Shown here: positions 1 through 64,000 of the stretch, in pieces
Layout of the letters: every line of letters begins with the position of its first letter
Position numbering within the stretch: position 1 is the first letter of the stretch
Sequence record: PQ657772.1
Strand: one strand, 5' to 3'
Length of the DNA: 64,000 nt
The notes under the pieces: model-generated
Databases searched by the model: none
The model's input: the letters and a program-made list of their open reading frames with translations, nothing else
What the model was told of the DNA's origin: nothing
Made by a program: the position numbers and the translations under genes

Positions 1-276
1 AATATCTTCGATGTATAAACAGATTCCACCTCGATCATTTAACACAAGCCAATCACCAAAACCACAACTGATGTTGCATATATTAAATTCTTCAATACCA
101 TCCGGTGAATACGCAATGAATGGACATATTTCATCTGATATACCATTTACATAGTTATTACATATTAAATCAAATGTATGTGAACTATAAGAATTATCAG
201 TACTGAAAATGTGCATTAATGAACTAGATAGAATTACTATTGTTTTTTCCCACATTTTTAAAAAATCGTTATTCAC
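1..276 (-). CDS. Hypothetical protein, truncated by window edge
   Basis: Manual translation: GGAG RBS, GTG start, frame open to position 1 (MNNDFLKMWEKT...). Confidence 0.7.
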   Translation of the reverse strand, partial: MNNDFLKMWEKTIVILSSSLMHIFSTDNSYSSHTFDLICNNYVNGISDEICPFIAYSPDGIEEFNICNISCGFGDWLVLNDRGGICLYIEDI

Positions 277-307
277 AACAACTACTCCATGTCAGTGTTG
301 TAATTAA

Positions 308-335
308 ATTATATCACCGAATCAAGATATGTCTC
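308..335 (-). promoter_or_regulatory. Extended -10 sigma70-type promoter
   Basis: Minus strand GAGACA-16 nt-TATAAT preceded by TGA; same layout as 14843-14870. Confidence 0.5.
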
Positions 336-639
336 ATGAGATTCGCATTTCATCCAGATATAAACTACATGCTTCGAAATTGTTGTCAGCACTTAAACCT
401 AAATCAACCATCAGACCACAATGCGTTCCACAGAATTTCTTTATGTATAGTTTCTTATTGTTTGTACCTAAGTCGTATACATATTCATTTTCGAAAATAG
501 TTTTTAAATCATTACAAATACTTTTTACTATCTTCATTACATCATTATGATACTCATATGGTATTCCATCTAGTTCATCAATGATAATAGCAAAACCATT
601 GTCATAGTACTTTAGTTTATTGAATGTTTGTATATCCAT
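334..639 (-). CDS. Hypothetical protein
   Basis: ORF tiles with neighbours. Confidence 0.75.
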   Translation of the reverse strand: MDIQTFNKLKYYDNGFAIIIDELDGIPYEYHNDVMKIVKSICNDLKTIFENEYVYDLGTNNKKLYIKKFCGTHCGLMVDLGLSADNNFEACSLYLDEMRIS

Positions 640-936
640 TTAATATATAATCTCACTTACTTCTATGGTGTAGACACCATCATCAGTCATTAATCTAACT
701 GCAACTTTAATATTACTAGACATTCGTGTAACTATCAATCCAATAATTATACCATTCTTTAAAGTACCATTATGGTATCTAACTTTTACTTCAGTTTTAT
801 TATCAATTAAGTATCTTCTAATTATGTGTATTTCCGTTCTAAACAGTTCTAAATAAACTTCACTATACTCCTTATCAGAACCATCAGCACAGCTATACAA
901 TAAATGTACCTGTTCTAACAAAAGTTTTAAATTCAT
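640..936 (-). CDS. Hypothetical helix + small beta-barrel type protein
   Basis: ORF tiles with neighbours; pattern resembles 9.2-11.4 kb family. Confidence 0.75.
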   Translation of the reverse strand: MNLKLLLEQVHLLYSCADGSDKEYSEVYLELFRTEIHIIRRYLIDNKTEVKVRYHNGTLKNGIIIGLIVTRMSSNIKVAVRLMTDDGVYTIEVSEIIY

Positions 937-1235
937 AAGAACCTCACAGATTTAATATTACTTGTTACATGTTTAAACACAGTGTTATTGAATACATAAC
1001 AAATAGTATTAAGAGATTTATAAAAATTAACATCAGTTATTACTGCTTTGGAACCATTGATTAAGCACTGTGATGACGGTAATTTATTTTCTAATATATT
1101 CTTTTCATCTGAACAAAGTGTTCCAATACAATCATAATATAAAGGCTCACCAACTTTATCAGTACTAAGAAAATCGAAAGCAAGATCATCTATTAGTTTT
1201 ATGTAATTGAATAAATTTTGATAGTACTCATTCAT
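933..1235 (-). CDS. Hypothetical protein
   Basis: Start moved to MNEYYQN to remove overlap. Confidence 0.7.
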   Translation of the reverse strand: MNEYYQNLFNYIKLIDDLAFDFLSTDKVGEPLYYDCIGTLCSDEKNILENKLPSSQCLINGSKAVITDVNFYKSLNTICYVFNNTVFKHVTSNIKSVRFL

Positions 1236-1479
1236 TGTCAATCCTCTTGAATTTAGCATTATTCGAATAAGTATATGAATGTCCAAAATCATTTACACCA
1301 TGCACATTCAATACACCGTCGATGAAATAGATTCGGTCAATGGTGAGTTCACGTTTATAATCCGAATCATCATACCAGCACAGAACACGAATACCTTTGT
1401 ACTTTGTCGTTAGCTCTTTTTCTAATGTAACTAAGTACTCGACATAACTTTTGAATAGCTCTAAGTCCTGTTCAAACAT
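1228..1479 (-). CDS. Hypothetical protein
   Basis: Tiling ORF. Confidence 0.75.
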   Translation of the reverse strand: MFEQDLELFKSYVEYLVTLEKELTTKYKGIRVLCWYDDSDYKRELTIDRIYFIDGVLNVHGVNDFGHSYTYSNNAKFKRIDNE

Positions 1480-1739
1480 CAGTGTTCCTCGTATAATTCC
1501 ATGTCATCAACTCCAACTTGGCGAATTGCAGTACTTCTTTTAAATGTACCTTTTTCATATAAACATACAGTTAAACGTATTTCACACTTCAATGCACTGT
1601 AATAAATCATATCAATAACACCATATGTTTCATACATTTCTAAGTATACATTTCGTCCTAAGTACTTTTCTTCTAAATCAGTAATTAGACTATTGATAAG
1701 ATTACCTATCTGTGATATATCTGTGTGAAATTTATCCAT
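1479..1739 (-). CDS. Hypothetical protein
   Basis: Tiling ORF, TAATG coupling. Confidence 0.75.
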   Translation of the reverse strand: MDKFHTDISQIGNLINSLITDLEEKYLGRNVYLEMYETYGVIDMIYYSALKCEIRLTVCLYEKGTFKRSTAIRQVGVDDMELYEEH

Positions 1740-1915
1740 TACAATAATCCTCTCACATAAAACATTGATGAAAATAGATAATCTTCAGTACTGGAATTTA
1801 GTAGTTTATTAAAATTATAATTTTTATGTTTATTTTCATACAAAGACATTCTGTAGTATCTTTCTATATTTTCTAAGTAGTCTTTTCGTAATAACATCTG
1901 TGTTGTTACATTCAC
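1739..1915 (-). CDS. 58-aa hypothetical protein (not in ORF track)
   Basis: GTG start after AAGG; fills gap; STEDYLFSSMFY resembles degenerate FQxS motif. Confidence 0.6.
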   Translation of the reverse strand: MNVTTQMLLRKDYLENIERYYRMSLYENKHKNYNFNKLLNSSTEDYLFSSMFYVRGLL

Positions 1916-1928
1916 TATAATGTACCTT

Positions 1929-1961
1929 AAAAGAAAAAGGGACCAATATATGATCCCTTTT
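1929..1961 (-). terminator. Intrinsic terminator after pseT
   Basis: AAAAGGGATCA-TATAT-TGGTCCCTTTT followed by T run on minus strand. Confidence 0.75.
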
Positions 1962-1964
1962 GTA

Positions 1965-2897
1965 TTAGAAATTTCCTTCAGCCACTTGGAAAACTTTCAA
2001 CCCAAGTAGCTTACGCCACATGAATACAACTTGATTGCGGTCATCATAAACCTTTTTAACATCGTAATGATCAACCACATTTTTCATGTACAGGTCGAAT
2101 TTTACAACATCATCAGGACGTTTATCATCAATGTCTCGCATAAACAATGCATCATAAGGAACACCCCAATTCTTAAGCCACTGTTCGGTGTCAGCACGAC
2201 ACCCTTCAGTACGCCCACTCATGACGATAATCTTGCGTTTATGAAAAACTGCTTCTGCGATAATAGACAAAATAACTTCTTCGTCTGGTGTATCCTGGAG
2301 TACAGTACTTTCATCGAACGGGTTACGGCCCCATTTATGAGCAAGAGTACCGTCGATATCAACGATAATAGCAGCTTCTCGTGAATTACCATAGTAACCA
2401 ATGTGCAATGCTTTACTATAATAGTACGTATCTGCCATAGTGTCAATGATATTATCTTGTACTGAACGCTCACGCTGGAGGTTATATTTCTTACAAAGTT
2501 TTACGAACTCTTTAATCTTAAAGAATTCATGAACATCTGCACCACGGTCTTCATTAGGTACAAAATCATCATAGAAGTTCTTTTCTTTGTAATCATAACC
2601 ATTATCTATAGCCCATACTTTCCATAGATTACGGAAATGTTGTTTAAGGTTCGTATCGGATATGATGATGTTCCAACCATTCTCTGCGGCTGAATTTGCT
2701 GCACTGAACTGTAAATTAGTTACGTACTGCTCATTAGCATCGTTGAATTTGTAAGCATCATGTGACCCAGCCATAGATTCACGAATATCATCACGGTTGA
2801 TGTTGATAGTCTTGGATTTGGCTTTTTTAATCTCTTGCACTGCCCATGTAGTTTTACCACACCCAGGCAATCCAACTGTTAGTGTGATAGTTGGCAT
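1965..2897 (-). CDS. pseT: Polynucleotide 5'-kinase / 3'-phosphatase (T4 PseT-like)
   Basis: P-loop GLPGCGKT, INRDDIR, HAD motif DIDGTLA, SGR, YDDR. Confidence 0.93.
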   Translation of the reverse strand: MPTITLTVGLPGCGKTTWAVQEIKKAKSKTININRDDIRESMAGSHDAYKFNDANEQYVTNLQFSAANSAAENGWNIIISDTNLKQHFRNLWKVWAIDNGYDYKEKNFYDDFVPNEDRGADVHEFFKIKEFVKLCKKYNLQRERSVQDNIIDTMADTYYYSKALHIGYYGNSREAAIIVDIDGTLAHKWGRNPFDESTVLQDTPDEEVILSIIAEAVFHKRKIIVMSGRTEGCRADTEQWLKNWGVPYDALFMRDIDDKRPDDVVKFDLYMKNVVDHYDVKKVYDDRNQVVFMWRKLLGLKVFQVAEGNF

Positions 2898-2900
2898 CCA

Positions 2901-3230
2901 TTAATCCTCTAAAAATTTAACATGCTCTATATTATGATAGGTGAGCCATTCCTGTGGTGTTCCCTTGCGTATTAAAACACCAATATACGCAATACCATTA
3001 ATTAGACCATTACTATCAGTATTCACATCAACTTTCACAATCTCGGAATCGTACCAGTGTTTGAATGTGTAATCCCAACATCTGACTTTCTTTCCAATAA
3101 GATTGCTCTTGTATTTGTCAATCATTTCATCGACGATAGTTTGTACTGAATTTTTAATTTCAGCTTCTACTGACTTTATATGTAGTAAATTACTTTGTGC
3201 ATTGTTTATCATTGTATTTCCCAATCCCAA
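2901..3230 (-). CDS. Hypothetical protein
   Basis: Tiling ORF. Confidence 0.7.
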   Translation of the reverse strand: MGLGNTMINNAQSNLLHIKSVEAEIKNSVQTIVDEMIDKYKSNLIGKKVRCWDYTFKHWYDSEIVKVDVNTDSNGLINGIAYIGVLIRKGTPQEWLTYHNIEHVKFLED

Positions 3231-3426
3231 ATCGCTTGGAGATTTTCACAAGTACAGATTCATCACAACGAATACTAGCAGTATCATTGGATGAACTGTA
3301 CTTTAATGGGGTCCACTGTAATTGAGATTCTTCTAGGAACTTGATACATCTGAAATAATCTTTCAAGGAAAGAAATTTAACTACTGACATATCCTGAACA
3401 ATACTATGCTGAACTTCAACTTTCAT
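3190..3426 (-). CDS. Hypothetical protein
   Basis: Tiling ORF with GGAG RBS. Confidence 0.65.
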   Translation of the reverse strand: MKVEVQHSIVQDMSVVKFLSLKDYFRCIKFLEESQLQWTPLKYSSSNDTASIRCDESVLVKISKRFGIGKYNDKQCTK

Positions 3427-3435
3427 ATGAACTCC

Positions 3436-3693
3436 TTATAGTGGGTCGAATTTATTTTCACGTTTCGATGTATAGCGAGTTACATCATGTATTCTCGGCT
3501 TAACACCTTTTGGTTTCCTTTTCTTCTTGTATTCAGTACTACTACACCCGAAAGTATTCTCGATTCGTTTCTTACTAATCTTCACACCTTTCTTAGAGCG
3601 TTTGTGCTGTAATTCATCGATTTCTTCTTGTATTTTCCTGAATTCTGTCGGAGAAAGGGAACCGTCATTTTTATACTTAGGTTTAGCCATCAC
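3436..3693 (-). CDS. Small lysine/arginine-rich protein
   Basis: Strongly basic composition; AGGAG RBS. Confidence 0.7.
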   Translation of the reverse strand: MMAKPKYKNDGSLSPTEFRKIQEEIDELQHKRSKKGVKISKKRIENTFGCSSTEYKKKRKPKGVKPRIHDVTRYTSKRENKFDPL

Positions 3694-3719
3694 TTCTCCT
3701 TGTGCTAGGCTAGATAGTA

Positions 3720-4862
3720 CTAAAAATCCTTTAGTACAATTTTCATGTACTTAATAAGAGTCTCTTTGTAATCGACTTTCTTATTGTTGTACATTGCAAA
3801 GGCCAAGCCCTGACGATTCAGTTCATTAGTTAAACACTCCTGAACCTTCTTAGCGAATTCCTTTCGCTCCAAGTGCTTGTGTTCCTTGACGAAGCTTTCA
3901 ACTTCATCTTGTAAAGCATTATAGCACGAAAAGACTAGTTGTTCCATTCTTAATATCTTTTGGGTAGCATATTCGTCAGTACTGAACAACTGTTTTAAAT
4001 CATCACTCGAACCATTTAATACAGCTTCATATAAATGGGAATCGATTATAATACTGTCTTTCGTTAAATGCAAAGAACAATACCAGTCGGTTTTGATTTT
4101 GCACATTGTACCATTATTTAGGATGCACACAAAACCTTCAATGTCAAGCATTTTCTTAACTTCTTCAACACTTTCTTTGAATGTAGCACGAACAGGGAAA
4201 GTGTAATGAATATCTTTACCTGTCATGTTAGTACTGTACTGTGCAAGGCATGGAAACTTGTTACGTAATGCAGAACCACATAATAGTTCACCACTCTTGC
4301 GATGGCGAACGTTTAGTACAAATATTTGTTCAACCTGGTATGGTAATACAATACGGTACTCTGGACTTGTATACTCCAGATTAACAGTATAGCCCAAACG
4401 GTCTGCTTCGTCAATGTATTGATACAAATTTTGGTTCTCATTGAGAAGACGAGTACTGTTAATCGCATGATCTGAATACAATGCAGTATGTGATTTACAA
4501 CGAATTACACCATCATTATCACGGTAAGTACTGATTACTGAACCATCCAACTTAGGCATCACTACTGTAATGTCATCGAATGTGGTATCAGCAGGGAACA
4601 TTGTAGCAGGATTTTCGTAAGCATTGAAGAACTTTTTCATAGTACGAGCAGCACAACGAATCATATCACCGTCTTCATCAATTTCCCACATAGAACCACG
4701 TGTTTCTAATGCATTGGGTTGCATGAAATCGGTATATGATGCTAGACGATAACTGAATACACGATACGTTCCACCAGCAGGACTTTTATGATCCACATAA
4801 AAGAAAGCCTCACGGGTATTACATAAGTGCATTAAATCTTCATATATTTGTAAAAGGGTCAT
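3720..4862 (-). CDS. rnlA: RNA ligase 1 (T4 Rnl1/gp63-like)
   Basis: Motif I PKLDGS, KFFN, LEYTSPEYRIV, EGFV, KIKTDWY; near pseT. Confidence 0.92.
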   Translation of the reverse strand: MTLLQIYEDLMHLCNTREAFFYVDHKSPAGGTYRVFSYRLASYTDFMQPNALETRGSMWEIDEDGDMIRCAARTMKKFFNAYENPATMFPADTTFDDITVVMPKLDGSVISTYRDNDGVIRCKSHTALYSDHAINSTRLLNENQNLYQYIDEADRLGYTVNLEYTSPEYRIVLPYQVEQIFVLNVRHRKSGELLCGSALRNKFPCLAQYSTNMTGKDIHYTFPVRATFKESVEEVKKMLDIEGFVCILNNGTMCKIKTDWYCSLHLTKDSIIIDSHLYEAVLNGSSDDLKQLFSTDEYATQKILRMEQLVFSCYNALQDEVESFVKEHKHLERKEFAKKVQECLTNELNRQGLAFAMYNNKKVDYKETLIKYMKIVLKDF

Positions 4863-5122
4863 TTTATTACCTCTATATCTACATCTGTGCCATAGTAGGA
4901 AACGTAACCATTATCCGACTTACATTGAATTGATAACTCAGATTCATAGTATGTTACTTTGATCACTGTTAGTACTTTTTCTTCAATTTCTCCCGTTAAA
5001 TAATCCATTTCACGAACACGAACATTGGTTCCTTTTGGGAGTTCTTGTGCAATTTTATTAACAAGTTCAAAAGCAGCTTCTTCAAGTGTGTGCAACAATT
5101 GCAATCTATCTTGGATATTCAT
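4859..5122 (-). CDS. Hypothetical protein
   Basis: Start moved to MNIQDRL after GGTGG RBS. Confidence 0.7.
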   Translation of the reverse strand: MNIQDRLQLLHTLEEAAFELVNKIAQELPKGTNVRVREMDYLTGEIEEKVLTVIKVTYYESELSIQCKSDNGYVSYYGTDVDIEVIK

Positions 5123-5123
5123 A

Positions 5124-5813
5124 TTATTTCCACCAAGTTGTATCTCGACCACCAGACAAAGATTCGTTGTACTGATGCCTGAAATTAGTATTTGGATTAT
5201 TTGTCATTGTACTAATAAAATCAAATTTAACATTCTCTTGAATGTAATTAATAACATTATCTTTAAATTTAATAGTACTGAAGTCTAAATCTAAATGTTC
5301 ATACAATACAGGATGACAAAACTCATGTGTACGCAATGATGGCATGGTATCCTTAATGTATTGCACAGTGTTAATCATTGCATTGTACTCAGGCATAGCA
5401 CGCATCATCATTAGCTGAAAGTGTTCTTCCTCTGACATTGACTCATCCAAATCAATAACGACTTCATCATTTTTAGAGTCATATACTTTAATGGAACTCT
5501 TTGTTGGATCAAGCATAGCCCACTCTGGATACAGGCATGTTTTCCAAAAAGGATTATTGCACTGAAACATACTAATGAGATTTTGATTTTTATCAAAAAT
5601 AGCAAATCCAAGATCCGAACTTGGCTGTACTTCACATACACAAATATCATAAGGGGAGTCTTCAGTACTGAATGAACCAACTACATTTGATATATGTGAA
5701 TATGGAGTTTCTCTTGATTTTAATTCAAAGGCTCTCTCCATACGATTAACCTGTGGTTGTAATGTAATTACACCCCTCAGTACATATAAAATTCTATCTA
5801 AATCTTTAATCAA
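5124..5813 (-). CDS. FQxS-motif family protein (outlier copy)
   Basis: Motif MSEEEHFQLMMM. Confidence 0.7.
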   Translation of the reverse strand: MIKDLDRILYVLRGVITLQPQVNRMERAFELKSRETPYSHISNVVGSFSTEDSPYDICVCEVQPSSDLGFAIFDKNQNLISMFQCNNPFWKTCLYPEWAMLDPTKSSIKVYDSKNDEVVIDLDESMSEEEHFQLMMMRAMPEYNAMINTVQYIKDTMPSLRTHEFCHPVLYEHLDLDFSTIKFKDNVINYIQENVKFDFISTMTNNPNTNFRHQYNESLSGGRDTTWWK

Positions 5814-6388
5814 AATTCTATCCCCGTATCGGTTAATTTCGTTCCGTCCATGTACTTAACAGTTATTTCCATGCGTCGATCAGTACTCAATTTTTGAAGA
5901 TCATTGAAGTACAATTTAAATTCTTCAAAGAACTCAAGTGGTGGAATATCGTATAAAGTACTAATCTGGAAGTGCTCAGGTAATCCAAATTTCAATATAT
6001 CAATCTTAGGCATAAGTCCATCGGCTGCTGCACCTTCTGGTGTACTGCTGTCTGCTACATAAAACATAGAATTACCATGACGCTGGATAACGAATACGCA
6101 ATCATCTTCACTTATATAAATCATATTTCCAAGGTATGGATCGTTATCACACCAATTGTCATGGACGAATTGATCAACTTGAAGTAAATCGTGTATAATT
6201 CCTCGACCACTATCATCGATTCTAATATGTAAACCAGAATCACTTTTGCTCAACCAGCGGTATTTTGAATCACATCCTGATTCCATAACTGGATATTTTG
6301 AAAAATTCATATCAGTACCATTATAAAACCAATCGTACCACTCATTACGCATACTAATCAGCTTAGTACTTAATTCTAATACATTCAT
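5810..6388 (-). CDS. FQxS-motif family protein (outlier copy)
   Basis: Motif LPEHFQISTLYD. Confidence 0.7.
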   Translation of the reverse strand: MNVLELSTKLISMRNEWYDWFYNGTDMNFSKYPVMESGCDSKYRWLSKSDSGLHIRIDDSGRGIIHDLLQVDQFVHDNWCDNDPYLGNMIYISEDDCVFVIQRHGNSMFYVADSSTPEGAAADGLMPKIDILKFGLPEHFQISTLYDIPPLEFFEEFKLYFNDLQKLSTDRRMEITVKYMDGTKLTDTGIEF

Positions 6389-6395
6389 TTTAGTT

Positions 6396-6698
6396 TTATC
6401 CTCTTAGTTTAATAGTACTGGCTGGGTAATCTACCATAGTACTATCTGGTAATCCTATACAGTAATAAGGAAAATATCCCATCTTTATATTAATACCAAT
6501 TAACATTCCAGTTTTATATGAAGTATTAATTTCATAGTGGTCGTCTATATCAACCGCCAGTCCATATAAGGATATGTTACAATCCTTGATGTATCGTTCA
6601 AAGATTTTATACATTGATGTGTATACAGTTCCATTGGATTCTCTCACTACATCAGCCAACAACTTTATAGTACTGTTAATCAAATCTATACTAATCAT
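6396..6698 (-). CDS. Hypothetical protein
   Basis: Tiling ORF. Confidence 0.7.
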   Translation of the reverse strand: MISIDLINSTIKLLADVVRESNGTVYTSMYKIFERYIKDCNISLYGLAVDIDDHYEINTSYKTGMLIGINIKMGYFPYYCIGLPDSTMVDYPASTIKLRG

Positions 6699-6711
6699 CT
6701 TTGTACCTGCG

Positions 6712-6737
6712 AAAAAAGACCAGCAAACGCTGGCCTC
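6712..6737 (-). terminator. Intrinsic terminator
   Basis: GAGGCCAGC-GTTT-GCTGGTCTT then T run. Confidence 0.75.
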
Positions 6738-6742
6738 AAAAT

Positions 6743-7024
6743 TTAAATTATTTCATATAGACAATATACACCATCAACGCCATCACAAGGAAAATCAACA
6801 TAGAAATTCACACTAACAGTATCATAATCAATCTCAGTGATGCGTCCGGTTTTACCTACACTCTTTACAAATAGTTCAGAACCAAGATATACAAACTCAA
6901 ACTCATCTGCATACTCTTTTATAATATCAGCGAAATCACAACCATATCTGGGATCAGTATTAATAATCTCAAGATATAATGTAATGTATTGTTCGTATGA
7001 CCATGTGTGTAGGTAAAAATCCAT
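6743..7024 (-). CDS. Hypothetical protein
   Basis: AAGGA RBS, tiling ORF. Confidence 0.7.
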   Translation of the reverse strand: MDFYLHTWSYEQYITLYLEIINTDPRYGCDFADIIKEYADEFEFVYLGSELFVKSVGKTGRITEIDYDTVSVNFYVDFPCDGVDGVYCLYEII

Positions 7025-7033
7025 AACAGTTCC

Positions 7034-7762
7034 TTAGAAATATACCATACCCATCAATTCTGAATCTTCAGGGCGAGTATAACCTTGTTTCTTAACTTTA
7101 AAGTAGAAGGATTCATTATCTTCTAAATTATAACGTTTCTTTAAGCAACGGGTGTATGTTTGGCAATTAGGTGAAACCCATTCATAAACATGAACACCAT
7201 TTTCATCATAACCATTAATACTACAACGGTTTCCTTCGTGTTTCTTGAAGTTTTTACTCTTCTCAGTGAATTCTTTTACCGATGTAGTGGATGGTTTTTT
7301 ATATTCAAATGGAACTTCTGTTATACGAAAATAGAAATATTGGTCGTCTTCATCATATCCAACTAGCACTGTGTTAGTTTCACGTACATTGTAATGATTC
7401 TTACTTTTCAATTCATTTTCATATATATCTTTTAATACCTCATCGAATACAATATCACTTGCTGCATTTGGGTCTGAAACCCCACTAATACGGCGTTCAA
7501 TAATAAAATCGGTGAATTTGCGGTCTTCTGAAATATCTTCATTCATATAAAGACTTACGAACTTATCCTTGTATGTCTTTACGCTATATTGTTTGCTTTG
7601 AACTTCACTATAAACATCAGCTAACATGTTAGCTTGTCCACATTGTATACCGCTAGATGAATATGCCGCAGCATGTTCAGCCATAACAGATGTTAACATT
7701 TGGAAATTTGCAATATTGAGTTGATTCGCCATTTCTGTTGCAAATTTTATATTATCTATCAT
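7034..7762 (-). CDS. Hypothetical protein
   Basis: 242-aa ORF with AAGGA RBS. Confidence 0.8.
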   Translation of the reverse strand: MIDNIKFATEMANQLNIANFQMLTSVMAEHAAAYSSSGIQCGQANMLADVYSEVQSKQYSVKTYKDKFVSLYMNEDISEDRKFTDFIIERRISGVSDPNAASDIVFDEVLKDIYENELKSKNHYNVRETNTVLVGYDEDDQYFYFRITEVPFEYKKPSTTSVKEFTEKSKNFKKHEGNRCSINGYDENGVHVYEWVSPNCQTYTRCLKKRYNLEDNESFYFKVKKQGYTRPEDSELMGMVYF

Positions 7763-7787
7763 TTCACATTCCTTGTGTTTATGATTT

Positions 7788-8720
7788 TCATATTTTTAAT
7801 TTATTTTCGAGTAAACATTTACATACATAATCAATAACAAGATTTATGTCTTGTAAATCAAATGTTTCAGTATACCCATCACCAAAATAATCCTTTGGCA
7901 ATTTACTACTATTTTTAAGCAGATTTAAAATATTATATTCTACACTTTTAATAACTTCGGTATTTCCAGTAAAATAATATAATTCCTCTACTATAAAATT
8001 AGTTTTTGACCTAATACTAATTAGTCTTGATTTATCAATCTTTGTAGAAATACCAACTTTATATTTTATTAAAATATTTTGTTCATATATTCCTAAAATA
8101 TATAATTTACTTTCTTCTGGGATTGGTCTGATACAATTGCAGTTAAGAGATCCACATTTAACTCTACTATAATTAATATATTTGTCAAAATTACACGCTG
8201 TACAATAAAATCTAACCTTATATTGTGTACCACGGTATGTAGATTTATCCATATATATTGTATTTGAGTAATCTTTTATTTTATTCATAATAGTGTTATA
8301 TGCTTCGTCGATATCTAACGGCATACAATATGATGAATGACATTTACAATATGAACCTCTAGACTTAACATCATGCACCGTCATATATCTTTCAAACGCA
8401 CAATCGTCACAATAAAATCTAGATTTGTTTTTTGTAGTTGTGAATGTGGAAATATCTAATTTTAATTTTGAATTAATTTCACCCAATTTATTATATAAAG
8501 TTTTAAATGTGGGACAGTGACAAAATATTCCATTTTTGTACACATTCCTAACTATGATATTTTTACTAAACCCACATTCATCACAGAAAAAAGTTGATTT
8601 GTTTGATATGGTAGTGTATGTTGTTCTATCCATTTTTACCGATGAACCAATTGAACTCAATTTTTCATCAACCAGTCTGAATACTTCAGAATCTGGCTTT
8701 TTACTTGGCACTTTACACAC
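7788..8720 (-). mobile_element. Putative free-standing homing endonuclease: three Cys-rich zinc-ribbon repeats + C-terminal T5orf172/GIY-YIG-superfamily domain
   Basis: Repeats ..FFCDECGF / ..FYCDDCAF / ..FYCTACNF; C-terminal LYIL...YKVGIS...R...VE...DGYTETF; lower GC than neighbours. Confidence 0.7.
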
Positions 8721-8769
8721 TCCTTGTGTTAGTTATTGTTCCTCATCCAATATTATATCACTACTTGAG

Positions 8770-9054
8770 CTATTGTCCCGCTTTGTAACAATAAAGATTC
8801 TCAAATTTAAAGTTCTCTATATCACATTCCTCACGAACTCGGTTCTTGTTCCAGAACAGAATACGAATCCTTTCATAATCACGATAAACACTAATAATAC
8901 TTTTGTGTTTAGATTTGTAGTACTGCTGTATAACCTGAAGAGTTATATCCCTCAACTTGGACTTAATTGGGTAAGACAAATCATTACTAGTTGTTATGGC
9001 ATAAACCATCTTCATTGTTTCAGCAACAAGTACTTCATTCGATTTATTTGCCAT
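8770..9054 (-). CDS. Hypothetical protein
   Basis: Start moved to MANKSNE (AAGGA RBS). Confidence 0.7.
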   Translation of the reverse strand: MANKSNEVLVAETMKMVYAITTSNDLSYPIKSKLRDITLQVIQQYYKSKHKSIISVYRDYERIRILFWNKNRVREECDIENFKFENLYCYKAGQ

Positions 9055-9217
9055 TAAAATCCTTACAAACACTATGTAAAGTAAATCCTAAACCAACACC
9101 AACAATTGGGAATAGTAAATTAACATACCATGTGTTCATTGTTAAAAAGGAATAAGCACCTGAAGCTGTCAGTACTGCCAATGAAAAAAGACTCCAGATA
9201 AAAAATACTGTTCTCAT
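9044..9217 (-). CDS. 57-aa two-helix membrane protein (not in ORF track)
   Basis: MRTVFFIWSLFSLAVLTASGAYSFLTMNTWYVNLLFPIVGVGLGFTLHSVCKDFNGK; ATGA overlap with upstream gene. Confidence 0.7.
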   Translation of the reverse strand: MRTVFFIWSLFSLAVLTASGAYSFLTMNTWYVNLLFPIVGVGLGFTLHSVCKDFNGK

Positions 9218-9504
9218 AAAAATGTTACCTCATCAAATGAAAAGTTTAAGTACGTTGTTGAATCTTGGTCTAAACTATGAATAGTAATATGACCATTGAA
9301 ATAAAAAGAAACATCAACTATTTGAAGTTTTGGGTATTTTCTAGTACTGAAATATCTACCCACTAACGCAGCATATATATAATCCCTGTACTCTTGTGTG
9401 ATGAATTTATACATATTATGATTTGCACTACACTTTTCATCATAAGTATTAGTATATTCTTTCATCAGTAGAGCATATGTTTTTTGTATCAATATAATAT
9501 TCAT
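9214..9504 (-). CDS. QFTY-type small protein family member
   Basis: MNIILIQKTYALL; C-terminal VDV..G.I beta strands. Confidence 0.7.
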   Translation of the reverse strand: MNIILIQKTYALLMKEYTNTYDEKCSANHNMYKFITQEYRDYIYAALVGRYFSTRKYPKLQIVDVSFYFNGHITIHSLDQDSTTYLNFSFDEVTFL

Positions 9505-9764
9505 CTATAGTTTAATATTGAAATGGGTAGACTATATATATGTACGTAAAGTTTATCAACTCTTTCCATATTCACTTTTAAAGTACTTCCAAGACGACTG
9601 ATGCTATCTATACGATAAAGCACGTCATTCAGCATCATTACGGTATCGGTGTAATCTTCACTAAGAGATTCAATGTAGATATCTTCAAGTTTCACATCCA
9701 TGCGTGGGATATCTAAATCCCTCAATAAACGCAGTGTTTGCACGATCAGTTCAGCTTTAGTCAT
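9501..9764 (-). CDS. Hypothetical protein
   Basis: Start moved to MTKAELIVQ to remove overlap. Confidence 0.65.
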   Translation of the reverse strand: MTKAELIVQTLRLLRDLDIPRMDVKLEDIYIESLSEDYTDTVMMLNDVLYRIDSISRLGSTLKVNMERVDKLYVHIYSLPISILNYR

Positions 9765-9957
9765 GGATACGCTCACAATTAAGGCAATAAATGCACTCAA
9801 TGTCAGGTCGCCATGATTTATCAAAATCTTTGTGCTGTTCTTCAGTGTATTCCGAATCATCATTGATGGGAAAGAAATCACCAGCACCAGTGGCCCAGTC
9901 TGAATCTAAACGGAAACGAGCTAATTGAGTACTGTTGCAATACGGACATTTATTCAA
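9757..9957 (-). CDS. Small Cys-rich (zinc-binding) protein
   Basis: CPYC near N-terminus and CxxCxxC near C-terminus. Confidence 0.65.
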   Translation of the reverse strand: MNKCPYCNSTQLARFRLDSDWATGAGDFFPINDDSEYTEEQHKDFDKSWRPDIECIYCLNCERIHD

Positions 9958-10234
9958 AATTTATTCCTTCTAACTGATATACGTTTAATGAAAATGACCC
10001 ACTATTATTATCGCATCTGAAACACAGTGTTAAAGAACCATTAAAACTAACAACATCAGTACATATACATTTTTCACCATTGGATATGATAGATTTTCCT
10101 ATATATAAATCTCTTACTATAGTACGGTAATGTTGCCATAAAAAATAATACACACTTTCATAGTACTCATCTTTTACATATGACAAGTATAAGAATTTAT
10201 AAAATACTTGTATTTCCTTTAAGTTGTTTTTCAT
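9950..10234 (-). CDS. QFTY-type small protein family member
   Basis: EIQVFYKFLY. Confidence 0.72.
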   Translation of the reverse strand: MKNNLKEIQVFYKFLYLSYVKDEYYESVYYFLWQHYRTIVRDLYIGKSIISNGEKCICTDVVSFNGSLTLCFRCDNNSGSFSLNVYQLEGINFE

Positions 10235-10508
10235 TCTCCAACTCCAGTAAATTTACACCAATCCAATCAACATCACTATCAGTACTTAATTCCAATCGTA
10301 GCTTACCGCTATGACTAACAATATCGCGGAATTTGTATATTTTATTATCACGAACTATACACAAATCATGGTAATATTCATGTAATTCATCCAAAAACTT
10401 TATCCATACCGAACGATAGATTTCACCGTAGAGATATTCTCCAGCATCAACCGTAGCGTATTGGATATACAAAAATTTGTATGTGAATTGTATATCATTA
10501 AGATTCAT
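10197..10508 (-). CDS. QFTY-type small protein family member
   Basis: MNLNDIQFTYKFLY. Confidence 0.75.
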   Translation of the reverse strand: MNLNDIQFTYKFLYIQYATVDAGEYLYGEIYRSVWIKFLDELHEYYHDLCIVRDNKIYKFRDIVSHSGKLRLELSTDSDVDWIGVNLLELENEKQLKGNTSIL

Positions 10509-10518
10509 ATGTCAATCC

Positions 10519-10830
10519 TTATAGGTCTGTCAACTTCAAAACTTTGATCTCCATAAATTCCCTATCAGTTTTTTCAAGAAATTCAACATGGATAATACCT
10601 TGATAAGATTTTACACCTGAATATTCAAATATGTCATCTCCATCAGTGTAAGTACTGTAATTCTTTTTTATATATTCAGCAATAGAATCTAAGTAATCAT
10701 AGTAATTATTAATAAATGGTGATTCTTTTGATTCGACATGTTCACCAATCTTCCCACTAAAAAGATACATGTCATACAAACCATATATATTTTTATACGT
10801 GAATTGAACATCATTCAAATTTAATTTCAA
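10519..10830 (-). CDS. QFTY-type small protein family member
   Basis: LNLNDVQFTYKNIY. Confidence 0.75.
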   Translation of the reverse strand: MKLNLNDVQFTYKNIYGLYDMYLFSGKIGEHVESKESPFINNYYDYLDSIAEYIKKNYSTYTDGDDIFEYSGVKSYQGIIHVEFLEKTDREFMEIKVLKLTDL

Positions 10831-11087
10831 GGGAATATCTCCAGAGGAACACTCGTAAATCCAAAATCAGTGTAGAACTGGACCTCTACTTTACCATCGA
10901 GCTTAATGATTATATCTGAAAATTCTGCATGATCGTTGTTGATCATTACAGTACTGAATTTTTCTTTAATCCTCTCACGCACAATATTAATCATTTCAAT
11001 ACATGTATCTTCTAAAAATATACTATTATTTTTATTTGCTAGGTCACGAATGCACTTGAATGTTAATTGGAAATCTTTATAATTCAT
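10827..11087 (-). CDS. QFTY-type small protein family member
   Basis: MNYKDFQLTFKCI. Confidence 0.75.
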   Translation of the reverse strand: MNYKDFQLTFKCIRDLANKNNSIFLEDTCIEMINIVRERIKEKFSTVMINNDHAEFSDIIIKLDGKVEVQFYTDFGFTSVPLEIFP

Positions 11088-11353
11088 ATATTCACCAAAT
11101 CAACAGAGAATAAGTCGTTATCAAATTTATATGAAAGTACTAATCTACCACCAAAACTATCGACTCTAAGTATCTTTCGTTTTTTCCCATTAATGAAAAT
11201 TTCAGTATTAACAAAATACTCACGTAATTCTTCTAGGTAATTTGACCATAATTTATGAGTAAACGCATTTTTATTAATTGTGTTAGTACTTCTATTATTG
11301 TGGTGTAATTTAAATAATTCCATATAAGTGAATTGTATATGTTTGTAATTCAT
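11084..11353 (-). CDS. QFTY-type small protein family member
   Basis: MNYKHIQFTYMEL. Confidence 0.75.
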   Translation of the reverse strand: MNYKHIQFTYMELFKLHHNNRSTNTINKNAFTHKLWSNYLEELREYFVNTEIFINGKKRKILRVDSFGGRLVLSYKFDNDLFSVDLVNI

Positions 11354-11365
11354 ATTTCCCCTTAC

Positions 11366-11394
11366 AAAAATAGCCCGAACTTATGTCGGGCTAT
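11366..11394 (-). terminator. Intrinsic terminator
   Basis: ATAGCCCGAC-ATAA-GTTCGGGCTAT then TTTT. Confidence 0.8.
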
Positions 11395-11399
11395 ATGTA

Positions 11400-12014
11400 T
11401 TATTCATCGTCATCATCGTCGTCGAGATCTAGGTAAATGTCAGCATCACCATCATCGAAGTACTCAACAACTACACCAGGAATGTTCAGTGCTGTAAACA
11501 TCGCATCATATTTTTCATCAGATGGGATAAGAACAAACTCATCAATGCTTTGAATTTCAGGCATACGATCTTCAGGAATACCCATTTGCAACAAGGATTG
11601 GATGATTTTTTCCTTGTATTCTTGGAACTTCTCTTCTGATTCGAAATCCATAATAAGTTGTGCTACATAACCATCTTCGTTACCAAATGCGATTGACATT
11701 TGTGCATCAGTACCGACATATGACCATGTACGCTTGCCAGTATTTTTCTCAATGAAGTTCTGAATTTCAAGAACGATTTCATGACGAGAACTATTGGCAA
11801 TGTTGTTAAGGTTAGCAACACCAGCAATAATTTCTGAACTGTCATTGGATTCTTCGAATGTGCCATAGTCACCTAATACATATTGAACACCATCACAATG
11901 TAATGCATATGCATAATCCAAATCAGCAAGTGAATCACACTTACCACGGATTGGGCGTAGGGAAAGCCCTAGGCGAAGATAACGAAAGTATGTATTAGTA
12001 TTTGTATTTGTCAA
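11400..12014 (-). CDS. Hypothetical protein with acidic C-terminal tail
   Basis: Probable TTG start 7 nt after AAGGAG; ends DLDDDDDDE. Confidence 0.72.
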   Translation of the reverse strand: MTNTNTNTYFRYLRLGLSLRPIRGKCDSLADLDYAYALHCDGVQYVLGDYGTFEESNDSSEIIAGVANLNNIANSSRHEIVLEIQNFIEKNTGKRTWSYVGTDAQMSIAFGNEDGYVAQLIMDFESEEKFQEYKEKIIQSLLQMGIPEDRMPEIQSIDEFVLIPSDEKYDAMFTALNIPGVVVEYFDDGDADIYLDLDDDDDDE

Positions 12015-12303
12015 CGTAATGCTCCTTAACAATATAAAAGTAGTTGCTGTTGTTGTCAAAAAAGATGACTAATCCTTTGTAGACATTTACACCAATCTTG
12101 ATTTGGCATATTTTATTCGATTTACAAGCCTCAGTCAATAACATTTTGTGCTCTTTACTGAAAGTGTGGAAGAGTGGTTTTACATGCCACATCTCCACAC
12201 CATCTAGTACTGGAAAATGTTCACTGAATTTGATCATTGATTCTTGCAAAAAATAACCTGTTAGATTCGAATCATCAGACATGTAAGTTCGCCAGGAAGT
12301 CAA
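11995..12303 (-). CDS. Hypothetical protein
   Basis: Tiling ORF (start possibly MSDDSN). Confidence 0.65.
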   Translation of the reverse strand: MTSWRTYMSDDSNLTGYFLQESMIKFSEHFPVLDGVEMWHVKPLFHTFSKEHKMLLTEACKSNKICQIKIGVNVYKGLVIFFDNNSNYFYIVKEHYVDKYKY

Positions 12304-12568
12304 TTACTTCGTCATGTGTTAACTTATCACTACGCTCTAGAACATTGATGATGAATGGTGTTTGACTATATAATTCAGCCAGAAACGCAACTTCATCAGA
12401 TGTATAAGAATATCCCATAGGAACAACTTGTGCAGTCCAGTTTCCTAAAGTTTTGTTTGCAATGATTGCAACCACCGTATTACCTTTGAATTCAACATGG
12501 ATTGAACGGAAACCCGAATCCTCATTCTGATCCCAAAGTACTGGGTTAGTTTTAAACAGTACTGACAT
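12275..12568 (-). CDS. Hypothetical protein
   Basis: GAGG RBS, tiling ORF. Confidence 0.75.
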   Translation of the reverse strand: MSVLFKTNPVLWDQNEDSGFRSIHVEFKGNTVVAIIANKTLGNWTAQVVPMGYSYTSDEVAFLAELYSQTPFIINVLERSDKLTHDEVIDFLANLHV

Positions 12569-12570
12569 AG

Positions 12571-13104
12571 TTATTTCCTCATGTATTTTATTACATCTTC
12601 AAATAGTTTAGTTTTCAGTGCATCATCATTACCAGGTAGAAAAGTACTGAAGCTATTAAAATCTTCATTTTTGGCAAACTCACGCATCTGTGTGGAACTG
12701 TAGCGACTTACATTTCGGTCAATTCCAGCTTGAACTGCCTTGATTGAACAAAAATTATATAACTTCCCATTGTACGTGTCAAGTGTTTTTTGGAATGGTT
12801 CAAGTCTATCTGAACCACATATGAAAAGAACATCTAAGTACTTTCCATCCAGTTCTCTCATTATATCAAACAGATTATCTTCTGTATAGATATTTTCTTG
12901 TACAGATGGGTAAAATCCTTCTGTATAGTACATTTTCAGTTCAGGAGGTAATGGGTTTTTGACGGCATCAGTACTGGTACTAAGGAATATTTTCAAATCA
13001 GCATTGTACTGTTCTTGTAGTGCTTGAGCTTTTTCAAACACTAAACCATGACCTCGATGTACAGGGTTAATTCTTCCGAATGTCACTACGCATGTTTCTT
13101 TCAT
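12571..13104 (-). CDS. HxGH nucleotidyltransferase (phage cytidyltransferase-like; NadD/PPAT superfamily)
   Basis: TFGRINPVHRGH, KNPL, GSDR, SSTQMRE motifs. Confidence 0.8.
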   Translation of the reverse strand: MKETCVVTFGRINPVHRGHGLVFEKAQALQEQYNADLKIFLSTSTDAVKNPLPPELKMYYTEGFYPSVQENIYTEDNLFDIMRELDGKYLDVLFICGSDRLEPFQKTLDTYNGKLYNFCSIKAVQAGIDRNVSRYSSTQMREFAKNEDFNSFSTFLPGNDDALKTKLFEDVIKYMRK

Positions 13105-13625
13105 ATGTTCTTCATCACCTGACCAATAGATTTAAGATGGTTGATTTTAGCTGGAGTCAAATACTTATCCAGTACTATTAAACAACTAGGGAATGGAGCA
13201 CTGTCAGTCTTTTTATCTGGTTCTTCAGGGATACCGAACTTTAAGCGACCTTTTATAAAACAAATACAATCACAAACTTTCGCAGCATAATCCTGAAAGG
13301 CTATAGTATCAGTTCTTGATGGTACGAGAATCAGTACTGTAGCACCTTTGTTATATGCATCAACTGCCTTAGATAACCACGTTTTCAAATCACTGTACGG
13401 TGGGTTGAGCCACACGATATTGTTTCCCCAGTCCTGTTCAAGTGAATTGTCTTCTGGTGTAAAGAACTTATCACACAATGCAGTTTCTTTGACACACGCT
13501 GCATCTAGTGTAAATTCCCAGAGTTCATCCAAATCTTCAAAGAAATCCTTTGGAGTAGTCCAGTTATCTTTTCCAGTACTGAAATGTACTGATTGTTTTT
13601 TCTTCGAAGCATCCTTCTTCGACAT
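13101..13625 (-). CDS. Phage DNA N6-adenine methyltransferase (small phage Dam-like family)
   Basis: WTTP, FTLDAAC, VWLNPPYS, LVPSRTDT, FIKGRLKF, APFPSC. Confidence 0.88.
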   Translation of the reverse strand: MSKKDASKKKQSVHFSTGKDNWTTPKDFFEDLDELWEFTLDAACVKETALCDKFFTPEDNSLEQDWGNNIVWLNPPYSDLKTWLSKAVDAYNKGATVLILVPSRTDTIAFQDYAAKVCDCICFIKGRLKFGIPEEPDKKTDSAPFPSCLIVLDKYLTPAKINHLKSIGQVMKNI

Positions 13626-13641
13626 ACATAATTTCCTTTGA

Positions 13642-14238
13642 TTATAGACAGTTAAGTACTATGTCATCAAAAGTACTACTGTCAATGTTGTATTCATATA
13701 AAAATTTAAAATGTGATCCATAACGCATCATCAGATTAAACTCTTCTTCAGTATTAAATTTGTAATCATGAAGAGTTTCAAGGGTACATGTTAAACCTAA
13801 AAACTCAATAATTTCTGATGTTACATCATTTCCTGAATTGAAGTATTTAACCCAAACACATTTTCCTTGTGGGTTGAATTTTCTATATTCTCCTTCTAGT
13901 TCTCCATTGACGATATGTGCTTTCGCACTGATTAGATTATTACTATAACGCTCTTCGTAGTAGTTCCCATAACGAGCTTTAAGAATTGTAGGCTTCTTGG
14001 TTGGGAATAACTTAATGGAAGTTAATTCAAAACCGCACTGCAACTCTTTGATGTACGAAATACATCCCTTTTCTTTAATCACAACAAAACCAGTAAAATT
14101 CTCTTGGTCTTGGTTCTGATTGTCTGAATCAACAAATTCTAGTGTTTTATAAGTGACGCTTTTAGATTTTTTAATAAATGACATCATTATTCCTATGGAA
14201 ACATCAATGACTGTACATGGCGTTGACTTCATCAACAC
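13642..14238 (-). CDS. Protein with MORN-like repeat and degenerate FQxS motif
   Basis: GELEGEYRKFNPQGK.....YFNSG; NTEEEFNLMMRYG. Confidence 0.6.
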   Translation of the reverse strand: MLMKSTPCTVIDVSIGIMMSFIKKSKSVTYKTLEFVDSDNQNQDQENFTGFVVIKEKGCISYIKELQCGFELTSIKLFPTKKPTILKARYGNYYEERYSNNLISAKAHIVNGELEGEYRKFNPQGKCVWVKYFNSGNDVTSEIIEFLGLTCTLETLHDYKFNTEEEFNLMMRYGSHFKFLYEYNIDSSTFDDIVLNCL

Positions 14239-14245
14239 CAGTCGA

Positions 14246-14274
14246 ATTATACACGCTTCGCATGTCTAATTCAA
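14246..14274 (-). promoter_or_regulatory. Sigma70-type promoter
   Basis: TTGAAT-17 nt-TATAAT upstream of 13642..14238. Confidence 0.6.
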
Positions 14275-14289
14275 CGAAAGTACTATGAT

Positions 14290-14806
14290 TTGTTTTAATT
14301 AATATTGACGGGGTTTGCTTGAGCATATTTCATCCCCCCGCAGGGGAAAGAACAAAAAAAGTTTGACGCTGGTGGCCTTCACATAGTTCATATCACGAAT
14401 TCTCTTACGAGGCGAAAGCGGGTTGCTCTGTTTCTCTCTATCGCGGTTCTTGTAGCAACGGTCGTCGGTCTTAAACATCCCGACACATAATACAAATACC
14501 ATATGACCAGTACTTGTATTTGATTTCACGAATTTTGGACGCAACTATATTGTATAAATTACGACCGCAAATTTCTCATGAAATCTCCCTTAGATAATTG
14601 GTAAGGTGCGATCCTTATATGTCTATCGAGGAACTCTCTTTATCCTATTGGAGTTCTTTATACAGCCGCATTGCCGTGAGTGGTTCAAACTATGCCATCA
14701 TCTAACGGGTTTCATTTGCTGTTCGTACTGAAAGGACTACTCATCTACCCTCTACTTTTCGAGTGGATTAGGCTTTAATCATTTCCATATGGAACCTTTC
14801 AGGATT
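14290..14806 (-). ncRNA. Candidate large structured non-coding RNA (about 500 nt, family not identified)
   Basis: Largest gap lacking a convincing gene, GC-enriched; many local and long-range helices whose G-U pairs favour the minus strand. Confidence 0.6.
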
Positions 14807-14840
14807 AAAAAAAGGCGACAACATATTCTGCTGTCACCTT
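14807..14840 (-). terminator. Intrinsic terminator / leader hairpin upstream of the candidate ncRNA
   Basis: AAGGTGACAGC-AGAATAT-GTTGTCGCCTT plus TTTTT. Confidence 0.75.
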
Positions 14841-14842
14841 AC

Positions 14843-14870
14843 ATTATATCATAAACTTATGGTCTGTCTC
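14843..14870 (-). promoter_or_regulatory. Extended -10 promoter
   Basis: GAGACA-16 nt-TATAAT preceded by TGA. Confidence 0.5.
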
Positions 14871-15717
14871 AGTTGTATTCTGTTTTTTCAGTGAAATTAG
14901 TTAAGATATCTGCACTTAAGCTTCTCATAACCTCAATCTTACTTGGCATGAACCTGTGCTTGTTTTTTACATACAACTCATCATCTTCAATGAAAGATGT
15001 GAACATGAATACCATATCTTCACGTGGAATTGAGAGAATATTACAGTTTTCATTTTCAGCAACAGGGGAATCATTGTAGTACTTAGAGAATGCAGTACTT
15101 TGACGACCGATTATGATAGAATTTCGGATTAGAAAATTACTACAGTACTGAAAATCTTTGTAGTACTTGTCAAGGATATATGGCATTATCGCTTCTTTCA
15201 CTTCTTCATATCCATTGGTACTATCAATTTCAGTACAATAATCTTCTCGGTCTTTTTTCCCTCGATGATTATCAAACTCGTACTCAAAGAATAAATTTTC
15301 ATTTAATGAATCATTTGAACCAACTGATCCACTATAGTATGATTTTCTATCATTCATTCGATCATCCGGGCATGATGCATACATAGAAATGTCATGTGTT
15401 GACGTACCGATATAAATTTTCTTAGTAATGTGATTGTACGCGATGTAATCATAATCTTGTACTCCAGTTAGCATTAACTGGAACATCAATTCATCAGGAA
15501 CATCAATTAACGGGTACTCAAACTTCGAATATCTACTACGACAGAAATTCTTTTCAAATGCTCGATATGCGATGAAATCTTTTAGGTTTGTAATAGATTC
15601 ATGCTCATGTGTACTACTGGTGCGTACATTGACATTAGTAGACGAGCAATACCCTTCAGATTCTTCTGCGTAGTCATAATAACCCTTACTGTAGTCAACG
15701 ATTAGATAAAGTTTCAT
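14869..15717 (-). CDS. Hypothetical protein with FQxS-like motif
   Basis: GGAG RBS; PDELMFQLMLTG. Confidence 0.75.
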   Translation of the reverse strand: MKLYLIVDYSKGYYDYAEESEGYCSSTNVNVRTSSTHEHESITNLKDFIAYRAFEKNFCRSRYSKFEYPLIDVPDELMFQLMLTGVQDYDYIAYNHITKKIYIGTSTHDISMYASCPDDRMNDRKSYYSGSVGSNDSLNENLFFEYEFDNHRGKKDREDYCTEIDSTNGYEEVKEAIMPYILDKYYKDFQYCSNFLIRNSIIIGRQSTAFSKYYNDSPVAENENCNILSIPREDMVFMFTSFIEDDELYVKNKHRFMPSKIEVMRSLSADILTNFTEKTEYN

Positions 15718-15729
15718 ATATCTCCAGAC

Positions 15730-15762
15730 AAAAAAAGGACGAGATATTATATCCCGTCCTTT
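15730..15762 (-). terminator. Intrinsic terminator
   Basis: AAAGGACGGGAT-ATAAT-ATCTCGTCCTTT then T run. Confidence 0.8.
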
Positions 15763-15768
15763 GGTTTA

Positions 15769-16074
15769 TTAGTGGCTTGCCCAGCAGTAAACAGGACGTA
15801 GATTTTCCATTGGGTTTACTTCAGGCTTCAGTACTGTAACACGAACTTCATACGGAGTACCATCTGCATGATGGAACGTTTCGTAATGAATACTCTCAAT
15901 GAAGGTTTCATATTCTTCTTGAGAACGTGAACGAACTGATGGGGAATATTTCTTTTTGGTATCTGATTTTAGTGTAACACTTACTAGTTCTGATTCTTCA
16001 CCATTTTCAAGTTTATTGAAATCGAACTCTGGTACACCTTCAAACATATCAAATTTCATTCCGTTGTCTTCCAT
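15769..16074 (-). CDS. Hypothetical acidic protein
   Basis: AAGGA RBS. Confidence 0.75.
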   Translation of the reverse strand: MEDNGMKFDMFEGVPEFDFNKLENGEESELVSVTLKSDTKKKYSPSVRSRSQEEYETFIESIHYETFHHADGTPYEVRVTVLKPEVNPMENLRPVYCWASH

Positions 16075-16125
16075 TTTAAATTCCTTTTTATATAATGTTA
16101 GTTAGATAGTTTTTAATAAATCAGA

Positions 16126-16512
16126 TTAGATTACGTCATACGGTAGAGTACCGTGACGGAATTTATCAAGTTGTGCAAGAACTTCTTTACGTTCGACAAT
16201 CTCTGGCACATCTTCTTGCAGTTGGTCACATACTTCAACGATGAAATCCCAATCGCTCTCACAACTCACACGTACTGCTTCAATTGTTTTCCAATCAGCA
16301 CTAATTTCACCTTCAGGATTTACATACGAAGGCCATACCTTTCCATAGTCTTGTACTGATTTGTCGTTAAGAACACGAATAGCATTGAAAATCTGTCCAG
16401 TACTGAAGTGTTTAGTATTCTTCATGTCTTCTAAGCAACATAGCTTAGGTTCACCCTGGACTTCAATCAGAAGTACACCACCAATAGCTTTTAGAACAGA
16501 ACTTGTATTCAT
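16126..16512 (-). CDS. Hypothetical protein
   Basis: GGAG RBS. Confidence 0.78.
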   Translation of the reverse strand: MNTSSVLKAIGGVLLIEVQGEPKLCCLEDMKNTKHFSTGQIFNAIRVLNDKSVQDYGKVWPSYVNPEGEISADWKTIEAVRVSCESDWDFIVEVCDQLQEDVPEIVERKEVLAQLDKFRHGTLPYDVI

Positions 16513-16529
16513 CTATATCTCCATTTATC

Positions 16530-16575
16530 AAAAAAAGATGTGAACATTATATCACAAGGAATTGTCATGTCCACA
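16530..16575 (-). promoter_or_regulatory. Promoter embedded in a terminator-like hairpin
   Basis: TGGACA-16 nt-TATAAT; TGTGGACAT pairs with ATGTTCACA, followed by TCTTTTTTT. Confidence 0.55.
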
Positions 16576-16583
16576 ATATTTTA

Positions 16584-16877
16584 TCAAATAGTCAAACTTT
16601 CGTGCCAGTTATTGAAATCGTTAATAGCCAGCATGAACATATTCTCATCATTAAATTCTAGAATATGTTCATTGTATAAGTAGCTAATGTACTTATTACT
16701 ACAATGTTTGCTATTCATAATTAGCATTTCAACTGCACGTTCATACGAACATGGGCTGAGATACAATTTTGTTCCATCAGGATGCTCAATCTCCACTGCA
16801 CCAGGTGGAATAAAACGTTCACCAGTATAAGGGATATACGGCTCTGTTTTGAAAATAAGTTTGAATTTAGTATCCAT
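16584..16877 (-). CDS. Hypothetical protein
   Basis: GGAGGA RBS; NDENMFML degenerate motif. Confidence 0.75.
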   Translation of the reverse strand: MDTKFKLIFKTEPYIPYTGERFIPPGAVEIEHPDGTKLYLSPCSYERAVEMLIMNSKHCSNKYISYLYNEHILEFNDENMFMLAINDFNNWHESLTI

Positions 16878-16893
16878 ACCAAATCCTCCATAA

Positions 16894-17742
16894 TTACATT
16901 GTTTCTTTTATGTTGCGTAACATAGTATTAACTATGTTCATCTTCCCGCCTAACTTGAAGTAATATTCCAATTTATTAATAATATTACTTTTTAATATCT
17001 CAAATATTTGATATTCATTTGTTTCGAAACCAAGTTCGAATTGGAAAGTATATAAATTGTTGAATAGATGTACCAACGATGCATCAGGTGATTCCATTGT
17101 AAATGTGTAGTTGGTACGATAACCAGTACTAATCACCACTTCCGATGATTCACCTTTCATGAATATGTCAATATTATACATCATTGGGCGACCAGTTGCA
17201 ATATCTTTCATTCGGAAGAATGCAGTACTACGATACACAACACCATCTTCGGTAACCTTTTCTTGTATAGTGATATTTGAAACTTCACTCTCTTTGAATT
17301 TGGATTCGAATGAATGAATACGATTTGATTTTTCATCATCCGTATACATAGTGCATGTATATTTTCCAAAATCATCTCTAGATGTATATGATTTATCGCT
17401 GGCGGTTTTATAAAACGAAACCCCATTGATGTGTTCTTCTTTGTACATCATTGTGTCATTGGATTTGTAGTATGAACAATTAGGTGTTGAAAGAGATTCA
17501 AAATTGTTCACATCATGACAGTAAGAAATAGAAGAATCGCTATACAGTACTACATCACGAATTGCAACTTCTTTTGAAGTACCTTTTTTGACAGAAATTT
17601 GAAAGTCATTGCATGGGAAGATTCTATATCCATCGTATGTATCTGATGTACTGATACCAAATGGTGTTGGGGAATTCAGAAATTCGTTGATATGTTCAAG
17701 TACTGAATACTTTTTGAAATTACGAAAATCTGTTGTATCCAT
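16894..17742 (-). CDS. Hypothetical protein
   Basis: 282-aa ORF, AGGAG RBS. Confidence 0.8.
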   Translation of the reverse strand: MDTTDFRNFKKYSVLEHINEFLNSPTPFGISTSDTYDGYRIFPCNDFQISVKKGTSKEVAIRDVVLYSDSSISYCHDVNNFESLSTPNCSYYKSNDTMMYKEEHINGVSFYKTASDKSYTSRDDFGKYTCTMYTDDEKSNRIHSFESKFKESEVSNITIQEKVTEDGVVYRSTAFFRMKDIATGRPMMYNIDIFMKGESSEVVISTGYRTNYTFTMESPDASLVHLFNNLYTFQFELGFETNEYQIFEILKSNIINKLEYYFKLGGKMNIVNTMLRNIKETM

Positions 17743-17769
17743 AGTAATACAATCTCCTAAATTTCGGAC

Positions 17770-17798
17770 AAAAAATTAGTCGAGAATAAATCTCGACT
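17770..17798 (-). terminator. Intrinsic terminator
   Basis: AGTCGAGA-TTTAT-TCTCGACT then AATTTTTT. Confidence 0.65.
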
Positions 17799-17907
17799 TG
17801 TGTTTTACTTTACCATTCTTCATTGCTTTTTTACGGTCCACATGTGTTTGAGGTTTATTAAACTCATTCATATGCTTTTGTACAAAGTTGTTTACATTTT
17901 TAGCCAT
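17776..17907 (-). CDS. 43-aa basic protein (not in ORF track)
   Basis: GGAG RBS; MAKNVNNFVQKHMNEFNKPQTHVDRKKAMKNGKVKHKSRFILD. Confidence 0.7.
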   Translation of the reverse strand: MAKNVNNFVQKHMNEFNKPQTHVDRKKAMKNGKVKHKSRFILD

Positions 17908-17909
17908 AC

Positions 17910-18383
17910 TTACTCCAAATCGGGATCTTTAACTGTTAGGCTTTCAATATCACTTGCGTAAAGAACTACATTAGTTTGTGTCTCTGATACTTTAAAATCA
18001 TGATAACTATCTTTCACTTTAAAATTATCCAAAATAAACCCTTTACTACAACACATCATGATTTTATCATCTTTGATAGTGTATGTATTCTTTTTCTTAC
18101 GTACTTCAGATTGTGGGGTAATATTATCATTGTTACGAATAACACAATCAATGTACTCGTCATTTGTACTCATAGGCATACCCATGATAAACGAATTACT
18201 AGTACTGATTGTTAGTATGAAAACATTAGTATTTGGATTGTGAAAGAAGTCGTGCATAGTTTTACTGCATAAAAACAAGCACTGAATTATGTCCTTTACA
18301 TTGAACATTATATCATGAACTTTGAATGCGTCCAACTCTAAAATGTCATCTATCTTTCCATTCTCAACAGTTTTAATCTCCAT
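17910..18383 (-). CDS. Hypothetical protein
   Basis: AAGGA RBS. Confidence 0.75.
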   Translation of the reverse strand: MEIKTVENGKIDDILELDAFKVHDIMFNVKDIIQCLFLCSKTMHDFFHNPNTNVFILTISTSNSFIMGMPMSTNDEYIDCVIRNNDNITPQSEVRKKKNTYTIKDDKIMMCCSKGFILDNFKVKDSYHDFKVSETQTNVVLYASDIESLTVKDPDLE

Positions 18384-18425
18384 GATCTATCCTTGATCTT
18401 CAAAGGCACTCCATGTGCACATATA

Positions 18426-18926
18426 TTAGGTCACAGCTTTGTATTTCTCCATTGCTTCGGTGATATTCAATACTGCTTGCGGTACGTCACTTTTGTTGTA
18501 TGCAGTGGTTAGTTTTTCCATGTTATTGAGAAGACTTAGAAACAATGGAAGTACTTCTGCATTGTCACTGAAGTTACAATCATTGACAGTACTCAATTGG
18601 AATAACTCACCTGCATCAACATTGAGTGTGTTGTATTCTTTAACAATGTTTTCTTCAGTATTGAAGATGTAGAATACAGTCCCCATGTGGTGTAAGTATA
18701 CACCAGTATCATTCTGAATATGACATGGGGTGATTACAATTGCTGTGTTATCAATATTATTTACTATTGTCAAACGCAGACTATGTAACCCAAAGATTAC
18801 AGTACAATCCTTTGTGCTGTGTTGGATCTGGTCACTAGTAAAGGAAGACCCACTAGAAGTTTTAGACCCATTTAGTATTTCTTTGATAATTTTAAATGAA
18901 TACTTCATCGAATTAGTTAAAAGCAT
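18426..18926 (-). CDS. FQxS-motif family protein
   Basis: DAGELFQLSTVND. Confidence 0.75.
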   Translation of the reverse strand: MLLTNSMKYSFKIIKEILNGSKTSSGSSFTSDQIQHSTKDCTVIFGLHSLRLTIVNNIDNTAIVITPCHIQNDTGVYLHHMGTVFYIFNTEENIVKEYNTLNVDAGELFQLSTVNDCNFSDNAEVLPLFLSLLNNMEKLTTAYNKSDVPQAVLNITEAMEKYKAVT

Positions 18927-19326
18927 GAACTTTACCTTTAAGTAAATTAATTAATGTTCGCATAGATTCAGTACTGACAGTCCCAAAATCAACACCTAAG
19001 CACTCGTATTGAAAGAACTCAATAGAATCAATTGAGTCCAAAGGAATCTCAACAACCTGATTCCCTATACCAGACATAGTAACATTGCTTTTATTAATCG
19101 TCAAGAAGTTTTTTGAATAAGTATTAAATTTTAGTGAAATCGCATCGGGGTGCTTTGTAACAATGCAGTACTGGGAGCCATACACATATAGTACTTTACT
19201 TTCACTAAGATCTGTTTTAAAAAAATGAATCCCATTGAAGTATTTCTCATTGGCTCCCATCGCCGCGATTAGTTCATCTGTTGTTGTTAACCTTGTTTCG
19301 TTCTTCGTTAAACTGTTGAAAAGCAT
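18913..19326 (-). CDS. FQxS-motif family protein
   Basis: SIEFFQYECLG. Confidence 0.7.
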   Translation of the reverse strand: MLFNSLTKNETRLTTTDELIAAMGANEKYFNGIHFFKTDLSESKVLYVYGSQYCIVTKHPDAISLKFNTYSKNFLTINKSNVTMSGIGNQVVEIPLDSIDSIEFFQYECLGVDFGTVSTESMRTLINLLKGKVHAFN

Positions 19327-19747
19327 AGAATACTACCTTAACCATTTGTAGTGTTTCAGACATTACTTCTGATGAAAATTCAACATCATTGAATTTCAGC
19401 ATAGTGTTCTGTGTAAAGAAAGTTGCTTCTAAGTCTTCTAGATTGAAGGGTTCATCAAACAAATTAGTACTGAACATGTCAGTCTTCTTCTTGTATGTGA
19501 ACAAGAATTTGGAATTATAACGAAGAACTATTTCATCTTTATTGACCAGAATGCGTGCAATGTTCTGACGTGCTAATGTGGTAATGTTTAAATTGAACAC
19601 GTTCTTGCGTGTTTCTGTGATATCAACAAAATACCCATCTCCCTGATGGATATTACATCGTACATCCAACCCTTTCTGTACTGTATTGAACAGTGCATCT
19701 TGAATAAAATAATTTGCTGTATCGATGTTTCCTAAAATGTCTAACAT
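19274..19747 (-). CDS. FQxS-motif family protein (degenerate)
   Basis: LEATFFTQNTML. Confidence 0.65.
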   Translation of the reverse strand: MLDILGNIDTANYFIQDALFNTVQKGLDVRCNIHQGDGYFVDITETRKNVFNLNITTLARQNIARILVNKDEIVLRYNSKFLFTYKKKTDMFSTNLFDEPFNLEDLEATFFTQNTMLKFNDVEFSSEVMSETLQMVKVVFYAFQQFNEERNKVNNNR

Positions 19748-20259
19748 AACTTCTCCTTGATTGCTGTCATATTTAGAAGAAATTCTTCAAGCAATTCCTC
19801 TGTAACATACTCAACATACCAGAATATCACAATATCTTTTGAAAGTCGAGTATTCTTAAAAATATCTACTAACTCTTTGTAGTACTCAAGATCATATACA
19901 TCTTTTATAATTAGTGAGTACTGAAATAGTGATTCTTCAGTTAACTTAAATTCTGGATATAGTAAGTCATTAAATTCTAATGATTCTGATTGTACTTTTA
20001 TTTTAGTGAAGTCATTTGTTAATCCACCATTACATCCATATAATGCAGCGTAATTCACGAACTTGGCTTTTGGATTAAAATCAAGAACAGTTTCACCATT
20101 ATATGACAATCGGTGGAACGCCGTGAACTTTGTAATTTGCCACGGTTGCTTAATATCTAAGTCATTTATGTCTTTATTATTGTACATAAGAACAGTGAAT
20201 ATTTCAGCAATCTTCAATAATAATTTAGTACGTGCTAGTACTGTCATAGGTTCAATCAT
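19741..20259 (-). CDS. FQxS-motif family protein
   Basis: TEESLFQYSLII. Confidence 0.75.
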   Translation of the reverse strand: MIEPMTVLARTKLLLKIAEIFTVLMYNNKDINDLDIKQPWQITKFTAFHRLSYNGETVLDFNPKAKFVNYAALYGCNGGLTNDFTKIKVQSESLEFNDLLYPEFKLTEESLFQYSLIIKDVYDLEYYKELVDIFKNTRLSKDIVIFWYVEYVTEELLEEFLLNMTAIKEKLC

Positions 20260-20672
20260 TATACACCTTCATATTCATCAAGGAAATCTTCGATGATCAT
20301 TTCTGCATCATCCATATGCATAGCATCAACTTCAACAATGCGAACCTTAGACGTATCCCAAATCATATAGCTAGGAACTGTATCTGGTTCGTAATCGTTT
20401 TTGTACTGAACTGCATCATAGCCGTTAATTTCGCAGTACTCAATCACTCCACGCCATTCGTCGTCACTGCCCATATCCGTCCACAGAAGCACGTTATCAA
20501 CATCAACTTCTAAGGTATGTAAGTATACTGTATCAGCGTCAACAACGTTCAGTGGGCTTCTCAGCTTGCGTAATGCAGCTTCTAAAGCACTGTGTTTTCC
20601 ACCCATATGAAGGCCACCATACGGGATATAAAAGTTATCAATTTTTACAGTACTCGCATGATACAGTTTCAT
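20259..20672 (-). CDS. Putative ADP-ribosyltransferase-fold protein
   Basis: N-terminal LYHAS, G.H.G....A, GYDAVQYKNDYE....SYMIWD pattern of phage ART-like domains (from recall, not searched). Confidence 0.55.
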   Translation of the reverse strand: MKLYHASTVKIDNFYIPYGGLHMGGKHSALEAALRKLRSPLNVVDADTVYLHTLEVDVDNVLLWTDMGSDDEWRGVIEYCEINGYDAVQYKNDYEPDTVPSYMIWDTSKVRIVEVDAMHMDDAEMIIEDFLDEYEGV

Positions 20673-20681
20673 TATTCATTC

Positions 20682-21266
20682 CTATTTCAGTACTTTGACC
20701 AGGGCTTTAACCGCTGTTTCAAGTTGTGCAAAGTCGTTGATTGTAAGATAATGAATACCCAATGTACTCATTTCTGAATCTATTTTACTATACAAATCGA
20801 ACATGTCAAGTAGATATTGATATGTATATGACTCCGATGACACACATGATTCTTGAAATAGACGTTCTTCCATATCATTTACTACTTCATCATTTACGTC
20901 TCGAATCACACCATCTTTGTATGTGTAGTAAATCTCATCCCATTCATCTGATAAGCGGAATAGTAAAGGTTTACCATTAAACATCTCAAGGTCATATGCA
21001 TTGACTTCACTCAATAACATATCATCAGGATCAGGTGTGAAATCGAATTGAGCGAGTGAAGAACCATCATAATCCTTAAGGAATACACCAATAGCATTCA
21101 ATTTAACTTCGCCATAATTGCCATTCTTGAACTTTACACGAATATTAATATCAATGTTTTGAACAGTATCATCATCTTGGAATTGATAATCAATTTTATA
21201 CTTTTCCCAAAGTTTTTTAATATCTTTAAAGTACTTAATTTTACTTTCTATTTCTTTAAAGTTCAT
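20682..21266 (-). CDS. FQxS-motif family protein
   Basis: MEERLFQESCVS. Confidence 0.75.
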   Translation of the reverse strand: MNFKEIESKIKYFKDIKKLWEKYKIDYQFQDDDTVQNIDINIRVKFKNGNYGEVKLNAIGVFLKDYDGSSLAQFDFTPDPDDMLLSEVNAYDLEMFNGKPLLFRLSDEWDEIYYTYKDGVIRDVNDEVVNDMEERLFQESCVSSESYTYQYLLDMFDLYSKIDSEMSTLGIHYLTINDFAQLETAVKALVKVLK

Positions 21267-21858
21267 CTGGAACCGCCATCTCTTGTATGTTCTTGCATTT
21301 TATCATTGCACAATTAGTATGTAAAATGATAGCGTACTTGTGTAATGATTTAATTTTATAACACTCATTAAGTACTGAAATGATGCCCCATAACTCTTCT
21401 ACATCAATAGTGATAGGTTCACTAGTACTAAGTTGCATTAGTGCTGCTTCCACATCATCTTTGTTATTGATTTTGAACTGCATACCACGTTTCAGTATTT
21501 TGGTTTTTGGATTATACTCTGCCATTACATCACCTTCAGGGTAACCCTCGTGTAATAATAATGTAGTCTCATAATCTCCACAATTGAAATTAATTTCATC
21601 ATAGTCAGGAACACAAATCATTCCTTCACCATATTGATTATCTACTGATTCGATTGTTAAAATACGCTGATGTTCATTACTCAGGATAATAGAATCATGC
21701 CAGTACTGCGTAGTGAATTTACTACGTTTCTTTTGACAGCACATACTTGACATGGGACCATACTTTTTATATAGGGACTTCTTGAATGCTATCGCATCAG
21801 GAGCCACCTTAATAACTTCTCGAATTAGGTCAATAGCTTCTTGATAACTTTTTCTCAT
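21256..21858 (-). CDS. FQxS-motif family protein (degenerate)
   Basis: VEAALMQLSTSE; start moved to MRKSYQE. Confidence 0.65.
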   Translation of the reverse strand: MRKSYQEAIDLIREVIKVAPDAIAFKKSLYKKYGPMSSMCCQKKRSKFTTQYWHDSIILSNEHQRILTIESVDNQYGEGMICVPDYDEINFNCGDYETTLLLHEGYPEGDVMAEYNPKTKILKRGMQFKINNKDDVEAALMQLSTSEPITIDVEELWGIISVLNECYKIKSLHKYAIILHTNCAMIKCKNIQEMAVPDEL

Positions 21859-22406
21859 TTGTCGTACCCATATAAAATATGATCTAAAGTGCATTGAACT
21901 TCTTCATGGAAGAACAACGGGTAAATTTGTATCAATTTTTCTTTAAGTTCAAGTGAATGACATAATTCTAATGCTTTGATACAATCTTCATATTTGACTA
22001 AATTATGCAATGTACTTAACTGAAAATGTTGTTCTTCAGAGTAAGCTAAATCATATACGATATTATCATCTAATAGGTTTGATTTAGTTGAAGGATCAAG
22101 TACTGTGTTGCTATGACCTACCCAGAAAAAAGCATTGGTGTTCATATTATTACAACCCCAACCTGCCCCCATTTTCTGGTGAATAGCAAAGACACAACTA
22201 TCATAGAGATTAATACCAAGACGTTCTTCGTTGACATAAATCGTAACACCATCGATTGTCATGGTTATTTGGAAACGCATTGAACCTTCACTTCGTGATC
22301 GTGCACAGAAGACAAGATAACGGTTGATAATTGTATTGATTTTATCTGCCCATCCTTCCACATCTTTGGATGCACATAATTTAAAAAGATCATGACTTTG
22401 ATTCAT
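21855..22406 (-). CDS. FQxS-motif family protein
   Basis: SEEQHFQLSTLHN. Confidence 0.75.
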   Translation of the reverse strand: MNQSHDLFKLCASKDVEGWADKINTIINRYLVFCARSRSEGSMRFQITMTIDGVTIYVNEERLGINLYDSCVFAIHQKMGAGWGCNNMNTNAFFWVGHSNTVLDPSTKSNLLDDNIVYDLAYSEEQHFQLSTLHNLVKYEDCIKALELCHSLELKEKLIQIYPLFFHEEVQCTLDHILYGYDK

Positions 22407-22417
22407 GTAGTTCTCCG

Positions 22418-22999
22418 TTAATCAAGCATAAGTGGCATCATCGCCCATATCTTTTTCATAATCATATCTTCAGTAAAAACAAACGTTTTAGGTGCAGTAT
22501 ATGATATTGACAACCCAAATGGAAGTACGATTGCATCATCAATTATATTATGAATATCAAACCATGTTTTTACACAATCATATGGTGGAAGTTCATGTAT
22601 TGTACTTAACTGAAAGTATTGTTCTTCACCAAATGTACTACAATCAATATCACAAATTTTAGTGAATTGATGATTCCATTTAGATATAATACTGTTTTTA
22701 TTATTGAACATATTAGTTCTATGCATGAAACCATTTCTGCTAATATGATTTGATATTGCGTTTTCTTCAATATCATTGCTTATTTTAAAATTCATGTCAA
22801 AGTTGTAGTGCGAACTCGACGATTCTTTGAATTTTAAATGAAAATAACGATTGTTATTAATTTCCATTTCAATACAAAACACATCTGAATCAAAACGATT
22901 AAACTTGTAATCGTTGTCTTCAGGTAGAGTCTGTAATTTTTTCATAACACCAAGCATAGGGTGCACTAAGCTTCTAATAAAATCATTAGTTATTTTCAT
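22418..22999 (-). CDS. FQxS-motif family protein
   Basis: GEEQYFQLSTIHE. Confidence 0.75.
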   Translation of the reverse strand: MKITNDFIRSLVHPMLGVMKKLQTLPEDNDYKFNRFDSDVFCIEMEINNNRYFHLKFKESSSSHYNFDMNFKISNDIEENAISNHISRNGFMHRTNMFNNKNSIISKWNHQFTKICDIDCSTFGEEQYFQLSTIHELPPYDCVKTWFDIHNIIDDAIVLPFGLSISYTAPKTFVFTEDMIMKKIWAMMPLMLD

Positions 23000-23492
23000 A
23001 GTATTCCTTTAGAACTTTAAATGATTCAACAATACTATCTTGTGTGTAATTAGAACTATATACAATTGCATTTGATTTGATTGACCACAGATATGACATA
23101 AAGGTTATAACACTACTACATGAACTTAATGTATTGTTTTGGAATTCATTTTCTTCAATGTTATCAGTACTGGTATTGATGAATTGGATAGTATCTTGTT
23201 TCTGATTAGACATTGAAACTAAAGTACAATCAGTATAAGGAGTGTACAAAAACGTCTCATTACTAATTGAACTATCATTAGTATATGATGGTTTGGTAAT
23301 ATAAATCAAACGCATGATATCACGCTCAATACCCGATTTACGACTTTCCACTAAAGAAATCATATCTATATTTTTCATATGATCAACATTGACATGGAAC
23401 TTTTTGTTTAGAATTACATCTTTTGGGGAATTTTTATATGAAGATAAGATCTCATACATCTCAACTAATTCTCGTGCATTTAATAAACTCAT
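22986..23492 (-). CDS. FQxS-motif family protein
   Basis: IEENEFQNNTLSS. Confidence 0.7.
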   Translation of the reverse strand: MSLLNARELVEMYEILSSYKNSPKDVILNKKFHVNVDHMKNIDMISLVESRKSGIERDIMRLIYITKPSYTNDSSISNETFLYTPYTDCTLVSMSNQKQDTIQFINTSTDNIEENEFQNNTLSSCSSVITFMSYLWSIKSNAIVYSSNYTQDSIVESFKVLKEYYENN

Positions 23493-23917
23493 GTTTTGTC
23501 TCTTAATGAAAGAATATCCTTAGTATAAACTGATACAGAAATGTGATTGTATTTCATCATTAATTTATACACATAAGAAGCTAGTACTAAATCGTAAATT
23601 AATTTAGTATCATACAGTACTCCGTATTGTAAAGCAAGTGAATCAATATCATCTTTACTTTCAATATCCAGAAATGTGCCGAAATATGTAGTACCGTGGA
23701 GATGAAAATTGGAATTAATGCAATCAATGCATTCATTGTCCAACAGAGTAGATGATGATGCCCTCGGTGAATCCCAAATAGTCACTGCGTGTATGCCCTC
23801 AACGAACAAATCTATCCATATTTTGTGTCGTTGTCTTTTTTTTGTTTTATAATTTTCTGGATTTGAAAGTGTAGTTTCAATTATATCCCATATGTATAAG
23901 CATTCATCTCTTGTCAT
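23489..23917 (-). CDS. FQxS-motif family protein (degenerate)
   Basis: IDSLALQYGVLYD. Confidence 0.6.
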   Translation of the reverse strand: MTRDECLYIWDIIETTLSNPENYKTKKRQRHKIWIDLFVEGIHAVTIWDSPRASSSTLLDNECIDCINSNFHLHGTTYFGTFLDIESKDDIDSLALQYGVLYDTKLIYDLVLASYVYKLMMKYNHISVSVYTKDILSLRDKT

Positions 23918-24495
23918 TATAGCACCTTATCCATTGCTGCATTTAATGCTTTTAAACGATCAACATTCAAAGTATTGAAGATGTACGTTCCTAAAATGTG
24001 GAAATCGAACTGGTTCTTTTTGTATGTGTGATAAATTAAACTACAAAAAACAACAGTACTAAGAACCTCTTCAGGTATAACGGTGCTCATCTGAAACAGT
24101 TCTTCATCAACTGTACTTGATTCTGGATTGATAGCTTTTAACTCATACTCTTTATCACCGAATAGTACTTTAATATTATATAAAACACCAACAGTACTAA
24201 TATGAAATGGATGGTGTGAAAAACTTCCATCATCATTAATTTGGATATCGGATCTAATCTCGCACTCTTCATTACTTTTACTATTATTTTTTACAATACA
24301 AATATTCCTGGCACCAGAAATAGTAAGAATACCGTGATCGTAATATTCTTTGGACAAACATTTAGATGAAAATGACACATCACGAATGAGGTAATGTTTG
24401 TTAATTTCTTTGGCACTACCAACAATGTGTAGCATCTTTGTACTGATATCATATAGCTGTTGGTGTCGGGCTGTCATATAACTATAAGCGTTCAT
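23917..24495 (-). CDS. FQxS-motif family protein
   Basis: VDEELFQMSTVIP. Confidence 0.75.
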   Translation of the reverse strand: MNAYSYMTARHQQLYDISTKMLHIVGSAKEINKHYLIRDVSFSSKCLSKEYYDHGILTISGARNICIVKNNSKSNEECEIRSDIQINDDGSFSHHPFHISTVGVLYNIKVLFGDKEYELKAINPESSTVDEELFQMSTVIPEEVLSTVVFCSLIYHTYKKNQFDFHILGTYIFNTLNVDRLKALNAAMDKVL

Positions 24496-25066
24496 ATGTA
24501 TCCTTGATGTTTTTGATTGCCGTGTGTAGCTCTTTTAATGTATCGGATTCACAGTTAATGAACTTACTATACATTACCAATTCACCAGTGTCAATAGCTT
24601 TTGCAGTTTCATAGCAAAGCATCATGTACTCAAACTCCTTGAAGTTGTCAAGTACTGATCTCTGGAAAATGTATGCTTCACGAATGTCTTCACTTTGATC
24701 TAGTTCTGGTGGAATTTCCAAATATGTATCATTCTCTACGTCATCAAAATTAGATTCAACAATTCGATTAATATCTTCGTGTAAAGCATTGACAAATATC
24801 ATGTTTGGAGTAATGGAACCGATTTGCTCACTATGCCTTGATGTGCGGATATACATTGCCATAGTATCCCATGAACCTTTTTTCGTCGTTCCATAATCGT
24901 AAACTTTATAAGACTCCAGTACTACTGAACCAAAACGATATGGTGATTTGCATTCAACTTTAAGACGATAATTTCCAATAGGCTCATGTTCAGTAATGTT
25001 GTGCTTTTCAGATAGTTCTGCAATGTCATGCATCAATTTCATAATTTGAATGTGTTCAGCTTGCAT
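24482..25066 (-). CDS. FQxS-motif family protein
   Basis: REAYIFQRSVLD. Confidence 0.7.
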   Translation of the reverse strand: MQAEHIQIMKLMHDIAELSEKHNITEHEPIGNYRLKVECKSPYRFGSVVLESYKVYDYGTTKKGSWDTMAMYIRTSRHSEQIGSITPNMIFVNALHEDINRIVESNFDDVENDTYLEIPPELDQSEDIREAYIFQRSVLDNFKEFEYMMLCYETAKAIDTGELVMYSKFINCESDTLKELHTAIKNIKDTYERL

Positions 25067-25629
25067 TATAAGTCCTCTAATTTAACAGGTACATGTTCAT
25101 TGATGAACGTCTTAAGAGCCAGTACTAGATCTTCTAATTCTTCTGTACTGAATTTTAATATAGTTTTAAAGATTATCAATTCATTTCTTTCTATAATCTT
25201 TGGAATTTCATATGCTAACATAAGATTGCGAACAGTGCCAGTGTTGTGTATGAGGTTCGCATTGAATAAAAGTACATCGTACTCGTCTTTTTTAATTTTA
25301 TAATTGTACTCTTCAATTACTTCATGTGTGTATGTATTCTTATAAGCAATTTTATTTTTATGAAATTTATAACCAACAGTAACACTATCATCATAAAATG
25401 TAGAACGATAATCTTGTTTTCTATCGCCGGACGAAATGATGTGTAATGCTGTGTATTTGTCCTCAACATCTAACTCAATGTTTGCATAACTGTTAACGGT
25501 TTCATTCTTTAGGACGTTAATGTTATATTTCTCATTAACTTTAATGTACTGGCGTGAACCATTATCATCAATGAACTTAAAACAATGCTTTACCAACAAT
25601 GTGATTTCTTTAATTAATTCAGTACTCAT
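25066..25629 (-). CDS. FQxS-motif family protein (degenerate)
   Basis: YDVLLFNANLIHN; AGGAG RBS. Confidence 0.65.
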   Translation of the reverse strand: MSTELIKEITLLVKHCFKFIDDNGSRQYIKVNEKYNINVLKNETVNSYANIELDVEDKYTALHIISSGDRKQDYRSTFYDDSVTVGYKFHKNKIAYKNTYTHEVIEEYNYKIKKDEYDVLLFNANLIHNTGTVRNLMLAYEIPKIIERNELIIFKTILKFSTEELEDLVLALKTFINEHVPVKLEDL

Positions 25630-25656
25630 ATCTTCTCCTGTACTCTGTTAAAAGCG

Positions 25657-25685
25657 ATTATAACACACCTGAATGCTCATGTAAA
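25657..25685 (-). promoter_or_regulatory. Sigma70-type promoter
   Basis: TTTACA-17 nt-TATAAT with TG extension. Confidence 0.7.
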
Positions 25686-25690
25686 GCACT

Positions 25691-25718
25691 AAACACAAAA
25701 AGACCCATAAGGGTCTTT
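25691..25718 (-). terminator. Intrinsic terminator
   Basis: AAAGACCC-TTAT-GGGTCTTT then TTGTGTTT. Confidence 0.7.
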
Positions 25719-26235
25719 ATTTTGGTAAAACGCTGTCAATGTACGCTAGAGCCTCATCTCGGAGGTACGTTCCATCTATTGTTATGTAATAGTTCTTAGG
25801 GATATCACTACCAATCTTCTCGTAAATTTTCATACATGATATCACATCTTCATCACAAATGGTACTCAATTGAAACTGTACTTCATCAGTTAAAGGTACG
25901 ATATCATGTTTAGATGGGGGGTTGGTATTTTCATTCAAAACAATATCAAACAAATTAGGAGTATTCTTTGACGAAATGTAACGATGTTTACTACGAATTA
26001 CCATTCTCGACAGAGAAATACTGGAACTCCATCTTGGGTCCACATCTTCGTATGTTAACGCAATTAACATTTCATAATAATCTTGGAATTTCATTGATGC
26101 ATAATATGTTTTGTCCTCACCGTACATTCCAAATGATTTGAATTCAATGTCACCTACATTGTGTGTATCACTATCACTATTCACGAATTTTAACAGACTG
26201 TTGATTAGTCTGATTAGAATATCATCTTTATTCAT
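25717..26235 (-). CDS. FQxS-motif family protein
   Basis: TDEVQFQLSTICD; start moved to MNKDDIL. Confidence 0.75.
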   Translation of the reverse strand: MNKDDILIRLINSLLKFVNSDSDTHNVGDIEFKSFGMYGEDKTYYASMKFQDYYEMLIALTYEDVDPRWSSSISLSRMVIRSKHRYISSKNTPNLFDIVLNENTNPPSKHDIVPLTDEVQFQLSTICDEDVISCMKIYEKIGSDIPKNYYITIDGTYLRDEALAYIDSVLPK

Positions 26236-26794
26236 TATCAGATAACTCCCTGTGCATGTTGTATAAATCTCTAAAGTCCTGATAGAAATCTTTTTCTTCA
26301 AGAATATCTTTTAAACTAGGAATCTCATCCATAATCTCATCGATATCAGTTTCAATAGTAAAACCTGATTTATAATTTTGTAAGAGATAACTAAAAGCAA
26401 CAAGATAAAGAATTTCATTTGGTTTATGAATTAACATGTGTTGGAACATAACTGATTCTAAATCAGATTCAGTACTAAGGTCAGCATAACATGTATCGTT
26501 GGTGTCAATTCGTACTGTACTTGAATTTGGATTCCATGTAAAGCAATGTGTTCCAACTGTTCCCAAACATCCTACTCTTGTACTATCATTTGTTCCCAAA
26601 AAGATATAAAAATACGTTTCATCTGTATAATCGTATTTTTGTACTTTACCTTTTTTAAGGCATAAATCATTATCCTTTCGAAAAGTTTTAGATGATAGTG
26701 TATCAATGATGCACATTAATGTTTTTGCAAATGCAATACAATGACGTAATTCAAGTCTATGGAAATTATAATTAGTAAAATTCATAAAATTCAT
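26228..26794 (-). CDS. FQxS-motif family protein
   Basis: LESVMFQHMLIHK. Confidence 0.72.
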   Translation of the reverse strand: MNFMNFTNYNFHRLELRHCIAFAKTLMCIIDTLSSKTFRKDNDLCLKKGKVQKYDYTDETYFYIFLGTNDSTRVGCLGTVGTHCFTWNPNSSTVRIDTNDTCYADLSTESDLESVMFQHMLIHKPNEILYLVAFSYLLQNYKSGFTIETDIDEIMDEIPSLKDILEEKDFYQDFRDLYNMHRELSDNE

Positions 26795-27336
26795 AATTGT
26801 ACCTTCAATATTTTATCAGCAATTGATATAACCTTATCACTGAATACATTACCAATCTCAATTCTTATATACATCGCAGGTGGAATCTTTCCCTGAAGTG
26901 CATAATATGTTTGTACACCTAAGTACTCATTATTTGATAATGAAAATTTGATTCTCTCCATATCTATGTCTGATTTTGGTAAATCTAAGAATTCATGATG
27001 GTAGTCAACATTTTCAGTGTATATCTGTTCGACGTAATTTGAATAGTCACTACTAATGTAGATGCTATCATCACGAATAATTACTTTATAATCAGAAGGT
27101 TCAAACTTATCTTTAGGAGAAAAGAAGACATCATCTATCTTCTCTTCTCGGACACCGAATAACAATTTACCATCGTACTTTACATCAAGCATACTACCTA
27201 GAATAGTAATTACACAATGATCATCAATATTATGACGTAAAGAACGAGTCTTGTATTTTGGGTTAATGAAAATTTTCATTAATTTTATACAAATGTCGGA
27301 AATGCATTTTACATTATCATTTTCTATGTACATCAA
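26791..27336 (-). CDS. FQxS-motif family protein (degenerate)
   Basis: MERIKFSLSNNE. Confidence 0.62.
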   Translation of the reverse strand: MMYIENDNVKCISDICIKLMKIFINPKYKTRSLRHNIDDHCVITILGSMLDVKYDGKLLFGVREEKIDDVFFSPKDKFEPSDYKVIIRDDSIYISSDYSNYVEQIYTENVDYHHEFLDLPKSDIDMERIKFSLSNNEYLGVQTYYALQGKIPPAMYIRIEIGNVFSDKVISIADKILKVQL

Positions 27337-27811
27337 AAACCCTCTTTAATTCTTTTACATTTTTAATGAATACTTTCATTGCAGAGATCTCAAAAGATAA
27401 TGATTTAAAATTGCAGTACTTTTTAAAGTACGACATAATGAATAGCATCTTGAGTTCTTTTTCTGTGTAAATTAAACTATTTTGAAAGTAACTTTCTTCT
27501 GATAAATCATCAAGAAACGGATATAAAACTCCATTTGTTCTCAAGAACATTATACCTTTACTCCATGATCTAAATGAAAGGTAATCAGTCTTACCACATT
27601 CATATAAGGAGTTTATCATTCCATCAATCATTAAGGAGAACTCAATACTGTATCCTAATCTTTGACACTTGTATCTCTTATCTTCTTTCTTTGTAATTAC
27701 GAAGTGACGGCCCAATGAGTCTTTGTTATCGAAAATGAAATCAATTGTCTCTAAACACTCCTTAGCGAACTTCATAGTTTCTCTGTACTTTCGGTTCATT
27801 AGTCTCTCCAA
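27317..27811 (-). CDS. FQxS-motif family protein
   Basis: SEESYFQNSLIYT. Confidence 0.75.
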   Translation of the reverse strand: MERLMNRKYRETMKFAKECLETIDFIFDNKDSLGRHFVITKKEDKRYKCQRLGYSIEFSLMIDGMINSLYECGKTDYLSFRSWSKGIMFLRTNGVLYPFLDDLSEESYFQNSLIYTEKELKMLFIMSYFKKYCNFKSLSFEISAMKVFIKNVKELKRVFDVHRK

Positions 27812-28212
27812 ACTTTACCAGGGAAGTGTTTCTCGTAGAACTCATCATCACTTAACATATAATCAGGTGTTTCTACTTCTATGGGTTTGTAGAATGTTTC
27901 TGGAATGTGTGTGATTTTATTTGGTTGTACTTTATGTTCGCGTAAAACCTTCTGTATAGCTCCTAGACGTTGTAAATCAATACAGCCCGGCAGAACTAAG
28001 CTGTACTGAAATAGCTCATCAGGGGTCATTATAGATACATCCTTGGCTTGTTTGATTTTATTGTTGGCATTAATGAATATATCAAATCCAAGTACTGCAT
28101 TATAGCTTACATATGTTGTTTTGTTTTTGTCAATAGCTGCACTTAAACTATATCCATATATTCCATGTTGGTCAACAATGCATCGTTGCATAATTTTAAT
28201 CATTTCGAACAT
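27799..28212 (-). CDS. FQxS-motif family protein
   Basis: TPDELFQYSLVLP. Confidence 0.75.
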   Translation of the reverse strand: MFEMIKIMQRCIVDQHGIYGYSLSAAIDKNKTTYVSYNAVLGFDIFINANNKIKQAKDVSIMTPDELFQYSLVLPGCIDLQRLGAIQKVLREHKVQPNKITHIPETFYKPIEVETPDYMLSDDEFYEKHFPGKVWRD

Positions 28213-28558
28213 AATTTACCTCGTATGTGTTATAATTCCACGTTTTAACACTATCCATTTGTATATCCTGAACTTCATGGAAATATTTAAGTACCTTCTG
28301 GTATTCCATTAGTTCGTACACATCTTCAGTATTGACAGTGCTCTCCTGAAACAATTCCTCTTCTGATAAAGTACTATAATCAGGGATTTTTATTTCAGAA
28401 TATATCTCATTCATATATGAATCATTTTGGTAAATCTGTAGATAAAACTGATTATATTCAGGGATATAGGTTACGAAATGGTTCTTGATGAATTCATATC
28501 TTGAAGCAAAGCAATCATTGCCATCCGTCATGTACTGAATTGTTGTTGTATTATGCAT
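28196..28558 (-). CDS. FQxS-motif family protein
   Basis: SEEELFQESTVNT. Confidence 0.75.
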   Translation of the reverse strand: MHNTTTIQYMTDGNDCFASRYEFIKNHFVTYIPEYNQFYLQIYQNDSYMNEIYSEIKIPDYSTLSEEELFQESTVNTEDVYELMEYQKVLKYFHEVQDIQMDSVKTWNYNTYEVNYVRND

Positions 28559-29033
28559 TCAAATAATCCACACATTGATGGTATACAACTAAATCTATAA
28601 AGAATCGTTGTTTGTATTTGTAATGATGAAGTAGTGCACCATAAAGTAATATAGCATTAAGTACTTTTGCATCATGAATACAAGACCCTTGGAAGTACAT
28701 TTCTTCTGTCATGAAAACTAACTCACTATAAGGGATAAACACTGAATCTCTAAATGTATCAATGTTAATCTTCAAATCAGACCCTTGGCAATATGAAATA
28801 TATTCAGCTCTGTAGTGAAAGTCATTATCGTCAAAGAACTCAGCATATACTTGATTGCCCTTATTATTTTTAAAGGCAAGTCTTCCTTTGGTTGAACTGA
28901 ATTGGTCATATTGGAACATTCCACCAAAAGGCATTCCACCGAAAGGTTGGGGACTTCTGAACTCCTTTGCAATGCGATGAATGTTAGATGCAAATTCTAA
29001 AACACCATCGTAATCATATTCTGTTGTAATCAT
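28551..29033 (-). CDS. FQxS-motif family protein
   Basis: TEEMYFQGSCIHD. Confidence 0.75.
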   Translation of the reverse strand: MITTEYDYDGVLEFASNIHRIAKEFRSPQPFGGMPFGGMFQYDQFSSTKGRLAFKNNKGNQVYAEFFDDNDFHYRAEYISYCQGSDLKINIDTFRDSVFIPYSELVFMTEEMYFQGSCIHDAKVLNAILLYGALLHHYKYKQRFFIDLVVYHQCVDYLNA

Positions 29034-29509
29034 AGACCATTTTTCTCCATATACTCAATGATTTCATCTACGAAGTTTAAATCCATATAGAATCTATCAT
29101 TTGCGTCATTGAGTTCATCTTTAAGTACTGTAAAAATTGTAGAACTAAACACGATTCTCTCATTGTACAAAGTACTGTACTGGAAGAATTCTTCTTCTGA
29201 TCTAACATTAAATGTGTCATATTCATCATCAACATCAGATCTAGGATGATAGTACTTAAAACTATCAGATGTATGGAAACAATATGAGATAAAATCCCCT
29301 GATGGTGCATCGTCAAGTACACGAATACCACAGAAATTCTCATCTGTAGTATGCAACAAATTGCTATTCATTGACAAATAATTTTTGTACGCATAAAGTG
29401 TGCTTCGTGGGAGAATTATATTCTCTTTAACTGTTACAAGGAACTTATGAAGTTTAATGATATTTTGTGCGATTTTTTGTGCATTGCTAAATGATAGGTC
29501 TTTGGACAT
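29030..29509 (-). CDS. FQxS-motif family protein
   Basis: SEEEFFQYSTLYN. Confidence 0.75.
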   Translation of the reverse strand: MSKDLSFSNAQKIAQNIIKLHKFLVTVKENIILPRSTLYAYKNYLSMNSNLLHTTDENFCGIRVLDDAPSGDFISYCFHTSDSFKYYHPRSDVDDEYDTFNVRSEEEFFQYSTLYNERIVFSSTIFTVLKDELNDANDRFYMDLNFVDEIIEYMEKNGL

Positions 29510-29542
29510 TGTGATATAACCCTTTACAATTAATATAAAGAG

Positions 29543-29572
29543 ATTATATCACAAAGATTTGGAGGGTGTCAA
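29543..29572 (-). promoter_or_regulatory. Sigma70-type promoter
   Basis: TTGACA-18 nt-TATAAT with TGA extension. Confidence 0.65.
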
Positions 29573-30102
29573 GAGTTCTCACGAAGTTCTACCATTTCTT
29601 TCCATACTAAATGGTAATCTTCTAAGTCCAGATAGAAGTCTTCATTTAAGTGCTCATATAAGTACTTGTACATGAATAGTACACCTAAATTGTATTCAGT
29701 ATTAAGTAATGATTGTTGGAAGTAGTTTTCTTCATTTAGTTCTATATCCATGAACTCAAATCTACCTAGACCTTTTAATGTACGTATCTCAACATGTGAA
29801 GTATCTGTTTTACTGAAGCACATGAATCCACCTCTAAATTCGGGATCATATTCACATTCATACTGTCCACTGTTATTATAGAAATCTCTATTACCATCCT
29901 TATCTTTTGGCTTAACAACTGATACGTGAAGGTCGTCATCTTTGTACATTGTACGTTCTGGCGTTTTCACACATTTTAACTTATTTTCTTTAATGTACTT
30001 GATAATATCAATTATATCTTGTGCAGTACTGATTGCTGCCTCGAACGTATCCAACTTAAGATGATTGTATAGAGTTCCCTCGTTCTTTATTTTATCTAAC
30101 AT
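29569..30102 (-). CDS. FQxS-motif family protein
   Basis: NEENYFQQSLLNT; start moved to MLDKIKNE. Confidence 0.75.
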   Translation of the reverse strand: MLDKIKNEGTLYNHLKLDTFEAAISTAQDIIDIIKYIKENKLKCVKTPERTMYKDDDLHVSVVKPKDKDGNRDFYNNSGQYECEYDPEFRGGFMCFSKTDTSHVEIRTLKGLGRFEFMDIELNEENYFQQSLLNTEYNLGVLFMYKYLYEHLNEDFYLDLEDYHLVWKEMVELRENS

Positions 30103-30109
30103 ACTAACC

Positions 30110-30448
30110 TCATAGTTCATACATCTTTGATTTGAATTGCATTGGTCCACCAACTTCACATGGATAATTTTCCATAATACGATTCAAAAGTATCTGGTAC
30201 TGTTGTAGTACTTCAATTTCCAAATGTATACTACTATCCAGTACTAATGACTCCTGGAACAATTCACCTGTATCTAAACATGAAAAATCATTTATAGTTA
30301 GCATTGGCTTATCATTGGTACGCAATGTAAATGATTCCTCATTTCGGATTAATGTACAGAATTCATTATGTTTTCTGTTATAATTCATTTTAACCAATAA
30401 TAACTTAGTGTGAGTTGCGTACATTATTTTTACTAATTCAGTCTTCAT
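30110..30448 (-). CDS. FQxS-motif family protein
   Basis: DTGELFQESLVLD. Confidence 0.75.
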   Translation of the reverse strand: MKTELVKIMYATHTKLLLVKMNYNRKHNEFCTLIRNEESFTLRTNDKPMLTINDFSCLDTGELFQESLVLDSSIHLEIEVLQQYQILLNRIMENYPCEVGGPMQFKSKMYEL

Positions 30449-30797
30449 AACGGAATAAAATTCTCCTGTACTGCTCCGGCTTAGTACTCAATCTCTTCAC
30501 CGGATAATTGTCGAAGATCCTTTTCATTTCTTTCTGGATTAAACAAAGAAAATCAAAATCACAATAGTATTTTTTATCCCATACTAAACTTTCTTGAAAT
30601 AACTCATCTTCTTGCATTAGCGTAGTATCAATTGTATCTTCACGTGTATTTGAGTACGCTTCATGACATTGAAATCCATCTTCTGACAATTCTAATGTAT
30701 ATGCCGCCATTTCAAACATATCATCATTTGTCTTTAACGAAAGTAAACAACAAACGTATTTTTTCGTTGTGTAGTACGTAATACTAATGGTATTCAT
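30438..30797 (-). CDS. FQxS-motif family protein
   Basis: QEDELFQESLVWD. Confidence 0.75.
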   Translation of the reverse strand: MNTISITYYTTKKYVCCLLSLKTNDDMFEMAAYTLELSEDGFQCHEAYSNTREDTIDTTLMQEDELFQESLVWDKKYYCDFDFLCLIQKEMKRIFDNYPVKRLSTKPEQYRRILFRYED

Positions 30798-30802
30798 GGC
30801 AT

Positions 30803-31405
30803 TTAAACCTCAGTATAAAGCTTACAATAGCTTTCATCGAAATCAAAAATACTTCTCAAGAACTGACAAAGGTCAGTAAAAATATTTACATTTGCTATAT
30901 ACACATTATCAAATTCTGTTCTTTCGAAGAATGTATGCATAGAATTTGTAATATATCTCATTGCAGATTCACGCTGCATTGTTATATCATTTGTGAACAT
31001 CGCATCTTCATCAGTACTGACCAATTCAATATCAAATGATTTCATATATGGGATGGACCTCCCTAGTGCAAAACTATCACCATATGATGCTTCTACTGCA
31101 CCTTTAGAATACACCAATTGATATAAGTCCGAAATAGGGTTATAAAAAGTACGACATATTGATGAACATAATTTATTATCTATCCAAAAGAAAACCCTAT
31201 TTGTATTACCGTCAAATGCTATACGCAATCCATCACCATCTAACGATATATCACCATCGAGATTAAAAGAGAACTGAACTAATGCTTTTTCTAAGTCCAT
31301 TCTTTTGTGATAAATGATTTCTTGCATATAGATAATATCATTTACTAATTTCTTAAAATACAAATGAACCTCAGTACTACAACATTTATTTGCATTTAAT
31401 AACAT
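30803..31405 (-). CDS. FQxS-motif family protein (degenerate)
   Basis: DEDAMFTNDITM. Confidence 0.62.
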   Translation of the reverse strand: MLLNANKCCSTEVHLYFKKLVNDIIYMQEIIYHKRMDLEKALVQFSFNLDGDISLDGDGLRIAFDGNTNRVFFWIDNKLCSSICRTFYNPISDLYQLVYSKGAVEASYGDSFALGRSIPYMKSFDIELVSTDEDAMFTNDITMQRESAMRYITNSMHTFFERTEFDNVYIANVNIFTDLCQFLRSIFDFDESYCKLYTEV

Positions 31406-31950
31406 AGTAGATCCTTATACATTGCATGTATTCTTACAATGTCTCTGTAATAACTCATATCTTCACGATTATCATTAAAAACAGTAACACTGAATACAGC
31501 AGTACTAATTGAACTATCAACAATGTACTCTTTTAATTTATTATAAAGATATATGCACTTAGTAGATGTATCATCCCACATAAGACTATTTTGAAAGATG
31601 TTTTCTTCTGTGTTAGGATATAAGTACTGCTCAATCTTGTACTCCAATGAACTATCACAGTTTTTATATACAGAAATAGATGGGACATTCATATTGAACA
31701 TAATACTAATAACATTATCATTGTATGTAGAAATTAAACTGGTACTGGATGCTACACTTTCATCATAATTCAGTACTGAAATTCTTGCATTATCTGTGCA
31801 GTACAGATGTTTCATTCCACCTCTCATAGACATAGTAAGAAATTTATCAGTGAACCATATTCCTTTTGTTTTCAGTATAGTTTCATGCATAAGATAAGTT
31901 TCAATGAAGATTTTTACACGCTCAAATGCCAAGTCAAGTTCATTGTACAT
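31396..31950 (-). CDS. FQxS-motif family protein
   Basis: TEENIFQNSLMWD; start moved to MYNELDL. Confidence 0.75.
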   Translation of the reverse strand: MYNELDLAFERVKIFIETYLMHETILKTKGIWFTDKFLTMSMRGGMKHLYCTDNARISVLNYDESVASSTSLISTYNDNVISIMFNMNVPSISVYKNCDSSLEYKIEQYLYPNTEENIFQNSLMWDDTSTKCIYLYNKLKEYIVDSSISTAVFSVTVFNDNREDMSYYRDIVRIHAMYKDLLCY

Positions 31951-32131
31951 AACGGATATCCTTCTGTAAAGAATCAATATATTCTTTAACAACTTGTTCC
32001 TGATACTGTGTGCCCAAATACATCAGTACTTTTAATTCTTTGAATTCAGTACTATATGAGTCAATTTGCATCATTTTAGAAGAATATATATTGAATAGTT
32101 TAGCAATATCATCTTGGTCTATTATTTTCAT
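31940..32131 (-). CDS. LGTNYQ-family small protein (dispersed copy)
   Basis: LMYLGTQYQEQVVKEYI. Confidence 0.75.
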   Translation of the reverse strand: MKIIDQDDIAKLFNIYSSKMMQIDSYSTEFKELKVLMYLGTQYQEQVVKEYIDSLQKDIRYVQ

Positions 32132-32327
32132 ATATTCTCTTCTGGATTAGTTCCTGTAAGTGCTGAATATAACCCTTCATTGCAACATCCTGTTTGTTAG
32201 AGCCAACGAAGAACAATAGCTTAAAGTCATGGTAATCCATTTTTGGTTTAGTAGTGAACCATATGTCCCACACTGCACTCACAGTTCTCATGTATTCAAT
32301 TCGATTAAATGTTTTTGAATACTTCAT
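32109..32327 (-). CDS. LGTNYQ-family small protein (dispersed copy)
   Basis: FFVGSNKQDVAMKGYI. Confidence 0.65.
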   Translation of the reverse strand: MKYSKTFNRIEYMRTVSAVWDIWFTTKPKMDYHDFKLLFFVGSNKQDVAMKGYIQHLQELIQKRIYENNRPR

Positions 32328-32841
32328 CGATGTTCATCGCCAATAAGTTAATATACAAATTACTGTTAAATGCAATCTGCAATTCCATATAGAACTGAAT
32401 GATAGCATAGTCAGGGTCAGTACACGATAGTTGAAAACACTGTTCGTCAAATGCATTGTAACTGTACTTAGGGATGTGAATTTCACGCTTCAAATCAGGT
32501 TGACCCCACTTCATCGCATACACACCAATGTTATTGTTCTTTTTCCTTTTCTTAAATGTTAATTGTTGAATATTTCCAGCGTTGTCTAGGAAAATAGTAT
32601 TATTCGACACAGGTGCACCAATAGAAAACAATGATGTATCAATGACGTGTTTCTCACGTATCTCACACTTCTGGAATGCACCATTCCCTTGTAACAGTTT
32701 ATGGAAATCGTACTTCTCATTAACAACAGTACTAGGATCAATTAATCCAGTACTGCATTTTTTCAGTACTGGTACGATAGTGCGAATCTTTTTTGATAAA
32801 TCTTGTAATGCATCATAATCATTAATGTTAATTTTTCTCAA
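32305..32841 (-). CDS. FQxS-motif family protein
   Basis: FDEQCFQLSCTDP. Confidence 0.72.
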   Translation of the reverse strand: MRKININDYDALQDLSKKIRTIVPVLKKCSTGLIDPSTVVNEKYDFHKLLQGNGAFQKCEIREKHVIDTSLFSIGAPVSNNTIFLDNAGNIQQLTFKKRKKNNNIGVYAMKWGQPDLKREIHIPKYSYNAFDEQCFQLSCTDPDYAIIQFYMELQIAFNSNLYINLLAMNIDEVFKNI

Positions 32842-33284
32842 AAGGATGCCTCTTCTATAGTAACGAAATCAACTAACCTATCAAGTTTTTCAGTGTCTAG
32901 ATAAAATATATCCAGTACTGACTTCTGATATAGTACACTAAATGTACATAGATTGTCAAGTGTTCCTTCATTATAAACAGTACTTCCCTGGAAGTACCCT
33001 TCTTCTGTACTCAGAGATAAAATATCAGAAATTTTAAAAGATTCTTCATTCTCATGACGCTCTATCGTAACTTCATCATATTTTCTGTTCAATGAAATAT
33101 AATCGTATGCTAATTCAATAGTACTACAGTTGTTGTTGCTAGTGTCAAATAAAGAATCAATTGTAATCTTCGTACCATTAGAAACTTCTCTTCGTTCATC
33201 ATCTACGTATTCAGGATTTTCTTTGAAGAACTTAACAACTTTTAGAATATCATTTGCTTTCTTGATTGCACTTTCGTAACTCAT
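32838..33284 (-). CDS. FQxS-motif family protein, SLESAL subfamily
   Basis: MSYESAIKKA; TEEGYFQGSTVYN. Confidence 0.78.
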   Translation of the reverse strand: MSYESAIKKANDILKVVKFFKENPEYVDDERREVSNGTKITIDSLFDTSNNNCSTIELAYDYISLNRKYDEVTIERHENEESFKISDILSLSTEEGYFQGSTVYNEGTLDNLCTFSVLYQKSVLDIFYLDTEKLDRLVDFVTIEEASF

Positions 33285-33724
33285 TTTTTTCTGGACTCCA
33301 TATATATCACCTGATTTAGTTCATATACATAATCTAAATCAATGAATATAGAATTATTAAAGTTCTCTTTCAGGAATGCATTAAAAACTACTAAAGCTCT
33401 TAACGCCCCATTTGGGTATATAGTACTGTACTGGAAGTAAGCATCTTCTGAATTTAAAAATAGTACTTCTTCTTCTGTGAATTCAAAATATTTTCCACCT
33501 TCCTCTATATAATAGAAAGTTCCAGAATCCCATACGAAGTACTTGAATTCCAAATCATAATCATGGGACTCGTACTTATATTCATTACCTAATCCTAGAA
33601 TATCTGTACCAACACTTATAGTACTAATATATGCCCCTTTATAGTCTAAGTACTTTACATTATTTTGAAAGAACTTTACTATATTAACTAATTCTTCAGC
33701 GTGCTTAAGATCACTTTCGTACAT
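33281..33724 (-). CDS. FQxS-motif family protein, SLESAL subfamily
   Basis: MYESDLKHA; SEDAYFQYSTIYP. Confidence 0.78.
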   Translation of the reverse strand: MYESDLKHAEELVNIVKFFQNNVKYLDYKGAYISTISVGTDILGLGNEYKYESHDYDLEFKYFVWDSGTFYYIEEGGKYFEFTEEEVLFLNSEDAYFQYSTIYPNGALRALVVFNAFLKENFNNSIFIDLDYVYELNQVIYMESRKK

Positions 33725-34038
33725 TATATTTCAATCTCTATATATTTTTGGGTAATTAAGTAATCCCAGTAGTACTTCACTTGTTTTTGTATCTCAAGTA
33801 AAGCATAAAAATTAATTCTCTTATCCCATACAAGTGATTCCTGAAAAAGAAATGTTTCATGATCATCTCTGTAATCACATTCAAGGAAGTCAGGAATATA
33901 ATCACAATCGTGAAGATATTCAATCATTAAAGATTCATTACATCTTCTAACGGCAAGGTGCTGGAAATTATCATGATCGAAGAAATACATTAAACTAATT
34001 GTACCTGGAATGTACTGAATACTGTATAATAATTTCAT
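33724..34038 (-). CDS. FQxS-motif family protein
   Basis: HETFLFQESLVWD. Confidence 0.75.
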   Translation of the reverse strand: MKLLYSIQYIPGTISLMYFFDHDNFQHLAVRRCNESLMIEYLHDCDYIPDFLECDYRDDHETFLFQESLVWDKRINFYALLEIQKQVKYYWDYLITQKYIEIEI

Positions 34039-34478
34039 CGTTTACCCTTATGTGCTGCACGTACATATTCATAATCCAAATAAAATCTTGTGCTATCAAT
34101 ACTTTTAAAGTACCACATAATAACTAAAGTATCTAGTACTTCATCATCATACAAAGTACTATTCTGAAAGTAATACTCTTCACTATCCCACGGGCCTTTC
34201 AGTACTTCAAAGTTCAATTTTAAAGGTCTGCTGCGATTATAAAAACGGATTTCACCACCATAAGCATAACTGATAAATTCTGCATCTGGATTGTATTGTG
34301 AAAAATCTGCGGGACTTTTGGAATTCAACCCAAGAATAACTGTAGTTGTAGCAAAATCACAATCCTTGTAGTAGTTACCATTCTCGGCTTTGTATACTTC
34401 TTCGAACTTCCCAGCCTTAATATCTTCAATATATGCCTGTAGTTCTTTTGCTTTATCAAGAGCACTTCGTAATGACAT
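34035..34478 (-). CDS. FQxS-motif family protein, SLESAL subfamily
   Basis: MSLRSALDKA; GPWDSEEYYFQNSTLYD. Confidence 0.8.
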   Translation of the reverse strand: MSLRSALDKAKELQAYIEDIKAGKFEEVYKAENGNYYKDCDFATTTVILGLNSKSPADFSQYNPDAEFISYAYGGEIRFYNRSRPLKLNFEVLKGPWDSEEYYFQNSTLYDDEVLDTLVIMWYFKSIDSTRFYLDYEYVRAAHKGKR

Positions 34479-34944
34479 TATCTTCCCCTACAGTATTCTC
34501 TACGTATTCATAATCGAAATAGAAACTATCAGAACCAATACTTTTAAAGTACCACATAATTACAATAACATCTAATTCTTCTTCATTGTACACAGTACTG
34601 TTCTGGAAGTAATATTCTTCACTATCCCACGGACCTTCTAGTACTGAATACGGAATGATTGTGTCATCATCATCGTAATCAGGGCTGTAAATTATAATAT
34701 CTTCATCTCTACAATAACTAATGTACTGATTGTACATATGATATTCACAGTCATCAGTATCACCCGTATCAGTGTGTAGTACTAACGTTTCTGCACATAT
34801 CTCTGACTCATCATAATCGTCGCGGTCTTTTACAAAAAATTCAGTATCAGATGTTTTATACACACCAGGCACTGAACCTTCTTGTACCATAATCATGTAC
34901 TCATGAATCTTCTTTGCTTCTTTCAATGCACTTTCTAATGACAT
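34456..34944 (-). CDS. FQxS-motif family protein, SLESAL subfamily
   Basis: MSLESALKEA; GPWDSEEYYFQNSTVYN. Confidence 0.8.
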   Translation of the reverse strand: MSLESALKEAKKIHEYMIMVQEGSVPGVYKTSDTEFFVKDRDDYDESEICAETLVLHTDTGDTDDCEYHMYNQYISYCRDEDIIIYSPDYDDDDTIIPYSVLEGPWDSEEYYFQNSTVYNEEELDVIVIMWYFKSIGSDSFYFDYEYVENTVGEDNVITKCS

Positions 34945-34946
34945 TA

Positions 34947-35387
34947 CTAATCCCCTGTACTTAAATATTCACATGCTCCCCAGTCAAGGAAGAAGGGTTC
35001 AAAATTCAATTCCTTAAAGTACCACAAAACAACCAAGGAATCAAGCATTTCTTGGTTAAAAATAAGACTCTGTTGGAAGTAATACTCTTCAGTACCCCAC
35101 GGCCCATCAAGTACCCCGAAGTCAACAGGTGTATTTGATGTGTCAAAAGTAATCTTAGTACCTGGAATATATACAAAAAAACTAGTATATTGACTACATG
35201 AAGAGTACTGTATAGTATTGTCTTTATCATGGCCCATAAGTAAAATATCATCAGAGTATGTCTTTATACCTGATAGATAATACTCATTACCAAATGCACT
35301 TACTTTATCACCATAGAAACCACTTTTTATGTTATCGTGGAAGTGATGTATTTTGTGTGCCAGTTTAAGTGCACTTGCTAAACTCAT
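34947..35387 (-). CDS. FQxS-motif family protein, SLESAL subfamily
   Basis: MSLASALKLA; GPWGTEEYYFQQSLIFN. Confidence 0.8.
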   Translation of the reverse strand: MSLASALKLAHKIHHFHDNIKSGFYGDKVSAFGNEYYLSGIKTYSDDILLMGHDKDNTIQYSSCSQYTSFFVYIPGTKITFDTSNTPVDFGVLDGPWGTEEYYFQQSLIFNQEMLDSLVVLWYFKELNFEPFFLDWGACEYLSTGD

Positions 35388-35854
35388 ATATCCTCTTTAA
35401 TAACTCGTAGTAGATCCAAGTCCAGATAGAAGCTAGGACAATCGGTATTATTAAAGTACCACAGAATGACAAGCTTGTCAAGCACATATTCCTCGTAGAT
35501 AGTATTCTGCTGGAAGTAGAACTCTTCACTTCCCCAGTCATTATCCAGTACTGAATACGGAAGATGTTTCTCTGCTGCACCAGTTATAATGTCAGTATAT
35601 TGTATTAAAATATCAGCATCACGACAGAAGTACATGTAATTATCTTCCAGATTAACATCACACCCAGTGAGTGTTGTTTCAGAAGAATCTAAGTTTTCTT
35701 CGTACATGTGAATGTACTCACTACTGTCATCGTATATCATTCGACAATAAGCTTTACCTTCCTTGAATAGATACCCATTGAGTCGATTGAGTACTATTTC
35801 CTTTTTACATAAATCAATTAACTTAGCAATTTCTAATGCTCTTTCTAAACTCAT
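35384..35854 (-). CDS. FQxS-motif family protein, SLESAL subfamily
   Basis: MSLERALEIA; WGSEEFYFQQNTIYE. Confidence 0.8.
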   Translation of the reverse strand: MSLERALEIAKLIDLCKKEIVLNRLNGYLFKEGKAYCRMIYDDSSEYIHMYEENLDSSETTLTGCDVNLEDNYMYFCRDADILIQYTDIITGAAEKHLPYSVLDNDWGSEEFYFQQNTIYEEYVLDKLVILWYFNNTDCPSFYLDLDLLRVIKEDI

Positions 35855-35855
35855 T

Positions 35856-36347
35856 TTAACCCCTGTTAATACCGTTATCTACAGTTTTCTTTACGTATTT
35901 GTAATCGAAATAGAAGTTCCCAGAACCAATACTTTTAAAGTACCACATAATTATAATAACATCAAGTACTTCATTATCGTATACAGTACTTTGTTGGAAG
36001 TAATACTCTTCACTATCCCACGGACCTTCCAGTACTTCACTCGGAATTATAATGTCATCGGAATCGCTGTCAGTACTGTAGATGGTATTTGTATCATTAA
36101 TATAGACCATGTACTCATTATGCATATTAATGTAGCATTCATAATCATTAGGGTCGGTATCTAGTATGCACGTTTCTGTATCCAGTACGCACGTTTCTGT
36201 ATCTGAGCAGTCATTATAAAGGAGGTTATCCGGTACATAATATTGAGTACTTGTGTCTTTGAAAACACCGTAAACTGAACCTTCTTTTGCCATATTCATG
36301 TACTCATGAATCTTCTTTGCTTTTTCCAATGAACTCTGTAATGTCAT
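35856..36347 (-). CDS. FQxS-motif family protein, SLESAL subfamily; close paralogue of 34456..34944
   Basis: MTLQSSLEKA; GPWDSEEYYFQQSTVYD. Confidence 0.8.
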   Translation of the reverse strand: MTLQSSLEKAKKIHEYMNMAKEGSVYGVFKDTSTQYYVPDNLLYNDCSDTETCVLDTETCILDTDPNDYECYINMHNEYMVYINDTNTIYSTDSDSDDIIIPSEVLEGPWDSEEYYFQQSTVYDNEVLDVIIIMWYFKSIGSGNFYFDYKYVKKTVDNGINRG

Positions 36348-36356
36348 TTTATAATC

Positions 36357-36716
36357 TCATATATTGAAATAATAATTATTCGTTCTTGATGGGGATGGAT
36401 TAAATACGTTTTCTTTTTCAAATCTCTTCATTTCATTTTGCAAAGAAACCATTTCTTCAAATGTACAGGAGTACTTATTCTTATCAAACACTAATGCAGC
36501 CTGAAATAGTTCACCATCGTCCAGTACTGTATAATCTATAAGACTCTCAGATTCATAGTCATAGTCATCATGTGATACATGAATAAATTTAAAACAAGAA
36601 TCTTTGTAATGCATGTATAAACTCAACTCATGTTCCGAGTCGCCCTTAATAAGATTACAGCACAAGTCCCATCCTTTAGGTAACTTATAATAGTACATAG
36701 AATAATCATATGTCAT
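36357..36716 (-). CDS. FQxS-motif family protein
   Basis: DDGELFQAALVFD. Confidence 0.78.
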   Translation of the reverse strand: MTYDYSMYYYKLPKGWDLCCNLIKGDSEHELSLYMHYKDSCFKFIHVSHDDYDYESESLIDYTVLDDGELFQAALVFDKNKYSCTFEEMVSLQNEMKRFEKENVFNPSPSRTNNYYFNI

Positions 36717-37072
36717 TCTTGAATTCCTAAATTGAATTTGTATTCTTGATTAATACTTGCATTGGGTTTATGCAAAGCAGCATACTCTTTCATTTCATTT
36801 TGTATTGCAATAACTTCTTCAAATGTACACAAGTACTTCTTATCAAATACTAATGATTCTTGGAATAGTTCTGCGGTATCCATTAATGTATAGTCCGGCA
36901 TATCTTGGTGTGGATACTGTAATGAACTGTAATCAATGAATGTAAATTTACCCTGAGTGAAATGAATATACTCATTTGCACTGTGCATCAAATCACCTTT
37001 GTTTAAATTACAAAAGTACTGAAAACTGTTCTTAAAAGAATGTACTGATATTACAAAATCAAATTCCATCAC
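36713..37072 (-). CDS. FQxS-motif family protein
   Basis: DTAELFQESLVFD. Confidence 0.78.
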   Translation of the reverse strand: MMEFDFVISVHSFKNSFQYFCNLNKGDLMHSANEYIHFTQGKFTFIDYSSLQYPHQDMPDYTLMDTAELFQESLVFDKKYLCTFEEVIAIQNEMKEYAALHKPNASINQEYKFNLGIQE

Positions 37073-37446
37073 TCTTCCCCTAGATTGAAATGATTACTAA
37101 AATTAGTTTCACCAGTTTTACACCATTTATCTATACATTCCCTGTGAATGCATTTAATTCTACGCTGGATTTCAACAATCTCTTCTAATGTACAGATGTA
37201 CTTCTTGTCAAATACTAATGACTCCTGAAATAGTGCAGCATCATCCATTAAGGTATAGTCCAGCATATCGGTTGCTTTACAACTAAATCCAGTACCAAGA
37301 TCCATTAAATAAAATTGTGAATTCCAGAACTTTATAACCTTACCCCTTGTGTAGTTTAAATCACCTTTGTACAAATTACAACACGTAATCAACTCACCCG
37401 TGTACATCCATGTCCCTATACTAAATTCTTTATATTTTATTTCCAT
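37069..37446 (-). CDS. FQxS-motif family protein
   Basis: DDAALFQESLVFD; start moved to MEIKYKEF. Confidence 0.78.
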   Translation of the reverse strand: MEIKYKEFSIGTWMYTGELITCCNLYKGDLNYTRGKVIKFWNSQFYLMDLGTGFSCKATDMLDYTLMDDAALFQESLVFDKKYICTLEEIVEIQRRIKCIHRECIDKWCKTGETNFSNHFNLGEE

Positions 37447-37449
37447 AAT

Positions 37450-37642
37450 AATCTCTACTGTAATTAATAAGGTAAACTCCAATATAAGGAGAACGTTCGC
37501 GGCGGGGTATTTTTTTGTTTCAGGAAACATGAACTGTACTCTGAAAACACATTTTAAAACTTTATATTAAACATATACCTTAACATGTTTTTCAGCGAAA
37601 ATTTTTTTGACCCCCCCTGCGGCCTGTGAAAACGAAACGTCT
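37450..37642. other. Non-coding site with two GC-rich blocks flanking A/T tracts (function unknown)
   Basis: GCGGCGGGGTATTTTTTTG ... TTTTTTTGACCCCCCCTGCGGCC; imperfect inverted relationship. Confidence 0.45.
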
Positions 37643-37858
37643 CTATTTATTCAGCCTAGAAAGCTTGATTTCTTCAATCCTTTTCATCGCACAAAGCCTT
37701 CGACTCGTCTTCTCGTATAAATTCAATACTCGTTGTACTGCATCATCTGCAACTGCAATCTGAACCAAATATGTATCCTTCAAAATCGAATCCATCATGT
37801 ATTCAAAACCTTTCACACTATAGCAATATACTACTTCCGGCTCTTCAAACGTAATCAT
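37643..37858 (-). CDS. Hypothetical protein
   Basis: GGAG RBS, tiling. Confidence 0.65.
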   Translation of the reverse strand: MITFEEPEVVYCYSVKGFEYMMDSILKDTYLVQIAVADDAVQRVLNLYEKTSRRLCAMKRIEEIKLSRLNK

Positions 37859-38048
37859 AACTCCAATCCCCTATTCCATCTAACCTTCTAAGATATCTTG
37901 CGTAAATTATTTCGAAATATCTGTGCAACGAAATTACGGATTGCTCATAATCATCATTCCTGTACATTGTGCATGTAAGAAAATCATTTAAACCGTAATC
38001 TAAACTGCACTTGAACTTCTCCTTTGCAACATCTCTAAAATTATCCAT
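37845..38048 (-). CDS. Hypothetical protein
   Basis: GAGG RBS, tiling. Confidence 0.65.
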   Translation of the reverse strand: MDNFRDVAKEKFKCSLDYGLNDFLTCTMYRNDDYEQSVISLHRYFEIIYARYLRRLDGIGDWSYDYV

Positions 38049-38202
38049 AATATGTCCTCTGCACAGCGTAGGTGTACTGTGAACTCAGCACCGTTAATAT
38101 GTAATTTATATTATAAGCACGACTTCCTCGTTGACTAGCACGACTGGAATAAAGAATATTGTCCACATATGTATCGAACTGTTCTTCAAATAACTCTTTC
38201 AT
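38041..38202 (-). CDS. 53-aa hypothetical protein (not in ORF track)
   Basis: MKELFEEQFDTYVDNILYSS...; fills gap, preceded by repeated AGGGTG. Confidence 0.6.
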   Translation of the reverse strand: MKELFEEQFDTYVDNILYSSRASQRGSRAYNINYILTVLSSQYTYAVQRTYYG

Positions 38203-38250
38203 CAGCACCCTTCAGCACCCTTTAGCACCCTTTAACAACCTTTAACAACT
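38202..38250. repeat. Five tandem degenerate 10-bp repeats
   Basis: TCAGCACCCT TCAGCACCCT TTAGCACCCT TTAACAACCT TTAACAACT. Confidence 0.75.
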
Positions 38251-38786
38251 TTTGAAATGTAATCTTCTAATGCACCAATGTTCTTTGTATTCGTTCGAAC
38301 TAAAAGATAACTTAAATTCTCGAACTCCTGAACATAATGCTTAACAGCGTACATGCATCGTAATTCAAAATCTGTATGAACCGTTTTGTACTGAAATAAC
38401 ATCTCTTCTGAAGCATCTAAAAGCTCTGTAGCTTGTTCTGTACTGAACTTAAAGGGATTCTGTACTCCTGAACTAAAACACTTTTGTTCGTTCGTCTGGA
38501 CACCCTGTGATAGATATAATCCTGTGCTACCATCTTGTGTTGATATCGAATTGAAACCATTACTTGCAACCATTAAATCTGAACTCAATACAAATAATAA
38601 TTTATCTTCCTTATGAATTAATAAATCTGACTTCAGGGTTTTTATTCCTGTACTGGTTATATCACCTATACTAAGATTGTCACTGAACTTCTCAGCGTTG
38701 TTCGCAATGCTCTGGACAAGATTTTTTAATCTCTTAATGGCACTTCTGTCTTTTTCTAATGTATCTAATAAACTCATTGAACTCAT
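38232..38786 (-). CDS. FQxS-motif family protein
   Basis: SEEMLFQYKTVHT; start moved to MSSMSLL. Confidence 0.75.
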   Translation of the reverse strand: MSSMSLLDTLEKDRSAIKRLKNLVQSIANNAEKFSDNLSIGDITSTGIKTLKSDLLIHKEDKLLFVLSSDLMVASNGFNSISTQDGSTGLYLSQGVQTNEQKCFSSGVQNPFKFSTEQATELLDASEEMLFQYKTVHTDFELRCMYAVKHYVQEFENLSYLLVRTNTKNIGALEDYISKVVKGC

Positions 38787-38796
38787 TGTACTTTCC

Positions 38797-39141
38797 TTAC
38801 ATATTTGTACCGAACAAAACGGAACTTTGAATGCCATTAATCGACACTTCATGTACATATATATTTTGTCTGAATACCTGAAGCAATTGAACTAAACTCT
38901 GTTGCATAATAATATGCATCGCTAAATTATCAAAGGCCGTTTCGTATTGGAATCGTGCAGCTTCATCTTCTATGAAATTCGGAACTTGGACTGGATTCTC
39001 AAAATTTGTCCTTGTACTGAACTGTACATCATTGTCCTGTACCTTAATACCATATGAATTATCATTGTTATCAACTACATCAAATTCAATTAAACTACCA
39101 TCTTTACTGACGTTTACTATATAAACTGAAAATCTACTCAT
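38797..39141 (-). CDS. FQxS-motif family protein
   Basis: DEAARFQYETAFD. Confidence 0.72.
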   Translation of the reverse strand: MSRFSVYIVNVSKDGSLIEFDVVDNNDNSYGIKVQDNDVQFSTRTNFENPVQVPNFIEDEAARFQYETAFDNLAMHIIMQQSLVQLLQVFRQNIYVHEVSINGIQSSVLFGTNM

Positions 39142-39656
39142 AATCCTATTTCCTTTAAATCTTCCAAAAATGTTTCATAATCACTTAAGGAAAAAAAGAT
39201 ATCCGTATCGATGTTCGCATCTAATACATTATACAAATTCTGCATCTGTAACACATCAGGAGCATCAATCAATGATTGCTGAAAATAGGCAGCTTCATCT
39301 TCTAAAATATCCCTGAATGATCTCTCTCGTACTCTGTGGTGTACTGAATTGAATATTGTTTTCTCATCCTTAAGCATTGGTAGGTATCGAATGTACATGT
39401 GTTCTCTTAGCTCAGGACTGATGGAACCCCTGAACTGTAACACGTATTCGAAGCACATAGCAACATCCTGAAGGTAATTGGCACTGTAATTATTGCTGTA
39501 AACAATCTTATGACTTCTGAACTCATCATCATTTCTGAACCAATTGTCACCTACTCTGGTGTACTTATGACTAAGCAATCCACCCTCTAACGCTTTGATG
39601 ATCTTCAAAATGTTGTGTGCAAATGCATATGATGTATTGTACTTGGCCTGATACAT
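39138..39656 (-). CDS. FQxS-motif family protein
   Basis: DEAAYFQQSLIDA; start moved to MYQAKYN. Confidence 0.75.
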   Translation of the reverse strand: MYQAKYNTSYAFAHNILKIIKALEGGLLSHKYTRVGDNWFRNDDEFRSHKIVYSNNYSANYLQDVAMCFEYVLQFRGSISPELREHMYIRYLPMLKDEKTIFNSVHHRVRERSFRDILEDEAAYFQQSLIDAPDVLQMQNLYNVLDANIDTDIFFSLSDYETFLEDLKEIGL

Positions 39657-39865
39657 GTGTGCCTCAACCTTATCTTGTGTTAAAATATTCACTGAAATGA
39701 TTATAACACAAAAGCACCACGATGTTAAGCACTCTGTTGTCAAAATCATCTTGTGATGTAGGATGCAAGGACGCATTGATGTTAAAATTCACTATATCAT
39801 TGTGGAATTGGTATGTGAACAAATCAAACTTCGTATGCCTTTGTTTGATATCATAGGCGGTCATA

Positions 39866-40474
39866 TTATATATTCAACCCTTTAACAATGGAAATAAATT
39901 CTTTGTAAACATTTTCAGGTAAAGCTCTACTACCATAAAGAACACTAAATTCAGGTAACATATCCGAAATCTCTTTCGCTAAATTTATTTCATCCCTGAA
40001 CATTTGCACAGGCATGATATCCTGTACCAATGATAACTGAAAGAAAAATGATTCAATATCTTCATGCACCTCTGAATTTAAATAAATCTCTTCTGGAAAC
40101 TGGGCTGTACTGTAATAATAAAATACATCAATTCTTTTTTCATTATTTTGTACAAGAGGTAAATTTCTTTCGTCTCTCTTATTAATATTTGTTTTCCATG
40201 ACTCAATGTTATTCGGAACCCAAAACTCATAAGGTGTCTTCTCTCCTGAAATATTATCCAGCTTCAATCCATAATATTCACTTTCGCCGTACTTTTGCTT
40301 CAAAACAATACCTGTACTACTAATGTTTACAATGTACGTATCAACAATCCCTTCTGTGGTAAAAGGAATATTCAACTCTGAACCTTCAGGGTACTTAGCA
40401 TTGAATGAATCTAATGCTTTACTTAGCACTGGGATTGCACTTGTACTGTACTTCATTAATTGGTCTATGTTCAT
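39866..40474 (-). CDS. FQxS-motif family protein
   Basis: IESFFFQLSLVQD. Confidence 0.75.
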   Translation of the reverse strand: MNIDQLMKYSTSAIPVLSKALDSFNAKYPEGSELNIPFTTEGIVDTYIVNISSTGIVLKQKYGESEYYGLKLDNISGEKTPYEFWVPNNIESWKTNINKRDERNLPLVQNNEKRIDVFYYYSTAQFPEEIYLNSEVHEDIESFFFQLSLVQDIMPVQMFRDEINLAKEISDMLPEFSVLYGSRALPENVYKEFISIVKGLNI

Positions 40475-41046
40475 TTTAATTCCCCTGTAATCACTGCATT
40501 TACTGCACTTGATGCAAATAAACTGATATTTGAACGATACATATCGTACACTGTACTTTCTTTCTTGTGCACAATGAAATCATAAAGATCGACGAATGCA
40601 GGAATAATAATCTTGAATGATTTATTTGGGTACGTCCCAAAATCAACTGTACTCAATTTTGCAACGAGCATAACAACAAAGATTTCTTCTGGACTATGCA
40701 ATGTACTGTACTGAAAATATTCCTCAGCACTCATGGCACTTATTGCATTTATATCTTGTGTTTGTAATGTAATATTAAGATATTCAAAAATAGAATAAAA
40801 CTCTGATTTTGTTTGTATTTTGTATTTGTCAATTGGGGTATCTCTCATGAACCATAAACGATCTTGTCCATAAAAAGGAATGATTGAATTTGGGGAAGCC
40901 AGAAATACTTCTTCTCTATCAATATCCTTTAACTCAATTTGCATACCGGATGAATTGGCAATAATTAATTCATTAAAAATATAATGAACCTTGTGTACAA
41001 TCTCTTGTACTGAATTGAAATCATCTGGTATTTTAAAATTTTCCAT
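40471..41046 (-). CDS. FQxS-motif family protein
   Basis: SAEEYFQYSTLHS; AAGGAG RBS. Confidence 0.78.
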   Translation of the reverse strand: MENFKIPDDFNSVQEIVHKVHYIFNELIIANSSGMQIELKDIDREEVFLASPNSIIPFYGQDRLWFMRDTPIDKYKIQTKSEFYSIFEYLNITLQTQDINAISAMSAEEYFQYSTLHSPEEIFVVMLVAKLSTVDFGTYPNKSFKIIIPAFVDLYDFIVHKKESTVYDMYRSNISLFASSAVNAVITGELK

Positions 41047-41073
41047 AGGTATCTCCTTAAAAAATGATTACAC

Positions 41074-41102
41074 ATTGTACCATGCATTTGTACTCGTGTC
41101 AA
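41074..41102 (-). promoter_or_regulatory. Sigma70-type promoter
   Basis: TTGACA-17 nt-TACAAT with TG extension. Confidence 0.75.
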
Positions 41103-41104
41103 AC

Positions 41105-41133
41105 AAAAAAAGCCCATATCTTACGATACAGGC
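41105..41133 (-). terminator. Intrinsic terminator abutting the promoter
   Basis: GCCTGTATC-GTAA-GATATGGGC then TTTTTTT. Confidence 0.8.
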
Positions 41134-41618
41134 ATGTTTATTTGAATTTCATTGTACAAATCATCAATATATAGACATGAAAACGATAAACTTTCTTTAA
41201 CTATATTGTTGTGATAAAGCATTTTAAATGCAATATAGAAAAATAAATCAATATCATCATGTACTAAATTCTGCTGGAACCACCACTCTTCTGTTAAATC
41301 TTGTGCATTAAAATCATCAGGAACTACAATTGACGACATATCAGCATCTTCTTTGTACTCAAACCACATGTCGTCATTTGGATAACGTTCATGCTTCTCT
41401 GGGTAACAATTGCTGGGATTAAATGCTAAAATATAAAATGCCGTCGCAGAATGTTCTTTATTATAAAATGAATTATTCCACACCTGATACCTTTCACCAA
41501 CATCAAACTCTTTTGATACTGATGTTATTGCACATAATGTACGATATATTGTTTCTATTTTGTGAACAAATTTAAAGGCTGCATCTAAACTGAACTCTAA
41601 ATCAGACATGCGGTGCAT
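41121..41618 (-). CDS. FQxS-motif family protein
   Basis: TEEWWFQQNLVHD. Confidence 0.75.
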   Translation of the reverse strand: MHRMSDLEFSLDAAFKFVHKIETIYRTLCAITSVSKEFDVGERYQVWNNSFYNKEHSATAFYILAFNPSNCYPEKHERYPNDDMWFEYKEDADMSSIVVPDDFNAQDLTEEWWFQQNLVHDDIDLFFYIAFKMLYHNNIVKESLSFSCLYIDDLYNEIQINMPVS

Positions 41619-41938
41619 AAAATTACCTCAACTAAAATAAGAACGGTATTGAATTCGATGCAACCTTTGATACCTTGATTGTACATGTACTTTGCTACTA
41701 CATATTTCTGTACTAAATTATAATTATTAAATTCCTCAAAATTGTAATTTAGAATGAAATTTGTACTCAAAAATAACTTATGCATCTCTAATGCACTCTG
41801 ATAATATTTGTACAACTCTCTGATATCAATACTTTGTAAATCACTTTGTTCATATCTATGATAAGGAATGGCTTCAATTTCAATACTATAAAACCATTCT
41901 CTTAACTTCTTAATATCAAATGTATTATTCAGCTTCAT
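41597..41938 (-). CDS. FQxS-motif family protein (degenerate)
   Basis: NFEEFNNYNLVQK. Confidence 0.62.
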   Translation of the reverse strand: MKLNNTFDIKKLREWFYSIEIEAIPYHRYEQSDLQSIDIRELYKYYQSALEMHKLFLSTNFILNYNFEEFNNYNLVQKYVVAKYMYNQGIKGCIEFNTVLILVEVILCTACLI

Positions 41939-42494
41939 AACTCAATACCTCCATTAAGCACTCATAAACACCATCAATCGCATAAGCACAAAAACTGAAA
42001 TTAATTTTGTTATTCTTGTGTAATGGACTATTGTATACTGTACTCAACATAACACTATAAAACAAAGAACGTTCATGTGTAAATAATGATTCCTGAAAAA
42101 ATGCTTCCTCTGATTTAATTTTATTATATTCAATCGATTGATCATTAGAATAAAATGAATCTTGATTTGAATTGTACCATGTGTAATCCAAATCATTCTT
42201 TGATATAACTGGTGTTGGATTAAACTGTAAAAGACTAATAACACTACGGGCATTTGGGGTATCAGGTGTATTGAATCGTTTGTCAAAATAACTTGTGCAC
42301 GCAATATGTGAATCAAAATCAGATGGTTTAAACCCCATGAATGCGTTAATGATTCTTGTATATGGTTTTTTATTATGTGCTGCTTTTTGTACATTATATA
42401 AGGCTGCAACAATACAAGCTAACTTTTGTCCCATTAGGATTGCATTAGCGTAGGTGTACTGAATTTCATTGCTGGTACTGTACTTCGAGATCAT
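41925..42494 (-). CDS. FQxS-motif family protein
   Basis: SEEAFFQESLFTH. Confidence 0.75.
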   Translation of the reverse strand: MISKYSTSNEIQYTYANAILMGQKLACIVAALYNVQKAAHNKKPYTRIINAFMGFKPSDFDSHIACTSYFDKRFNTPDTPNARSVISLLQFNPTPVISKNDLDYTWYNSNQDSFYSNDQSIEYNKIKSEEAFFQESLFTHERSLFYSVMLSTVYNSPLHKNNKINFSFCAYAIDGVYECLMEVLSYEAE

Positions 42495-42792
42495 GGAACA
42501 GCCTCACTTTGCCTAACTCGTCATTGGATATTAATTCGTTAACAGCTTTCTGTATATTCTTTAATAATAGCACATCAAATCCTTTTGTGTCAAGCACACA
42601 TTGCATTTGGAAGAATTCTTCTTCTGATAATGTATTAAAATCCACAAAATTGTCTAATATTACGTCATTATCCAAATGTGCCATGTGCCATGTATTTCTT
42701 TCGGAGCGTTTAATAAAATTCCATCCATCTGGATAATCGGGTTCTAATTCTACATATATCCCTGATAATGTATAAAGCATTTTATACTTCAT
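42466..42792 (-). CDS. FQxS-motif family protein, MKYKMLY subfamily
   Basis: FNTLSEEEFFQMQCVLD. Confidence 0.78.
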   Translation of the reverse strand: MKYKMLYTLSGIYVELEPDYPDGWNFIKRSERNTWHMAHLDNDVILDNFVDFNTLSEEEFFQMQCVLDTKGFDVLLLKNIQKAVNELISNDELGKVRLFHDLEVQYQQ

Positions 42793-42812
42793 AACTATTG
42801 TACTCATTGCTT

Positions 42813-43124
42813 TCACTGTACGTCGATGTCATAATACGCTCCTACTTCATAATCTTTCTTGCTTTGGAATTCATTAACGACTTTCTGTATATTTCTTAAT
42901 GTTACCATGTCATGTCCGTACATGTCAACCACCAATTGCATTTGGAAAAATTCTTCTTCAGATAATGTATTAAAATCTATAAAATAATCCGTAACAACAT
43001 GTGCGTCTAAATTTGCCATGTACCATTGATTGGTATCGACCTCTTTAACCAAATTCCATGCATCTGAATCGGATTCTAATTCTACATATATTAATGTTAA
43101 TGTATACAGCATTTTATACTTCAT
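42813..43124 (-). CDS. FQxS-motif family protein, MKYKMLY subfamily
   Basis: FNTLSEEEFFQMQLVVD. Confidence 0.78.
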   Translation of the reverse strand: MKYKMLYTLTLIYVELESDSDAWNLVKEVDTNQWYMANLDAHVVTDYFIDFNTLSEEEFFQMQLVVDMYGHDMVTLRNIQKVVNEFQSKKDYEVGAYYDIDVQ

Positions 43125-43620
43125 AACTATATCCTTGCATTAATAAATCATAAACGTTTGAAAGGTGCGGAATTTTGATATAAAATTTAAAACCCTTAAT
43201 TAAAGGATTCGCGTACAATGAACTGAATAACTTTAGATAATGTATTTGACGAGGACTGTATAATAACGATTTCTGAAATAATTCAGCACTACAATCTGTA
43301 CTAATATCAATTAAATCAATTCGTGCTTCTACTTCATCATCTTGTTTCAAAACATAAAAGAAATAATCGTTTGTGTTGACCCACAAATACCCTTCACTAT
43401 TTTCGTATATAACAGGAGATGCTTGTTCTGGATTGCCTTGGGCAAATGCTGCAAAACAAACTTTTGCATTACTTTCATCTTTAAACATAAACGATAATTT
43501 ATCATATCTATCTTCTATGCGTAAATCACCTATAAAAATGTACTTATGCATAGAATGATTATTCTTGAGCATAAGCATTACTGTACTAATCTTGTGTGCT
43601 AACAATTCTATCTCATTCAT
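43114..43620 (-). CDS. FQxS-motif family protein, MNEIELL subfamily
   Basis: SAELFQKSLLYS; ends LLMQGYSYEV. Confidence 0.78.
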   Translation of the reverse strand: MNEIELLAHKISTVMLMLKNNHSMHKYIFIGDLRIEDRYDKLSFMFKDESNAKVCFAAFAQGNPEQASPVIYENSEGYLWVNTNDYFFYVLKQDDEVEARIDLIDISTDCSAELFQKSLLYSPRQIHYLKLFSSLYANPLIKGFKFYIKIPHLSNVYDLLMQGYSYEV

Positions 43621-43626
43621 ATATTA

Positions 43627-43707
43627 TTACCTATTGATAGATACATCGTCATTGACTTCTAATTCAACATAAATCATATCTTTTGTATAAAGCATTTTAT
43701 ACTTCAT
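43627..43707 (-). pseudogene. Truncated remnant of an MKYKMLY-subfamily gene (26 aa)
   Basis: MKYKMLYTKDMIYVELEVNDDVSINR-stop; same overlap junction as 42813..43124. Confidence 0.7.
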
Positions 43708-44257
43708 AACTATATCCTTGCATTAAAAGATCATAAGCAATATCAACTAATTCTAAACGAATGAAAAATTTTAAATTATCTTTCAATGGATTCAAATGCA
43801 TTGTACTAAACAACATAAGATACTTCATTTGATTTGTATTGTATATTAGGGATGTCTGAAATACTTCTGCTTCATTGTAAGGATCAATGAATTTTATACC
43901 TTCTTCACTATAATCCGTTTTGGAATTTTGATATATAAAATAATCATCACCATAATTGTACCACAAATAACCTTCAAAACTGGAATCAAATTCTGAATTT
44001 TCATTTCGCATTAAAGGTGATACTGAAATTGGATTTGAACCAACTGTTGCACAAACCTCAATGAAAGCATCTTCATTTCCCTTAACTTCTTCTTTGATTT
44101 TATCATTGTACTGTCCTGCAAAACCAGCTTTTACTTCCAAATATAAACTACTCCCAACTTTATTAATTCTTAAAAGGGAACTCTGTACTGTATTCGCATT
44201 GTTCAGCACTAACGATATTGTGCAAATCTTATGTACCAATAACTCAATATCATTCAT
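43697..44257 (-). CDS. FQxS-motif family protein, MNEIELL subfamily
   Basis: NEAEVFQTSLIYN; ends LLMQGYSYEV. Confidence 0.78.
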   Translation of the reverse strand: MNDIELLVHKICTISLVLNNANTVQSSLLRINKVGSSLYLEVKAGFAGQYNDKIKEEVKGNEDAFIEVCATVGSNPISVSPLMRNENSEFDSSFEGYLWYNYGDDYFIYQNSKTDYSEEGIKFIDPYNEAEVFQTSLIYNTNQMKYLMLFSTMHLNPLKDNLKFFIRLELVDIAYDLLMQGYSYEV

Positions 44258-44268
44258 ATTGGTATTCC

Positions 44269-44451
44269 TTAATTTGGTGGATTTGGATGTAATAACTGAT
44301 CTATATAATTTAAATGTTCTATTGTAACTAATGAAAGATAATAATTGTAATTATCTATACCACCCTTTAAATGTATATTGTAATACATCTTGATACTTAC
44401 TAATAAAGAATCATTTAAATCATTTATTGCTTTTGTATTAACGGTTTTCAT
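44269..44451 (-). CDS. Hypothetical protein
   Basis: Tiling ORF. Confidence 0.6.
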   Translation of the reverse strand: MKTVNTKAINDLNDSLLVSIKMYYNIHLKGGIDNYNYYLSLVTIEHLNYIDQLLHPNPPN

Positions 44452-44573
44452 TAATGTTCTTCTCTTAAAAAACGCTTAATGGCACAATCTAAATAAAAAT
44501 CATAATACATCATATCTCTATTCTTAACCCATACACAATAATCTGCATTAATATTTCTTAATAATATATTCAT
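44451..44573 (-). CDS. 40-aa hypothetical protein (not in ORF track)
   Basis: MNILLRNINADYCVWVKNRDMMYYDFYLDCAIKRFLREEH; TAATG coupling. Confidence 0.5.
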   Translation of the reverse strand: MNILLRNINADYCVWVKNRDMMYYDFYLDCAIKRFLREEH

Positions 44574-44590
44574 ATTATAATCTTCACACC

Positions 44591-45001
44591 CTAATCGTGC
44601 CATTTAATAGGATACTCCGTCCCATTTATTGTATAAGATATAATCCATCCGTAATGAATAGGATGATTTTTGTCTGAAACAGGAATAAAATATAAAGATG
44701 TACTGGGGTTATAACTGAATAAATCGTTGTTACCAATTGTAAAATGTGATAACTCAATCTTCCTTGTACCTGTACTTGGACGAAGAACATTCTTAACACC
44801 GAAGACTGTACCTTGATATTTCTCGGAAAATTCAAACAATGCATCTGCAATTAAATCACGAAACTCCGCATGTATGGTTTCAAAAAAATCTATATTACAC
44901 GATGTTTTAATATCCTTGAACTCCTTATATAAAGAGCTTCTTGTATTCAAAAGAAATATTACTTTTTTAAGATCCTGAACTATTTCTGGATTCATATTCA
45001 T
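44591..45001 (-). CDS. Hypothetical protein
   Basis: Tiling ORF. Confidence 0.7.
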   Translation of the reverse strand: MNMNPEIVQDLKKVIFLLNTRSSLYKEFKDIKTSCNIDFFETIHAEFRDLIADALFEFSEKYQGTVFGVKNVLRPSTGTRKIELSHFTIGNNDLFSYNPSTSLYFIPVSDKNHPIHYGWIISYTINGTEYPIKWHD

Positions 45002-45218
45002 TTATCTCATTCTGTAACTTAAGCATCAAAATTTGCATATTAATTTTTTGTACAAGATGATTGAGAAATTTCTGTACTGTATCTTCTTGTTCTTTTGTAC
45101 CAAGATAAAATAACATATTAAATTCAGATAATCTCAGAGCGAAATCTTCCTCTCCACCTTGTAAACAAAAATCCCTGTACTTTGATGCATACAAATAACG
45201 GTTTATTTTTTTGTACAT
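44967..45218 (-). CDS. LGTNYQ-family small protein (dispersed copy)
   Basis: LFYLGTKEQEDTVQKFL. Confidence 0.75.
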   Translation of the reverse strand: MYKKINRYLYASKYRDFCLQGGEEDFALRLSEFNMLFYLGTKEQEDTVQKFLNHLVQKINMQILMLKLQNEINEYESRNSSGS

Positions 45219-45246
45219 TTATATTGCATCTCCTTTAGGTATATTC

Positions 45247-45558
45247 TTATATGTCAATTTCAATGATCCTCCCTGACATACCTTGTATTAGCTTATCATA
45301 CATATCTAGCATCACTTTTTGAATACTAATTAATACTGGCATCGTGCAAATATCAATGTCGTATATTAAGCTGTACTGGAATAATTCCTCTTCCTGCATG
45401 TGTACTAAATTAGGTAAAAGATAATTGTCTGCCTCTTCATCCTGGTACTTGAAATGCATAACACCATCCTTTTTGTACAAAAGAATGTCAATATCACCTA
45501 ACTCTTCTGCATAACCAAAAATACATATACTCGATGTTTTTGCTATATTAAATTTCAT
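45247..45558 (-). CDS. FQxS-motif family protein
   Basis: QEEELFQYSLIYD. Confidence 0.78.
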   Translation of the reverse strand: MKFNIAKTSSICIFGYAEELGDIDILLYKKDGVMHFKYQDEEADNYLLPNLVHMQEEELFQYSLIYDIDICTMPVLISIQKVMLDMYDKLIQGMSGRIIEIDI

Positions 45559-46364
45559 GATTTATATTGTTCCTTAAAAACACCACAATGATAATTTTTA
45601 TTGTATTGTGTAATACTATAATCACACGGCATTGTCCCGCACGAAGCTCTGTGTTTTAAACGTTCCAATACCTTATCGTAATCTTTACTGAAAATTCCAT
45701 TTTCATTGGGCGTAGCAATCATTAATGCTTGCTCATATAAATCTTTTGTTCTTGTTGAACCATGCGAATGTTTGTTAAAATAAAATACATATTCAACTTC
45801 CCAATTACTTCTTAAATAGGATATTCCGTAATTGGTAATCATATAATAATGTAAATCCTTGTAATAATTGAATGTCTTATCTGTATTAATCAAAATATAT
45901 GAAGAACTATCATTGTCCTTAATAACAAATAAACGACCAATCTTATTTTCTTTATCTTTAACTAATTGTCTAATTTCATCACCTTCTTCAAATTTACGAT
46001 GCACTTCAATTACAGATTTAGCAATCCCAGTCTGTACTAAAGATTCATATGCTGCGTACATAAAATCACTTACATGACCTAAACCAACATCTTCTTTTCT
46101 TGGTGTCTCTGTTGTATTGACAAACATATTCAATAACTTTTCAATTGAAAAATCAGTACTGCAATCTTTATTAATTTTAATTTTTTCTCGAATCTCTTCC
46201 TTTAATGCATTAATATATTGCTCTTGTGCTGCTTCCTGATAATTTGTACCAAGATATAAACTCAAGGCAACTGAACCTTTGTAAGATGCTGATTTCTTTA
46301 AATCACCAGAACTAAATTTTTTCATAATCAAATTGGTTGCTTCAGATTCTGTTAAAAATTTCAT
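45555..46364 (-). CDS. Fusion of an N-terminal LGTNYQ domain to a 200-aa unknown domain
   Basis: MKFLTESE...LYLGTNYQEAAQEQYINALKEEI then unrelated sequence. Confidence 0.75.
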   Translation of the reverse strand: MKFLTESEATNLIMKKFSSGDLKKSASYKGSVALSLYLGTNYQEAAQEQYINALKEEIREKIKINKDCSTDFSIEKLLNMFVNTTETPRKEDVGLGHVSDFMYAAYESLVQTGIAKSVIEVHRKFEEGDEIRQLVKDKENKIGRLFVIKDNDSSSYILINTDKTFNYYKDLHYYMITNYGISYLRSNWEVEYVFYFNKHSHGSTRTKDLYEQALMIATPNENGIFSKDYDKVLERLKHRASCGTMPCDYSITQYNKNYHCGVFKEQYKS

Positions 46365-46472
46365 ATCATTGTACCTTATCTTAAAATTGAATAGGTAAAC
46401 ATGTTAACACTATTCAAATGGTGTGTCAACATTGATCTTCATTCTGTGAATATTAAATTTCATATTCTTCTC

Positions 46473-46796
46473 TTATATGTGGAATTCACATACGTGTTGA
46501 ACAAAATTCGGTGGAAGATGACAATGTGCAATCATCTGCTTTTGTACTTCCTTCATATCTTCGAATGTAAATCCTAAAGAATCATCATGTACTAACAAGT
46601 ACTGAAACTCTTCTTCTTCAGAGATAGAACATAAATTCGGTACTGAAATTGTTTTTGCTTTTCTTGCACCCAATTTCCAATGAAAAGAATTATTGCATTT
46701 TCTGTACTCAAATATCTTCAACCCAGAACCTGTATTAAAATCAGCTACTACAATGTAACATGAATTCTTACGTACAATACAATTGAACTTACGCAT
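46473..46796 (-). CDS. FQxS-motif family protein
   Basis: SEEEEFQYLLVHD; start moved to MRKFNCI. Confidence 0.75.
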   Translation of the reverse strand: MRKFNCIVRKNSCYIVVADFNTGSGLKIFEYRKCNNSFHWKLGARKAKTISVPNLCSISEEEEFQYLLVHDDSLGFTFEDMKEVQKQMIAHCHLPPNFVQHVCEFHI

Positions 46797-47041
46797 TATC
46801 TCCACCTCTCTCCGTCTGTACAAGAGTACTGGTACGTTGTCGTTAGGGTAGGGACCATGTTGGTAATGGGCATGTTGTTAACAATAACCGTAACAGGCAT
46901 AAGAATCGTCTCTACTCTACTCTGTCCTGTCCTTGTACAATTCATCTTCTGCATTTCATCTGAATCCATGAAATACAATACAAATGGTGCAATCCCAAGA
47001 ACAATACACAAGACGATAAGGAAATTTAAAAAATTTAACAT
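46796..47041 (-). CDS. Single-pass membrane protein
   Basis: N-terminal hydrophobic helix FLIVLCIVLGIAPFVLYF; two further Cys. Confidence 0.72.
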   Translation of the reverse strand: MLNFLNFLIVLCIVLGIAPFVLYFMDSDEMQKMNCTRTGQSRVETILMPVTVIVNNMPITNMVPTLTTTYQYSCTDGERWR

Positions 47042-47070
47042 AATTTTTACCCCATGATTAACGTACAGGT

Positions 47071-47099
47071 ACTATATCAGTAATGAAAAGTACTGTCAA
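47071..47099 (-). promoter_or_regulatory. Sigma70-type promoter with AGTACT overlapping -35
   Basis: TTGACA-17 nt-TATAGT with TGA extension. Confidence 0.72.
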
Positions 47100-47100
47100 G

Positions 47101-47475
47101 CTAGTATTGCACTGTTCTAATGAAAGTACCTTTACTCATGGATTTAAGCTTATGAACCTCTTCCTGCATACCCTTAATTAACCCTAAAGGTATAGGTAAA
47201 TCATGTACTAAGCTGTACTGAAAGTATTCTTCTTCAGATAAAGTACTAACATCTGGAATGCCAATTTTAGTTAGATAATCTTGATGTGTTGACCAATAAA
47301 TTATATCTTCAGTACTATTGTACTCCCCATATACTGAACAATATTGATGAATATCTTTCCTGTATCCTTGAGCAATAAAGAACTTATCTACTGCATTACC
47401 AGCATTAATAGAATTCACTTCGATTGTCACAGTACTTGAGCTTGTTTTTCCTTTACTATGCATATTAATCCCCAA
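47101..47475 (-). CDS. FQxS-motif family protein
   Basis: STLSEEEYFQYSLVHD. Confidence 0.78.
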   Translation of the reverse strand: MGINMHSKGKTSSSTVTIEVNSINAGNAVDKFFIAQGYRKDIHQYCSVYGEYNSTEDIIYWSTHQDYLTKIGIPDVSTLSEEEYFQYSLVHDLPIPLGLIKGMQEEVHKLKSMSKGTFIRTVQY

Positions 47476-47651
47476 ATTAGATATCGAACACTATCAGCTT
47501 GATAGTTAGTTCCTACTGTGTGTTTTAATATTAACTCATCTTTCAGTACTGAACATTCTGCATTAGATATAGGAAGAGAATTAATTCTTTGAATTTCTGG
47601 TCGCAAAATACCGCGAAGCTTGCGGTAATCTTTGTATGATAATATTTTCAT
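47427..47651 (-). CDS. LGTNYQ-family small protein
   Basis: HTVGTNYQADSVRY. Confidence 0.72.
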   Translation of the reverse strand: MKILSYKDYRKLRGILRPEIQRINSLPISNAECSVLKDELILKHTVGTNYQADSVRYLIWGLICIVKEKQAQVL

Positions 47652-47654
47652 TGT

Positions 47655-47996
47655 TTAGTACTCAACGATGTGTTCTTCATAACCATTAAACTCCGGTTTA
47701 GTTTCTTTCATTAGGACTACCATTTTATGTACTAATGGCATAGGAAATTCTAAATCCCATACTAATGATTCTTGAAAGTATTCTTCTTCAGATAAAGTAC
47801 TTAAATCTTTAATATCAACGTGCTTGTATATTTTCTTTTCGTAATTAAGAAATGATATATATAAATCATTAACATAAGAATCATAAGTAATTGTGAATGG
47901 CTTACCCTTGTAGTCCATTACATCTTTACATAGACTGCATTTGATATATGTATGTTCTTCTGAACTGTATACATTGAGTTGTATATTAGTTTTCAT
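47655..47996 (-). CDS. FQxS-motif family protein (recent duplicate of 48011..48349)
   Basis: DLSTLSEEEYFQESLVWDLEFPMPLVHK. Confidence 0.8.
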   Translation of the reverse strand: MKTNIQLNVYSSEEHTYIKCSLCKDVMDYKGKPFTITYDSYVNDLYISFLNYEKKIYKHVDIKDLSTLSEEEYFQESLVWDLEFPMPLVHKMVVLMKETKPEFNGYEEHIVEY

Positions 47997-48010
47997 AGTT
48001 ACCTTATATA

Positions 48011-48349
48011 TTAATACTCAATAATGTGTTCTTCATAACCATTAGGTACAGGTTTAGTTTCTTTCATTAGTACTATCATCTTATGTACTAATGGCATAGG
48101 AAACTCCAAATCCCATACTAATGATTCTTGAAAGTATTCCTCTTCAGATAAAGTACTTAAATCTTCAATGTCAATGTGTTCGTATATGTTATATTTGTAA
48201 TCAGCAAAAGATATATAAAAACCTCTTGTATTATCATAAGTAAGTGCAAATGGCTTACCTTTGTAGTCCATTACAGAGTTACATGTATGGCATTTGATGT
48301 ATGTACTTGCAAATGATTTATATACCTTGAGTTTTATATTAGTTTTCAT
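48011..48349 (-). CDS. FQxS-motif family protein (recent duplicate of 47655..47996)
   Basis: DLSTLSEEEYFQESLVWDLEFPMPLVHK. Confidence 0.8.
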   Translation of the reverse strand: MKTNIKLKVYKSFASTYIKCHTCNSVMDYKGKPFALTYDNTRGFYISFADYKYNIYEHIDIEDLSTLSEEEYFQESLVWDLEFPMPLVHKMIVLMKETKPVPNGYEEHIIEY

Positions 48350-48590
48350 ATTTCTCTTTATTAGCTTGTTTAGATTGTGTGGTTTTATAGTGAATGAAAT
48401 CTATTAATGTAATCAAGTACAACGTCAAATAGTACTCTTGTTGATCTGTACCTAATGATACAAAGAACTTGTGCTCATAGATTAAAACCTGTTTCTCTTC
48501 AAATGGACATTTAATTCTCTGTATAGGCTTAAGTAAATGATAGTACTTATTAAATCTATGATACATTTCTAGTTCTGTCAGTACTTTCAT
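48339..48590 (-). CDS. LGTNYQ-family small protein
   Basis: SLGTDQQE; start moved to MKVLTELE. Confidence 0.75.
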   Translation of the reverse strand: MKVLTELEMYHRFNKYYHLLKPIQRIKCPFEEKQVLIYEHKFFVSLGTDQQEYYLTLYLITLIDFIHYKTTQSKQANKEKYEN

Positions 48591-48591
48591 A

Positions 48592-48813
48592 TTAAACACG
48601 TACTCCATTAGCAGTAGCATCACGTAAAGCTAACAAATACTTCTGTACTGCTTGCTCTTGATGATCTGTACCTAAAAGTATATACACCCATAATTCATTG
48701 TAGTGTACATCTTCTGTATAAGGGTTGTTGTAACTTTTTGATAATATAGCATCAAATTCAGATGCATGAACCCTTGTGAACTTAAGAATATCTTGTTGTG
48801 TTATGATTCTCAT
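48592..48813 (-). CDS. LGTNYQ-family small protein
   Basis: LLGTDHQE. Confidence 0.78.
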   Translation of the reverse strand: MRIITQQDILKFTRVHASEFDAILSKSYNNPYTEDVHYNELWVYILLGTDHQEQAVQKYLLALRDATANGVRV

Positions 48814-49025
48814 ATCTTTTCCTGTACTATCTGTATAAGAATACCTATGTGTGAATTAACAGTTCTCTCTTGATGCTGTGTTCCTAAGAGTGTCAGTACT
48901 ATCATATCTGAACGCAAAAGATTTTTTTCAAGTTCACTTATATCAGTTCTTGAATCAAGTGCCATATATTTGTGATTATTCTTCCTGAATAGTGCCAAGT
49001 ACTCTTGATTTGATATTTCCTTCAT
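48810..49025 (-). CDS. LGTNYQ-family small protein
   Basis: LLGTQHQE. Confidence 0.78.
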   Translation of the reverse strand: MKEISNQEYLALFRKNNHKYMALDSRTDISELEKNLLRSDMIVLTLLGTQHQERTVNSHIGILIQIVQEKI

Positions 49026-49261
49026 AGTTTATTCCTGATGCCATTTAAAAGTGCTCTAATATGCTCCTGTACGAATTTGTACTGACTGTCTGTTCCTAGA
49101 GTGAGTAGTAATCTTAAATCTGAACTTTTGATATGATATTCTAAATCATTATTTGATTCTTGCATCAGTTTCTTAAAGGATGAGAAGTTTGCAGCCATTA
49201 GTTCAATGTATTCTGCTGTTCCTAGGGGTTTGTGTATTGGCTGTTTGTGCTGTCTGTGCAT
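49022..49261 (-). CDS. LGTNYQ-family small protein
   Basis: TLGTDSQY. Confidence 0.78.
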   Translation of the reverse strand: MHRQHKQPIHKPLGTAEYIELMAANFSSFKKLMQESNNDLEYHIKSSDLRLLLTLGTDSQYKFVQEHIRALLNGIRNKL

Positions 49262-49473
49262 TTTAATTTTATTACCCTTTTGAGTGTATTAATGTAATTA
49301 TACACATTGGCTTCTTGATAGTTAGTTCCCAGTGTAGCTTGAACATAGATTTCATTTAACTTAATAATTTTATCAGTATCTGGAAGTTTTGATGTGTTAA
49401 TGGCAAATAACTTCGAAAACAGTCCATTTATGATTGTTAGGTATTCTACTTCGGTAATGATTCGCATTTGCAT
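49222..49473 (-). CDS. LGTNYQ-family small protein
   Basis: TLGTNYQE. Confidence 0.8.
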   Translation of the reverse strand: MQMRIITEVEYLTIINGLFSKLFAINTSKLPDTDKIIKLNEIYVQATLGTNYQEANVYNYINTLKRVIKLKCTDSTNSQYTNP

Positions 49474-49679
49474 TGGATAAACCTTTTTAGTTCTTTGATG
49501 TAATCATTAATATTACATTCTTGATAGTTAGTCCCTAGGGTAGAATTAACATAGATTTCACTCATTAGAATATTTTTTTCTTCATCAGGTAAATCTGTGG
49601 TCTTTGCTATATACAATTTTAGAATTAAACTACTTAATAGTTCGTGGTATTCACTTGGTGAAAGGATTTTCATTTGCAT
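49446..49679 (-). CDS. LGTNYQ-family small protein
   Basis: TLGTNYQE. Confidence 0.8.
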   Translation of the reverse strand: MQMKILSPSEYHELLSSLILKLYIAKTTDLPDEEKNILMSEIYVNSTLGTNYQECNINDYIKELKRFIQCKCESLPK

Positions 49680-49885
49680 GTTCTCAGTACAGATTCTTTA
49701 AGTTCATCGATGTAGTCCTCAACGAATTGCTCTTGGAAGTTAGTTCCAATATATAAAAGAACTCTTAAATCTGCTCTAAGTAACTCTTTTTCATCATCAT
49801 CTATATCAGACAATGTTATGTTTAAGAATTTACTTGTATTAAAGATTAACAATTCTGTTTGTTCACTGTGGCTTAAAATTTTCAT
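49670..49885 (-). CDS. LGTNYQ-family small protein
   Basis: YIGTNFQE. Confidence 0.8.
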   Translation of the reverse strand: MKILSHSEQTELLIFNTSKFLNITLSDIDDDEKELLRADLRVLLYIGTNFQEQFVEDYIDELKESVLRTCK

Positions 49886-50093
49886 AATCTCTTTTTGCTT
49901 TCCTCGACAGTAGGTACAAATACGATTCTTCGTATTGTGCTTGGAAGTTTGTGTTTAAGAGTCGAAACAACTTCTGTTCTGCTAGAACGAGTTGCTTATC
50001 TTCATAACAACTGTAGCGTATCAACTTTTTGTATTCGATGTTGATTACATCCATTACTATAAGCCCATGTTCATCATCTGTCAAGTGCTTCAT
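49863..50093 (-). CDS. LGTNYQ-family small protein
   Basis: LLNTNFQA. Confidence 0.78.
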   Translation of the reverse strand: MKHLTDDEHGLIVMDVINIEYKKLIRYSCYEDKQLVLAEQKLFRLLNTNFQAQYEESYLYLLSRKAKRDYENFKPQ

Positions 50094-50332
50094 GCTTTTT
50101 TTCTTTTCCTGATGTGTTTAGTTAAAAGGTATATTAGTTTTCTGATGTATTCTTCCTGATAGTTTGTTCCTAGGAGTGCAAGAAGTTTTGCTTCAACTAA
50201 AGCTAATTGACGTTCTTCGAATGTGTGTTCCAGTATGTACTTTGGGTTTGATTTTTTAGATATTGCACTATTAGTTTTCATTACAATCTTATGATATTCA
50301 TTAACTGTTAGGATTTTTAAATTCTTGAGCAT
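50090..50332 (-). CDS. LGTNYQ-family small protein
   Basis: LLGTNYQE. Confidence 0.8.
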   Translation of the reverse strand: MLKNLKILTVNEYHKIVMKTNSAISKKSNPKYILEHTFEERQLALVEAKLLALLGTNYQEEYIRKLIYLLTKHIRKRKKA

Positions 50333-50558
50333 GTACCTTTTCCTTTATAGAGAATTTAAGATATCGAAGCATACTTTCAATGTAATACTCTTGTCTGTCA
50401 GTTCCAAGAAAGTACAGGAGTTGAATGTATAAAACTTCTGCACTCCTTTCGGCATGTGACTTGTTTGTGTCGTTTGGAAGTTGATTTGTAAGTTTTCTGG
50501 ATTTAATTAATCGTTCTTTTAACTCATCGTCTGTTAAGTATTTCATTTCATTTTGCAT
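50301..50558 (-). CDS. LGTNYQ-family small protein
   Basis: FLGTDRQE. Confidence 0.8.
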   Translation of the reverse strand: MQNEMKYLTDDELKERLIKSRKLTNQLPNDTNKSHAERSAEVLYIQLLYFLGTDRQEYYIESMLRYLKFSIKEKVHAQEFKNPNS

Positions 50559-50778
50559 TTACTTTTTCCTTAATACTCATTACAAGATGTTCAATCATAT
50601 TTTGAACCATAAATTCTTGTTTATCAGTTCCAAGAACGTATGGTAGCTTCTGAAACAATACATTCGCAGACATTTCATATATTGATTGATTTGGAACGAA
50701 CTTAAGAGTAATGTTATTGGCTTTTAACATCTTCTCTTGAAATTCTTCATTCGTTAAGTATATCATTTCACTTTGCAT
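50548..50778 (-). CDS. LGTNYQ-family small protein
   Basis: VLGTDKQE. Confidence 0.8.
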   Translation of the reverse strand: MQSEMIYLTNEEFQEKMLKANNITLKFVPNQSIYEMSANVLFQKLPYVLGTDKQEFMVQNMIEHLVMSIKEKVNAK

Positions 50779-51004
50779 TTACTTTTTCCATAATAGTAAT
50801 TTTGAGATATTTAATTATACGTTCAACATGATACTCTTGCCTATCAGTTCCAAGAAGGTATGGTAATCTTTGGAATAAAACTTCTGCACTCCTTTCCGCT
50901 GGGGTTTGGTTTGGGTTGTGAGGAAGTTGATTTGTAAGTCTTTTGGATTTATCTAGTCTTTCTGTTAACTCATCATGTGTTAAGTATATCATTTCATTTT
51001 GCAT
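50768..51004 (-). CDS. LGTNYQ-family small protein
   Basis: LLGTDRQE. Confidence 0.8.
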   Translation of the reverse strand: MQNEMIYLTHDELTERLDKSKRLTNQLPHNPNQTPAERSAEVLFQRLPYLLGTDRQEYHVERIIKYLKITIMEKVNAK

Positions 51005-51240
51005 TTAATGTTTCTTACATAAATTGTCTGGATTAAACAATCAATCCAAGTTTGAATATATTGGTTTTGATACTGTGTGCCTAAGAGACTCTGCATTTTA
51101 AACTCTGCTTCAAGTTCATATCTCTTTTCTATAGAAAAGCTCAAATGACCATATTCTTTATCGTATCTTCTCAGTGCTTCCCCAATTCTATCAAATCTTT
51201 CTGCTAATCTGATGTTATTCACAATATTCATCGCATTCAT
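50989..51240 (-). CDS. LGTNYQ-family small protein
   Basis: LLGTQYQN. Confidence 0.8.
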   Translation of the reverse strand: MNAMNIVNNIRLAERFDRIGEALRRYDKEYGHLSFSIEKRYELEAEFKMQSLLGTQYQNQYIQTWIDCLIQTIYVRNIKCKMK

Positions 51241-51494
51241 CGATCAGTACACCTCAGTGGTTGGGTCATTTGATGAAAGTACAGCTTACCTTTGATTTCC
51301 AATAGTAACTCAGCAATTAATCGATTTACTTCTGGCTCTTGATAGTTTGTTCCCAATAATACACCCATCTTTAACTCACGCATCATAATCATTTTCTTAC
51401 TGTGTTGAATTTCTGGGTTGTGATAGATTGTATTACGTTTGTGCGTAATTTTTATCATACGCTCGGTATATTCATCTTTACTTAAATTGATCAT
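51237..51494 (-). CDS. LGTNYQ-family small protein
   Basis: LLGTNYQE. Confidence 0.8.
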   Translation of the reverse strand: MINLSKDEYTERMIKITHKRNTIYHNPEIQHSKKMIMMRELKMGVLLGTNYQEPEVNRLIAELLLEIKGKLYFHQMTQPLRCTDR

Positions 51495-51727
51495 TTTTTA
51501 TTCTCCAAAGCATCGCATTTATTTTCGATACAATTCATGAGTTCTCTAAGATAGTTTTTTACCTTACCTGCCTGATAGTTCGTCCCCAGGAAGTTGCATA
51601 ACTCTGCTTCTATCATTTTGATTCTTCTGTTATCAGGTTTCAATTTTTTGTTATTGAAGATTTGAATCCTTATATCCCTTGATGCATTTAAACGTTTTTG
51701 ATAATCATGGTAAGATAAATGAATCAT
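51491..51727 (-). CDS. LGTNYQ-family small protein
   Basis: FLGTNYQA. Confidence 0.8.
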   Translation of the reverse strand: MIHLSYHDYQKRLNASRDIRIQIFNNKKLKPDNRRIKMIEAELCNFLGTNYQAGKVKNYLRELMNCIENKCDALENKK

Positions 51728-51951
51728 TTACTTTGTATCTCTCTCTTGAGGGCATCAATTAACAACAGTACAGCATTCTCTTGATAGTTTGTTCCTAAGA
51801 CTGAAAGCATCTTAATCTCATTTACTACAATCAACTTCTTTGAGCGTTCAATAATGTTACTATTATAAACGGCGTTACGTGCTGGATAAGTTTTTGCAAG
51901 ACGTTCATAATATTCATCTTTACTTAAATTAATCATTTGCATTTCTCGCAC
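51724..51951 (-). CDS. LGTNYQ-family small protein
   Basis: VLGTNYQE. Confidence 0.8.
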   Translation of the reverse strand: MREMQMINLSKDEYYERLAKTYPARNAVYNSNIIERSKKLIVVNEIKMLSVLGTNYQENAVLLLIDALKREIQSK

Positions 51952-52177
51952 GTTTACTTAGTTTACTTCCAATGTATTTCTTAAGTGTAATTATATATTC
52001 CTCTACATAATACTCCTGATAGTTAGTTCCTAAGAATGCACATAGCTTTGTCTCACGCTTCATAATCATCTTATTTTCGTGTTTGTTTACTTCACCGAAA
52101 TGGATTTCATTAAGTTTAGGTAAGATTTTTGCTTGGCGTTCTTTATATTCAGATTTACTTAAATTAATCATTTGCAT
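51929..52177 (-). CDS. LGTNYQ-family small protein
   Basis: FLGTNYQE. Confidence 0.8.
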   Translation of the reverse strand: MQMINLSKSEYKERQAKILPKLNEIHFGEVNKHENKMIMKRETKLCAFLGTNYQEYYVEEYIITLKKYIGSKLSKRARNAND

Positions 52178-52386
52178 TTACTTTGGATCTCCTTGACTAA
52201 TGCATCAACCCACATGTCTATATACATTTGTTGATAGTTTGTCCCTATGAGTGCCCCTGCATAGAGTTCAGCTATCAATGCATGTTTTAGGTTGGCAGGG
52301 ATGCTCTTATCAGATTGAATCTTTACTCTTCTGTTGGCACATGTTTTCAGGAGTCTGATGTATTCAAAGCCTTGTAATTTTCTCAT
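52168..52386 (-). CDS. LGTNYQ-family small protein
   Basis: LIGTNYQQ. Confidence 0.8.
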   Translation of the reverse strand: MRKLQGFEYIRLLKTCANRRVKIQSDKSIPANLKHALIAELYAGALIGTNYQQMYIDMWVDALVKEIQSKCK

Positions 52387-52598
52387 TCTTTTGATATCAC
52401 CTTGTTACGTAAGGCACTTAACAATACGTCAGTGTAGATGTTTTGATAGTTTGTTCCTACGAATGCACCCAACTTCATTTCAGCTATTATAACACATTTA
52501 TCCTCTTGTGCAATAGACTTGTCTAAAGAAATACTAACAACTTTCCTTCTTATAGCTTGTAACCTCCAATGATACTGATACTCATTTAGGGTTATCAT
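52383..52598 (-). CDS. LGTNYQ-family small protein
   Basis: FVGTNYQN. Confidence 0.8.
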   Translation of the reverse strand: MITLNEYQYHWRLQAIRRKVVSISLDKSIAQEDKCVIIAEMKLGAFVGTNYQNIYTDVLLSALRNKVISKE

Positions 52599-52833
52599 TC
52601 TCTCGCCTCCATATCTCGGTTCTAATGTGTTGACATTGTGCTTCGATGAACATATCTATTGATTTGGCAATTGCGTTTTTATCTGTGCCTGTCATCAGTA
52701 CAAGCATCTCGGCCTCACAGTGAAGTAAACGCATGATATCATAGGGTAATATTCCAGATACCGTGTCATAGTGTTTCTGTGCCAGTGTCTGCAATAGTTT
52801 ACAATACATTTTGTGATTTAGTCTGTGTCGCAT
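52582..52833 (-). CDS. LGTNYQ-family small protein (divergent)
   Basis: LMTGTDKN. Confidence 0.65.
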   Translation of the reverse strand: MRHRLNHKMYCKLLQTLAQKHYDTVSGILPYDIMRLLHCEAEMLVLMTGTDKNAIAKSIDMFIEAQCQHIRTEIWRRENDNPK

Positions 52834-53090
52834 TGTTTATTCCATTCTTTTTTGGCTCTCTGGGTTTTATATTGGATTTGGTTTCTTAATGCTGATAAGT
52901 ATCGTTGAATGAACAGATCTTGATAGTTTGTTCCAATGAATTTCATAAGATAAAGTTCACCGTTGATAACATCCACTTCAGGTGCACCATATAAGGCATT
53001 GTTTTTTCTAAGGGCATGGATTAAAGAGAATAGGGCAGTTTGATACTCAACTCCTGATAAAGTCTTCATGTTTTGTGAGCAAATAATCAT
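52818..53090 (-). CDS. LGTNYQ-family small protein
   Basis: FIGTNYQD. Confidence 0.8.
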   Translation of the reverse strand: MIICSQNMKTLSGVEYQTALFSLIHALRKNNALYGAPEVDVINGELYLMKFIGTNYQDLFIQRYLSALRNQIQYKTQRAKKEWNKQCDTD

Positions 53091-53304
53091 CTAGTTTATC
53101 CTGTATAACATTCGTTAATTGTTCGATATATTCTGTGCAAAACTTATCTTGATATTGAGTCCCCATAAAGTACAGCAACCATAGCTCATTAACTTTAGCT
53201 CGCATTTGGTTCCATGTAAGGCTGGGGTCATCGTAGACTATCCTTGCTATAGGGGTTAGTTTACGGACTATAGTTTCATATTCATCTAGTGTTAAGTGTT
53301 TCAT
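53047..53304 (-). CDS. LGTNYQ-family small protein
   Basis: FMGTQYQD. Confidence 0.8.
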   Translation of the reverse strand: MKHLTLDEYETIVRKLTPIARIVYDDPSLTWNQMRAKVNELWLLYFMGTQYQDKFCTEYIEQLTNVIQDKLDDYLLTKHEDFIRS

Positions 53305-53525
53305 TTACCTAAATCCCTGACATGACATTTTAAGGCCGTGATGTGGTTGTCAACCATAACCTCCTGATAGTTTGTTCCTACAAATGGTATTAATGTTGAG
53401 TCTGTTAGTATAACATACTTTTCATTGGATGTTAGTGATTCATCATCGTAAACTTGAAGTCTAAAGTTCTTCCCTTGTTCTAATCGTTTAAGATATTCTT
53501 GGGTGTTTATGTCTTTCATTTGCAT
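53301..53525 (-). CDS. LGTNYQ-family small protein
   Basis: FVGTNYQE. Confidence 0.8.
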   Translation of the reverse strand: MQMKDINTQEYLKRLEQGKNFRLQVYDDESLTSNEKYVILTDSTLIPFVGTNYQEVMVDNHITALKCHVRDLGK

Positions 53526-53734
53526 TTGTCCCTTATTAAATCAGTGAGGGCAACTATGTGTGCAACAACATACTCTTCCTGAAAGTTCGTCCCCAGTACA
53601 GCCATCATGCGTATATCGGTGGTGTTTATCCTGTGTTCCCTTACACATAAACCTTCTGTGTGAGGAAGTGTAAAATATTTGTTTATTGCAGCAATGATAA
53701 TTTTATTCTTCTCGGAATTACTTAAATGTTTCAT
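53516..53734 (-). CDS. LGTNYQ-family small protein
   Basis: VLGTNFQE. Confidence 0.8.
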   Translation of the reverse strand: MKHLSNSEKNKIIIAAINKYFTLPHTEGLCVREHRINTTDIRMMAVLGTNFQEEYVVAHIVALTDLIRDKCK

Positions 53735-53943
53735 AGTTTGCTCTTAATGTATTTCTGGAGTGCAATTATATACTCATTCAAGAAGTGCTCCTGATAATCT
53801 GTGCCGAGGAATGCACCCAATAGTATATCATTTTCCAATACTAATGCTAAGTTCAAATCATCAGTCTCTTCATATACTATGAGAATTTCAAGTTGTCTTG
53901 CAGCGACGCGTTCGGTATATAGATTTGAGTTAATGCTATTCAT
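53731..53943 (-). CDS. LGTNYQ-family small protein
   Basis: FLGTDYQE. Confidence 0.8.
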   Translation of the reverse strand: MNSINSNLYTERVAARQLEILIVYEETDDLNLALVLENDILLGAFLGTDYQEHFLNEYIIALQKYIKSKL

Positions 53944-54152
53944 AGTTTACTCTTAATGTAATTCTGGAGTGCAATTAAGTATTCCCCTACATAATACACC
54001 TGAAAGTCTGTATCCAAAAATGCACCCATAAGTAAATCTTTTTCTAATACCCTTGATAAGTTAAGGTCTGCATTTGAATTGTATATAATTAAGATTTTAT
54101 TCTGGACAGAAACAAAACGTATCTTATATTCTTCTGGTGTTAAAAAAATCAT
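53940..54152 (-). CDS. LGTNYQ-family small protein
   Basis: FLDTDFQV. Confidence 0.78.
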   Translation of the reverse strand: MIFLTPEEYKIRFVSVQNKILIIYNSNADLNLSRVLEKDLLMGAFLDTDFQVYYVGEYLIALQNYIKSKL

Positions 54153-54358
54153 AGTTTACTCTTAATATCTTCTATTAAAAAATGAATCCAATCGTCAACA
54201 TACTCTTCCTGATGGTTTGTGTTCAGTACAGCCAACATGCGGATCTCTGCTCTTGCAACTTGGATTTCAGTTTTAGAAAGGTCTTTGCTGATATCAAACA
54301 TTAAGTCCATGTATTTCAAGATAAGACCGAATGATTGGGTTCGTGTTATAGTTTTCAT
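54149..54358 (-). CDS. LGTNYQ-family small protein
   Basis: VLNTNHQE. Confidence 0.78.
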   Translation of the reverse strand: MKTITRTQSFGLILKYMDLMFDISKDLSKTEIQVARAEIRMLAVLNTNHQEEYVDDWIHFLIEDIKSKL

Positions 54359-54555
54359 TGTTTCCTCGTGGACAATATTTCATTTTTCAATGCATCCATA
54401 TATTGAATCACCCATCTTCCCTGATAGCTTGTACCCAATGTAATCAAAAGGTATAACTCAATTCGTTCTAAGTTTGTGTCTGTGTTATAAATCTTTACCA
54501 TGTTTTTACGTAACAGTTCTTGATAATCTTCTTTATTTAAAATACGCATTTTCAT
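54355..54555 (-). CDS. LGTNYQ-family small protein
   Basis: TLGTSYQG. Confidence 0.78.
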   Translation of the reverse strand: MKMRILNKEDYQELLRKNMVKIYNTDTNLERIELYLLITLGTSYQGRWVIQYMDALKNEILSTRKQ

Positions 54556-54749
54556 AGTCTACCTTTTATGTCCCTTCGTAATTCTTGTAAGTATAGTTCG
54601 ATATACTTTTCTTGATAGTTAGTTCCTATGAAAAGTTTCATAACCAATTCACGCTTATATGCAATACCACGGATATGTGACATATGTAGGATATATGCCA
54701 TGTTGGATATGAGTGTGTGGTTGTGCTCTTCTTGAGTTAAAATACGCAT
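54552..54749 (-). CDS. LGTNYQ-family small protein (first gene of array)
   Basis: FIGTNYQE; GGAG RBS. Confidence 0.8.
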   Translation of the reverse strand: MRILTQEEHNHTLISNMAYILHMSHIRGIAYKRELVMKLFIGTNYQEKYIELYLQELRRDIKGRL

Positions 54750-54779
54750 AGGGACTCCATTAAAAATAATATCAATCCA

Positions 54780-54807
54780 ATAATATACGATTCATATAAA
54801 AAGTCAA
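54780..54807 (-). promoter_or_regulatory. Promoter driving the LGTNYQ array
   Basis: TTGACT-16 nt-TATTAT about 30 nt upstream of the first ATG. Confidence 0.65.
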
Positions 54808-54998
54808 TAACATTTTATAAGTAATACCCCTTTATCGAAGTCGCTAAGGTTACCCGCCCTTTAGCCCCCTACGCATTTTGCCATAGTCCAATCCCTTTTT
54901 ATTCATAAAAGTCAAGGGATTACCTATGCATTTTTTTAACGCTGAAGTTTAAAAATGCCTTGACTTTTTTATGATTCAGTACTAAATCCTTTTACGCA

Positions 54999-55208
54999 TT
55001 AATCCTTCGTTACGCTTACGATTATCTGTGTATCCCCATAGTCCTGCCATACTTCCACGCCAGCCGTCGCCCTGGTTAGTCGTGCTGTCATCTGCTTAAT
55101 GGTCTTAGGCTTTAGTGGAACCTGTTGCAGTACTGTACGCATAGCACCATCGACGTTATCATGTACGCCTGCAATAGTGCCTAGAACGTTGTATACTGTA
55201 TAGATCAT
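54999..55208 (-). CDS. Early-region hypothetical protein
   Basis: AGGAG RBS preceded by hairpin AGGCCGCT-CTCT-AGCGGCCT. Confidence 0.75.
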   Translation of the reverse strand: MIYTVYNVLGTIAGVHDNVDGAMRTVLQQVPLKPKTIKQMTARLTRATAGVEVWQDYGDTQIIVSVTKD

Positions 55209-55276
55209 GTGTATGTACTCCTGATATAGTTAAGGCCGCTAGAGAGCGGCCTATGATGTTTGATGATGTGTAACGC

Positions 55277-55678
55277 TTACAACCCTAAGATAGTGCGTGC
55301 TTCGTTACGTTCCGTACACAGCTGCATGATGTGAGCAAGTAAGTCCTTGCTAATGTATCCGGTGTTCATAGCTTCACGAATAGATACATCATAAGCACCG
55401 AACCCAGTGCGAACGATACGCACATCATTCAGGTTAGTATTATAGATACCGCCGAGATCAACGGCTTCGAATACTACATCAACAGAATATTCATTGTTGC
55501 CATCGTGGAAGTTTTCCAGTGCAATAGTATTGGAAACCGCCCAACGTTTGCAGTTTCCAATGATGCGGCACTGTTCCGGTTGGATAGTGCCATTACTTAC
55601 AGCGTACTCCAGTGCATCTTTACCAAAAGTCCGAGCCAGTACTAAAACGTCAGCGAAGGAAGTGATTGAGAAGGTCAT
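55277..55678 (-). CDS. Early-region hypothetical protein
   Basis: AAGGAG RBS; start moved to MTFSITSF. Confidence 0.78.
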   Translation of the reverse strand: MTFSITSFADVLVLARTFGKDALEYAVSNGTIQPEQCRIIGNCKRWAVSNTIALENFHDGNNEYSVDVVFEAVDLGGIYNTNLNDVRIVRTGFGAYDVSIREAMNTGYISKDLLAHIMQLCTERNEARTILGL

Positions 55679-55698
55679 GATAAAACTCCTTAATTTAG

Positions 55699-55760
55699 GA
55701 GGGAGAACCATTTCCCCCTCTCTATGTAAAACATTATACATGAATCTAAGTACTATGCAA
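55699..55760 (-). promoter_or_regulatory. Early promoter + stem-loop cassette
   Basis: TTGCAT-16-TATAAT, hairpin GAGGGGGAAATGGTTCTCCCTC. Confidence 0.78.
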
Positions 55761-55767
55761 GTACTTT

Positions 55768-56100
55768 TTACATTTTGATACCTGGATTCAGGTAGCGGTG
55801 AGATCCATATTCTGGATCGGTTTCGGTCCAGTACTGTAAATCTATAGTACCTTTAGCGTTAATCTTATCTACCAGCTTATTCATCTTAGCGTATACTACA
55901 TCAGCATCGATGCGTTTAAAGCCAGTGGCTTTAGTGAAGTAGTAGTGATTTGCTTCACTATCATTCAGGATGTACCGAGAACCGTTTGCCGTTTGTGCGA
56001 TAATGATTGAGTATTCTACGTTACGGTCGAGGCCGTCGATGAATACAGAGGAAACATTAGTACGGATGAAAGCTTTAACGATAGCGATTGAAGTAGTCAT
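55768..56100 (-). CDS. Early-region hypothetical protein
   Basis: AGGAG RBS; C-terminal IDLQYWTETDPEYGS. Confidence 0.78.
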   Translation of the reverse strand: MTTSIAIVKAFIRTNVSSVFIDGLDRNVEYSIIIAQTANGSRYILNDSEANHYYFTKATGFKRIDADVVYAKMNKLVDKINAKGTIDLQYWTETDPEYGSHRYLNPGIKM

Positions 56101-56118
56101 TTTGAATCTCCTAACTTT

Positions 56119-56182
56119 GTGGGCCGTCGCACCATTGCCGCCCTACGAGATACATTATCGCAGTACTGATATACTTTGTCAA
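56119..56182 (-). promoter_or_regulatory. Early promoter + stem-loop cassette
   Basis: TTGACA-17-GATAAT, GC hairpin before RBS. Confidence 0.72.
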
Positions 56183-56251
56183 TACTTTTTTTATTAATAG
56201 TTTTAGTTCCACCAGCAGATAGTTACTCACCGTTATTAACTATATATTTTG

Positions 56252-56335
56252 GATACACCTATGCACCCTGTGGGCTAGTTTTTGTCTATGCGTATATAAT
56301 AGCAAAGGGACTGACCGGAGTCAATCCCTTTTTTT
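56252..56335 (-). repeat. Terminator/promoter/small-RNA module, copy 1
   Basis: 41-bp core TATATAATAGCAAAGGGACTGACCGGAGTCAATCCCTTTTT identical at 56293, 59053, 62060. Confidence 0.85.
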
Positions 56336-56346
56336 ATTCTTTTTTG

Positions 56347-56547
56347 TTAGATGATTCTCCAATCATCAACGATCATGGTAAGATACCGAACCAGTGATTC
56401 GAGTGATTCGTGTTCTCGATAGTCTGCCGCTCCACCAGCGGTACAAGTACAGCCGATTAAGCCGTTTTGTAGTTCCTGGATCTTTACGTCGATCTGGTTG
56501 GCTTTAGCTTCTTTCAGTACTTCAACCAGGGCGATAGCGATAGACAT
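56347..56547 (-). CDS. Early-region hypothetical protein
   Basis: GGAG RBS after cassette. Confidence 0.75.
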   Translation of the reverse strand: MSIAIALVEVLKEAKANQIDVKIQELQNGLIGCTCTAGGAADYREHESLESLVRYLTMIVDDWRII

Positions 56548-56569
56548 AATGTTTTACTCCAAACTATTG

Positions 56570-56630
56570 GCGGGAGAACTATTCCCCCGCTCTATGTAAA
56601 ACATTATACATTACTGGTTAGTACTGTCAA
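56570..56630 (-). promoter_or_regulatory. Early promoter + stem-loop cassette
   Basis: TTGACA-16-TATAAT, hairpin CGGGGGAATAGTTCTCCCG. Confidence 0.8.
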
Positions 56631-56637
56631 ATAGTTT

Positions 56638-56895
56638 TTATGAAATATCTTCGATGTAGTCGGCCCATTTCATTTTTTCAGTACTGTCAATGGCTACCGG
56701 ATTATTTGGATCAAACCATTCACCATCACCGCAATACATACCCACGGCTACGGTTTTATAGCCATCCTGGGCCGTACACCACGACATTGCACGATAGATA
56801 TGGCCTTTAACTGGTTGCAGTACTGGTAACGTTTTATGGTCTTCTACGTAGGCCATAGCTTGAGGATTTACCCGATATTGTGTGAACTGATCCAT
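56638..56895 (-). CDS. Early-region hypothetical protein
   Basis: AAGGGG RBS; upstream TTGACA at 56947-56952. Confidence 0.75.
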   Translation of the reverse strand: MDQFTQYRVNPQAMAYVEDHKTLPVLQPVKGHIYRAMSWCTAQDGYKTVAVGMYCGDGEWFDPNNPVAIDSTEKMKWADYIEDIS

Positions 56896-56971
56896 TATGT
56901 TTCCCCTTGTAGTTAGTAAAGTTATTACATCAGTACTATCAAGCTATGTCAATAGTACTGAAATAAAACTT

Positions 56972-57196
56972 TTAGATTAGATTATTGAGGCCGTCAATGG
57001 TAGACTCACTTTCTTCTTTCTCCCATTGTCGGTAGTACTTCCATGCTTCATGATAGGTGGCGATTAGTTCATCTTTTTGATCCTGGTTACATGCCAGTAC
57101 TGAATCACGGTGAGCGGTGTTATAGATAGAATCGAATGATTTCTTCTCTTCTGCCAGGTTAGCTACTTCCCGCATCAGTTCATCAAAGTTAGCCAT
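56972..57196 (-). CDS. Early-region acidic helical protein
   Basis: AAGGAG RBS. Confidence 0.75.
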   Translation of the reverse strand: MANFDELMREVANLAEEKKSFDSIYNTAHRDSVLACNQDQKDELIATYHEAWKYYRQWEKEESESTIDGLNNLI

Positions 57197-57213
57197 TTTA
57201 TTACTCCTTTTAG

Positions 57214-57271
57214 TGGGGGAGGATATCTCCCCCTATGCAAAACATTATACTTTGTTTTAGTTATTATGCAA
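57214..57271 (-). promoter_or_regulatory. Early promoter + stem-loop cassette
   Basis: TTGCAT-16-TATAAT, hairpin GGGGGAGATATCCTCCCCC. Confidence 0.8.
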
Positions 57272-57527
57272 GTACTTTTTTCATATAAACATTAAATTCT
57301 ACACCGCCGTAACCTTCCACGATGATATGTTTTGCGTTATCACGTTTGCACATAGTGAAACCATCGTTTACGTGTTTTGCATTTTCCAGGGCGACATCAC
57401 CGATAGCGGCACATACGGCACTAATAACAGTATTCCGCAAAGTACTGGTATCATTGGCGGTCATAGTAGTTTGCAGTACTACGTTGTCGTATACGTGTGC
57501 ATTGATAGTGATTTCGATAGTGTTCAT
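57264..57527 (-). CDS. Early-region hypothetical protein
   Basis: AGGAG RBS; start moved to MNTIEIT. Confidence 0.75.
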   Translation of the reverse strand: MNTIEITINAHVYDNVVLQTTMTANDTSTLRNTVISAVCAAIGDVALENAKHVNDGFTMCKRDNAKHIIVEGYGGVEFNVYMKKVLA

Positions 57528-57545
57528 GGTGTATCTCCTGGACTT

Positions 57546-57607
57546 GAGGGGAAACCATTTCCCCCTCTCGATATAAAACATTATACGTTAATCTAACTAC
57601 AATGCAA
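57546..57607 (-). promoter_or_regulatory. Early promoter + stem-loop cassette
   Basis: TTGCAT-16-TATAAT, hairpin GAGGGGGAAATGGTTTCCCCTC. Confidence 0.8.
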
Positions 57608-57614
57608 GTACTTT

Positions 57615-57806
57615 TTAAATTTTATTTCCGATATAGTCCGGCATGTTCTTTTCAGTCATACGCTTTGCTAATGTCTGCATATGGCTTATAGCGTTCAAGG
57701 TGTCTTCCTCCAGGGATGAATCAAGATAATCAGGATCATTCTTCACCTTGCAATGATTATGATATCGTAGTACTGCCAGTACTTTTTTAACTTCTTCTAC
57801 TGTCAT
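57615..57806 (-). CDS. Early-region hypothetical protein
   Basis: Tiling ORF. Confidence 0.7.
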   Translation of the reverse strand: MTVEEVKKVLAVLRYHNHCKVKNDPDYLDSSLEEDTLNAISHMQTLAKRMTEKNMPDYIGNKI

Positions 57807-58075
57807 AATAAGTACCCCACTTCGTTAGCTTTCAGGTTAGTATCAATCATCAGTGGATTTTTGTAGTTCACAAAACGAGTAGTTTTCTCGATAGCGAAAC
57901 CCATATAATCCAGCTTACTAACAGTACATTCATTCTTAAAAACTTCTTTCGCTGCATCGATGGCTGATTGCATGGATAACCGACCATCTAAATTAATGTT
58001 TCCAAATGATCCACCAGCAGAAGTAGGATTACCGTTCATATCTTTAATGATCATAGTAGCGGAGTAGCTGGACAT
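57803..58075 (-). CDS. Early-region hypothetical protein
   Basis: AAGGA RBS after cassette. Confidence 0.75.
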   Translation of the reverse strand: MSSYSATMIIKDMNGNPTSAGGSFGNINLDGRLSMQSAIDAAKEVFKNECTVSKLDYMGFAIEKTTRFVNYKNPLMIDTNLKANEVGYLL

Positions 58076-58099
58076 AATTTTGTTTCCTTTTATTGGTGT

Positions 58100-58164
58100 G
58101 GGGAGAACTATTCTCCCCTTGATGTAAACTATTATACAGTACTGATATACTTTGTCAAATACTT
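58100..58164 (-). promoter_or_regulatory. Early promoter + stem-loop cassette (65 bp identical to 58594..58658)
   Basis: TTGACA-AAGTATATCAGTACTG-TATAAT, hairpin GGGGAGAATAGTTCTCCCC. Confidence 0.85.
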
Positions 58165-58572
58165 TTATTCGCCCATATAGATTAGATTATCATCGCCTAC
58201 ATAGGGATCGCAAACGTTGATTTCTTCGCAGTACTTAGTGAATATATCATCATAGTGACCGATATCACGATCCCAAAAACCAGTGCCGTGACCTTCGCGA
58301 GTAAGAAAGAGATCATGACCTGCATGACTATAAGTATAATCAGGATTATGGTGTTTTTGTACTGTTTCCATATCTTCACCATGTACAGCAAGGAAACGTG
58401 AACATGCAATCACTGCCGCTTGATGGGCTTGCTCTGATAATTCATAATCTTCCAGGTAATCGCCGTTCTCATTGTGTACAGTACTGAATTGCATAGCTTC
58501 AATGTAACCAGCGACCATTGCAGCATGATTTTTATCGTTGGCGATGGACCGAGCTTGATTAGTAGTAGTCAT
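58165..58572 (-). CDS. Early-region protein with GHDxxLTRxGHGxGFWDR motif
   Basis: AGHDLFLTREGHGTGFWDRD; function unknown. Confidence 0.75.
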   Translation of the reverse strand: MTTTNQARSIANDKNHAAMVAGYIEAMQFSTVHNENGDYLEDYELSEQAHQAAVIACSRFLAVHGEDMETVQKHHNPDYTYSHAGHDLFLTREGHGTGFWDRDIGHYDDIFTKYCEEINVCDPYVGDDNLIYMGE

Positions 58573-58593
58573 GATTTTATTCCTTTTAGTATC

Positions 58594-58658
58594 GGGGAGA
58601 ACTATTCTCCCCTTGATGTAAACTATTATACAGTACTGATATACTTTGTCAAATACTT
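58594..58658 (-). promoter_or_regulatory. Early promoter + stem-loop cassette (65 bp identical to 58100..58164)
   Basis: Exact direct repeat. Confidence 0.85.
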
Positions 58659-58878
58659 AATTACGGATAAAGTGATAAAGACCATTATCATCATTAACGC
58701 CCCATACTGATTTACCATTTAAACCAGTGAAGCCGGATTGCAATTCAATATGGAAACCGTTAGCATCAACGACGAAAACTTTTTTATTTTCATCCCGATA
58801 GCATTGATATTCTTCACCTGCTTTAAATGCTGCATCATTCAGAAGATTTGAAGCGTGAACGCAGGTCATAGTAGTCAT
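58657..58878 (-). CDS. Early-region hypothetical protein
   Basis: AAGGA RBS; start moved to MTTMTC. Confidence 0.72.
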   Translation of the reverse strand: MTTMTCVHASNLLNDAAFKAGEEYQCYRDENKKVFVVDANGFHIELQSGFTGLNGKSVWGVNDDNGLYHFIRN

Positions 58879-58900
58879 CGTCTTGATTCCTTTTAGTACC

Positions 58901-58961
58901 AGGGAGAACCATTTCCCCCTCTCGATATAAAACATTATACGCTCATTGAGATAGTTTGCAA
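58901..58961 (-). promoter_or_regulatory. Early promoter + stem-loop cassette
   Basis: TTGCAA-16-TATAAT, hairpin AGGGGGAAATGGTTCTCCCT. Confidence 0.8.
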
Positions 58962-59006
58962 GTACTTTTTATCAAATAGTTTTCAGTACTGAATACTTAT
59001 ATAATA

Positions 59007-59094
59007 GATACACTTCCGCACCCTATGGGTCAGTGAGTTATCTCTCAATGGATATATAATAGCAAAGGGACTGACCGGAGTCAATCCCTTTTTT
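59007..59094 (-). repeat. Terminator/promoter/small-RNA module, copy 2
   Basis: 41-bp core identical; downstream ACCCATAGGGT hairpin. Confidence 0.85.
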
Positions 59095-59102
59095 AATCTT
59101 TT

Positions 59103-59687
59103 TTATCGTGTTACCTTACTTGCTGCCACATCACGCTTTTTATAGTACTGATTCCAGATATTGCTGGTTAAACCGTAATCAAGTACTTTAATAAGTCCAT
59201 TACGATCCTGGCCGATATTCTGTTTTCTGATATCTCTTATCGTTAGTGTTGATAATGTATCATCAACGTGTTGTAGTGCATCAGCAAAGCGGTGCTGGCG
59301 TTCGATTGCATTACGTTTAATATTGTACTTTAATTCATTGCACGCGTTTACGTGCTTCACACTGCCTTTGCTTGCAGTACTCAACCGATCCATAACGATA
59401 AACATATTATCAGGATCGCATAAATGCATATGCACCTTTGCAAAGTACTGTTTCAACTGAGGGCGGTCATAGTCTAAAAAATTCCATACCTTACATTCAG
59501 TTTCATTTTGTTCGACACCCGCATCACAATTCGCGACCTTAATCACTAACCGATCATTTAAAGCGAATACTATACGGGAAGAACCAGCACCGATGATCTC
59601 CAGGCCAGCTAACCGACAAGCTGAAAGGATCTCTTTGTTGGTTTCCATTTCTGACAGTGTACGGATGAATTTAGTATATTTACGCAT
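59103..59687 (-). CDS. Protein kinase-like (ePK/APH-fold) early protein
   Basis: Gly-rich IGAGSSRIVF, VIKVA, NETE, catalytic DIRKQNIG, VLDYGL; start moved to MRKYTK. Confidence 0.78.
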   Translation of the reverse strand: MRKYTKFIRTLSEMETNKEILSACRLAGLEIIGAGSSRIVFALNDRLVIKVANCDAGVEQNETECKVWNFLDYDRPQLKQYFAKVHMHLCDPDNMFIVMDRLSTASKGSVKHVNACNELKYNIKRNAIERQHRFADALQHVDDTLSTLTIRDIRKQNIGQDRNGLIKVLDYGLTSNIWNQYYKKRDVAASKVTR

Positions 59688-59718
59688 TGCATGTTCTCCT
59701 TGAGTTAATGAAACTATA

Positions 59719-59961
59719 TTACAGTACTTTACTATCAATGGCAACTACTTTTTTAACATTAACGGCGTGGATCACTTCCTTAGTGTTTTTAGTACTGAAT
59801 ACTTTCGCCGCTCCTTGTTCGACCGTGATACGATAGCGACCATTAACATCAACCATATTAATAAAGTCCGGCGTGCTGAATGGTGTTGTTTTACATTTGA
59901 GTACTGTTAACAGTTCCACCAGCGATGTAGTTTCTTTGATACGTTTTTCTAAAGTAATCAT
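59719..59961 (-). CDS. Early-region hypothetical protein
   Basis: GGGGGGA RBS; promoter TTGACA-17-TATTAT at 59991-60019. Confidence 0.72.
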   Translation of the reverse strand: MITLEKRIKETTSLVELLTVLKCKTTPFSTPDFINMVDVNGRYRITVEQGAAKVFSTKNTKEVIHAVNVKKVVAIDSKVL

Positions 59962-60015
59962 TTTGTTTCCCCCCGTGTTGGTATGTGTACATAATACTAA
60001 AACAATTGAGTACTG

Positions 60016-60270
60016 TCAACGTGATATTAGTTTTATTTTCTTATTGTATTGTTGATGCTCATAAAGGTTTATCTTTCCTGTGTTCTCGATTACTATCCTG
60101 TTGTTAGTGTCCACGTCGATTACACGCAGTTTCCCGTTGCTTAACTTCCTAGGTAATAGGTTACCATTAATAAACTCATTAGCAAGCTGTACGGCCTTTG
60201 TGATGATTCTCTGAGGTGCTTTATAGTGTACCCGTAAGATGTTATCTTTATATAGTTGAACCTTAATCAT
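60016..60270 (-). CDS. Possible ParE/RelE-like toxin-fold protein
   Basis: P.RI..KA......G....RKL......V....RI......EHQQYN pattern recalled from phage ParE-like family; not searched. Confidence 0.45.
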   Translation of the reverse strand: MIKVQLYKDNILRVHYKAPQRIITKAVQLANEFINGNLLPRKLSNGKLRVIDVDTNNRIVIENTGKINLYEHQQYNKKIKLISR

Positions 60271-60284
60271 TTTGTTTGTCCTAT

Positions 60285-60310
60285 AAAAAAGGCGGGAACT
60301 GATCCCGCCG
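60285..60310 (-). terminator. Intrinsic terminator
   Basis: GGCGGGA-TCAGT-TCCCGCC then TTTTTT. Confidence 0.8.
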
Positions 60311-60331
60311 TGTTGTTAGTACTGCAAGTTA

Positions 60332-60736
60332 TTAGATAACCTGGCGGCGTTTACTGTATACTGTTACACGATTACCCTTACGGTCGTGTCGGATCTCTTT
60401 CTGGTTGCGAATCAGTTCACTTGGACGCTTAAGGTTTGCCAGGTGATCCGCGTGAGTCCATGCATTTGCGTTAACTGTAACTTCAATATCAGAACCTTTC
60501 AAGAAGTCATCTTGAGCGTTCAGTACTTCAGCCAGTTCTTGAGCTTGCTTTAGTTCTGCTGCTGTAAGTACAGGCTCAGGTGAATTCACAATATCAGAGA
60601 TCTCTTTGAACTGTACCGCCCAGCGTTTACCAGTAGGAGAATCTTTACCCATGTCTTTAAATGTTTCACCTTCCTCACGGGCAACGATGCGAGCTTGTTC
60701 ACGGGTAGCGAAGAATTTAGTAATCATGGTGTACAT
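60332..60736 (-). CDS. Early-region hypothetical protein
   Basis: AGGA RBS; promoter TTGACA-17-TATAAT at 60776-60804. Confidence 0.78.
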   Translation of the reverse strand: MYTMITKFFATREQARIVAREEGETFKDMGKDSPTGKRWAVQFKEISDIVNSPEPVLTAAELKQAQELAEVLNAQDDFLKGSDIEVTVNANAWTHADHLANLKRPSELIRNQKEIRHDRKGNRVTVYSKRRQVI

Positions 60737-60826
60737 CCTATTAGTTAAGTTAATTAGTACTACAAGTTAGAGTCTATTATAAAGTACTATCTGGGCAATG
60801 TCAAATAGTACTTTAAATGGATTCTA

Positions 60827-61150
60827 TTACATGTCTTTCTTACGTTTTACATCGTAGTAGCGAACTGTAATTTCTTTGTTGATCTCTTTCTCAATTCTGT
60901 GTAGTACTTTCTCTTTCGGGTTGAAACCTATTACAGTTTCCTTAATGATTTCTAAACCCGTGTACTCACCTTGTGTGCCGTAACCGTATGTAAAGGTTTC
61001 GTGTCCCAGGTCTTCCCAGCGATCACCAATCAATGCGGACACGTAGCAGGAGTGGTAAGTATTGCCGTGGCTATCAGTCCACCGATTAACTTTAATGTCA
61101 AAGGAGGTTACAATTTTCAGTTCTACTTTCTGGGTAAGGATCATAGCCAT
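60827..61150 (-). CDS. Early-region hypothetical protein
   Basis: Follows cassette 61174..61234. Confidence 0.78.
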   Translation of the reverse strand: MAMILTQKVELKIVTSFDIKVNRWTDSHGNTYHSCYVSALIGDRWEDLGHETFTYGYGTQGEYTGLEIIKETVIGFNPKEKVLHRIEKEINKEITVRYYDVKRKKDM

Positions 61151-61173
61151 TTTTATTTCTCTCTCTTTGTTAG

Positions 61174-61234
61174 GAGGGGAACCATTCCCCTCGCTTGATG
61201 TAAACTATTATACAGTACTAAGATACTTTGTCAA
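61174..61234 (-). promoter_or_regulatory. Early promoter + stem-loop cassette
   Basis: TTGACA-16-TATAAT with AGTACT in spacer; near-identical to 61444..61505. Confidence 0.82.
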
Positions 61235-61237
61235 TAC

Positions 61238-61420
61238 TTATTTTTTGGAAAGTTTACGCATTAATTCTACGCTTTCTTGTGAACGTTTTGCTACTTGACA
61301 AGCTGCATGGGCAGTAAACATTTTTGTATAGTCTGACGCTTTGCCACCGAACCGAGCGGCACGTTCACGGGCACTTGGAACTAATACGATTTCTTTCTTA
61401 CAGATAGTGCACTTAGCCAT
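61238..61420 (-). CDS. Small zinc-binding (CxxC...HxxC) early protein
   Basis: MAKCTICKK...TAHAAC; start moved. Confidence 0.7.
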   Translation of the reverse strand: MAKCTICKKEIVLVPSARERAARFGGKASDYTKMFTAHAACQVAKRSQESVELMRKLSKK

Positions 61421-61443
61421 TTTAATTTCTCTCTCTTTGTTAG

Positions 61444-61505
61444 GAGGGGAACCGTTTCCCCTCACTTGATGTAAACTATTATACAGTACTAAGATACTTT
61501 GTCAA
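61444..61505 (-). promoter_or_regulatory. Early promoter + stem-loop cassette
   Basis: TTGACA-16-TATAAT, hairpin GAGGGGAAACGGTTCCCCTC. Confidence 0.82.
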
Positions 61506-61508
61506 TAC

Positions 61509-61784
61509 TTAAGTATTGTAAATGTCGTGAATAGTGATAAAGTTTTTACGACCGTAAACATGTAAATCAGTATCAATGTAGTGCTTATCAAGTACATCCT
61601 CGACGCTTAAAGACGTGTCGTGAATATCTTCATAAAATTGTGGATCAACAATCGTGCTTAAGTCATCTGGCGTTAACTTATCGTTAAGGCATTGAACCGC
61701 CTGGATATCTGCTTCACGTTTCCATTGTTCCAGATTAGTAGTCAGTACTTGCTCGATTTCGTTAGCTGTAAGTAAAGTCCGCAT
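61509..61784 (-). CDS. Early-region acidic protein
   Basis: AAGGA RBS; promoter TTGACA-16-TATAAT at 61818-61845. Confidence 0.75.
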   Translation of the reverse strand: MRTLLTANEIEQVLTTNLEQWKREADIQAVQCLNDKLTPDDLSTIVDPQFYEDIHDTSLSVEDVLDKHYIDTDLHVYGRKNFITIHDIYNT

Positions 61785-61894
61785 TTTAATGTTTCCTTAT
61801 CAGTGGTTGATGTAAGTATTATACTCGTTTACTTTCTATTGTCAAACTATTTTATCAGGGGAGTTTTTCGTATGTCTTACTCCTGGACTACTTA

Positions 61895-61961
61895 ACGGGG
61901 TTACTTATTTCGTTCCCCGTCCTGATGTAAAACATTATACGCTTATCGTGATACTTTGCAA
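61895..61961 (-). promoter_or_regulatory. Early promoter + stem-loop cassette with no downstream ORF
   Basis: TTGCAA-16-TATAAT, hairpin, AGGAG, but no ATG/GTG ORF before the next promoter. Confidence 0.7.
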
Positions 61962-62018
61962 GTACTTTTTTAAAAATAGTTTTCAGTACTTGATAGTACT
62001 AGCCACCAGCAAACAATA

Positions 62019-62100
62019 GATACATTTATGCACCCGGTGGGCTAATTTGTTTCTATGCGTATATAATAGCAAAGGGACTGACCGGAGTCAATCCCTTTTT
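62019..62100 (-). repeat. Terminator/promoter/small-RNA module, copy 3
   Basis: 41-bp core identical; downstream GCCCACCGGGT hairpin. Confidence 0.85.
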
Positions 62101-62109
62101 CAATTATTT

Positions 62110-62259
62110 TTAAACTTCTTTCGGGTTGCGATATGTGATAGCGTTCGGGTACATTTGTTTAATGTTATTCCATGCCTGGTTAACATTATAACCACTTGAT
62201 CGAATCAGTTGGTTATTACCGACACCTTGAAACACTACTTCAAATAAGAATTCTTTCAT
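62110..62259 (-). CDS. 49-aa early protein (not in ORF track)
   Basis: MKEFLFEVVFQGVGNNQLIRSSGYNVNQAWNNIKQMYPNAITYRNPKEV; ATGA overlap. Confidence 0.65.
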   Translation of the reverse strand: MKEFLFEVVFQGVGNNQLIRSSGYNVNQAWNNIKQMYPNAITYRNPKEV

Positions 62260-62429
62260 GCTTTCACCTCGCTATCTGCTTTGCCTTTACGCCAGGCCGT
62301 TGCTAATTGTTCGCGTTGCCATAAGTCGAGTGATACGTAAAGTTTTGCATTATCACCCTTCGGATATTCGCCAGTAGTACCAATCCGATAAAACAGATCT
62401 TTCAGTACTGTTAATTCTACCTGGACCAT
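62256..62429 (-). CDS. Early-region hypothetical protein
   Basis: GAGGA RBS; start moved to MVQVELTV. Confidence 0.7.
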   Translation of the reverse strand: MVQVELTVLKDLFYRIGTTGEYPKGDNAKLYVSLDLWQREQLATAWRKGKADSEVKA

Positions 62430-62450
62430 TATACTTTCCTCTTTGTTAGG

Positions 62451-62508
62451 AGGGGAACTATTCCCCTTCCGATATAAAACATTATACACTTTATTCAGTA
62501 CTGTGCAA
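62451..62508 (-). promoter_or_regulatory. Early promoter + stem-loop cassette
   Basis: TTGCAC-16-TATAAT, hairpin AGGGGAATAGTTCCCCT. Confidence 0.8.
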
Positions 62509-62515
62509 GTACTTT

Positions 62516-62728
62516 TTAATCTTTCAGCCAATGATCCTGAATGAATTTTTCACCGGAACCGTGCTGCATTGATTGTAACAGACGTTCGCGATGAGCGGCG
62601 GCGAATTGCTCAGTACTATGCGTTACACCTGGTTGATATCTGGATTCACCATTTGGGGCGATGTATTGTACATCCCACGGTTTTTCGTTAGTATCAGACC
62701 ATTTACGAACGATTAGTTGACCTTGCAT
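62516..62728 (-). CDS. Early-region hypothetical protein
   Basis: GAGGA RBS. Confidence 0.72.
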   Translation of the reverse strand: MQGQLIVRKWSDTNEKPWDVQYIAPNGESRYQPGVTHSTEQFAAAHRERLLQSMQHGSGEKFIQDHWLKD

Positions 62729-62745
62729 TTTTCTTTCCTCTTAGT

Positions 62746-62805
62746 GGGGAGAATCATTTCTCCCCTTCATGTAAACTATTATACAGTACTATAATCTATT
62801 GTCCA
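62746..62805 (-). promoter_or_regulatory. Early promoter + stem-loop cassette
   Basis: TGGACA-16-TATAAT, hairpin GGGGAGAAATGATTCTCCCC. Confidence 0.78.
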
Positions 62806-62813
62806 GTACTTTT

Positions 62814-63002
62814 TTACAGTTTATGAATTAATTCTTTATCTAAGCGATAGCGTACATTATTAATGGTAACAGCATTATTTTTAATGCTACGCTGTACGGG
62901 TCCACCAGCAATAACAAACGTTGCTTTATTGCCCCGAACAATGATAGCACTTCCAGGATTACCGAAATCATCTTGTACTAAAATACTTGATAAGTTTTCC
63001 AT
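62814..63002 (-). CDS. Early-region hypothetical protein
   Basis: GAGGA RBS. Confidence 0.72.
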   Translation of the reverse strand: MENLSSILVQDDFGNPGSAIIVRGNKATFVIAGGPVQRSIKNNAVTINNVRYRLDKELIHKL

Positions 63003-63019
63003 TTTTATTTCCTCTTAGT

Positions 63020-63077
63020 AGGGGAAGATGTTTCCCCTTGATGCAAGTACTATAACAGTACTGAAAACTAAATGCAA
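63020..63077 (-). promoter_or_regulatory. Early promoter + stem-loop cassette
   Basis: TTGCAT-17-TATAGT, hairpin AGGGGAAACATCTTCCCCT. Confidence 0.75.
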
Positions 63078-63080
63078 GTA

Positions 63081-63437
63081 CTATGATAAAATCATGATAG
63101 GATATTCACTATCGATCAGTACCTCGAATCCGAAACCTTCGTACCATTCTTTAAGATTAAAGGCGTTATCTTCTCCCGTATCGCATTCTAAGATGATACA
63201 ATCTGAATCATCGGCGGCATCAATAAAGGCATTCATTAATTCGTTACCTTCACCATTGCCCCGACTATCAGGATCAACATAAAGAGAATCAATAAACGCT
63301 ACACGGTCATAATCAAGATCCGGTGCAATGATTCCACGTTTAACAAACCAGTACTGCAATTGTGCTACTTTGCCCTGTACCTGATAACCAGTGATCTCGC
63401 CATTGTCAGTAGTACGCGTGATATGTTGTATTCCCAT
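63081..63437 (-). CDS. GNAT-family acetyltransferase
   Basis: IDSLYVDPDSRGNGEG (motif A, RGxGxG), LKEWYEGFGF; promoter TTGACA-16-TATAAT at 63467-63494. Confidence 0.8.
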   Translation of the reverse strand: MGIQHITRTTDNGEITGYQVQGKVAQLQYWFVKRGIIAPDLDYDRVAFIDSLYVDPDSRGNGEGNELMNAFIDAADDSDCIILECDTGEDNAFNLKEWYEGFGFEVLIDSEYPIMILS

Positions 63438-63500
63438 GATTACTATCCTCAGTTAAGATATAAAACATTATACACTATCTTTCAGTACTGTCAATACTTT

Positions 63501-63758
63501 TTATCTCATAGATCTATGCCAACAATTACGCGGATCTCTTTTAAAAGTACTATCATGATCCTCCTGGCAAGTAATACAATACATGCACCCTATAACGGCC
63601 TGGCGTCGATTCTCAGGGATTTTATCGCCGCAGTCGAGGCAATGTACCAGTGATTCTCTTTGTGCGTTAATTTGCTTTCTAGCGTGGTTAACGGCTGCCT
63701 GAATCACTGCGTGAATCTCGTCTTGTTCGGCCCCGTCTTTCGCGTATCCTACTGCCAT
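63501..63758 (-). CDS. TraR/DksA-family C4 zinc-finger protein
   Basis: N-terminal DGAEQDEI, then CLDCGDKIPENRRQAVIGCMYCITCQ. Confidence 0.85.
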   Translation of the reverse strand: MAVGYAKDGAEQDEIHAVIQAAVNHARKQINAQRESLVHCLDCGDKIPENRRQAVIGCMYCITCQEDHDSTFKRDPRNCWHRSMR

Positions 63759-63919
63759 TATTTTAACCTCATTATAAAAATACTATAGTACTGTAATGCT
63801 ACAATAATACTACTAGTGTTTATCTTATTCAAACCATATGATACTACATATCCACCAGCATTACCACGGATAGTAACGCCTTTGTACTGTCTATATAAAT
63901 TCAACTGCGTATATTGCCT

Positions 63920-63991
63920 TTGATCAAGAATTGATCAGAATTATACGCCTTATGCTAAATTGATCCAGTACTTTTTGATCATTTATTGATC
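63920..63991. repeat. Five TTGATC (GATC) copies in 72 bp
   Basis: At 63920, 63931, 63960, 63975, 63986. Confidence 0.7.
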
Positions 63992-64000
63992 GATATTATA

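Follow-up and report, generated by a model that had tools for sequence, protein, structure and literature searches.

Escherichia phage EC.P1 is a jumbo phage of the Rak2/PBECO4 type, and the final 64 kb of its 356-kb genome raise the question of why a phage would load its DNA with one six-base palindrome, AGTACT, and what might be reading it. The window analyzed here is this whole stretch of 64,000 bp, in which we counted 217 copies of AGTACT. The expected number is 21.4 from base composition, 17.0 ± 4.5 (maximum, 32) from 100 dinucleotide shuffles, and 40 from a second-order Markov model. Genes hold 178 of the copies, compared with 52.0 ± 6.2 after synonymous codon shuffling that preserves the protein and 22.6 ± 4.6 after shuffling of codon order. 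A first-pass annotation had described AGTACT as highly iterated and more than 10-fold enriched, which the dinucleotide shuffles bear out, and had set Markov and codon-shuffled nulls beforehand as possible refutations; since the excess holds against dinucleotide, Markov, and codon shuffles, it survives them. Its spot counts were right for positions 1-2000 (8 copies) and 62001-64000 (14 copies), and positions 30001-32000 hold 9 copies, not 10.

The motif occurs in all reading frames, as had been noted (73/40/64-65 copies per frame, plus 40 in non-coding DNA), and it skews protein composition, with 146 Ser-Thr dipeptides versus 73 expected. The contrast drawn earlier with the usual avoidance of palindromes by phages is also confirmed, as 26 of the 64 palindromic hexamers, for which ~108 copies would be expected in sum, are missing from the window. 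An origin of the excess in base composition, codon usage, or repeated sequence could appeal to the favored codons AGT, ACT, GTA, and TAC and to promoter cassettes and paralogue arrays that occur repeatedly. Nevertheless, the shuffles refute it, sites lie in every frame and in non-coding DNA, and AGTACT is the top-ranked hexamer in all modules of the EC.P1 genome and in six further phages; we give such an artefact practically no chance. The data support the earlier view of AGTACT as a DNA-level, genome-wide, selected phage feature for which neither composition nor codon usage accounts. Like the cyanobacterial HIP1 element, it is over-represented against composition, Markov, and codon nulls and is dispersed across all frames and intergenic DNA.

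Within the window, the motif alternates between rich and empty stretches:

1..37015: AGTACT-rich stretch with 139 sites (3.8/kb) in all frames, across ~85 small minus-strand genes
37016..46154 (minus strand): island 1, with 0 AGTACT and 46 AGTACA (5/kb), often as CAGTACAG
46155..48998: brief return to a high AGTACT density between the islands, with 17 sites (6/kb) and members of paralogue families A and B
48999..54977 (minus strand): island 2, with 0 AGTACT and hardly any AGTACA, a tandem array of ~25 tiny paralogous genes
54978..64000: densest stretch, with 61 sites (6.8/kb), inside the terminal repeat, with repeated promoter and stem-loop cassettes

Genome-wide, 975 copies (2.74 per kb) are spread over every module, the exceptions being the two islands, which are the sole AGTACT gaps longer than 2.5 kb in the whole 356 kb. 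The statement that the motif occurs throughout the segment fails in these two intervals. Paralogous genes in the islands and in the neighboring stretches differ sharply in AGTACT content within one genome. Island 2 encodes proteins of 65-90 aa with an LGTNYQE motif and a median identity of 25%, and it spans the inner edge (~53.7 kb) of a direct terminal repeat of ~21 kb, as mapped to phage fEgEco12.

Island 1 consists of fast-evolving genes confined to Asteriusvirus-type phages. Its 46 copies of AGTACA compare with 4.4 expected, and 40 of them are in genes (17.7 ± 3.5 under the synonymous shuffle). They occupy three frames and non-coding DNA, with 46 on the coding (minus) strand and 0-9 on the other, in a region where all genes share one strand. 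In PBECO4, 68% of these AGTACA copies are conserved versus a background of 43%, and the counterpart of the island there gives 44/0/0 (44 AGTACA, 0 on the opposite strand). This asymmetric, strictly strand-specific pattern is one that a simple symmetric dimer does not explain.

The excess is a clade-wide trait, conserved across related genomes. AGTACT again ranks first among hexamers in six more phages of the Rak2 type, namely, PBECO4 (148 copies versus 13 expected), RaK2 (73 versus 6.4), CBB (137 versus 9), XbC2 (121 versus 9), Yen9-04 (67 versus 7.9), and Munch (43 versus 8.6). The excess covers five lineages and several host genera and is independent of the host. No excess was found in PA5oct (1 versus 8.8 expected) or T4 (4 versus 5.8), and a 50-kb sample of E. 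coli K-12 holds 0.06 copies per kb. A literature search found no published description of this iterated feature. Comparison with PBECO4 revealed that 114 of 143 sites (80%) are intact at an overall identity of 86%, whereas hexamers in general are retained at 52%. Moreover, third-codon positions are 89.4% identical inside sites and 76.7% outside, and non-coding bases within sites are identical in 46 of 46 cases, versus 88.3% outside. As judged from these comparisons, selection is shown to act on the DNA itself, in every frame and in non-coding DNA.

The full motif reads HAGTACTD, and its best form, CAGTACTG, occurs 44 times in the window versus 0.7 expected (63-fold, compared with 10-fold for the hexamer). 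Two flanked forms had been singled out as favored, of which CAGTACTG clearly is; TAGTACTA, with 10 copies, is just moderately common. C precedes the hexamer at position -1 in 100 of the 217 sites and G follows at +6 in 87, while G at -1 (10 of 217) and C at +6 are disfavored and GAGTACTC has 0 copies. Across the genome, the flanks are Y..R at 458 of 975 sites and R..Y at 119. Specificity is graded, and the flank preference is the same on both strands, which argues for duplex DNA being read. Among the one-mismatch neighbors of AGTACT, seven of nine classes are enriched (1.3- to 3.4-fold), the lowest stands at 0.64, and none is strongly depleted. All AGTACN hexamers are ~2-fold enriched beyond the palindrome itself. 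Sites spaced 20-24 bp apart are in 2.5-fold excess (32 versus 12.7 expected), and spacing is otherwise near random. Such graded, symmetric specificity, as read from base counts, is typical of a binding site.

A class of early promoters carries the motif in a regular layout. The claim that it sits in or beside most of them holds for the terminal-repeat part of the window (54.7-64 kb), with at least one site in 18 of its 21 intergenic regions, and does not hold for 1-54 kb, where the promoter-bearing gaps mostly lack it. AGTACT starts 7-8 bp ahead of the -10 hexamer in 24 of 243 promoters, with ~0.7 expected per position, although these counts are not independent, because part of the peak consists of duplicated promoter cassettes. 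Further peaks, counted from the -10 hexamer, are found at -16 to -18 and at -27 to -31. A site may abut the -10 hexamer, or it may abut or overlap the -35 hexamer, and pairs separated by 22 bp, or two helical turns, are frequent. Three arrangements illustrate this:

56932..56959 (minus strand): paired-site early promoter, AGTACT-A-TTGACA-N10-AGTACT-GA-TGTAAT, with sites 22 bp apart bracketing the -35 hexamer and spacer
58138..58143 (minus strand): the placement seen most often in promoters, TTGACA-N9-AGTACT-G-TATAAT, in which the site directly adjoins the -10; recurs at 58632, 61214, and 61485
60756..60812 (minus strand): three-site promoter, with sites upstream of the -35, abutting the -10, and ~12 bp downstream of the likely start

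CBB promoters have the same paired layout as EC.P1 (AGTACT-TTGACA-N10-AGTACT-T-TATAAT). As in sigma-70 operators, the palindrome overlaps core elements at fixed positions, and helical-phase pairs are conserved in relatives. The position peaks and the CBB layout thus uphold the tie between motif and early promoters at fixed positions, and the arrangement in this class of early sigma-70 promoters matches that of repressor operators and is conserved between genera.

In our preferred interpretation, at a rough probability of 45%, AGTACT serves as a selected recognition site for a predicted symmetric DNA-binding factor, encoded by the phage or by the host. HAGTACTD, with CAGTACTG as the optimum, would be the duplex-DNA site of a dimeric, sequence-specific protein, and selection would hold about one site per 300-370 bp across the whole phage genome. 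The factor may shut off or modulate the early promoters that bear its site. Since just ~35 of the 975 sites lie in strong promoters, the role of the other ~940 is one that we infer: the same factor could selectively coat or mark phage DNA, whether to silence, protect, or compact it or to tell it from the DNA of the host. Sites are ~45 times as dense in the phage as in the host, which would make selective marking feasible. The AGTACT-free stretches, i.e., the two islands, would escape it. No reader was found with Pfam, PHROGs, and NCBIfam among the proteins tested. Five alternative systems had been listed in the first-pass annotation with none chosen; of these, we favor a sequence-specific DNA-binding factor and argue against a repair bias, and the data speak neither for nor against packaging.

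The same 8-mer is also 6- to 18-fold enriched in an unrelated family of temperate, lambda-like siphoviruses (including a Leclercia prophage), with the same flank preference as in the jumbo phage. At the prophage edge, AGTACT falls sharply to zero and the adjacent host DNA has no excess; an insertion sequence element inside one prophage copy lacks it as well. More distant siphoviruses have 2 AGTACT versus ~60 expected in 17 loci. Between the jumbo phage and the siphovirus family, no shared protein was detected except lysozyme and sporadic mobile endonucleases, one of which lies in the window:

7788..8711 (minus strand): mobile endonuclease of the homing type, which fEgEco12 lacks and which has relatives in AGTACT-rich siphoviruses

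To judge by its relatives, this gene shows exchange between two motif-bearing lineages. The occurrence of the identical 8-mer in an unrelated family weakens the earlier attribution to a phage system. As these siphoviruses share no detectable DNA-binding protein with the jumbo phage, the reader could be host-encoded, as a protein present across the Enterobacterales, or else a small phage protein that evolves fast or has moved horizontally. A reader encoded by phages does not sit easily with one 8-mer in two unrelated phage groups that have no DNA-binding protein in common. A few motif pairs 18 bp apart, as in a LexA box, occur in the temperate siphoviruses. We rejected the LexA box itself (CTGT-N8-ACAG, two motifs 18 bp apart), as this spacing occurs only 3 times in the jumbo genome, which is the chance level.

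A methyl mark is an unlikely alternative to a binding factor. AGTACT is the restriction site of ScaI/Eco255I, and it could be the target of a phage or host methyltransferase that confers ScaI-type protection, a methyl-dependent self mark, or both; its density would then be selected because the methyl-reading function needs close sites, as Dam, SeqA, and MutH need GATC. The depletion in the distant siphoviruses and in PA5oct fits real restriction pressure, which the enriched phages must somehow withstand, and the strong avoidance of other palindromes in the window points the same way. However, protection alone predicts neutrality, not a 10- to 15-fold enrichment with flank preferences, and methylation alone leaves the fixed promoter positions and the 22-bp pairs unexplained. 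Only one methyltransferase is present in the window:

13101..13625 (minus strand): Dam-family (PF05869) DNA adenine methyltransferase

Characterized PF05869 members act on GATC. In every genus sampled, the methyltransferase gene keeps its synteny with a cytidylyltransferase gene, and we found nothing linking it to AGTACT. In the examined parts of the small AGTACT-rich prophage, no methyltransferase was recognizable, so the methyltransferase link proposed at first loses ground. No genes for ScaI-like enzymes were recognized, and the literature on the Rak2-like clade yielded no ScaI/RsaI digests or methylome. On the other hand, the jumbo clade carries several orphan methyltransferases and RaK2 DNA is reported to be methylated (PMC3622015), whereas digestion of fEgEco12 DNA with ten enzymes was normal (PMC13070987), so that this DNA is not broadly modified.

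Less probable still is a directional single-strand signal, in which the unit would be (C)AGTAC as a strand-specific word. Its reader on one strand would be a machine that translocates or is itself strand-specific, such as a Chi-style helicase-nuclease, a primase, an RNA polymerase sensing the non-template strand, or a reader at the RNA level; CAGTACTG, as a palindrome, would be the most economical way to put the word on both strands. It would account for the one-sided AGTACA of island 1 and its PBECO4 counterpart and for the excess of AGTACN hexamers, and EC.P1 independently uses a directional host signal, Chi, at 14-fold over expectation. CAGTACTG also contains CTG on both strands, which we take to be the start triplet of E. 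coli DnaG and regard as a lead only. Yet the flank preferences are symmetric across strands, the 63-fold enrichment of the full palindrome is far above that of two independent half-words, and the fixed positions at -35/-10 with 22-bp pairing point to duplex binding. Outside island 1, AGTACA shows a mild asymmetry, for which codon usage is in part responsible; the main motif is palindromic, so AGTACT itself can have no strand bias. We put little weight on mimicry, whereby the reader would be encoded by the jumbo phage alone, as a self mark that spares or favors marked DNA in host takeover, and siphovirus prophages of the same hosts would have evolved the mark to survive or exploit jumbo infection. 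The identical 8-mer and flank rule would fit, as would the sharp contrast of the prophage with the host chromosome, and the exchange of mobile endonucleases and lysozyme shows that both kinds of phage meet in the same cells. Against this, a 15-fold enrichment needs frequent, strong selection from rare jumbo-phage encounters, host-DNA degradation or sparing in the clade is without direct evidence, and a host-encoded reader explains the data equally. Finally, mismatch repair with a very-short-patch-like bias, or gene conversion, that makes AGTACT from near-cognates, a type of origin proposed for HIP1, would yield excess site conservation with no binding function. This repair bias, raised in the first-pass annotation, is rejected as highly improbable: it predicts depleted one-mismatch neighbors, most of which are enriched, and the excess persists in a prophage passively copied mostly by the host, next to host DNA and around an insertion sequence element that have none. 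The sharp difference between paralogues in and beside the islands also speaks against it.

Collectively, the persistence of AGTACT at ~10 times chance in the jumbo clade and in unrelated prophages points to an unrecognized DNA-reading system that marks phage DNA. More tentatively, CAGTACTG might be a shared "phage DNA code" of enterobacterial phages, with a single reader acting on motif-rich DNA, a code that two unrelated lineages loaded independently and that relatives purged. If so, the candidate reader would be an unrecognized host binder or a small, horizontally moving phage protein, and the motif would be a target fought over from two sides (mark or be marked), the strand-specific AGTACA island being one of its local dialects.

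Several known systems resemble parts of this picture. The repeated promoter and stem-loop units at 55-64 kb are presumably of the promoter-early stem-loop (PeSL) kind, and T4-type PeSL cassettes that flank small early genes look alike; they explain the repetition of promoters but not the ~900 in-gene sites or the motif in unrelated siphoviruses. The ScaI/Eco255I target is the identical hexamer, and its avoidance in sister phage lineages fits restriction pressure, but restriction does not explain enrichment, flanks, or promoter positions. Literature searches found no host protein with an AGTACT-type site apart from SlmA-binding sites, and we know of no host protein with this phage site. Of the enterobacterial protein sites that are known, only the SlmA site, GTGAGTACTCAC, has an AGTACT core (PMC3020112). 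This site, too, is palindromic; its reader is a helix-turn-helix dimer that acts in nucleoid occlusion, its copies in the host are few and dispersed, and AGTACT fits its positions 4-9 (AG-Y-R-CT). However, SlmA needs GT/AC two bases further out and, beside the core, a purine, where C is preferred and G avoided in the phage. We rejected SlmA as the reader, as the purine at position 3 and pyrimidine at 10 are rare (R..Y at 119 sites) and a complete site, with GT at 1-2 and AC at 11-12 as well, occurs nowhere in the 356 kb or in three siphovirus loci.

In its proposed logic, the system is like p6 of the Bacillus phage phi29 and TF1 of SPO1, abundant DNA-binding proteins with a preference for phage DNA that repress early promoters: a single factor would combine whole-genome binding, discrimination of phage from host, and early-promoter shut-off. 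This likeness is a functional one that we infer, and p6 and TF1 recognize DNA shape, supercoiling, or hydroxymethyluracil rather than an iterated palindrome. HIP1 (GCGATCGC) of cyanobacteria is, like AGTACT, a short palindrome in many-fold excess, present in all frames, conserved in related genomes, and without a settled function. It differs in belonging to cellular genomes and in being linked to cognate methyltransferases, whereas AGTACT is carried by virulent jumbo phages of one clade and by one family of temperate siphoviruses, has no cognate methyltransferase that we could find, takes fixed promoter positions, and is purged entirely by relatives, and its neighbors are not depleted. Chi (GCTGGTGG), the uptake sequences of Neisseria and Haemophilus, and GATC with Dam/SeqA/MutH are, as AGTACT appears to be, short, dense, selected words that mark "own" DNA. 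Those words are owned by cells, rich in the host, and mostly asymmetric and orientation-biased, whereas AGTACT is rare in the host and rich in particular phages only.

The window is identical to nucleotides 292,445-356,444 of Escherichia phage EC.P1 (PQ657772.1; whole genome, 356,444 bp), a jumbo myovirus of the PBECO4/121Q group (Asteriusvirus, 'Rak2-like') whose relatives show 86-98% identity. The window's 156 annotated genes are all encoded by the minus strand; almost every one is small and has no function assigned. Direct terminal repeats of 20,993 bp have been described in the close relative fEgEco12 (PMC13070987); by coordinate mapping to that phage, the terminal repeat extends from ~53.7 kb to the window end.

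Our data show that AGTACT occurs 217 times in the 64-kb window, compared with 21 copies expected from base composition, 17.0 ± 4.5 (maximum 32) in dinucleotide-preserving shuffles, and 40 under a second-order Markov model. Inside genes, the 178 observed copies exceed both the 52.0 ± 6.2 obtained when synonymous codons were shuffled with each protein kept and the 22.6 ± 4.6 obtained by shuffling codon order. The excess claimed in the first-pass annotation therefore survives composition, dinucleotide, Markov, and codon-aware nulls. Since the dinucleotide and Markov expectations and those of the two codon-aware shuffles are all exceeded, a composition or codon artefact is ruled out, and the probability that the excess is artefactual is negligible. 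The same annotation was right that the hexamer occupies all reading frames (73/40/64-65, plus 40 non-coding copies); two of its three spot counts (8 and 14) were correct, and the middle one, given as 10, is 9. Density is twofold higher in intergenic (6.1/kb) than in intragenic DNA (3.1/kb). Window proteins contain 146 Ser-Thr dipeptides (73 expected) and 161 Val-Leu dipeptides (100 expected), so the pressure for AGTACT is strong enough to distort proteins.

Phages are textbook examples of palindrome avoidance. The contrast with this habit drawn at first pass is upheld, as 26 of the 64 palindromic hexamers, with ~108 copies expected in sum, are absent from the window. Nearly all of the absent hexamers are G+C-containing restriction sites; GGTACC and CGTACG have zero copies despite 587 occurrences of GTAC, and GATC-containing palindromes are likewise under-represented.

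The bases flanking AGTACT are constrained as well. The preceding base is C at 100 of the 217 sites and G at only 10, and the following base is G at 87 and C at only 17, giving the general form HAGTACTD. The best 8-mer form, CAGTACTG, is present in 44 copies (0.7 expected), and GAGTACTC in none. This preference is the same on both strands, which is what would be expected of a symmetric reader of duplex DNA, that is, a putative factor recognizing the motif.

In a 47.7-kb alignment with PBECO4 (86% identity), 114 of 143 AGTACT sites (80%) are intact, compared with 52% of all hexamers and 50% of hexamers of the same composition. Third-codon positions are 89.4% identical inside sites and 76.7% outside, and non-coding bases are identical at 46 of 46 positions inside sites and at 88.3% outside. 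Judging by these alignments, AGTACT is maintained through selection on the DNA itself. Even at 58% protein identity, three of the four sites in the RNA ligase gene are common to EC.P1 and the Pectobacterium phage CBB, which belongs to a different genus; at such deep divergence other sites turn over, and density remains high.

Across the whole EC.P1 genome, we counted 975 AGTACT sites (2.74/kb), present in every module, with a peak of 6-8/kb in and beside the terminal repeat and a minimum of 1-1.6/kb in replication genes. AGTACT is also the top over-represented hexamer in samples of six further Rak2-like phages:

AGTACT counts in samples of Rak2-like phages
PBECO4: 148 observed, 13 expected
Klebsiella RaK2: 73 observed, 6.4 expected
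Pectobacterium CBB: 137 observed, 9 expected
Xanthomonas XbC2: 121 observed, 9 expected
Yersinia fHe-Yen9-04: 67 observed, 7.9 expected
Salmonella Munch: 43 observed, 8.6 expected

No enrichment was found in the sister jumbo phage PA5oct (1 versus 8.8 expected) or in T4 (4 versus 5.8 expected). A 50-kb sample of E. coli K-12, a host of the Rak2-like coliphage Sharanji, holds 3 copies (0.06/kb), making it ~45-fold sparser than the phage.

In the window's terminal-repeat portion, AGTACT lies inside sigma-70-type promoters in 18 of 21 intergenic regions. Among 243 strong promoter-like sequences across the EC.P1 genome, 24 have an AGTACT that begins precisely 7 or 8 bp ahead of the -10 hexamer (~0.7 expected per position), a peak that is partly due to duplicated promoter cassettes, and lesser clusters overlap or abut the -35 hexamer. 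Terminal-repeat promoters of CBB read AGTACT-TTGACA-N10-AGTACT-T-TATAAT, so that two sites spaced at 22 bp enclose the -35 hexamer and spacer; the same layout occurs at window positions 56,932/56,954, and spacings of 20-24 bp show a 2.5-fold excess across the EC.P1 genome. As read from sequence, this paired layout is an arrangement typical of operators. Of the 975 sites, only ~35 fall in strong promoters.

Another class of early promoter is conserved in both EC.P1 and CBB; it embeds a different palindrome that spans the -35 hexamer (approximately GGGA-TTGAC-TCCGGTCAG-TCCC) and suggests a second regulator. It is found at the following positions:

EC.P1 window: 56101-56346, 58936-59102, 61785-62109
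CBB (locus L019): 6495, 8419, 15175, 15768, 18807, 19663

At 55000-64000, most small early genes are preceded by a repeated unit in which a strong promoter leads into a G+C-rich stem-loop (e.g., GGGGAGAATAGTTCTCCCC); these units resemble the promoter-early stem-loop cassettes of T4-type phages. The EC.P1 genome contains 33 copies of the E. coli Chi octamer GCTGGTGG (~2.3 expected); 25 are on the minus strand, and they cluster in the terminal-repeat region (in the window, e.g., ~56210, ~61890, ~62900, and ~63870, minus strand). This excess looks like mimicry of the host RecBCD self signal.

The first-pass annotation described AGTACT as iterated throughout the segment, which stands for all modules genome-wide and fails at two gaps, the only ones longer than 2.5 kb in the whole EC.P1 genome:

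Island 1: 37,016-46,154, without AGTACT
Island 2: 48,999-54,977, without AGTACT; an array of ~25 tiny genes

The genes of both islands are long-diverged paralogues of neighbours rich in AGTACT, which excludes foreign DNA or recent duplications. Because the codons used in either island's genes would yield just 1.5-1.9 sites by chance, the islands are regions without enrichment in which exclusion is not provable, and active avoidance is unsupported. Island 1 contains 46 copies of AGTACA (4.4 expected), often as CAGTACAG, exclusively on the coding strand, in all frames and in non-coding DNA. Within its genes there are 40 copies, against 17.7 ± 3.5 after synonymous shuffling, and 68% of copies are conserved in PBECO4 (43% background), whose own island has 44 AGTACA on the same strand, 0 on the other, and 0 AGTACT. 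Island 1 genes are confined to Asteriusvirus-type phages, and the AGTACA pattern is retained at 53-60% identity between sub-lineages. Decay of AGTACT through synonymous change does not account for it, because AGTACA is enriched in frames where that change alters the protein; the shuffle result and an orthologue that never shows AGTACT also argue against decay. AGAACT was considered as a further island variant and dismissed, its copies being scattered.

Several small-protein families occupy this part of the window. About 30 tandem paralogues of 65-90 aa (LGTNYQE; 47427-54749, plus 31940-32131 and the C-terminus of 45555-46364) have an invariant G-T-x-x-Q core, a median identity of 25%, and a distribution limited to Asteriusvirus-type phages. 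Two more families, with 12 members of ~115 aa and 9 members of ~155 aa, are interleaved over 26 kb (22418-48349), spanning the island 1 boundaries; the members tested gave no Pfam matches.

We also scanned viral contigs in public data for CAGTACTG pairs lying close together. This search returned jumbo-phage contigs and a family of ~32-kb contigs (42% GC) of lambda-like temperate siphoviruses, which encode a GpA-type terminase, lambda-type portal, tape measure, J-like fibre, and large serine integrase. A prophage of this family resides in Leclercia tamurae H6S3, and the family also occurs in one Leclercia MAG; the prophage was absent from the complete E. coli genomes and sequenced phage records searched. 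Its AGTACT density is ~4/kb, and the chromosome on either side has no copies. All members with at least 64% capsid identity are 6-18-fold enriched, as are three contigs that combine a related early region with another structural module (11-17-fold), whereas relatives at 32-36% capsid identity have 2 copies in 17 loci (~60 expected). The flank rule is that of the jumbo phage: C precedes AGTACT at 58-66% of sites in most family members, typical members hold 30-43 CAGTACTG per 21 kb, and GAGTACTC is nearly absent. One end of the Leclercia prophage adjoins a truncated PHP-domain protein gene (L135, ~17688-18056), probably the attachment site. One siphovirus copy carries an ISL3-family insertion sequence (L137, 2795-4015) without AGTACT excess, consistent with its having arrived recently.

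Comparison of the two lineages by tblastn, phmmer, and 178 family profiles found only a lysozyme (43% identity; EC.P1 180627-181115) and two sporadic mobile endonucleases in common, showing that the two have hosts in common and exchange genes. From these sequence matches, gene flow between the virulent jumbo clade and small prophages appears to have occurred. The mobile endonucleases form two families (homing-type or HNH), located as follows:

Jumbo phages: window 7788-8711; L011 7751-8359 (CBB gp063)
Other loci: L148 3531-4409; L212 4514-5377; L213 2392-3015; L214 13630-14241

Given the symmetry, graded specificity, DNA-level selection, fixed or paired promoter positions, and contrast with host DNA, we postulate, with a probability of roughly 45%, that a dimeric sequence-specific DNA-binding factor, encoded by phage or host, reads HAGTACTD. 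For such a factor, the motif would serve both as the operator of early promoters and as a mark densely distributed over phage DNA. Searches of Pfam, PHROGs, and NCBIfam with ~60 window and small-prophage proteins revealed no reader, the matches being limited to Dam, cytidylyltransferase, integrase, transposase, terminase, portal, and structural proteins. A 266-aa protein beside the siphovirus terminase occurs in a minority of enriched genomes and has remote homologues in AGTACT-poor contigs, and so is not a general reader. For the tiny LGTNYQE proteins (family A), AlphaFold2 predicts with very high confidence a new four-helix fold (pLDDT 97.8) that has no significant PDB match; since this family is limited to Asteriusvirus-type phages, its members cannot be the clade-wide reader. 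To our knowledge, SlmA is the one enterobacterial protein that binds an AGTACT core. Its site, GTGAGTACTCAC, needs a flanking purine and, beyond that, GT/AC (PMC3020112); phage sites favour a pyrimidine at the flank, and the phages contain zero full SlmA sites, which eliminates SlmA as the reader. LexA boxes, as AGTACT pairs 18 bp apart, were likewise discarded, as that spacing is not in excess in the jumbo genome.

A methylation mark would be in keeping with the purging of AGTACT by sister lineages, and we consider it possible though unlikely. DNA of fEgEco12 is cut normally by ten restriction enzymes (PMC13070987), with ScaI and RsaI unreported for the clade, so it is not broadly modified, and RaK2 DNA has been reported to be methylated at other sites (PMC3622015). 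The only methyltransferase of the window is Dam-family, and family searches found no recognisable one in the small prophage. The strand-specific AGTACA of island 1 is unexplained by a symmetric dimer and favours a strand-level directional signal, a reading that we nonetheless hold to be improbable, and mimicry of a jumbo-phage mark by resident prophages, to which the second lineage could be attributed, seems more improbable still. Repair bias, one of the causes offered at first pass, found no support: most one-mismatch neighbours of AGTACT exceed expectation (up to 3.4-fold) and none shows strong depletion, which argues against their conversion into AGTACT, and the prophage excess lies next to AGTACT-free chromosome while the insertion sequence has none. 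Very-short-patch-type repair is excluded on these grounds, and biased repair in general is a very remote prospect.

Just upstream of a cluster comprising a small hypothetical gene, the Dam-like methyltransferase, and a cytidylyltransferase lies a gene-free gap:

Window 14185-14868, minus strand: 684-nt gap
Counterparts: L009 ~14150-14640; L011 (CBB) ~12330-12700; L013 ~13800-14260; L010 ~14380-14720

About 450 nt of it show block-wise conservation in four genera (DNA identity 73-85%, with neighbouring proteins at ~40-58%). No Rfam match was obtained even at E<=1, and RNAalifold on four sequences predicted 67 pairs, 18 with compensatory changes. The gap probably represents either a hitherto undescribed structured RNA or an intron-like element that has escaped recognition.

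A restriction-site palindrome is thus held at 10-15 times chance in all members of a large therapeutic-candidate jumbo clade and in an unrelated prophage family, and the comparison of enriched lineages with AGTACT-free sisters implies a strong, unrecognised interaction with a DNA reader. A phage-encoded reader would show by what means unmodified jumbo-phage DNA is distinguished from that of the host and early transcription is shut down; a host-encoded one would bring to light a host factor courted or avoided by phages. The motif also offers a simple signature by which sequence data can be screened for such phages and prophages, and it calls for care when these genomes are recoded or engineered. 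We found no description of AGTACT or CAGTACTG enrichment in phages in the literature searched. The excess belongs to the kind known as highly iterated palindromes, and it differs from the known ones in that its carriers are phages, that it occurs in two unrelated lineages whose relatives lie at the opposite extreme, and that it has a promoter-operator layout and a strand-specific local variant.

Follow-up and report, generated by a model that had tools for sequence, protein, structure and literature searches.

Lineage-specific expansion of one small domain has a jumbo-phage precedent in the zinc ribbons of Bacillus phage G, whose roughly 35 copies were termed unprecedented (PMC7824862). The family described here, which we call the FQ family after its invariant Phe-Gln pair, is likewise an expansion without known function of a single small domain in a jumbo phage, but it has another fold and more copies in EC.P1; the same jumbo-phage survey does not mention it (PMC7824862). 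Multi-copy paralogues also occur in the phiKZ head/inner-body family (PF12699), several copies of which are individually dispensable. Unlike the FQ proteins, they form part of the virion and undergo processing by the head protease; they have fewer copies, a Pfam domain of their own and no similarity to the FQ family. The internal proteins of phage T4 are very divergent apart from one short conserved segment; their genes lie in plastic regions, and some of the proteins have anti-defence activity. That segment is an N-terminal capsid-targeting peptide, which is cut off by the head protease, and the proteins themselves are packaged. The FQ motif, in contrast, is internal and part of the fold, and the virion proteome of phage phAPEC6 contains no orthologue. 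Blocks of small uncharacterised genes near a terminal repeat, comparable to the array described here, are found in the long-terminal-repeat region of PA5oct and the presumed early region of phage CBB, where they are read early by host RNA polymerase or preceded by RpoD-like promoters; the papers on these two phages describe no such family or motif. A parallel in organisation may be drawn with the terminal multigene families of the poxvirus/asfarvirus type, which also comprise dozens of diverged tandem paralogues of one small fold, lie near the genome end beside a terminal repeat, grow by duplication and differ in copy number among relatives. Their hosts are eukaryotes rather than a bacterium, they have no sequence or fold relationship to the FQ family, and their role in host range and immune evasion could be extended to it only by analogy.

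A multigene family of RaK2-type jumbo phages

The DNA analysed (the window) forms the final 64 kb of the genome of Escherichia phage EC.P1, a jumbo phage of the PBECO4/121Q/RaK2 type that belongs to Asteriusvirus. An earlier note on this DNA had proposed that about 50 ORFs with a short F-Q motif form one large, undescribed family, and that a profile of the motif should be searched across related genomes. Of the window's 161 minus-strand ORFs, 36 contain the strict pattern F-Q-x-S-[LTVIM]; residue-shuffled proteins gave 0.66 on average and 4 at most. An iterated profile HMM converges on 45 minus-strand ORFs, 44 within 18426-48349 and one at 5124, which encode proteins of 103-229 aa rather than the 100-280 aa first given. 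Three further motif-bearing ORFs are borderline (5810-6388, 22986-23492 and 32305-32841; HMM E 5e-5 to 6e-3) and those at 21256 and 24482 hold only a motif-like string, which together reproduces the original count. The window thus contains 45-48 members, and at least 49 are HMM-supported in 164 kb of EC.P1. Mean column identity in the 45-member alignment is 12%, but the HMM aligns members nearly full length, including the N-terminal parts that had been thought to differ beyond recognition. The block is large, as claimed, but not all of its roughly 30 kb is devoted to the family, whose ORFs make up 20.4 of the 29.9 kb (68%) of 18426-48349. We conclude that these ORFs constitute one lineage-specific multigene family of RaK2-type jumbo phages.

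All members lie on the minus strand and are tightly packed and co-oriented. A solitary member adjoins the RNA ligase gene (5124-5813; HMM E 7e-16; FQ at residue 108 of the ATG-start form). The overlapping ORF 5810-6388 is a probable divergent member in which the motif is present (E 6e-4 to 5e-2 by profile; hhalign probability 28% over the motif). Two other outliers named in the note, at 13642 and 14869, are unsupported. The promoter-distal end of the array is formed by 18426-18926 (E 2.7e-17), whose reciprocal best match is the last RaK2 array gene. Beyond it lie single members at 19741-20259 (E 3e-13) and 20682-21266 (E 1.5e-15), two adjacent members within 21855-22999 (21855-22406 and 22418-22999; E 2.6e-17 and 3.9e-22; phrog_34636), a probable divergent member with Asn for Ser at 22986-23492 (E 5e-5 to 1e-3), a member at 23917-24495 (E 6.3e-16) and a second adjacent pair within 25717-26794 (25717-26235 and 26228-26794; E 7.6e-21 and 1.4e-19). 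A run of eight occupies 27317-30797 (E 5.6e-14 to 9.5e-27), with members starting at 27317, 27799, 28196, 28551, 29030, 29569, 30110 and 30438. It is followed by a member at 31396-31950 (E 7.3e-19), a probable divergent member with a TTG start and Ser then Cys in its motif at 32305-32841 (E 3e-4 to 6e-3), and a run of eleven at 32838-37530 (E 5.9e-13 to 7.8e-31) with starts at 32838, 33281, 33724, 34035, 34456, 34947, 35384, 35856, 36357, 36713 and 37069. Two runs of five, 38232-41046 (E 1.1e-11 to 7.9e-28; starts 38232, 38797, 39138, 39866 and 40471) and 41925-44257 (E 1.6e-13 to 1.5e-23; starts 41925, 42466, 42813, 43114 and 43697), flank a single member at 41121-41618 (E 1.2e-20). Short-form members follow at 45247-45558 (E 1.5e-16), 46473-46796 (E 2.9e-17; 50% identical to its RaK2 reciprocal match) and 47101-47463 (E 3.3e-20). 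The most similar paralogue pair, 47655-47996 and 48011-48349 (73% identical), completes the array at 47655-48349.

The family extends to the database and to other phage genomes, although a full HMMER scan of 1.84 billion representatives yielded only 170 matching clusters. At the syntenic site RaK2 carries 31 members; at least five motif-bearing genes occur in Serratia phage BF, and one uncultured contig has at least 30 copies in 20.6 kb. We looked for a description of the family in papers and curated families and found none; Pfam and PADLOC searches gave no match, nor did a sequence search of the PDB. Individual members match PHROGs 9317, 12674, 13866, 15629, 19795, 28680, 30978, 32531, 33775, 34600, 34636, 35776 and 38478, some end to end. 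These entries are all of unknown function, split the family over at least 13 groups, and record neither its unity nor its common motif. The FQ family, about 50 very divergent copies of one small protein, is therefore previously undescribed, as the note had supposed.

Genome position, promoters and selection

The terminal-repeat boundary of phage fEgEco12 maps to about window position 54.8 kb (PMC13070987), which places the array just inside the left terminal repeat. In a promoter search, all 12 matches to at least 11 of the 12 hexamer positions lie on the coding strand, and four of these, plus one 10/12 match, fall in the rare intra-array gaps; the total number of promoter-like sequences is not above that in shuffles, and the best ones are distinguished solely by their strand and position. 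Putative sigma-70-like promoters on the minus strand, each with TG before the -10 hexamer, lie in gaps at 47071-47099 (intergenic; 11/12), 46401-46429 (10/12) and 29543-29572 (12/12, in a 59-bp gap). Others are predicted just downstream of the terminator-like hairpin 41112-41133 (41074-41102; 11/12), just downstream of the hairpin 25699-25718 (25657-25685; 11/12) and at 39700-39728 (11/12), upstream of where the 39138 gene would start according to its PHROG match, which sets in at residue 41. Genes in or near the repeat of the related phage PA5oct are early and depend on host RNA polymerase (PMC7318152). The array of EC.P1 is probably also transcribed early by the host sigma-70 RNA polymerase.

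How did so many copies arise? The best paralogue lies no more than two family neighbours away in 19 of 33 members, a value equalled in none of 10,000 randomisations, and the family arose largely by tandem duplication. In the comparison of EC.P1 with RaK2, 13 of 45 and 15 of 31 members, respectively, have a closer counterpart in the other genus than among the paralogues of their own genome. For six of the 45, the PBECO4 locus contains no reciprocal partner. For 39 orthologue pairs between EC.P1 and PBECO4, dN/dS is 0.26, compared to 0.22 for 76 neighbouring genes. The family is under purifying selection, and the gene-wide ratio for these pairs reveals no positive selection, although a family engaged in an arms race might show it. 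Might the genes instead be selfish or decaying duplicates without organismal function, the motif being their slowest-decaying remnant? Their extreme divergence and patchy orthology would fit such an origin. It is nonetheless very improbable given intact reading frames, a dN/dS like that of neighbouring genes, positional orthologues kept across genera, and tight, co-oriented packing with predicted promoters in the gaps.

The FQ motif and the predicted fold

Phe and Gln are invariant in all 45 aligned members, and the pair is present in 193 of 196 relatives retrieved from the database. Because codons are mixed at the invariant positions (Phe, 27 TTT and 18 TTC; Gln, 28 CAG and 17 CAA) and the conserved Ser is encoded by both AGY (20) and TCN (15), conservation acts at the protein level. 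The motif lies at 0.50-0.78 of protein length. A near-constant number of residues, about 50, separates it from the C-terminus: 43 of 45 members have 39-71, and the remaining two have 80 and 97. The stretch before it varies from 60 to 165 residues. Relative to the motif, column -5 is S21/T8/D5/N2, -4 is E35, -3 is E30, -1 is 89% hydrophobic and +7 is D22/N6/T4/S3, and the residue preceding the last helix is D17/N11/T5. These conserved polar residues mostly show helix-cap preferences. Hydrophobic positions next to the pair vary freely, unlike Phe and Gln themselves, and the position directly after Gln is hypervariable and probably solvent-facing.

AlphaFold models of a long form (35856-36347; pLDDT 89.3, pTM 0.83) and a short form (30438-30797; pLDDT 78.1, pTM 0.73), built on alignments of 45 and 20 sequences that were mostly paralogues, both predict one compact alpha/beta domain in the order sheet, FQ helix, long helix, strand. 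The N-terminal part forms the beta-sheet of this same domain. In the long form, residues 112-124 (35976-36014, minus strand) hold the motif, with F117 and Q118 in helix 113-119, and a helix follows, as the note had anticipated. The motif block has the highest pLDDT in each model, 97 in the long form (tied with one other block) and 93 in the short. Neither model found a match in a Foldseek search of the PDB (best E 1.7 and 0.11; TM at most 0.38), and the fold has no detectable solved relative. A member would consist of a four- to six-stranded sheet, a short capped FQ helix, a long helix and a C-terminal strand, with an extra N-terminal helix in long forms. The FQ motif would be the keystone of this fold: the Ser/Thr and acidic run ahead of it shows the residue choice expected of a helix N-cap and its hydrophobic partner, the Asp/Asn at +7 from Phe that of the next helix's N-cap, Phe and its hydrophobic neighbours may pack the helices against the sheet, and Gln most likely forms a fixed hydrogen bond at the helix-sheet junction.

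Candidate functions

Positions with a purely structural role are not usually conserved as strictly as both Phe and Gln are here. The earlier note had pictured a variable recognition domain joined to a constant docking helix, so that an exposed FQ segment binds one hub, a host machine or a phage protein, while the rest recruits differing clients. Consistent with this, the pair is fixed while neighbouring core positions vary, the residue after Gln would bring Gln near the surface, and evolution is faster in the sheet region than in the motif by a factor of about 1.7 (30% of sites differing between orthologues, against 17% in the motif and C-terminus). However, homology is full-length and the models show one domain rather than two modules, with the motif in its most confidently packed block and most conserved polar residues suited to helix caps. 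This comes close to the note's own ground for abandoning the idea, a motif buried in the core of one homologous fold, while leaving room for a shared contact site. None of the 45 members fits the bacterial sliding-clamp-binding consensus. We regard such docking as rather unlikely.

The pair could instead mark a shared ligand or catalytic site, with Phe stacking on, and Gln hydrogen-bonding to, a common small molecule or nucleotide, the proteins being sponges or enzymes for signalling molecules. Bases are commonly recognised by a pair made up of an invariant aromatic residue and an invariant amide; near the motif, several positions have acidic or hydroxyl-bearing residues in most members; and the architecture is a sheet floor topped by helices. 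Yet only two residues are invariant, other candidate site residues being replaced in 20-35% of members; no enzyme or binding family was matched by sequence or fold; and fifty copies of a single specificity are hard to rationalise, which makes this unlikely. Scarcely credible is cleavage by a Gln-specific protease that would free the near-constant C-terminal piece of about 50 residues. The acidic-aromatic-F-Q string resembles the recognition site of potyviral NIa-type proteases: the invariant Gln would stand at the point of cleavage, and 39 of 45 members have an acidic residue six positions ahead of that point. But Tyr stands third before the cut in only 16 of 45, the full pattern with a small following residue occurs in only two, and the segment is modelled as helical within a folded domain. 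The T4-type head protease cuts after Glu, and the 164 kb of EC.P1 examined revealed no Gln-specific protease.

The FQ proteins are acidic (median pI 4.8 for the 45 members), and 43 of 45 lack a hydrophobic segment, as expected of soluble proteins without membrane segments. The virion proteome of phAPEC6, the kind of data that the note had suggested consulting, has no entry between gp347 and gp549, the range into which the family orthologues (gp404c-gp466c) fall; because no orthologue is found there, packaging into the virion is unlikely, and the products would stay in the cytoplasm. Our preferred reading, to which we give a probability of about 0.45, is that this multigene family acts early and in the cytoplasm, its members binding host or defence proteins, and that FQ is the keystone of the fold. 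The anti-defence arsenal suggested earlier fits the position and predicted expression of the array; counter-defence or host takeover is itself a guess from position, copy number and analogy. The family would have grown by tandem duplication, with recombination between related phages reshuffling its members. The result may be a set of diversified binders, each neutralising or redirecting a different host or defence protein, perhaps mainly through the faster-evolving sheet side.

A divergent family sharing a Phe-Gln pair

Of the 161 minus-strand ORFs, 36 contain the strict pattern F-Q-x-S-[LTVIM]; in shuffled proteins the mean count is 0.66. BLAST alone leaves the motif carriers in separate clusters of 17, 13, 3, and 2, while an iterated profile HMM converges at 45 ORFs. 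Of these, 44 fall within 18426–48349 and the remaining one is at 5124. The 45 have E values from 1e-11 to 8e-31 and align to most of a 153-position profile; in the short members (103–137 aa), the profile match is the C-terminal two thirds. The sharing of one motif by many divergent ORFs, which an earlier note had proposed from the sequence alone, is thus borne out. When 31 non-family ORFs, mostly within the array, were compared as single sequences by hhalign, weak support was obtained for the borderline members at 5810, 22986, and 32305, and none for hidden members among the remainder. As to the outliers listed in the earlier note, 5124 is a full member and 5810 a borderline one, while 13642 and 14869 gained no support from profile or hhalign tests. 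Family ORFs occupy 20.4 of the 29.9 kb of the array region. Interleaved with them are ORFs of similar size (137–200 aa; 17910–18383, 18913–19747, 20259–20672, 23489–23917, 25066–25629, 26791–27333, and 30803–31405) that have neither the motif nor detectable profile similarity, each matching its own PHROG without assigned function. These could be members diverged past recognition or unrelated genes.

In the alignment of the 45 sequences, mean column identity is 12%, and the start Met, the Phe, and the Gln are the only invariant residues. The Phe-Gln pair is present in 45 of 45 members in the window and in 193 of 196 retrieved relatives. It lies about 50 residues from the C-terminus (39–71 in 43 of 45 members), with 60–165 residues on its N-terminal side and about 50 on the other. 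Counting from the Phe, the preceding positions among the 45 members are Ser (21), Thr (8), Asp (5), or Asn (2) at -5; Glu (35) or Asp (4) at -4; Glu at -3 (30) and -2 (20); and Tyr (16), Leu (15), or Phe (5) at -1. After the Gln (+1, 45), position +2 varies among eleven different residues, followed by Ser at +3 (35), Leu (25) or Thr (16) at +4, Val (23), Ile (12), or Leu (6) at +5, a mostly aromatic +6, and Asp (22) or Asn (6) at +7. Synonymous codons are mixed at the Phe, Gln, and Ser, the last being drawn from both codon families. The motif is therefore conserved at the protein level, and a DNA-level cause, such as a shared recombination or regulatory sequence, is ruled out.

Has this family been seen before? 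In Pfam searches with 10 and then all 45 members, no family recurred from one member to another and no match rose above threshold, and Pfam searches of the long or interspersed ORFs gave no hint of a fusion domain. PADLOC returned five unrelated single matches for the 45 members and nothing recurrent, a sequence-profile search of the PDB gave nothing significant, and in PHROGs the family is scattered over at least 13 families without assigned function. Literature on PBECO4/121Q/RaK2 paralogues, Asteriusvirus, jumbo-phage gene families, and transcriptomes yielded generic remarks only. The RaK2 paper counts paralogues as nearly 10% of gene products, and the CBB paper reports 22 paralogous ORFs. 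A survey of 224 jumbo phages, which termed a zinc-ribbon expansion of about 35 copies in phage G unprecedented (PMC7824862), makes no mention of the FQ family, whose copy number exceeds that of the phage G expansion. The motif, fold, and unity of the family are described in none of these three papers.

Predicted fold and the invariant pair

Using the 45-sequence alignment, AlphaFold modeled the long-form member 35856–36347 (163 aa) with a pLDDT of 89.3 and a pTM of 0.83. The model has an N-terminal helix (residues 3–22), six strands between residues 35 and 101, and short helices at 103–107 and 113–119, the latter containing F117-Q118; a long helix (125–139), a strand (145–148), and a helix (149–157) follow. 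The short member 30438–30797, modeled with its own alignment (pLDDT 78.1, pTM 0.73), has four strands, an FQ helix (63–72), a long helix (81–97), and a C-terminal strand. Because both models have the same order of elements, namely sheet, FQ helix, long helix, and C-terminal strand, long and short forms have one core in common, to which the long forms are predicted to add the N-terminal helix. The variable N-terminal part, which the earlier note had taken to be a separate domain, is in these models the beta-sheet of the same domain that carries the motif. Foldseek found no PDB match for the long model (best E value 1.7). The best PDB matches of the short model, MHC-class-I-like platforms (E value 0.11, TM about 0.3), were rejected as a generic sheet-plus-helices resemblance rather than homology. 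In the viral predicted-structure library BFVD, the matches are limited to uncharacterized proteins of 121Q, RaK2, SP27, Serratia phage BF, Yersinia phage fHe-Yen9-04, and GAP32. The proteins are acidic, with a median pI of 4.8, and are without membrane segments.

Why are two residues fixed in proteins that share so little else? The motif block has a pLDDT of 97, the model maximum, equaled by one other block, and on these models the FQ segment would be a structural keystone of the alpha/beta fold. Helix-capping rules, including N-cap residue preferences and the hydrophobic staple, are well established. Ser, Thr, Asp, and Asn are preferred at three places: immediately ahead of the acidic run, at +7 ahead of the following helix, and ahead of the last helix (Asp 17, Asn 11, Thr 5). 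Judged by sequence, these conserved polar positions show a preference typical of helix N-caps, and the hydrophobic flanks fit a hydrophobic staple. The absolute invariance of the Phe and Gln is left unexplained by helix-cap preferences. A docking surface shared by all members is unlikely, as is the broader proposal that some fifty diversified proteins all act through an exposed, invariant FQ contact on a single host or phage machine, or on a single ligand. If true, it would make the family a set of interchangeable adaptors that the phage encodes on a new fold, larger than any other paralogous family known in a cultured phage, and one of the main reasons why the genomes of RaK2-type phages are gigantic. 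A shared ligand-binding or catalytic site at the pair is distinctly unlikely.

Two likenesses to short linear signals were counted and rejected. Potyviral NIa-like proteases recognize an acidic P6, Tyr at P3, Gln at P1, and a small P1' residue. A protease-processing signal of this Gln-specific kind is extremely improbable, since Tyr occupies P3 in 16 of 45 members and the full pattern appears in only 2 of 45; the would-be site is predicted to be helical and to lie within a compact domain. Peptides that bind the bacterial sliding clamp consist of Gln, Leu/Met, Ser/Asp, Leu, and a closing Phe/Leu on a flexible terminus. None of the 45 members fits this consensus (Leu/Met at the second position in 9; Leu at the fourth in 25 and Thr in 16), and the FQ segment is internal and ordered in the models. 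The T4-type internal proteins share a segment at the extreme N-terminus that ends at a head-protease site, whereas the FQ motif begins 60–165 residues in. Nor do the copies appear to be functionless duplicates, which we consider very improbable: dN/dS against PBECO4 has a median of 0.26 over 39 orthologue pairs, compared with 0.22 for 76 neighboring genes. None exceeds 1, and no gene-level positive selection was seen among the PBECO4 orthologues. Orthologues differ at 30% of sites in the sheet and at 17% in the motif and C-terminus; the sheet side may be the diversifying face of the FQ proteins.

Genome setting, expression, and evolution

The window spans positions 292445–356444 of the record of Escherichia phage EC.P1 (PQ657772.1, 356,444 bp), to which megablast aligns window positions 30000–38000 with 100% identity. 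Its relatives, among them PBECO4, 121Q, phAPEC6, and fEgEco12, belong to Asteriusvirus, a genus of RaK2-type jumbo myoviruses. The minus strand carries nearly all ORFs of the window, GC content is 29–40%, and no tRNAs were found there. Every gene of the FQ-array region is annotated as 'hypothetical protein' in EC.P1. The CDS 39138–39377 looks truncated, as a PHROG match spans residues 41–212 of a longer ORF (39138–39776). Two genes at 12571–13625, 'hypothetical' in EC.P1, are a cytidyltransferase and a DNA methyltransferase in the PBECO4 and RaK2 annotation.

Phage fEgEco12 has direct terminal repeats of 20,993 bp (PMC13070987), whose boundary maps to about 54.8 kb of the window, exactly at the end of an array of small ORFs. 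This boundary gives the gene order from the genome end: the repeat, the small-ORF array (54.7–48.3 kb), the FQ array (48.3–18.4 kb), and then methylase, cytidyltransferase, RNA ligase, and polynucleotide kinase genes. The FQ array thus starts about 6.5 kb inside the repeat boundary, and transcription of the arrays and of the methylase-to-kinase genes runs away from the genome end. From 54.8 to 64 kb the window probably consists of terminal-repeat sequence, which the circular EC.P1 record would contain in collapsed form. The family phrog_4148 (without assigned function) is a second set of tandem paralogues, lying at 48339–54749 on the minus strand as 31 back-to-back ORFs of 63–93 aa. It has an invariant Thr and Gln in a G-T-x-x-Q segment and an invariant Leu eleven residues on, with strays at 31940–32131, 44967–45218, 47427–47651, and the N-terminus of 45555–46364. 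A third tandem array, of about 13 genes of 340–450 aa, occupies the plus strand at 16897–33490 of L007, a part of the EC.P1 record outside the window. By record position, these are probably the paralogous virion 'DNA condensation proteins' of phAPEC6.

Between 17000 and 57000, there are 12 sigma-70-like matches scoring 11/12 or better, every one on the coding strand and none on the other; total sigma-70-like counts are not above those of shuffles. Gaps inside the array hold four of these matches and one 10/12 match at 46.4 kb, and two of the five gap promoters adjoin terminator-like hairpins. In the gaps 25630–25716 and 41047–41120, a hairpin is followed by a promoter on the minus strand, suggesting several transcription units. 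Genes in and near the repeat of PA5oct, a related phage, belong to the early, host-polymerase-dependent class (PMC7318152), and the CBB paper proposed an early, host-polymerase reading for the equivalent region. Orthologues of the family (gp404c–gp466c) are absent from the 62-protein phAPEC6 virion proteome, from which low-copy proteins could escape; T4-type internal proteins, by contrast, are present in the virion. A packaged virion-protein reading therefore finds no support, and the family is probably expressed early and outside the virion, with products that would be cytoplasmic.

HMMER, run over all 1.84 billion representatives, returned only 170 clusters at E <= 0.001, the named members being Asteriusvirus proteins or coming from E. 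coli assemblies that contain such phages. Word-indexed searches with the family alignment and with an alignment of distant representatives returned only Asteriusvirus-type proteins, and tblastn with one member as query reached only Asteriusvirus records. Klebsiella phage RaK2 has 31 profile-supported members, 28 with the motif, in the syntenic region, which lies upstream of the dam, cytidyltransferase, rnlA, and pseT genes, and Serratia phage BF has at least 5 motif-bearing genes at the corresponding place. An uncultured 24-kb contig (Logan SRR31913103, GC 34%), without a megablast match among 50,697 phage records, carries 30 profile matches and about 6 motif-only genes among some 42 genes; at least 30 members stand almost wall to wall at 1–20609. 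Copy number thus varies from 45–48 in the window to 31 in RaK2, at least 5 in BF, and at least 30 in 20.6 kb of the contig. In the 100 kb flanking the window, solitary members lie at 3135–3551 and 16382–16783 of L006, another part of the EC.P1 record, and at 31638–32288 and 46573–47145 of L007, for a count of at least 49 over the window and flanks. One solitary member outside the window lies on the opposite strand inside the third tandem array.

For 19 of 33 members, the closest paralogue is a near neighbor, a value not reached in 10,000 randomizations; identity is 73% in the most similar pair. A cross-genus relative is closer than any paralogue of the same genome for 13 of 45 EC.P1 and 15 of 31 RaK2 members. 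Much of the expansion is therefore older than the genus split, with local duplications later. Array orthologues of EC.P1 and PBECO4 range from 40 to 98% identity (dS from 0.03 to above 2) within this one genome pair, which marks the array as a mosaic made by recombination and not a block diverging at one rate.

A viral multigene family

We conclude, with a probability of roughly 0.85–0.9, that these genes form one lineage-specific multigene family with an alpha/beta fold that has no match among solved structures. We file it as a viral multigene family that stands out by its size, by a new fold, and by having two invariant residues. Like the terminal multigene families of large eukaryotic viruses, it forms a tandem array beside the genome terminus and differs in copy number among relatives. 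The likeness is one of functional kind, not homology, and a role in host defense or host range is putative here. That the proteins are diversified binders of host or defense proteins acting in counter-defense is a guess, to which we give slightly less than even odds.

In 350-kb coliphages of this type, more than 80% of genes are without assigned function (PMC7247149). With about 20 kb of DNA and at least 49 of the 586 annotated features, the FQ family makes up about 8% of EC.P1 genes, and it is conserved across Escherichia, Klebsiella, and Serratia phages. Once they are recognized as a single fold, some fifty hypothetical proteins, spread over at least 13 PHROGs, can be approached as one tractable problem, and the two invariant residues offer structural work a sharply defined handle. 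If members bind host or defense proteins, the family would supply a large number of new inhibitors; if they have one common partner, they would constitute a new kind of adaptor system. The family also gives bacterial viruses an equivalent of the terminal multigene families found in large viruses of eukaryotes.

Follow-up and report, generated by a model that had tools for sequence, protein, structure and literature searches.

Large eukaryotic DNA viruses carry multigene families near the repeats at their genome ends, among them the poxvirus Bcl-2-like helical family and the MGF of African swine fever virus. These consist of diverged paralogues of a small scaffold, are variable among isolates and non-structural, and bind host proteins. 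Among bacteriophages, the SPO1 host-takeover module, the T5 pre-early region, and the terminal-repeat genes of Twort-like phages are made up of unrelated small early genes, each with its own promoter. Poxvirus gene accordions of the K3L type hold recent, near-identical copies, and their copy number is variable within populations.

For jumbo phages, one sentence in Hua et al. (2017, mBio, PMC5646251) mentions an array in phage 121Q, attributes it to tandem duplication, and counts more than 30 genes, called “very similar” without being named. It is probably the orthologue of the array described here, since 121Q gp319-gp341 form an orthologous array of the same protein family (phrog_4148), although the members in our phage average 25% identity rather than being “very similar”. 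We found no earlier account of how this family folds, of where its array sits relative to the terminal repeat, of how selection acts on it, or of how widely it is distributed.

The window, that is, the whole stretch of DNA analysed, comprises the final 64 kb of the 356-kb genome of Escherichia phage EC.P1, a jumbo phage of E. coli belonging to the Asteriusvirus type. Like the poxvirus and African swine fever virus families, its array consists of many diverged paralogues of a small scaffold beside a terminal repeat, but the host is bacterial and the family has no detectable fold relationship to them. As in the blocks of SPO1, T5, Twort-like phages, and PA5oct (PMC7318152), genes for small proteins lie at the genome end, with strong host-type promoters directing transcription inward; unlike those blocks, a single family is present 29 times in one coupled operon just outside the repeat. 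Like the K3L-type accordion it repeats a small viral gene in tandem, but the EC.P1 array is ancient, diverged, and positionally stable. The main features are as follows.

54848..64000, minus strand, inner 9.2 kb of the ~21-kb direct terminal repeat, immediate-early region
63081..63437, minus strand, GNAT acetyltransferase gene in the terminal repeat
59103..59687, minus strand, weak kinase-like gene in the terminal repeat
54780..54807, minus strand, candidate sigma-70 promoter TTGACT-16-TATTAT, 10/12 (motif match)
48339..54749, minus strand, tandem array of 29 family-A (phrog_4148) genes, slots 1-29 (ORFs and profile)
50084-50056, minus strand, promoter-like site in slot 22, 11/12, kept in 8/9 relatives
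47655..48349, minus strand, two family-B paralogues (48011-48349 and 47655-47996) directly 3' of the array, same operon
47427..47651, minus strand, outlying family-A member, “slot 30”, two family-B genes between it and the array (profile)
45555..46364, minus strand, 269-aa fusion protein, family-A domain at the N-terminus plus a 195-aa part (profile and homology)
44967..45218, minus strand, outlying divergent family-A member, 83 aa (profile)
32109..32327, minus strand, outlying divergent family-A member, 72 aa (profile)
31940..32131, minus strand, outlying family-A member, 63 aa (profile)

The 29 head-to-tail minus-strand ORFs fill positions 48339-54749, as originally predicted, and every one of them (29/29) scores E 6e-17 to 2e-27 against a profile built from the array members; the match to phrog_4148 reaches E 2e-25. 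The family is not limited to this interval, because the profile search found five further members in the window. With consensus starts the array proteins are 64-85 aa long, and 26 of the 28 junctions are overlaps (15 of the 4-nt ATGA type and 11 longer ones of 8-40 nt), the other two being gaps of 1-2 nt. The slots, numbered in transcription order from the high coordinate, are listed below (all minus strand; ORF and profile match).

54552..54749, minus, slot 1, 65 aa
54355..54549, minus, slot 2, 64 aa
54149..54358, minus, slot 3, 69 aa
53940..54152, minus, slot 4, 70 aa; closest paralogue slot 5 (51%)
53731..53943, minus, slot 5, 70 aa
53516..53734, minus, slot 6, 72 aa
53301..53519, minus, slot 7, 72 aa; presence varies among relatives
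53047..53304, minus, slot 8, 85 aa; conserved promoter-like site inside
52818..53069, minus, slot 9, 83 aa
52582..52833, minus, slot 10, 83 aa; most divergent motif of the array
52383..52598, minus, slot 11, 71 aa
52168..52386, minus, slot 12, 72 aa
51929..52171, minus, slot 13, 80 aa; AlphaFold-modelled member; missing in several close relatives
51724..51936, minus, slot 14, 70 aa
51491..51727, minus, slot 15, 78 aa
51237..51494, minus, slot 16, 85 aa
50989..51240, minus, slot 17, 83 aa; orthologue identity 40%-100% across relatives
50768..51004, minus, slot 18, 78 aa; promoter-like site inside
50548..50778, minus, slot 19, 76 aa
50301..50558, minus, slot 20, 85 aa
50090..50332, minus, slot 21, 80 aa
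49863..50093, minus, slot 22, 76 aa; without annotation in GenBank PQ657772
49670..49885, minus, slot 23, 71 aa
49446..49673, minus, slot 24, 75 aa
49222..49467, minus, slot 25, 81 aa
49022..49261, minus, slot 26, 79 aa
48810..49025, minus, slot 27, 71 aa
48592..48813, minus, slot 28, 73 aa
48339..48590, minus, slot 29, 83 aa from the consensus start (longest ORF to 48623); 3' end overlaps the following gene, a family-B member

The array begins about 98 nt past the inner edge of the direct terminal repeat (first ATG 98-99 nt beyond the repeat end); this repeat ends at 20,993 in fEgEco12 (PMC13070987) and at 21,525 in vB_Ec-M-J. The part of the repeat within the window contains eight perfect 12/12 sigma-70 promoters, with further perfect ones in the rest of the repeat, and no family-A member. 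As the predicted location just after the early region implied, the array lies directly downstream of this promoter-dense repeat and is transcribed in the same direction as its immediate-early genes. In PA5oct, a distant relative, host RNA polymerase transcribes the genes of the terminal repeat at high levels early on (PMC7318152). Because the array starts 98 nt inward of the repeat edge and shares this direction, it would be an early or delayed-early gene block, its timing and translation being read from architecture. A single promoter at 54780-54807 had been proposed; the candidate site does sit in the 98 nt between the repeat edge and the first ATG, and is kept in 7/9 relatives, but promoter-like sites inside slots 8, 18, and 22 are kept in 8-9 of 9 relatives, so that one promoter is probably too simple a view and the array probably has three internal promoters besides the upstream one. 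The products are not virion proteins: none of gp467c-gp489c is present in the virion proteome table of phAPEC6 (PMC7247149).

The AlphaFold model of slot 13 is a very confident three-helix bundle (pLDDT 96.9; helices H6-25, H31-45, and H52-79), not the two-helix hairpin first proposed. The members would share a buried core and, at one pole of the bundle, a conserved clasp made up of the N-terminal M-x-x-L strand, the E-Y that opens helix 1, and G-T-x-x-Q, which connects helices 2 and 3. The turn had been described as invariant, but among the 29 array members this holds for T alone (29/29); motif Q and the downstream L are found in 28/29, motif G and the start M in 26/29, L4 and E8 in 22/29, Y9 in 18/29, and motif N and motif Y in 16/29 each. 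The expected combination of a conserved core and motif with highly diverse surfaces was borne out, pI ranging from 4.4 to 10.0 across family A and pairwise protein identity between array paralogues from 13 to 64%. A Foldseek search with the slot 13 model gave no significant match to solved structures, including the known anti-defence proteins suggested for comparison, and no fold similarity was found to known anti-defence folds, inhibitors, sponges, or decoys. T4 Vs.4 (an Acb2-type cyclic-nucleotide sponge, PDB 7uq2), an early phage protein that is also small and entirely helical, was among the hits of that search, but its match is not significant (E 5.3, TM 0.42, rmsd 17.8 A).

Slot order is conserved across 8-9 relatives, with 25-30 members per locus, and positional orthology holds genus-wide and in an uncultivated relative. 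Presence varies for slots 7, 13, 19, 20, 24, and 25; slot 13, for example, is 100% identical in some relatives, with a best match of ~52% in other close relatives. Salmonella phage SD-15_S21 and E. coli phage PBECO4 have nearly identical slot content, which speaks against the array simply conferring specificity for a host genus. No gene-length DNA repeat was found in the array, and adjacent copies are more alike than distant ones (31% vs ~24% identity; permutation p<1e-4). Within one phage pair, individual slots differ widely in dS (0.02 to 1.33), and it is this variation, not that of dN/dS, that accounts for the uneven slot identities. The array is thus a real, old, and conserved multigene family and not a transient amplification.

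We propose, with a probability of roughly 0.4, that the array is an ancient set of non-enzymatic binding modules, expressed early and preserved by selection. It would encode about 30 small soluble three-helix-bundle proteins and would have expanded in the ancestral Asteriusvirus jumbo phage, one local tandem duplication after another; the local origin is suggested by the greater likeness of adjacent copies, and the old age by the missing DNA-level repeat together with paralogue identities of 64% or less. Since then the slots would have been retained one by one under moderate purifying selection, with occasional loss, gain, or swap of whole cassettes between phages via recombination, as the spread of dS within one pair and the contrast in slot 13 identity suggest. 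The architecture is that of a tightly packed operon, presumably read with translational coupling. Sequence and fold searches of family A gave no enzyme signal and no catalytic features; given this, the shared core and clasp, and the widely differing surfaces, stoichiometric binding seems the most likely mode, and small binders or decoys would be the most plausible function. Each slot may supply a small module that binds its own host or competitor molecule while the cell is being taken over, by analogy with the diversified helical immune-evasion families at the genome ends of large eukaryotic DNA viruses.

Another reading is that the copies are genomic ballast, duplicated DNA that fills an enlarged capsid under weak selection and has little individual function. 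The head-size ratchet of Hua et al. (2017) proposes tandem duplication as a route to jumbo size and cites an array in 121Q (PMC5646251), individual slots are dispensable in nature, and the pooled orthologue dN/dS of 0.35-0.45 is relaxed relative to most neighbouring terminal-repeat genes (0.08-0.4), a difference compatible with weak individual importance. That value is nevertheless clearly below 1, so the copies do not drift neutrally, and the constraint fits the fold, in that the most constrained alignment columns track helix-core periodicity and the G-T-x-x-Q motif has a dN/dS of 0.14. Moreover, all 30 EC.P1 copies of the array region (the 29 array genes and 47427-47651) span the profile at full length, slot order persists between phages whose divergence reaches a dS of ~1, the family is retained in three lineages, and the promoter-like sites and translational coupling are conserved. 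We therefore regard ballast as unlikely.

The tight coupling, which favours balanced co-production, would also suit a single assembly, in which the co-translated paralogues form a hetero-oligomeric helical scaffold, a lattice, or a nucleoid-organising coat in the infected cell; the shared core and conserved pole could provide a common interface, and acidic and basic members are mixed. Such an assembly is quite improbable, however, because single slots have been lost or replaced in natural relatives while the others remain, because the RaK2-like Klebsiella phages and one uncultivated lineage have family A in scattered clusters of 1-3 only, and because the members are missing from the virion proteome.

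Equally doubtful is an adaptor library, in which the conserved pole would dock all members on a common machine (a protease, RNA polymerase, or a phage enzyme) and the variable faces would recruit targets. It would explain why conservation among polar residues (E-Y, G-T-x-x-Q, and the acidic residue after it) lies at a single end of the predicted bundle, with variation elsewhere, and why family-A domains are fused N-terminally to unrelated domains in both EC.P1 and RaK2; the 195-aa part of the EC.P1 fusion is homologous to RaK2 ORF380, where it stands alone. On the other hand, the pole may serve only to hold the fold together and bind nothing, which would count against the binding-module proposal as well.

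The motif places a long amphipathic helix after a turn with a small residue; together with the basic character of 19 of 33 family-A members and weak Foldseek matches to TetR-type proteins (E 6-9), this might suggest DNA-binding regulators, with the motif acting as a helix-turn-helix in small transcription factors or sigma-factor mimics. This is very unlikely: no HTH Pfam family matched at its cutoff, none of the thousands of HTH structures solved so far matched the fold significantly, and the predicted helices of 20, 15, and 28 residues with connections of 5-6 residues make an up-down-up bundle instead of HTH geometry. In addition, the start of helix 3 is conserved where differing specificities should make it vary, and 10 members are strongly acidic.

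The original prediction of a gene accordion, a recent and reversible amplification with positive selection making the copies diverge, can draw on the slight variation in slot content and on a dN/dS of ~1.1-1.6 in slots 15 and 28, which reflects very few changes because dS there is 0.11 or less, but it is largely refuted and scarcely credible given the stable slot order, the 25-30 copies, the missing DNA repeat, closest paralogues that are just 64% identical, and the purifying dN/dS. No region, site, or column of family A has a significant dN/dS>1, so the signature expected of an arms race with host defences is missing as well, which weighs against the binding-module proposal too. The youngest duplicate group consists of slots 18, 19, and 20 (up to 64% identity), and slot 1 shares just 58% identity with its orthologues in ph0011, PBECO4, and 121Q.

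The tandem array of small ORFs is a real paralogous family that looks translated, has an orphan three-helix fold, and forms a coupled operon that borders the terminal repeat on its inner side. Its source, Escherichia phage EC.P1 (PQ657772.1), is a member of the Asteriusvirus group of jumbo myoviruses, together with 121Q, PBECO4, and phAPEC6; the genome has 356,444 bp, the window being its final 64 kb (window position = record position − 292,444). All 29 minus-strand ORFs of the original prediction at 48339-54749 were found to be present, and a profile built from them matches each one at E-values of 6e-17 to 2e-27. We refer to these genes and their relatives as family A and to their places in the array as slots 1–29, numbered in the order of transcription from the high-coordinate end. 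Pairwise protein identity within the array averages 25% (range 13–64%). Of the G-T-N-Y-Q-E turn, which had been described as invariant, only the Thr is so; Q and a downstream Leu are each present in 28/29 members and G in 26/29. The 28 junctions consist of 15 ATGA overlaps of 4 nt, 11 longer overlaps, and two gaps of 1–2 nt. The array makes up about 5% of the EC.P1 gene count. GenBank labels all genes of the region as hypothetical and holds no CDS for slot 22 (49863-50093, minus strand), which is a full-length match to the profile and has orthologues in all relatives examined. The paralogue and family scan of EC.P1 covered the window and record positions 1–16,000, and the same array-built profile detected five more family-A members elsewhere in the window:

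47427-47651, minus strand: outlying family-A member
44967-45218, minus strand: outlying family-A member
32109-32327, minus strand: outlying family-A member
31940-32131, minus strand: outlying family-A member
45555-46364, minus strand: 269-aa fusion protein with a family-A domain as its N-terminus

The family corresponds to phrog_4148 of the PHROGs collection (function unknown), which was matched by eight tested members and the N-terminus of the fusion protein at E-values of 4e-10 to 2e-25, over about positions 1–72 of a 74-position profile. For family A, no entry of Pfam, NCBIfam, or PADLOC exceeded its cutoff; PADLOC returned just two isolated chance-level matches. A profile search of PDB sequences found no related solved structure for family A; the best match (E = 0.05), which lay in the N-terminal portion of a nuclease with a ParB domain, was judged to be due to chance. 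The AlphaFold2 model, made with an alignment of the 33 window paralogues (pLDDT 96.9, pTM 0.82), has helices at residues 6–25, 31–45, and 52–79 and a one-residue beta-bridge from residue 2 to the invariant Thr. In other words, a three-helix bundle is predicted instead of the helical hairpin originally proposed. Foldseek found no significant match to this model in the PDB (best E = 2.7), and among predicted viral structures (BFVD) its matches were all uncharacterised and belonged to the family itself. T4 Vs.4 was rejected as a fold relative (E = 5.3, rmsd 17.8). A helix-turn-helix identity was also rejected: no Pfam family of this type reached the cutoff, TetR-type fold matches in the PDB were weak (E = 6–9), and the predicted helices, with 20, 15, and 28 residues, do not have suitable lengths. 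As for known anti-defence proteins, with which a comparison had been suggested, there was no significant sequence or fold match to a characterised member in PADLOC, the PDB, or BFVD.

The position of the array can be fixed by comparison with related phages. The direct terminal repeat of fEgEco12 is 20,993 bp long, with experimental support (PMC13070987), and the array of this phage lies at 21,091–27,280; in vB_Ec-M-J, the repeat is annotated at 1–21,525 and the first array gene begins at 21,624. The repeat/array junction shares 98% identity with the window, which puts the inner repeat edge at about window position 54848, 98 nt upstream of the first array ATG. Within 54848-64000, the minus strand, which is the gene strand, carries eight perfect 12/12 sigma-70 promoters (TTGACA-16/17-TATAAT) in 9 kb, approximately one per gene, and the genes are spaced 60–300 nt apart. 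Three more perfect promoters lie in the remaining repeat (positions 1–11400 of locus L035, the start of the record), to about record position 11.3 kb. A profile search of the terminal repeat found no member of family A anywhere in it. The features of this region are as follows:

63494, 61845, 61505, 61234, 60804, 58652, 58158, and 56630, minus strand: first hexamers of the eight perfect promoters
63081-63437, minus strand: GNAT acetyltransferase in the repeat (Pfam E = 4e-9, above cutoff)
59103-59687, minus strand: weak protein-kinase-like ORF in the repeat (E = 0.004, below cutoff)

The acetyltransferase and the kinase-like ORF are candidates for early enzymes that modify the host. In the distant relative PA5oct, the terminal-repeat genes are highly transcribed early in infection by the host RNA polymerase (PMC7318152). 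The repeat of EC.P1 has the appearance of an unusually pure immediate-early host-polymerase region. It also contains three identical 28-nt perfect palindromes (62098-62071, 59091-59064, and 56331-56304, minus strand), each with a TTGACT −35-like hexamer followed by a TG-extended TATTAT; the element resembles an operator-promoter unit, present in several copies, that belongs to a second class of promoters. Just inside the repeat edge (about 54894-54925, minus strand) lies an inverted repeat of 8 bp that has a loop of 16 nt and again contains TTGACT; 8/9 relatives keep it, and it might serve in regulation or in end recognition.

The array differs from these immediate-early repeat genes in that it lies outside the repeat, has no intergenic spacing, and is headed by a weaker TTGACT-16-TATTAT site (54807-54780, minus strand; 10/12), and it was not accepted as a set of typical genes of that kind, which lie in the repeat with a consensus promoter each. 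The head site, which uses the same two hexamers as the palindromes, is kept in 7/9 relatives. PBECO4 has a distinct insert upstream of the array, an extra 366-nt gene between the repeat edge and the array with a good promoter of its own, and SD-15_S21 is without the upstream promoter region; the operon entry point itself thus varies between isolates. Promoter-like sites within slots 8, 18, and 22 are kept in 8–9 of nine relatives, with some letters changed, and because of this conservation the array may be read as several overlapping units. It should be mentioned that the total of promoter-like sites in the array region is not above chance, and these sites are candidates only.

Orthologous loci from eight relatives (vB_Ec-M-J, Ecwhy_1, Turkey3, ph0011, PBECO4, SD-15_S21, phAPEC6, and 121Q) each contain 25–30 family-A profile matches. 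The slot order is the same in all eight and in one metagenomic contig, slots 7, 13, 19, 20, 24, and 25 being variably present among the relatives. Within one phage pair, slot identity ranges from about 40% to 100% and per-slot dS from 0.02 to 1.33; this unevenness of dS suggests that slot identities reflect a mosaic exchange of cassettes between phages, not local acceleration. Pairwise Nei-Gojobori counts, which are crude and ignore recombination, gave a pooled dN/dS of 0.35–0.45 in every comparison. The motif has the lowest regional value (0.14), helices 1–3 and the loop have 0.37–0.43, and the same counts show no significant non-synonymous excess at any alignment column, all of which speaks against the diversifying selection of the original prediction. 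The most constrained columns show a helical periodicity that matches the AlphaFold2 model, which argues that the ORFs are translated. Neutral drift, also raised in that prediction, does not agree with a dN/dS below 1 and a constraint that follows the fold.

The array had further been seen as a gene accordion. However, Tandem Repeats Finder (TRF) detects no gene-length DNA tandem repeat in it, no two paralogues exceed 64% identity around the mean of 25%, and instead of fluctuating in copy number the loci stay within 25–30 members with positional orthology kept. Neighbouring paralogues are 31% identical, compared with about 24% for distant ones (permutation p < 1e-4), and for 18 of the 29 genes the nearest paralogue is no more than two slots away. 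Taken together, the data on order, selection, repeats, and neighbours suggest that the array was built long ago by local tandem duplication and has been stably inherited. To judge from these comparisons, it is old and syntenic, under moderate purifying selection, and subject to cassette exchange. The protein-level constraint and the absence of repeats at the nucleotide level speak against a role of the repeated genes as DNA or RNA. Scans with Rfam and for tRNAs were negative.

With one member as the query, tblastn returned 34 phage records, each from an Asteriusvirus-type coliphage or a Salmonella phage. When the profile was run against 1.84 billion representative proteins, it gave 95 clusters at E ≤ 1e-3 (45 assigned to the loci examined, 50 not) and no cellular homologue; 93 of the clusters are 52–96 aa in length, and the other two 121 aa and 269 aa. 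When IMG/VR was scanned with degenerate DNA motifs, 18 loci were returned, 16 of them by chance. Such scans and contig look-ups revealed that Klebsiella phage RaK2 and its relatives carry family A: a stretch of 45 kb holds at least 12 members, arranged in clusters of 1–3, two having C-terminal extensions. An uncultivated Asteriusvirus (L031) has its own array of about 28 genes. Twelve members are scattered over 20 kb of a 40.8-kb contig (L032; Logan SRR34023385, GC 29%) that is not similar at the nucleotide level to the loci examined from Asteriusvirus or RaK2; on this sequence evidence, the contig represents a third carrier lineage, an AT-rich uncultivated phage. The scattered clusters in the RaK2-like phages and in this contig indicate that the large tandem block is a peculiarity of the Asteriusvirus lineage and that the domain is older.

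Tentatively, with a probability of about 0.4, we regard the array as a set of early-expressed binders in which each slot has its own target. Expression would be early or delayed-early, and the members would act by binding, without catalysis, one target per slot. The closest functional analogy may be with large eukaryotic DNA viruses, whose genome ends carry diversified families of small helical proteins: like such terminal multigene families, the array lies beside the terminal repeat (98 nt inward of its edge), consists of diverged paralogues, has products that are absent from the virion proteome, and varies in slot presence and alleles among isolates. If the members bind host or competitor factors, they would form a catalogue of targets important early in infection and a bacterial-virus parallel to those families.

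That the genes are weakly selected ballast seems unlikely. The flanking genes have dN/dS values of 0.08–0.5, and by this comparison the array is somewhat relaxed, yet clearly not neutral. If it were ballast, it would give concrete support for a capsid-size ratchet in the growth of jumbo genomes. In the model, the conserved polar residues (E-Y where helix 1 begins, G-T-x-x-Q between helices 2 and 3, and the next acidic residue) all lie at one end of the bundle, a pole whose surface exposure we infer from helix periodicity only and which may be either a folding clasp or a docking site. As a dock, this pole together with the N-terminal strand might attach all members to one host or phage machine, to which about 30 variable faces would each recruit a different cellular target; such a library of adaptors, quite improbable in our view, would be a bacterial-virus counterpart of the F-box or BTB substrate-receptor families on an orphan three-helix fold. 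Members with one predicted scaffold might also co-assemble into a structure, which is likewise quite doubtful; in phAPEC6, the 62 virion proteins include no array product (gp467c-gp489c; PMC7247149). DNA-binding regulators are very unlikely. Of the members, 19 are basic, four are near neutral, and 10 are acidic, and this spread of pI (4.4–10.0) implies that family A is not uniformly made up of DNA mimics or of nucleic-acid binders. The accordion under diversifying selection is, after the results on repeats and dN/dS, hardly credible.

Hua et al. (2017; PMC5646251) mentioned a tandem array in 121Q in a sentence without gene names, and the phAPEC6 paper repeats the point (PMC7247149). Because no other paralogue family in the examined part of the genome is as large as family A, this is very probably the array described here. 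The existence of the array is thus probably not new, and the family is already catalogued in PHROGs; its fold, its exact position at the repeat edge, its selection regime, the slot mosaicism, and the wider distribution were not found in the literature searched. Jumbo phage genes are mostly small orphans, kept in large numbers. Among expansions of a single family in phages, the array is one of the largest seen, and it offers a natural series: one scaffold, predicted with confidence, in about 30 diverged copies, with positional orthologues in dozens of sequenced relatives and simpler scattered versions in two other lineages.

Other families occur in the same early arm. In the fusion protein (45555-46364), the family-A domain is joined to a 195-aa part homologous to RaK2 ORF380, which is a stand-alone protein; the fused form was found only in EC.P1 and phage UB, and the 195-aa partner has no Pfam or PDB relative. 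Family B has at least 12 members of 100–190 aa within 22418-48349 (minus strand), interspersed with the outlying family-A genes, and is marked by an invariant F-Q within an acidic E-E-x-F-Q-x-S-L motif. Its AlphaFold model is a beta-sheet with two helices (pLDDT 78), for which the PDB gave no significant fold match (best E = 0.12). Seven genes for proteins of about 150–160 aa within 27317-36347 (minus strand) form a third paralogous family. The members are as follows:

48011-48349, minus strand: family B
47655-47996, minus strand: family B
47101-47463, minus strand: family B
46473-46796, minus strand: family B
45247-45558, minus strand: family B
37069-37530, minus strand: family B
36713-37069, minus strand: family B
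36357-36716, minus strand: family B
30438-30797, minus strand: family B
30110-30448, minus strand: family B
28196-28558, minus strand: family B
22418-22999, minus strand: family B
27317-27799, minus strand: third family
28551-29033, minus strand: third family
34035-34478, minus strand: third family
34456-34944, minus strand: third family
34947-35387, minus strand: third family
35384-35854, minus strand: third family
35856-36347, minus strand: third family

The early arm appears to be largely made of local duplications. Further small families of 2–3 members are also present.
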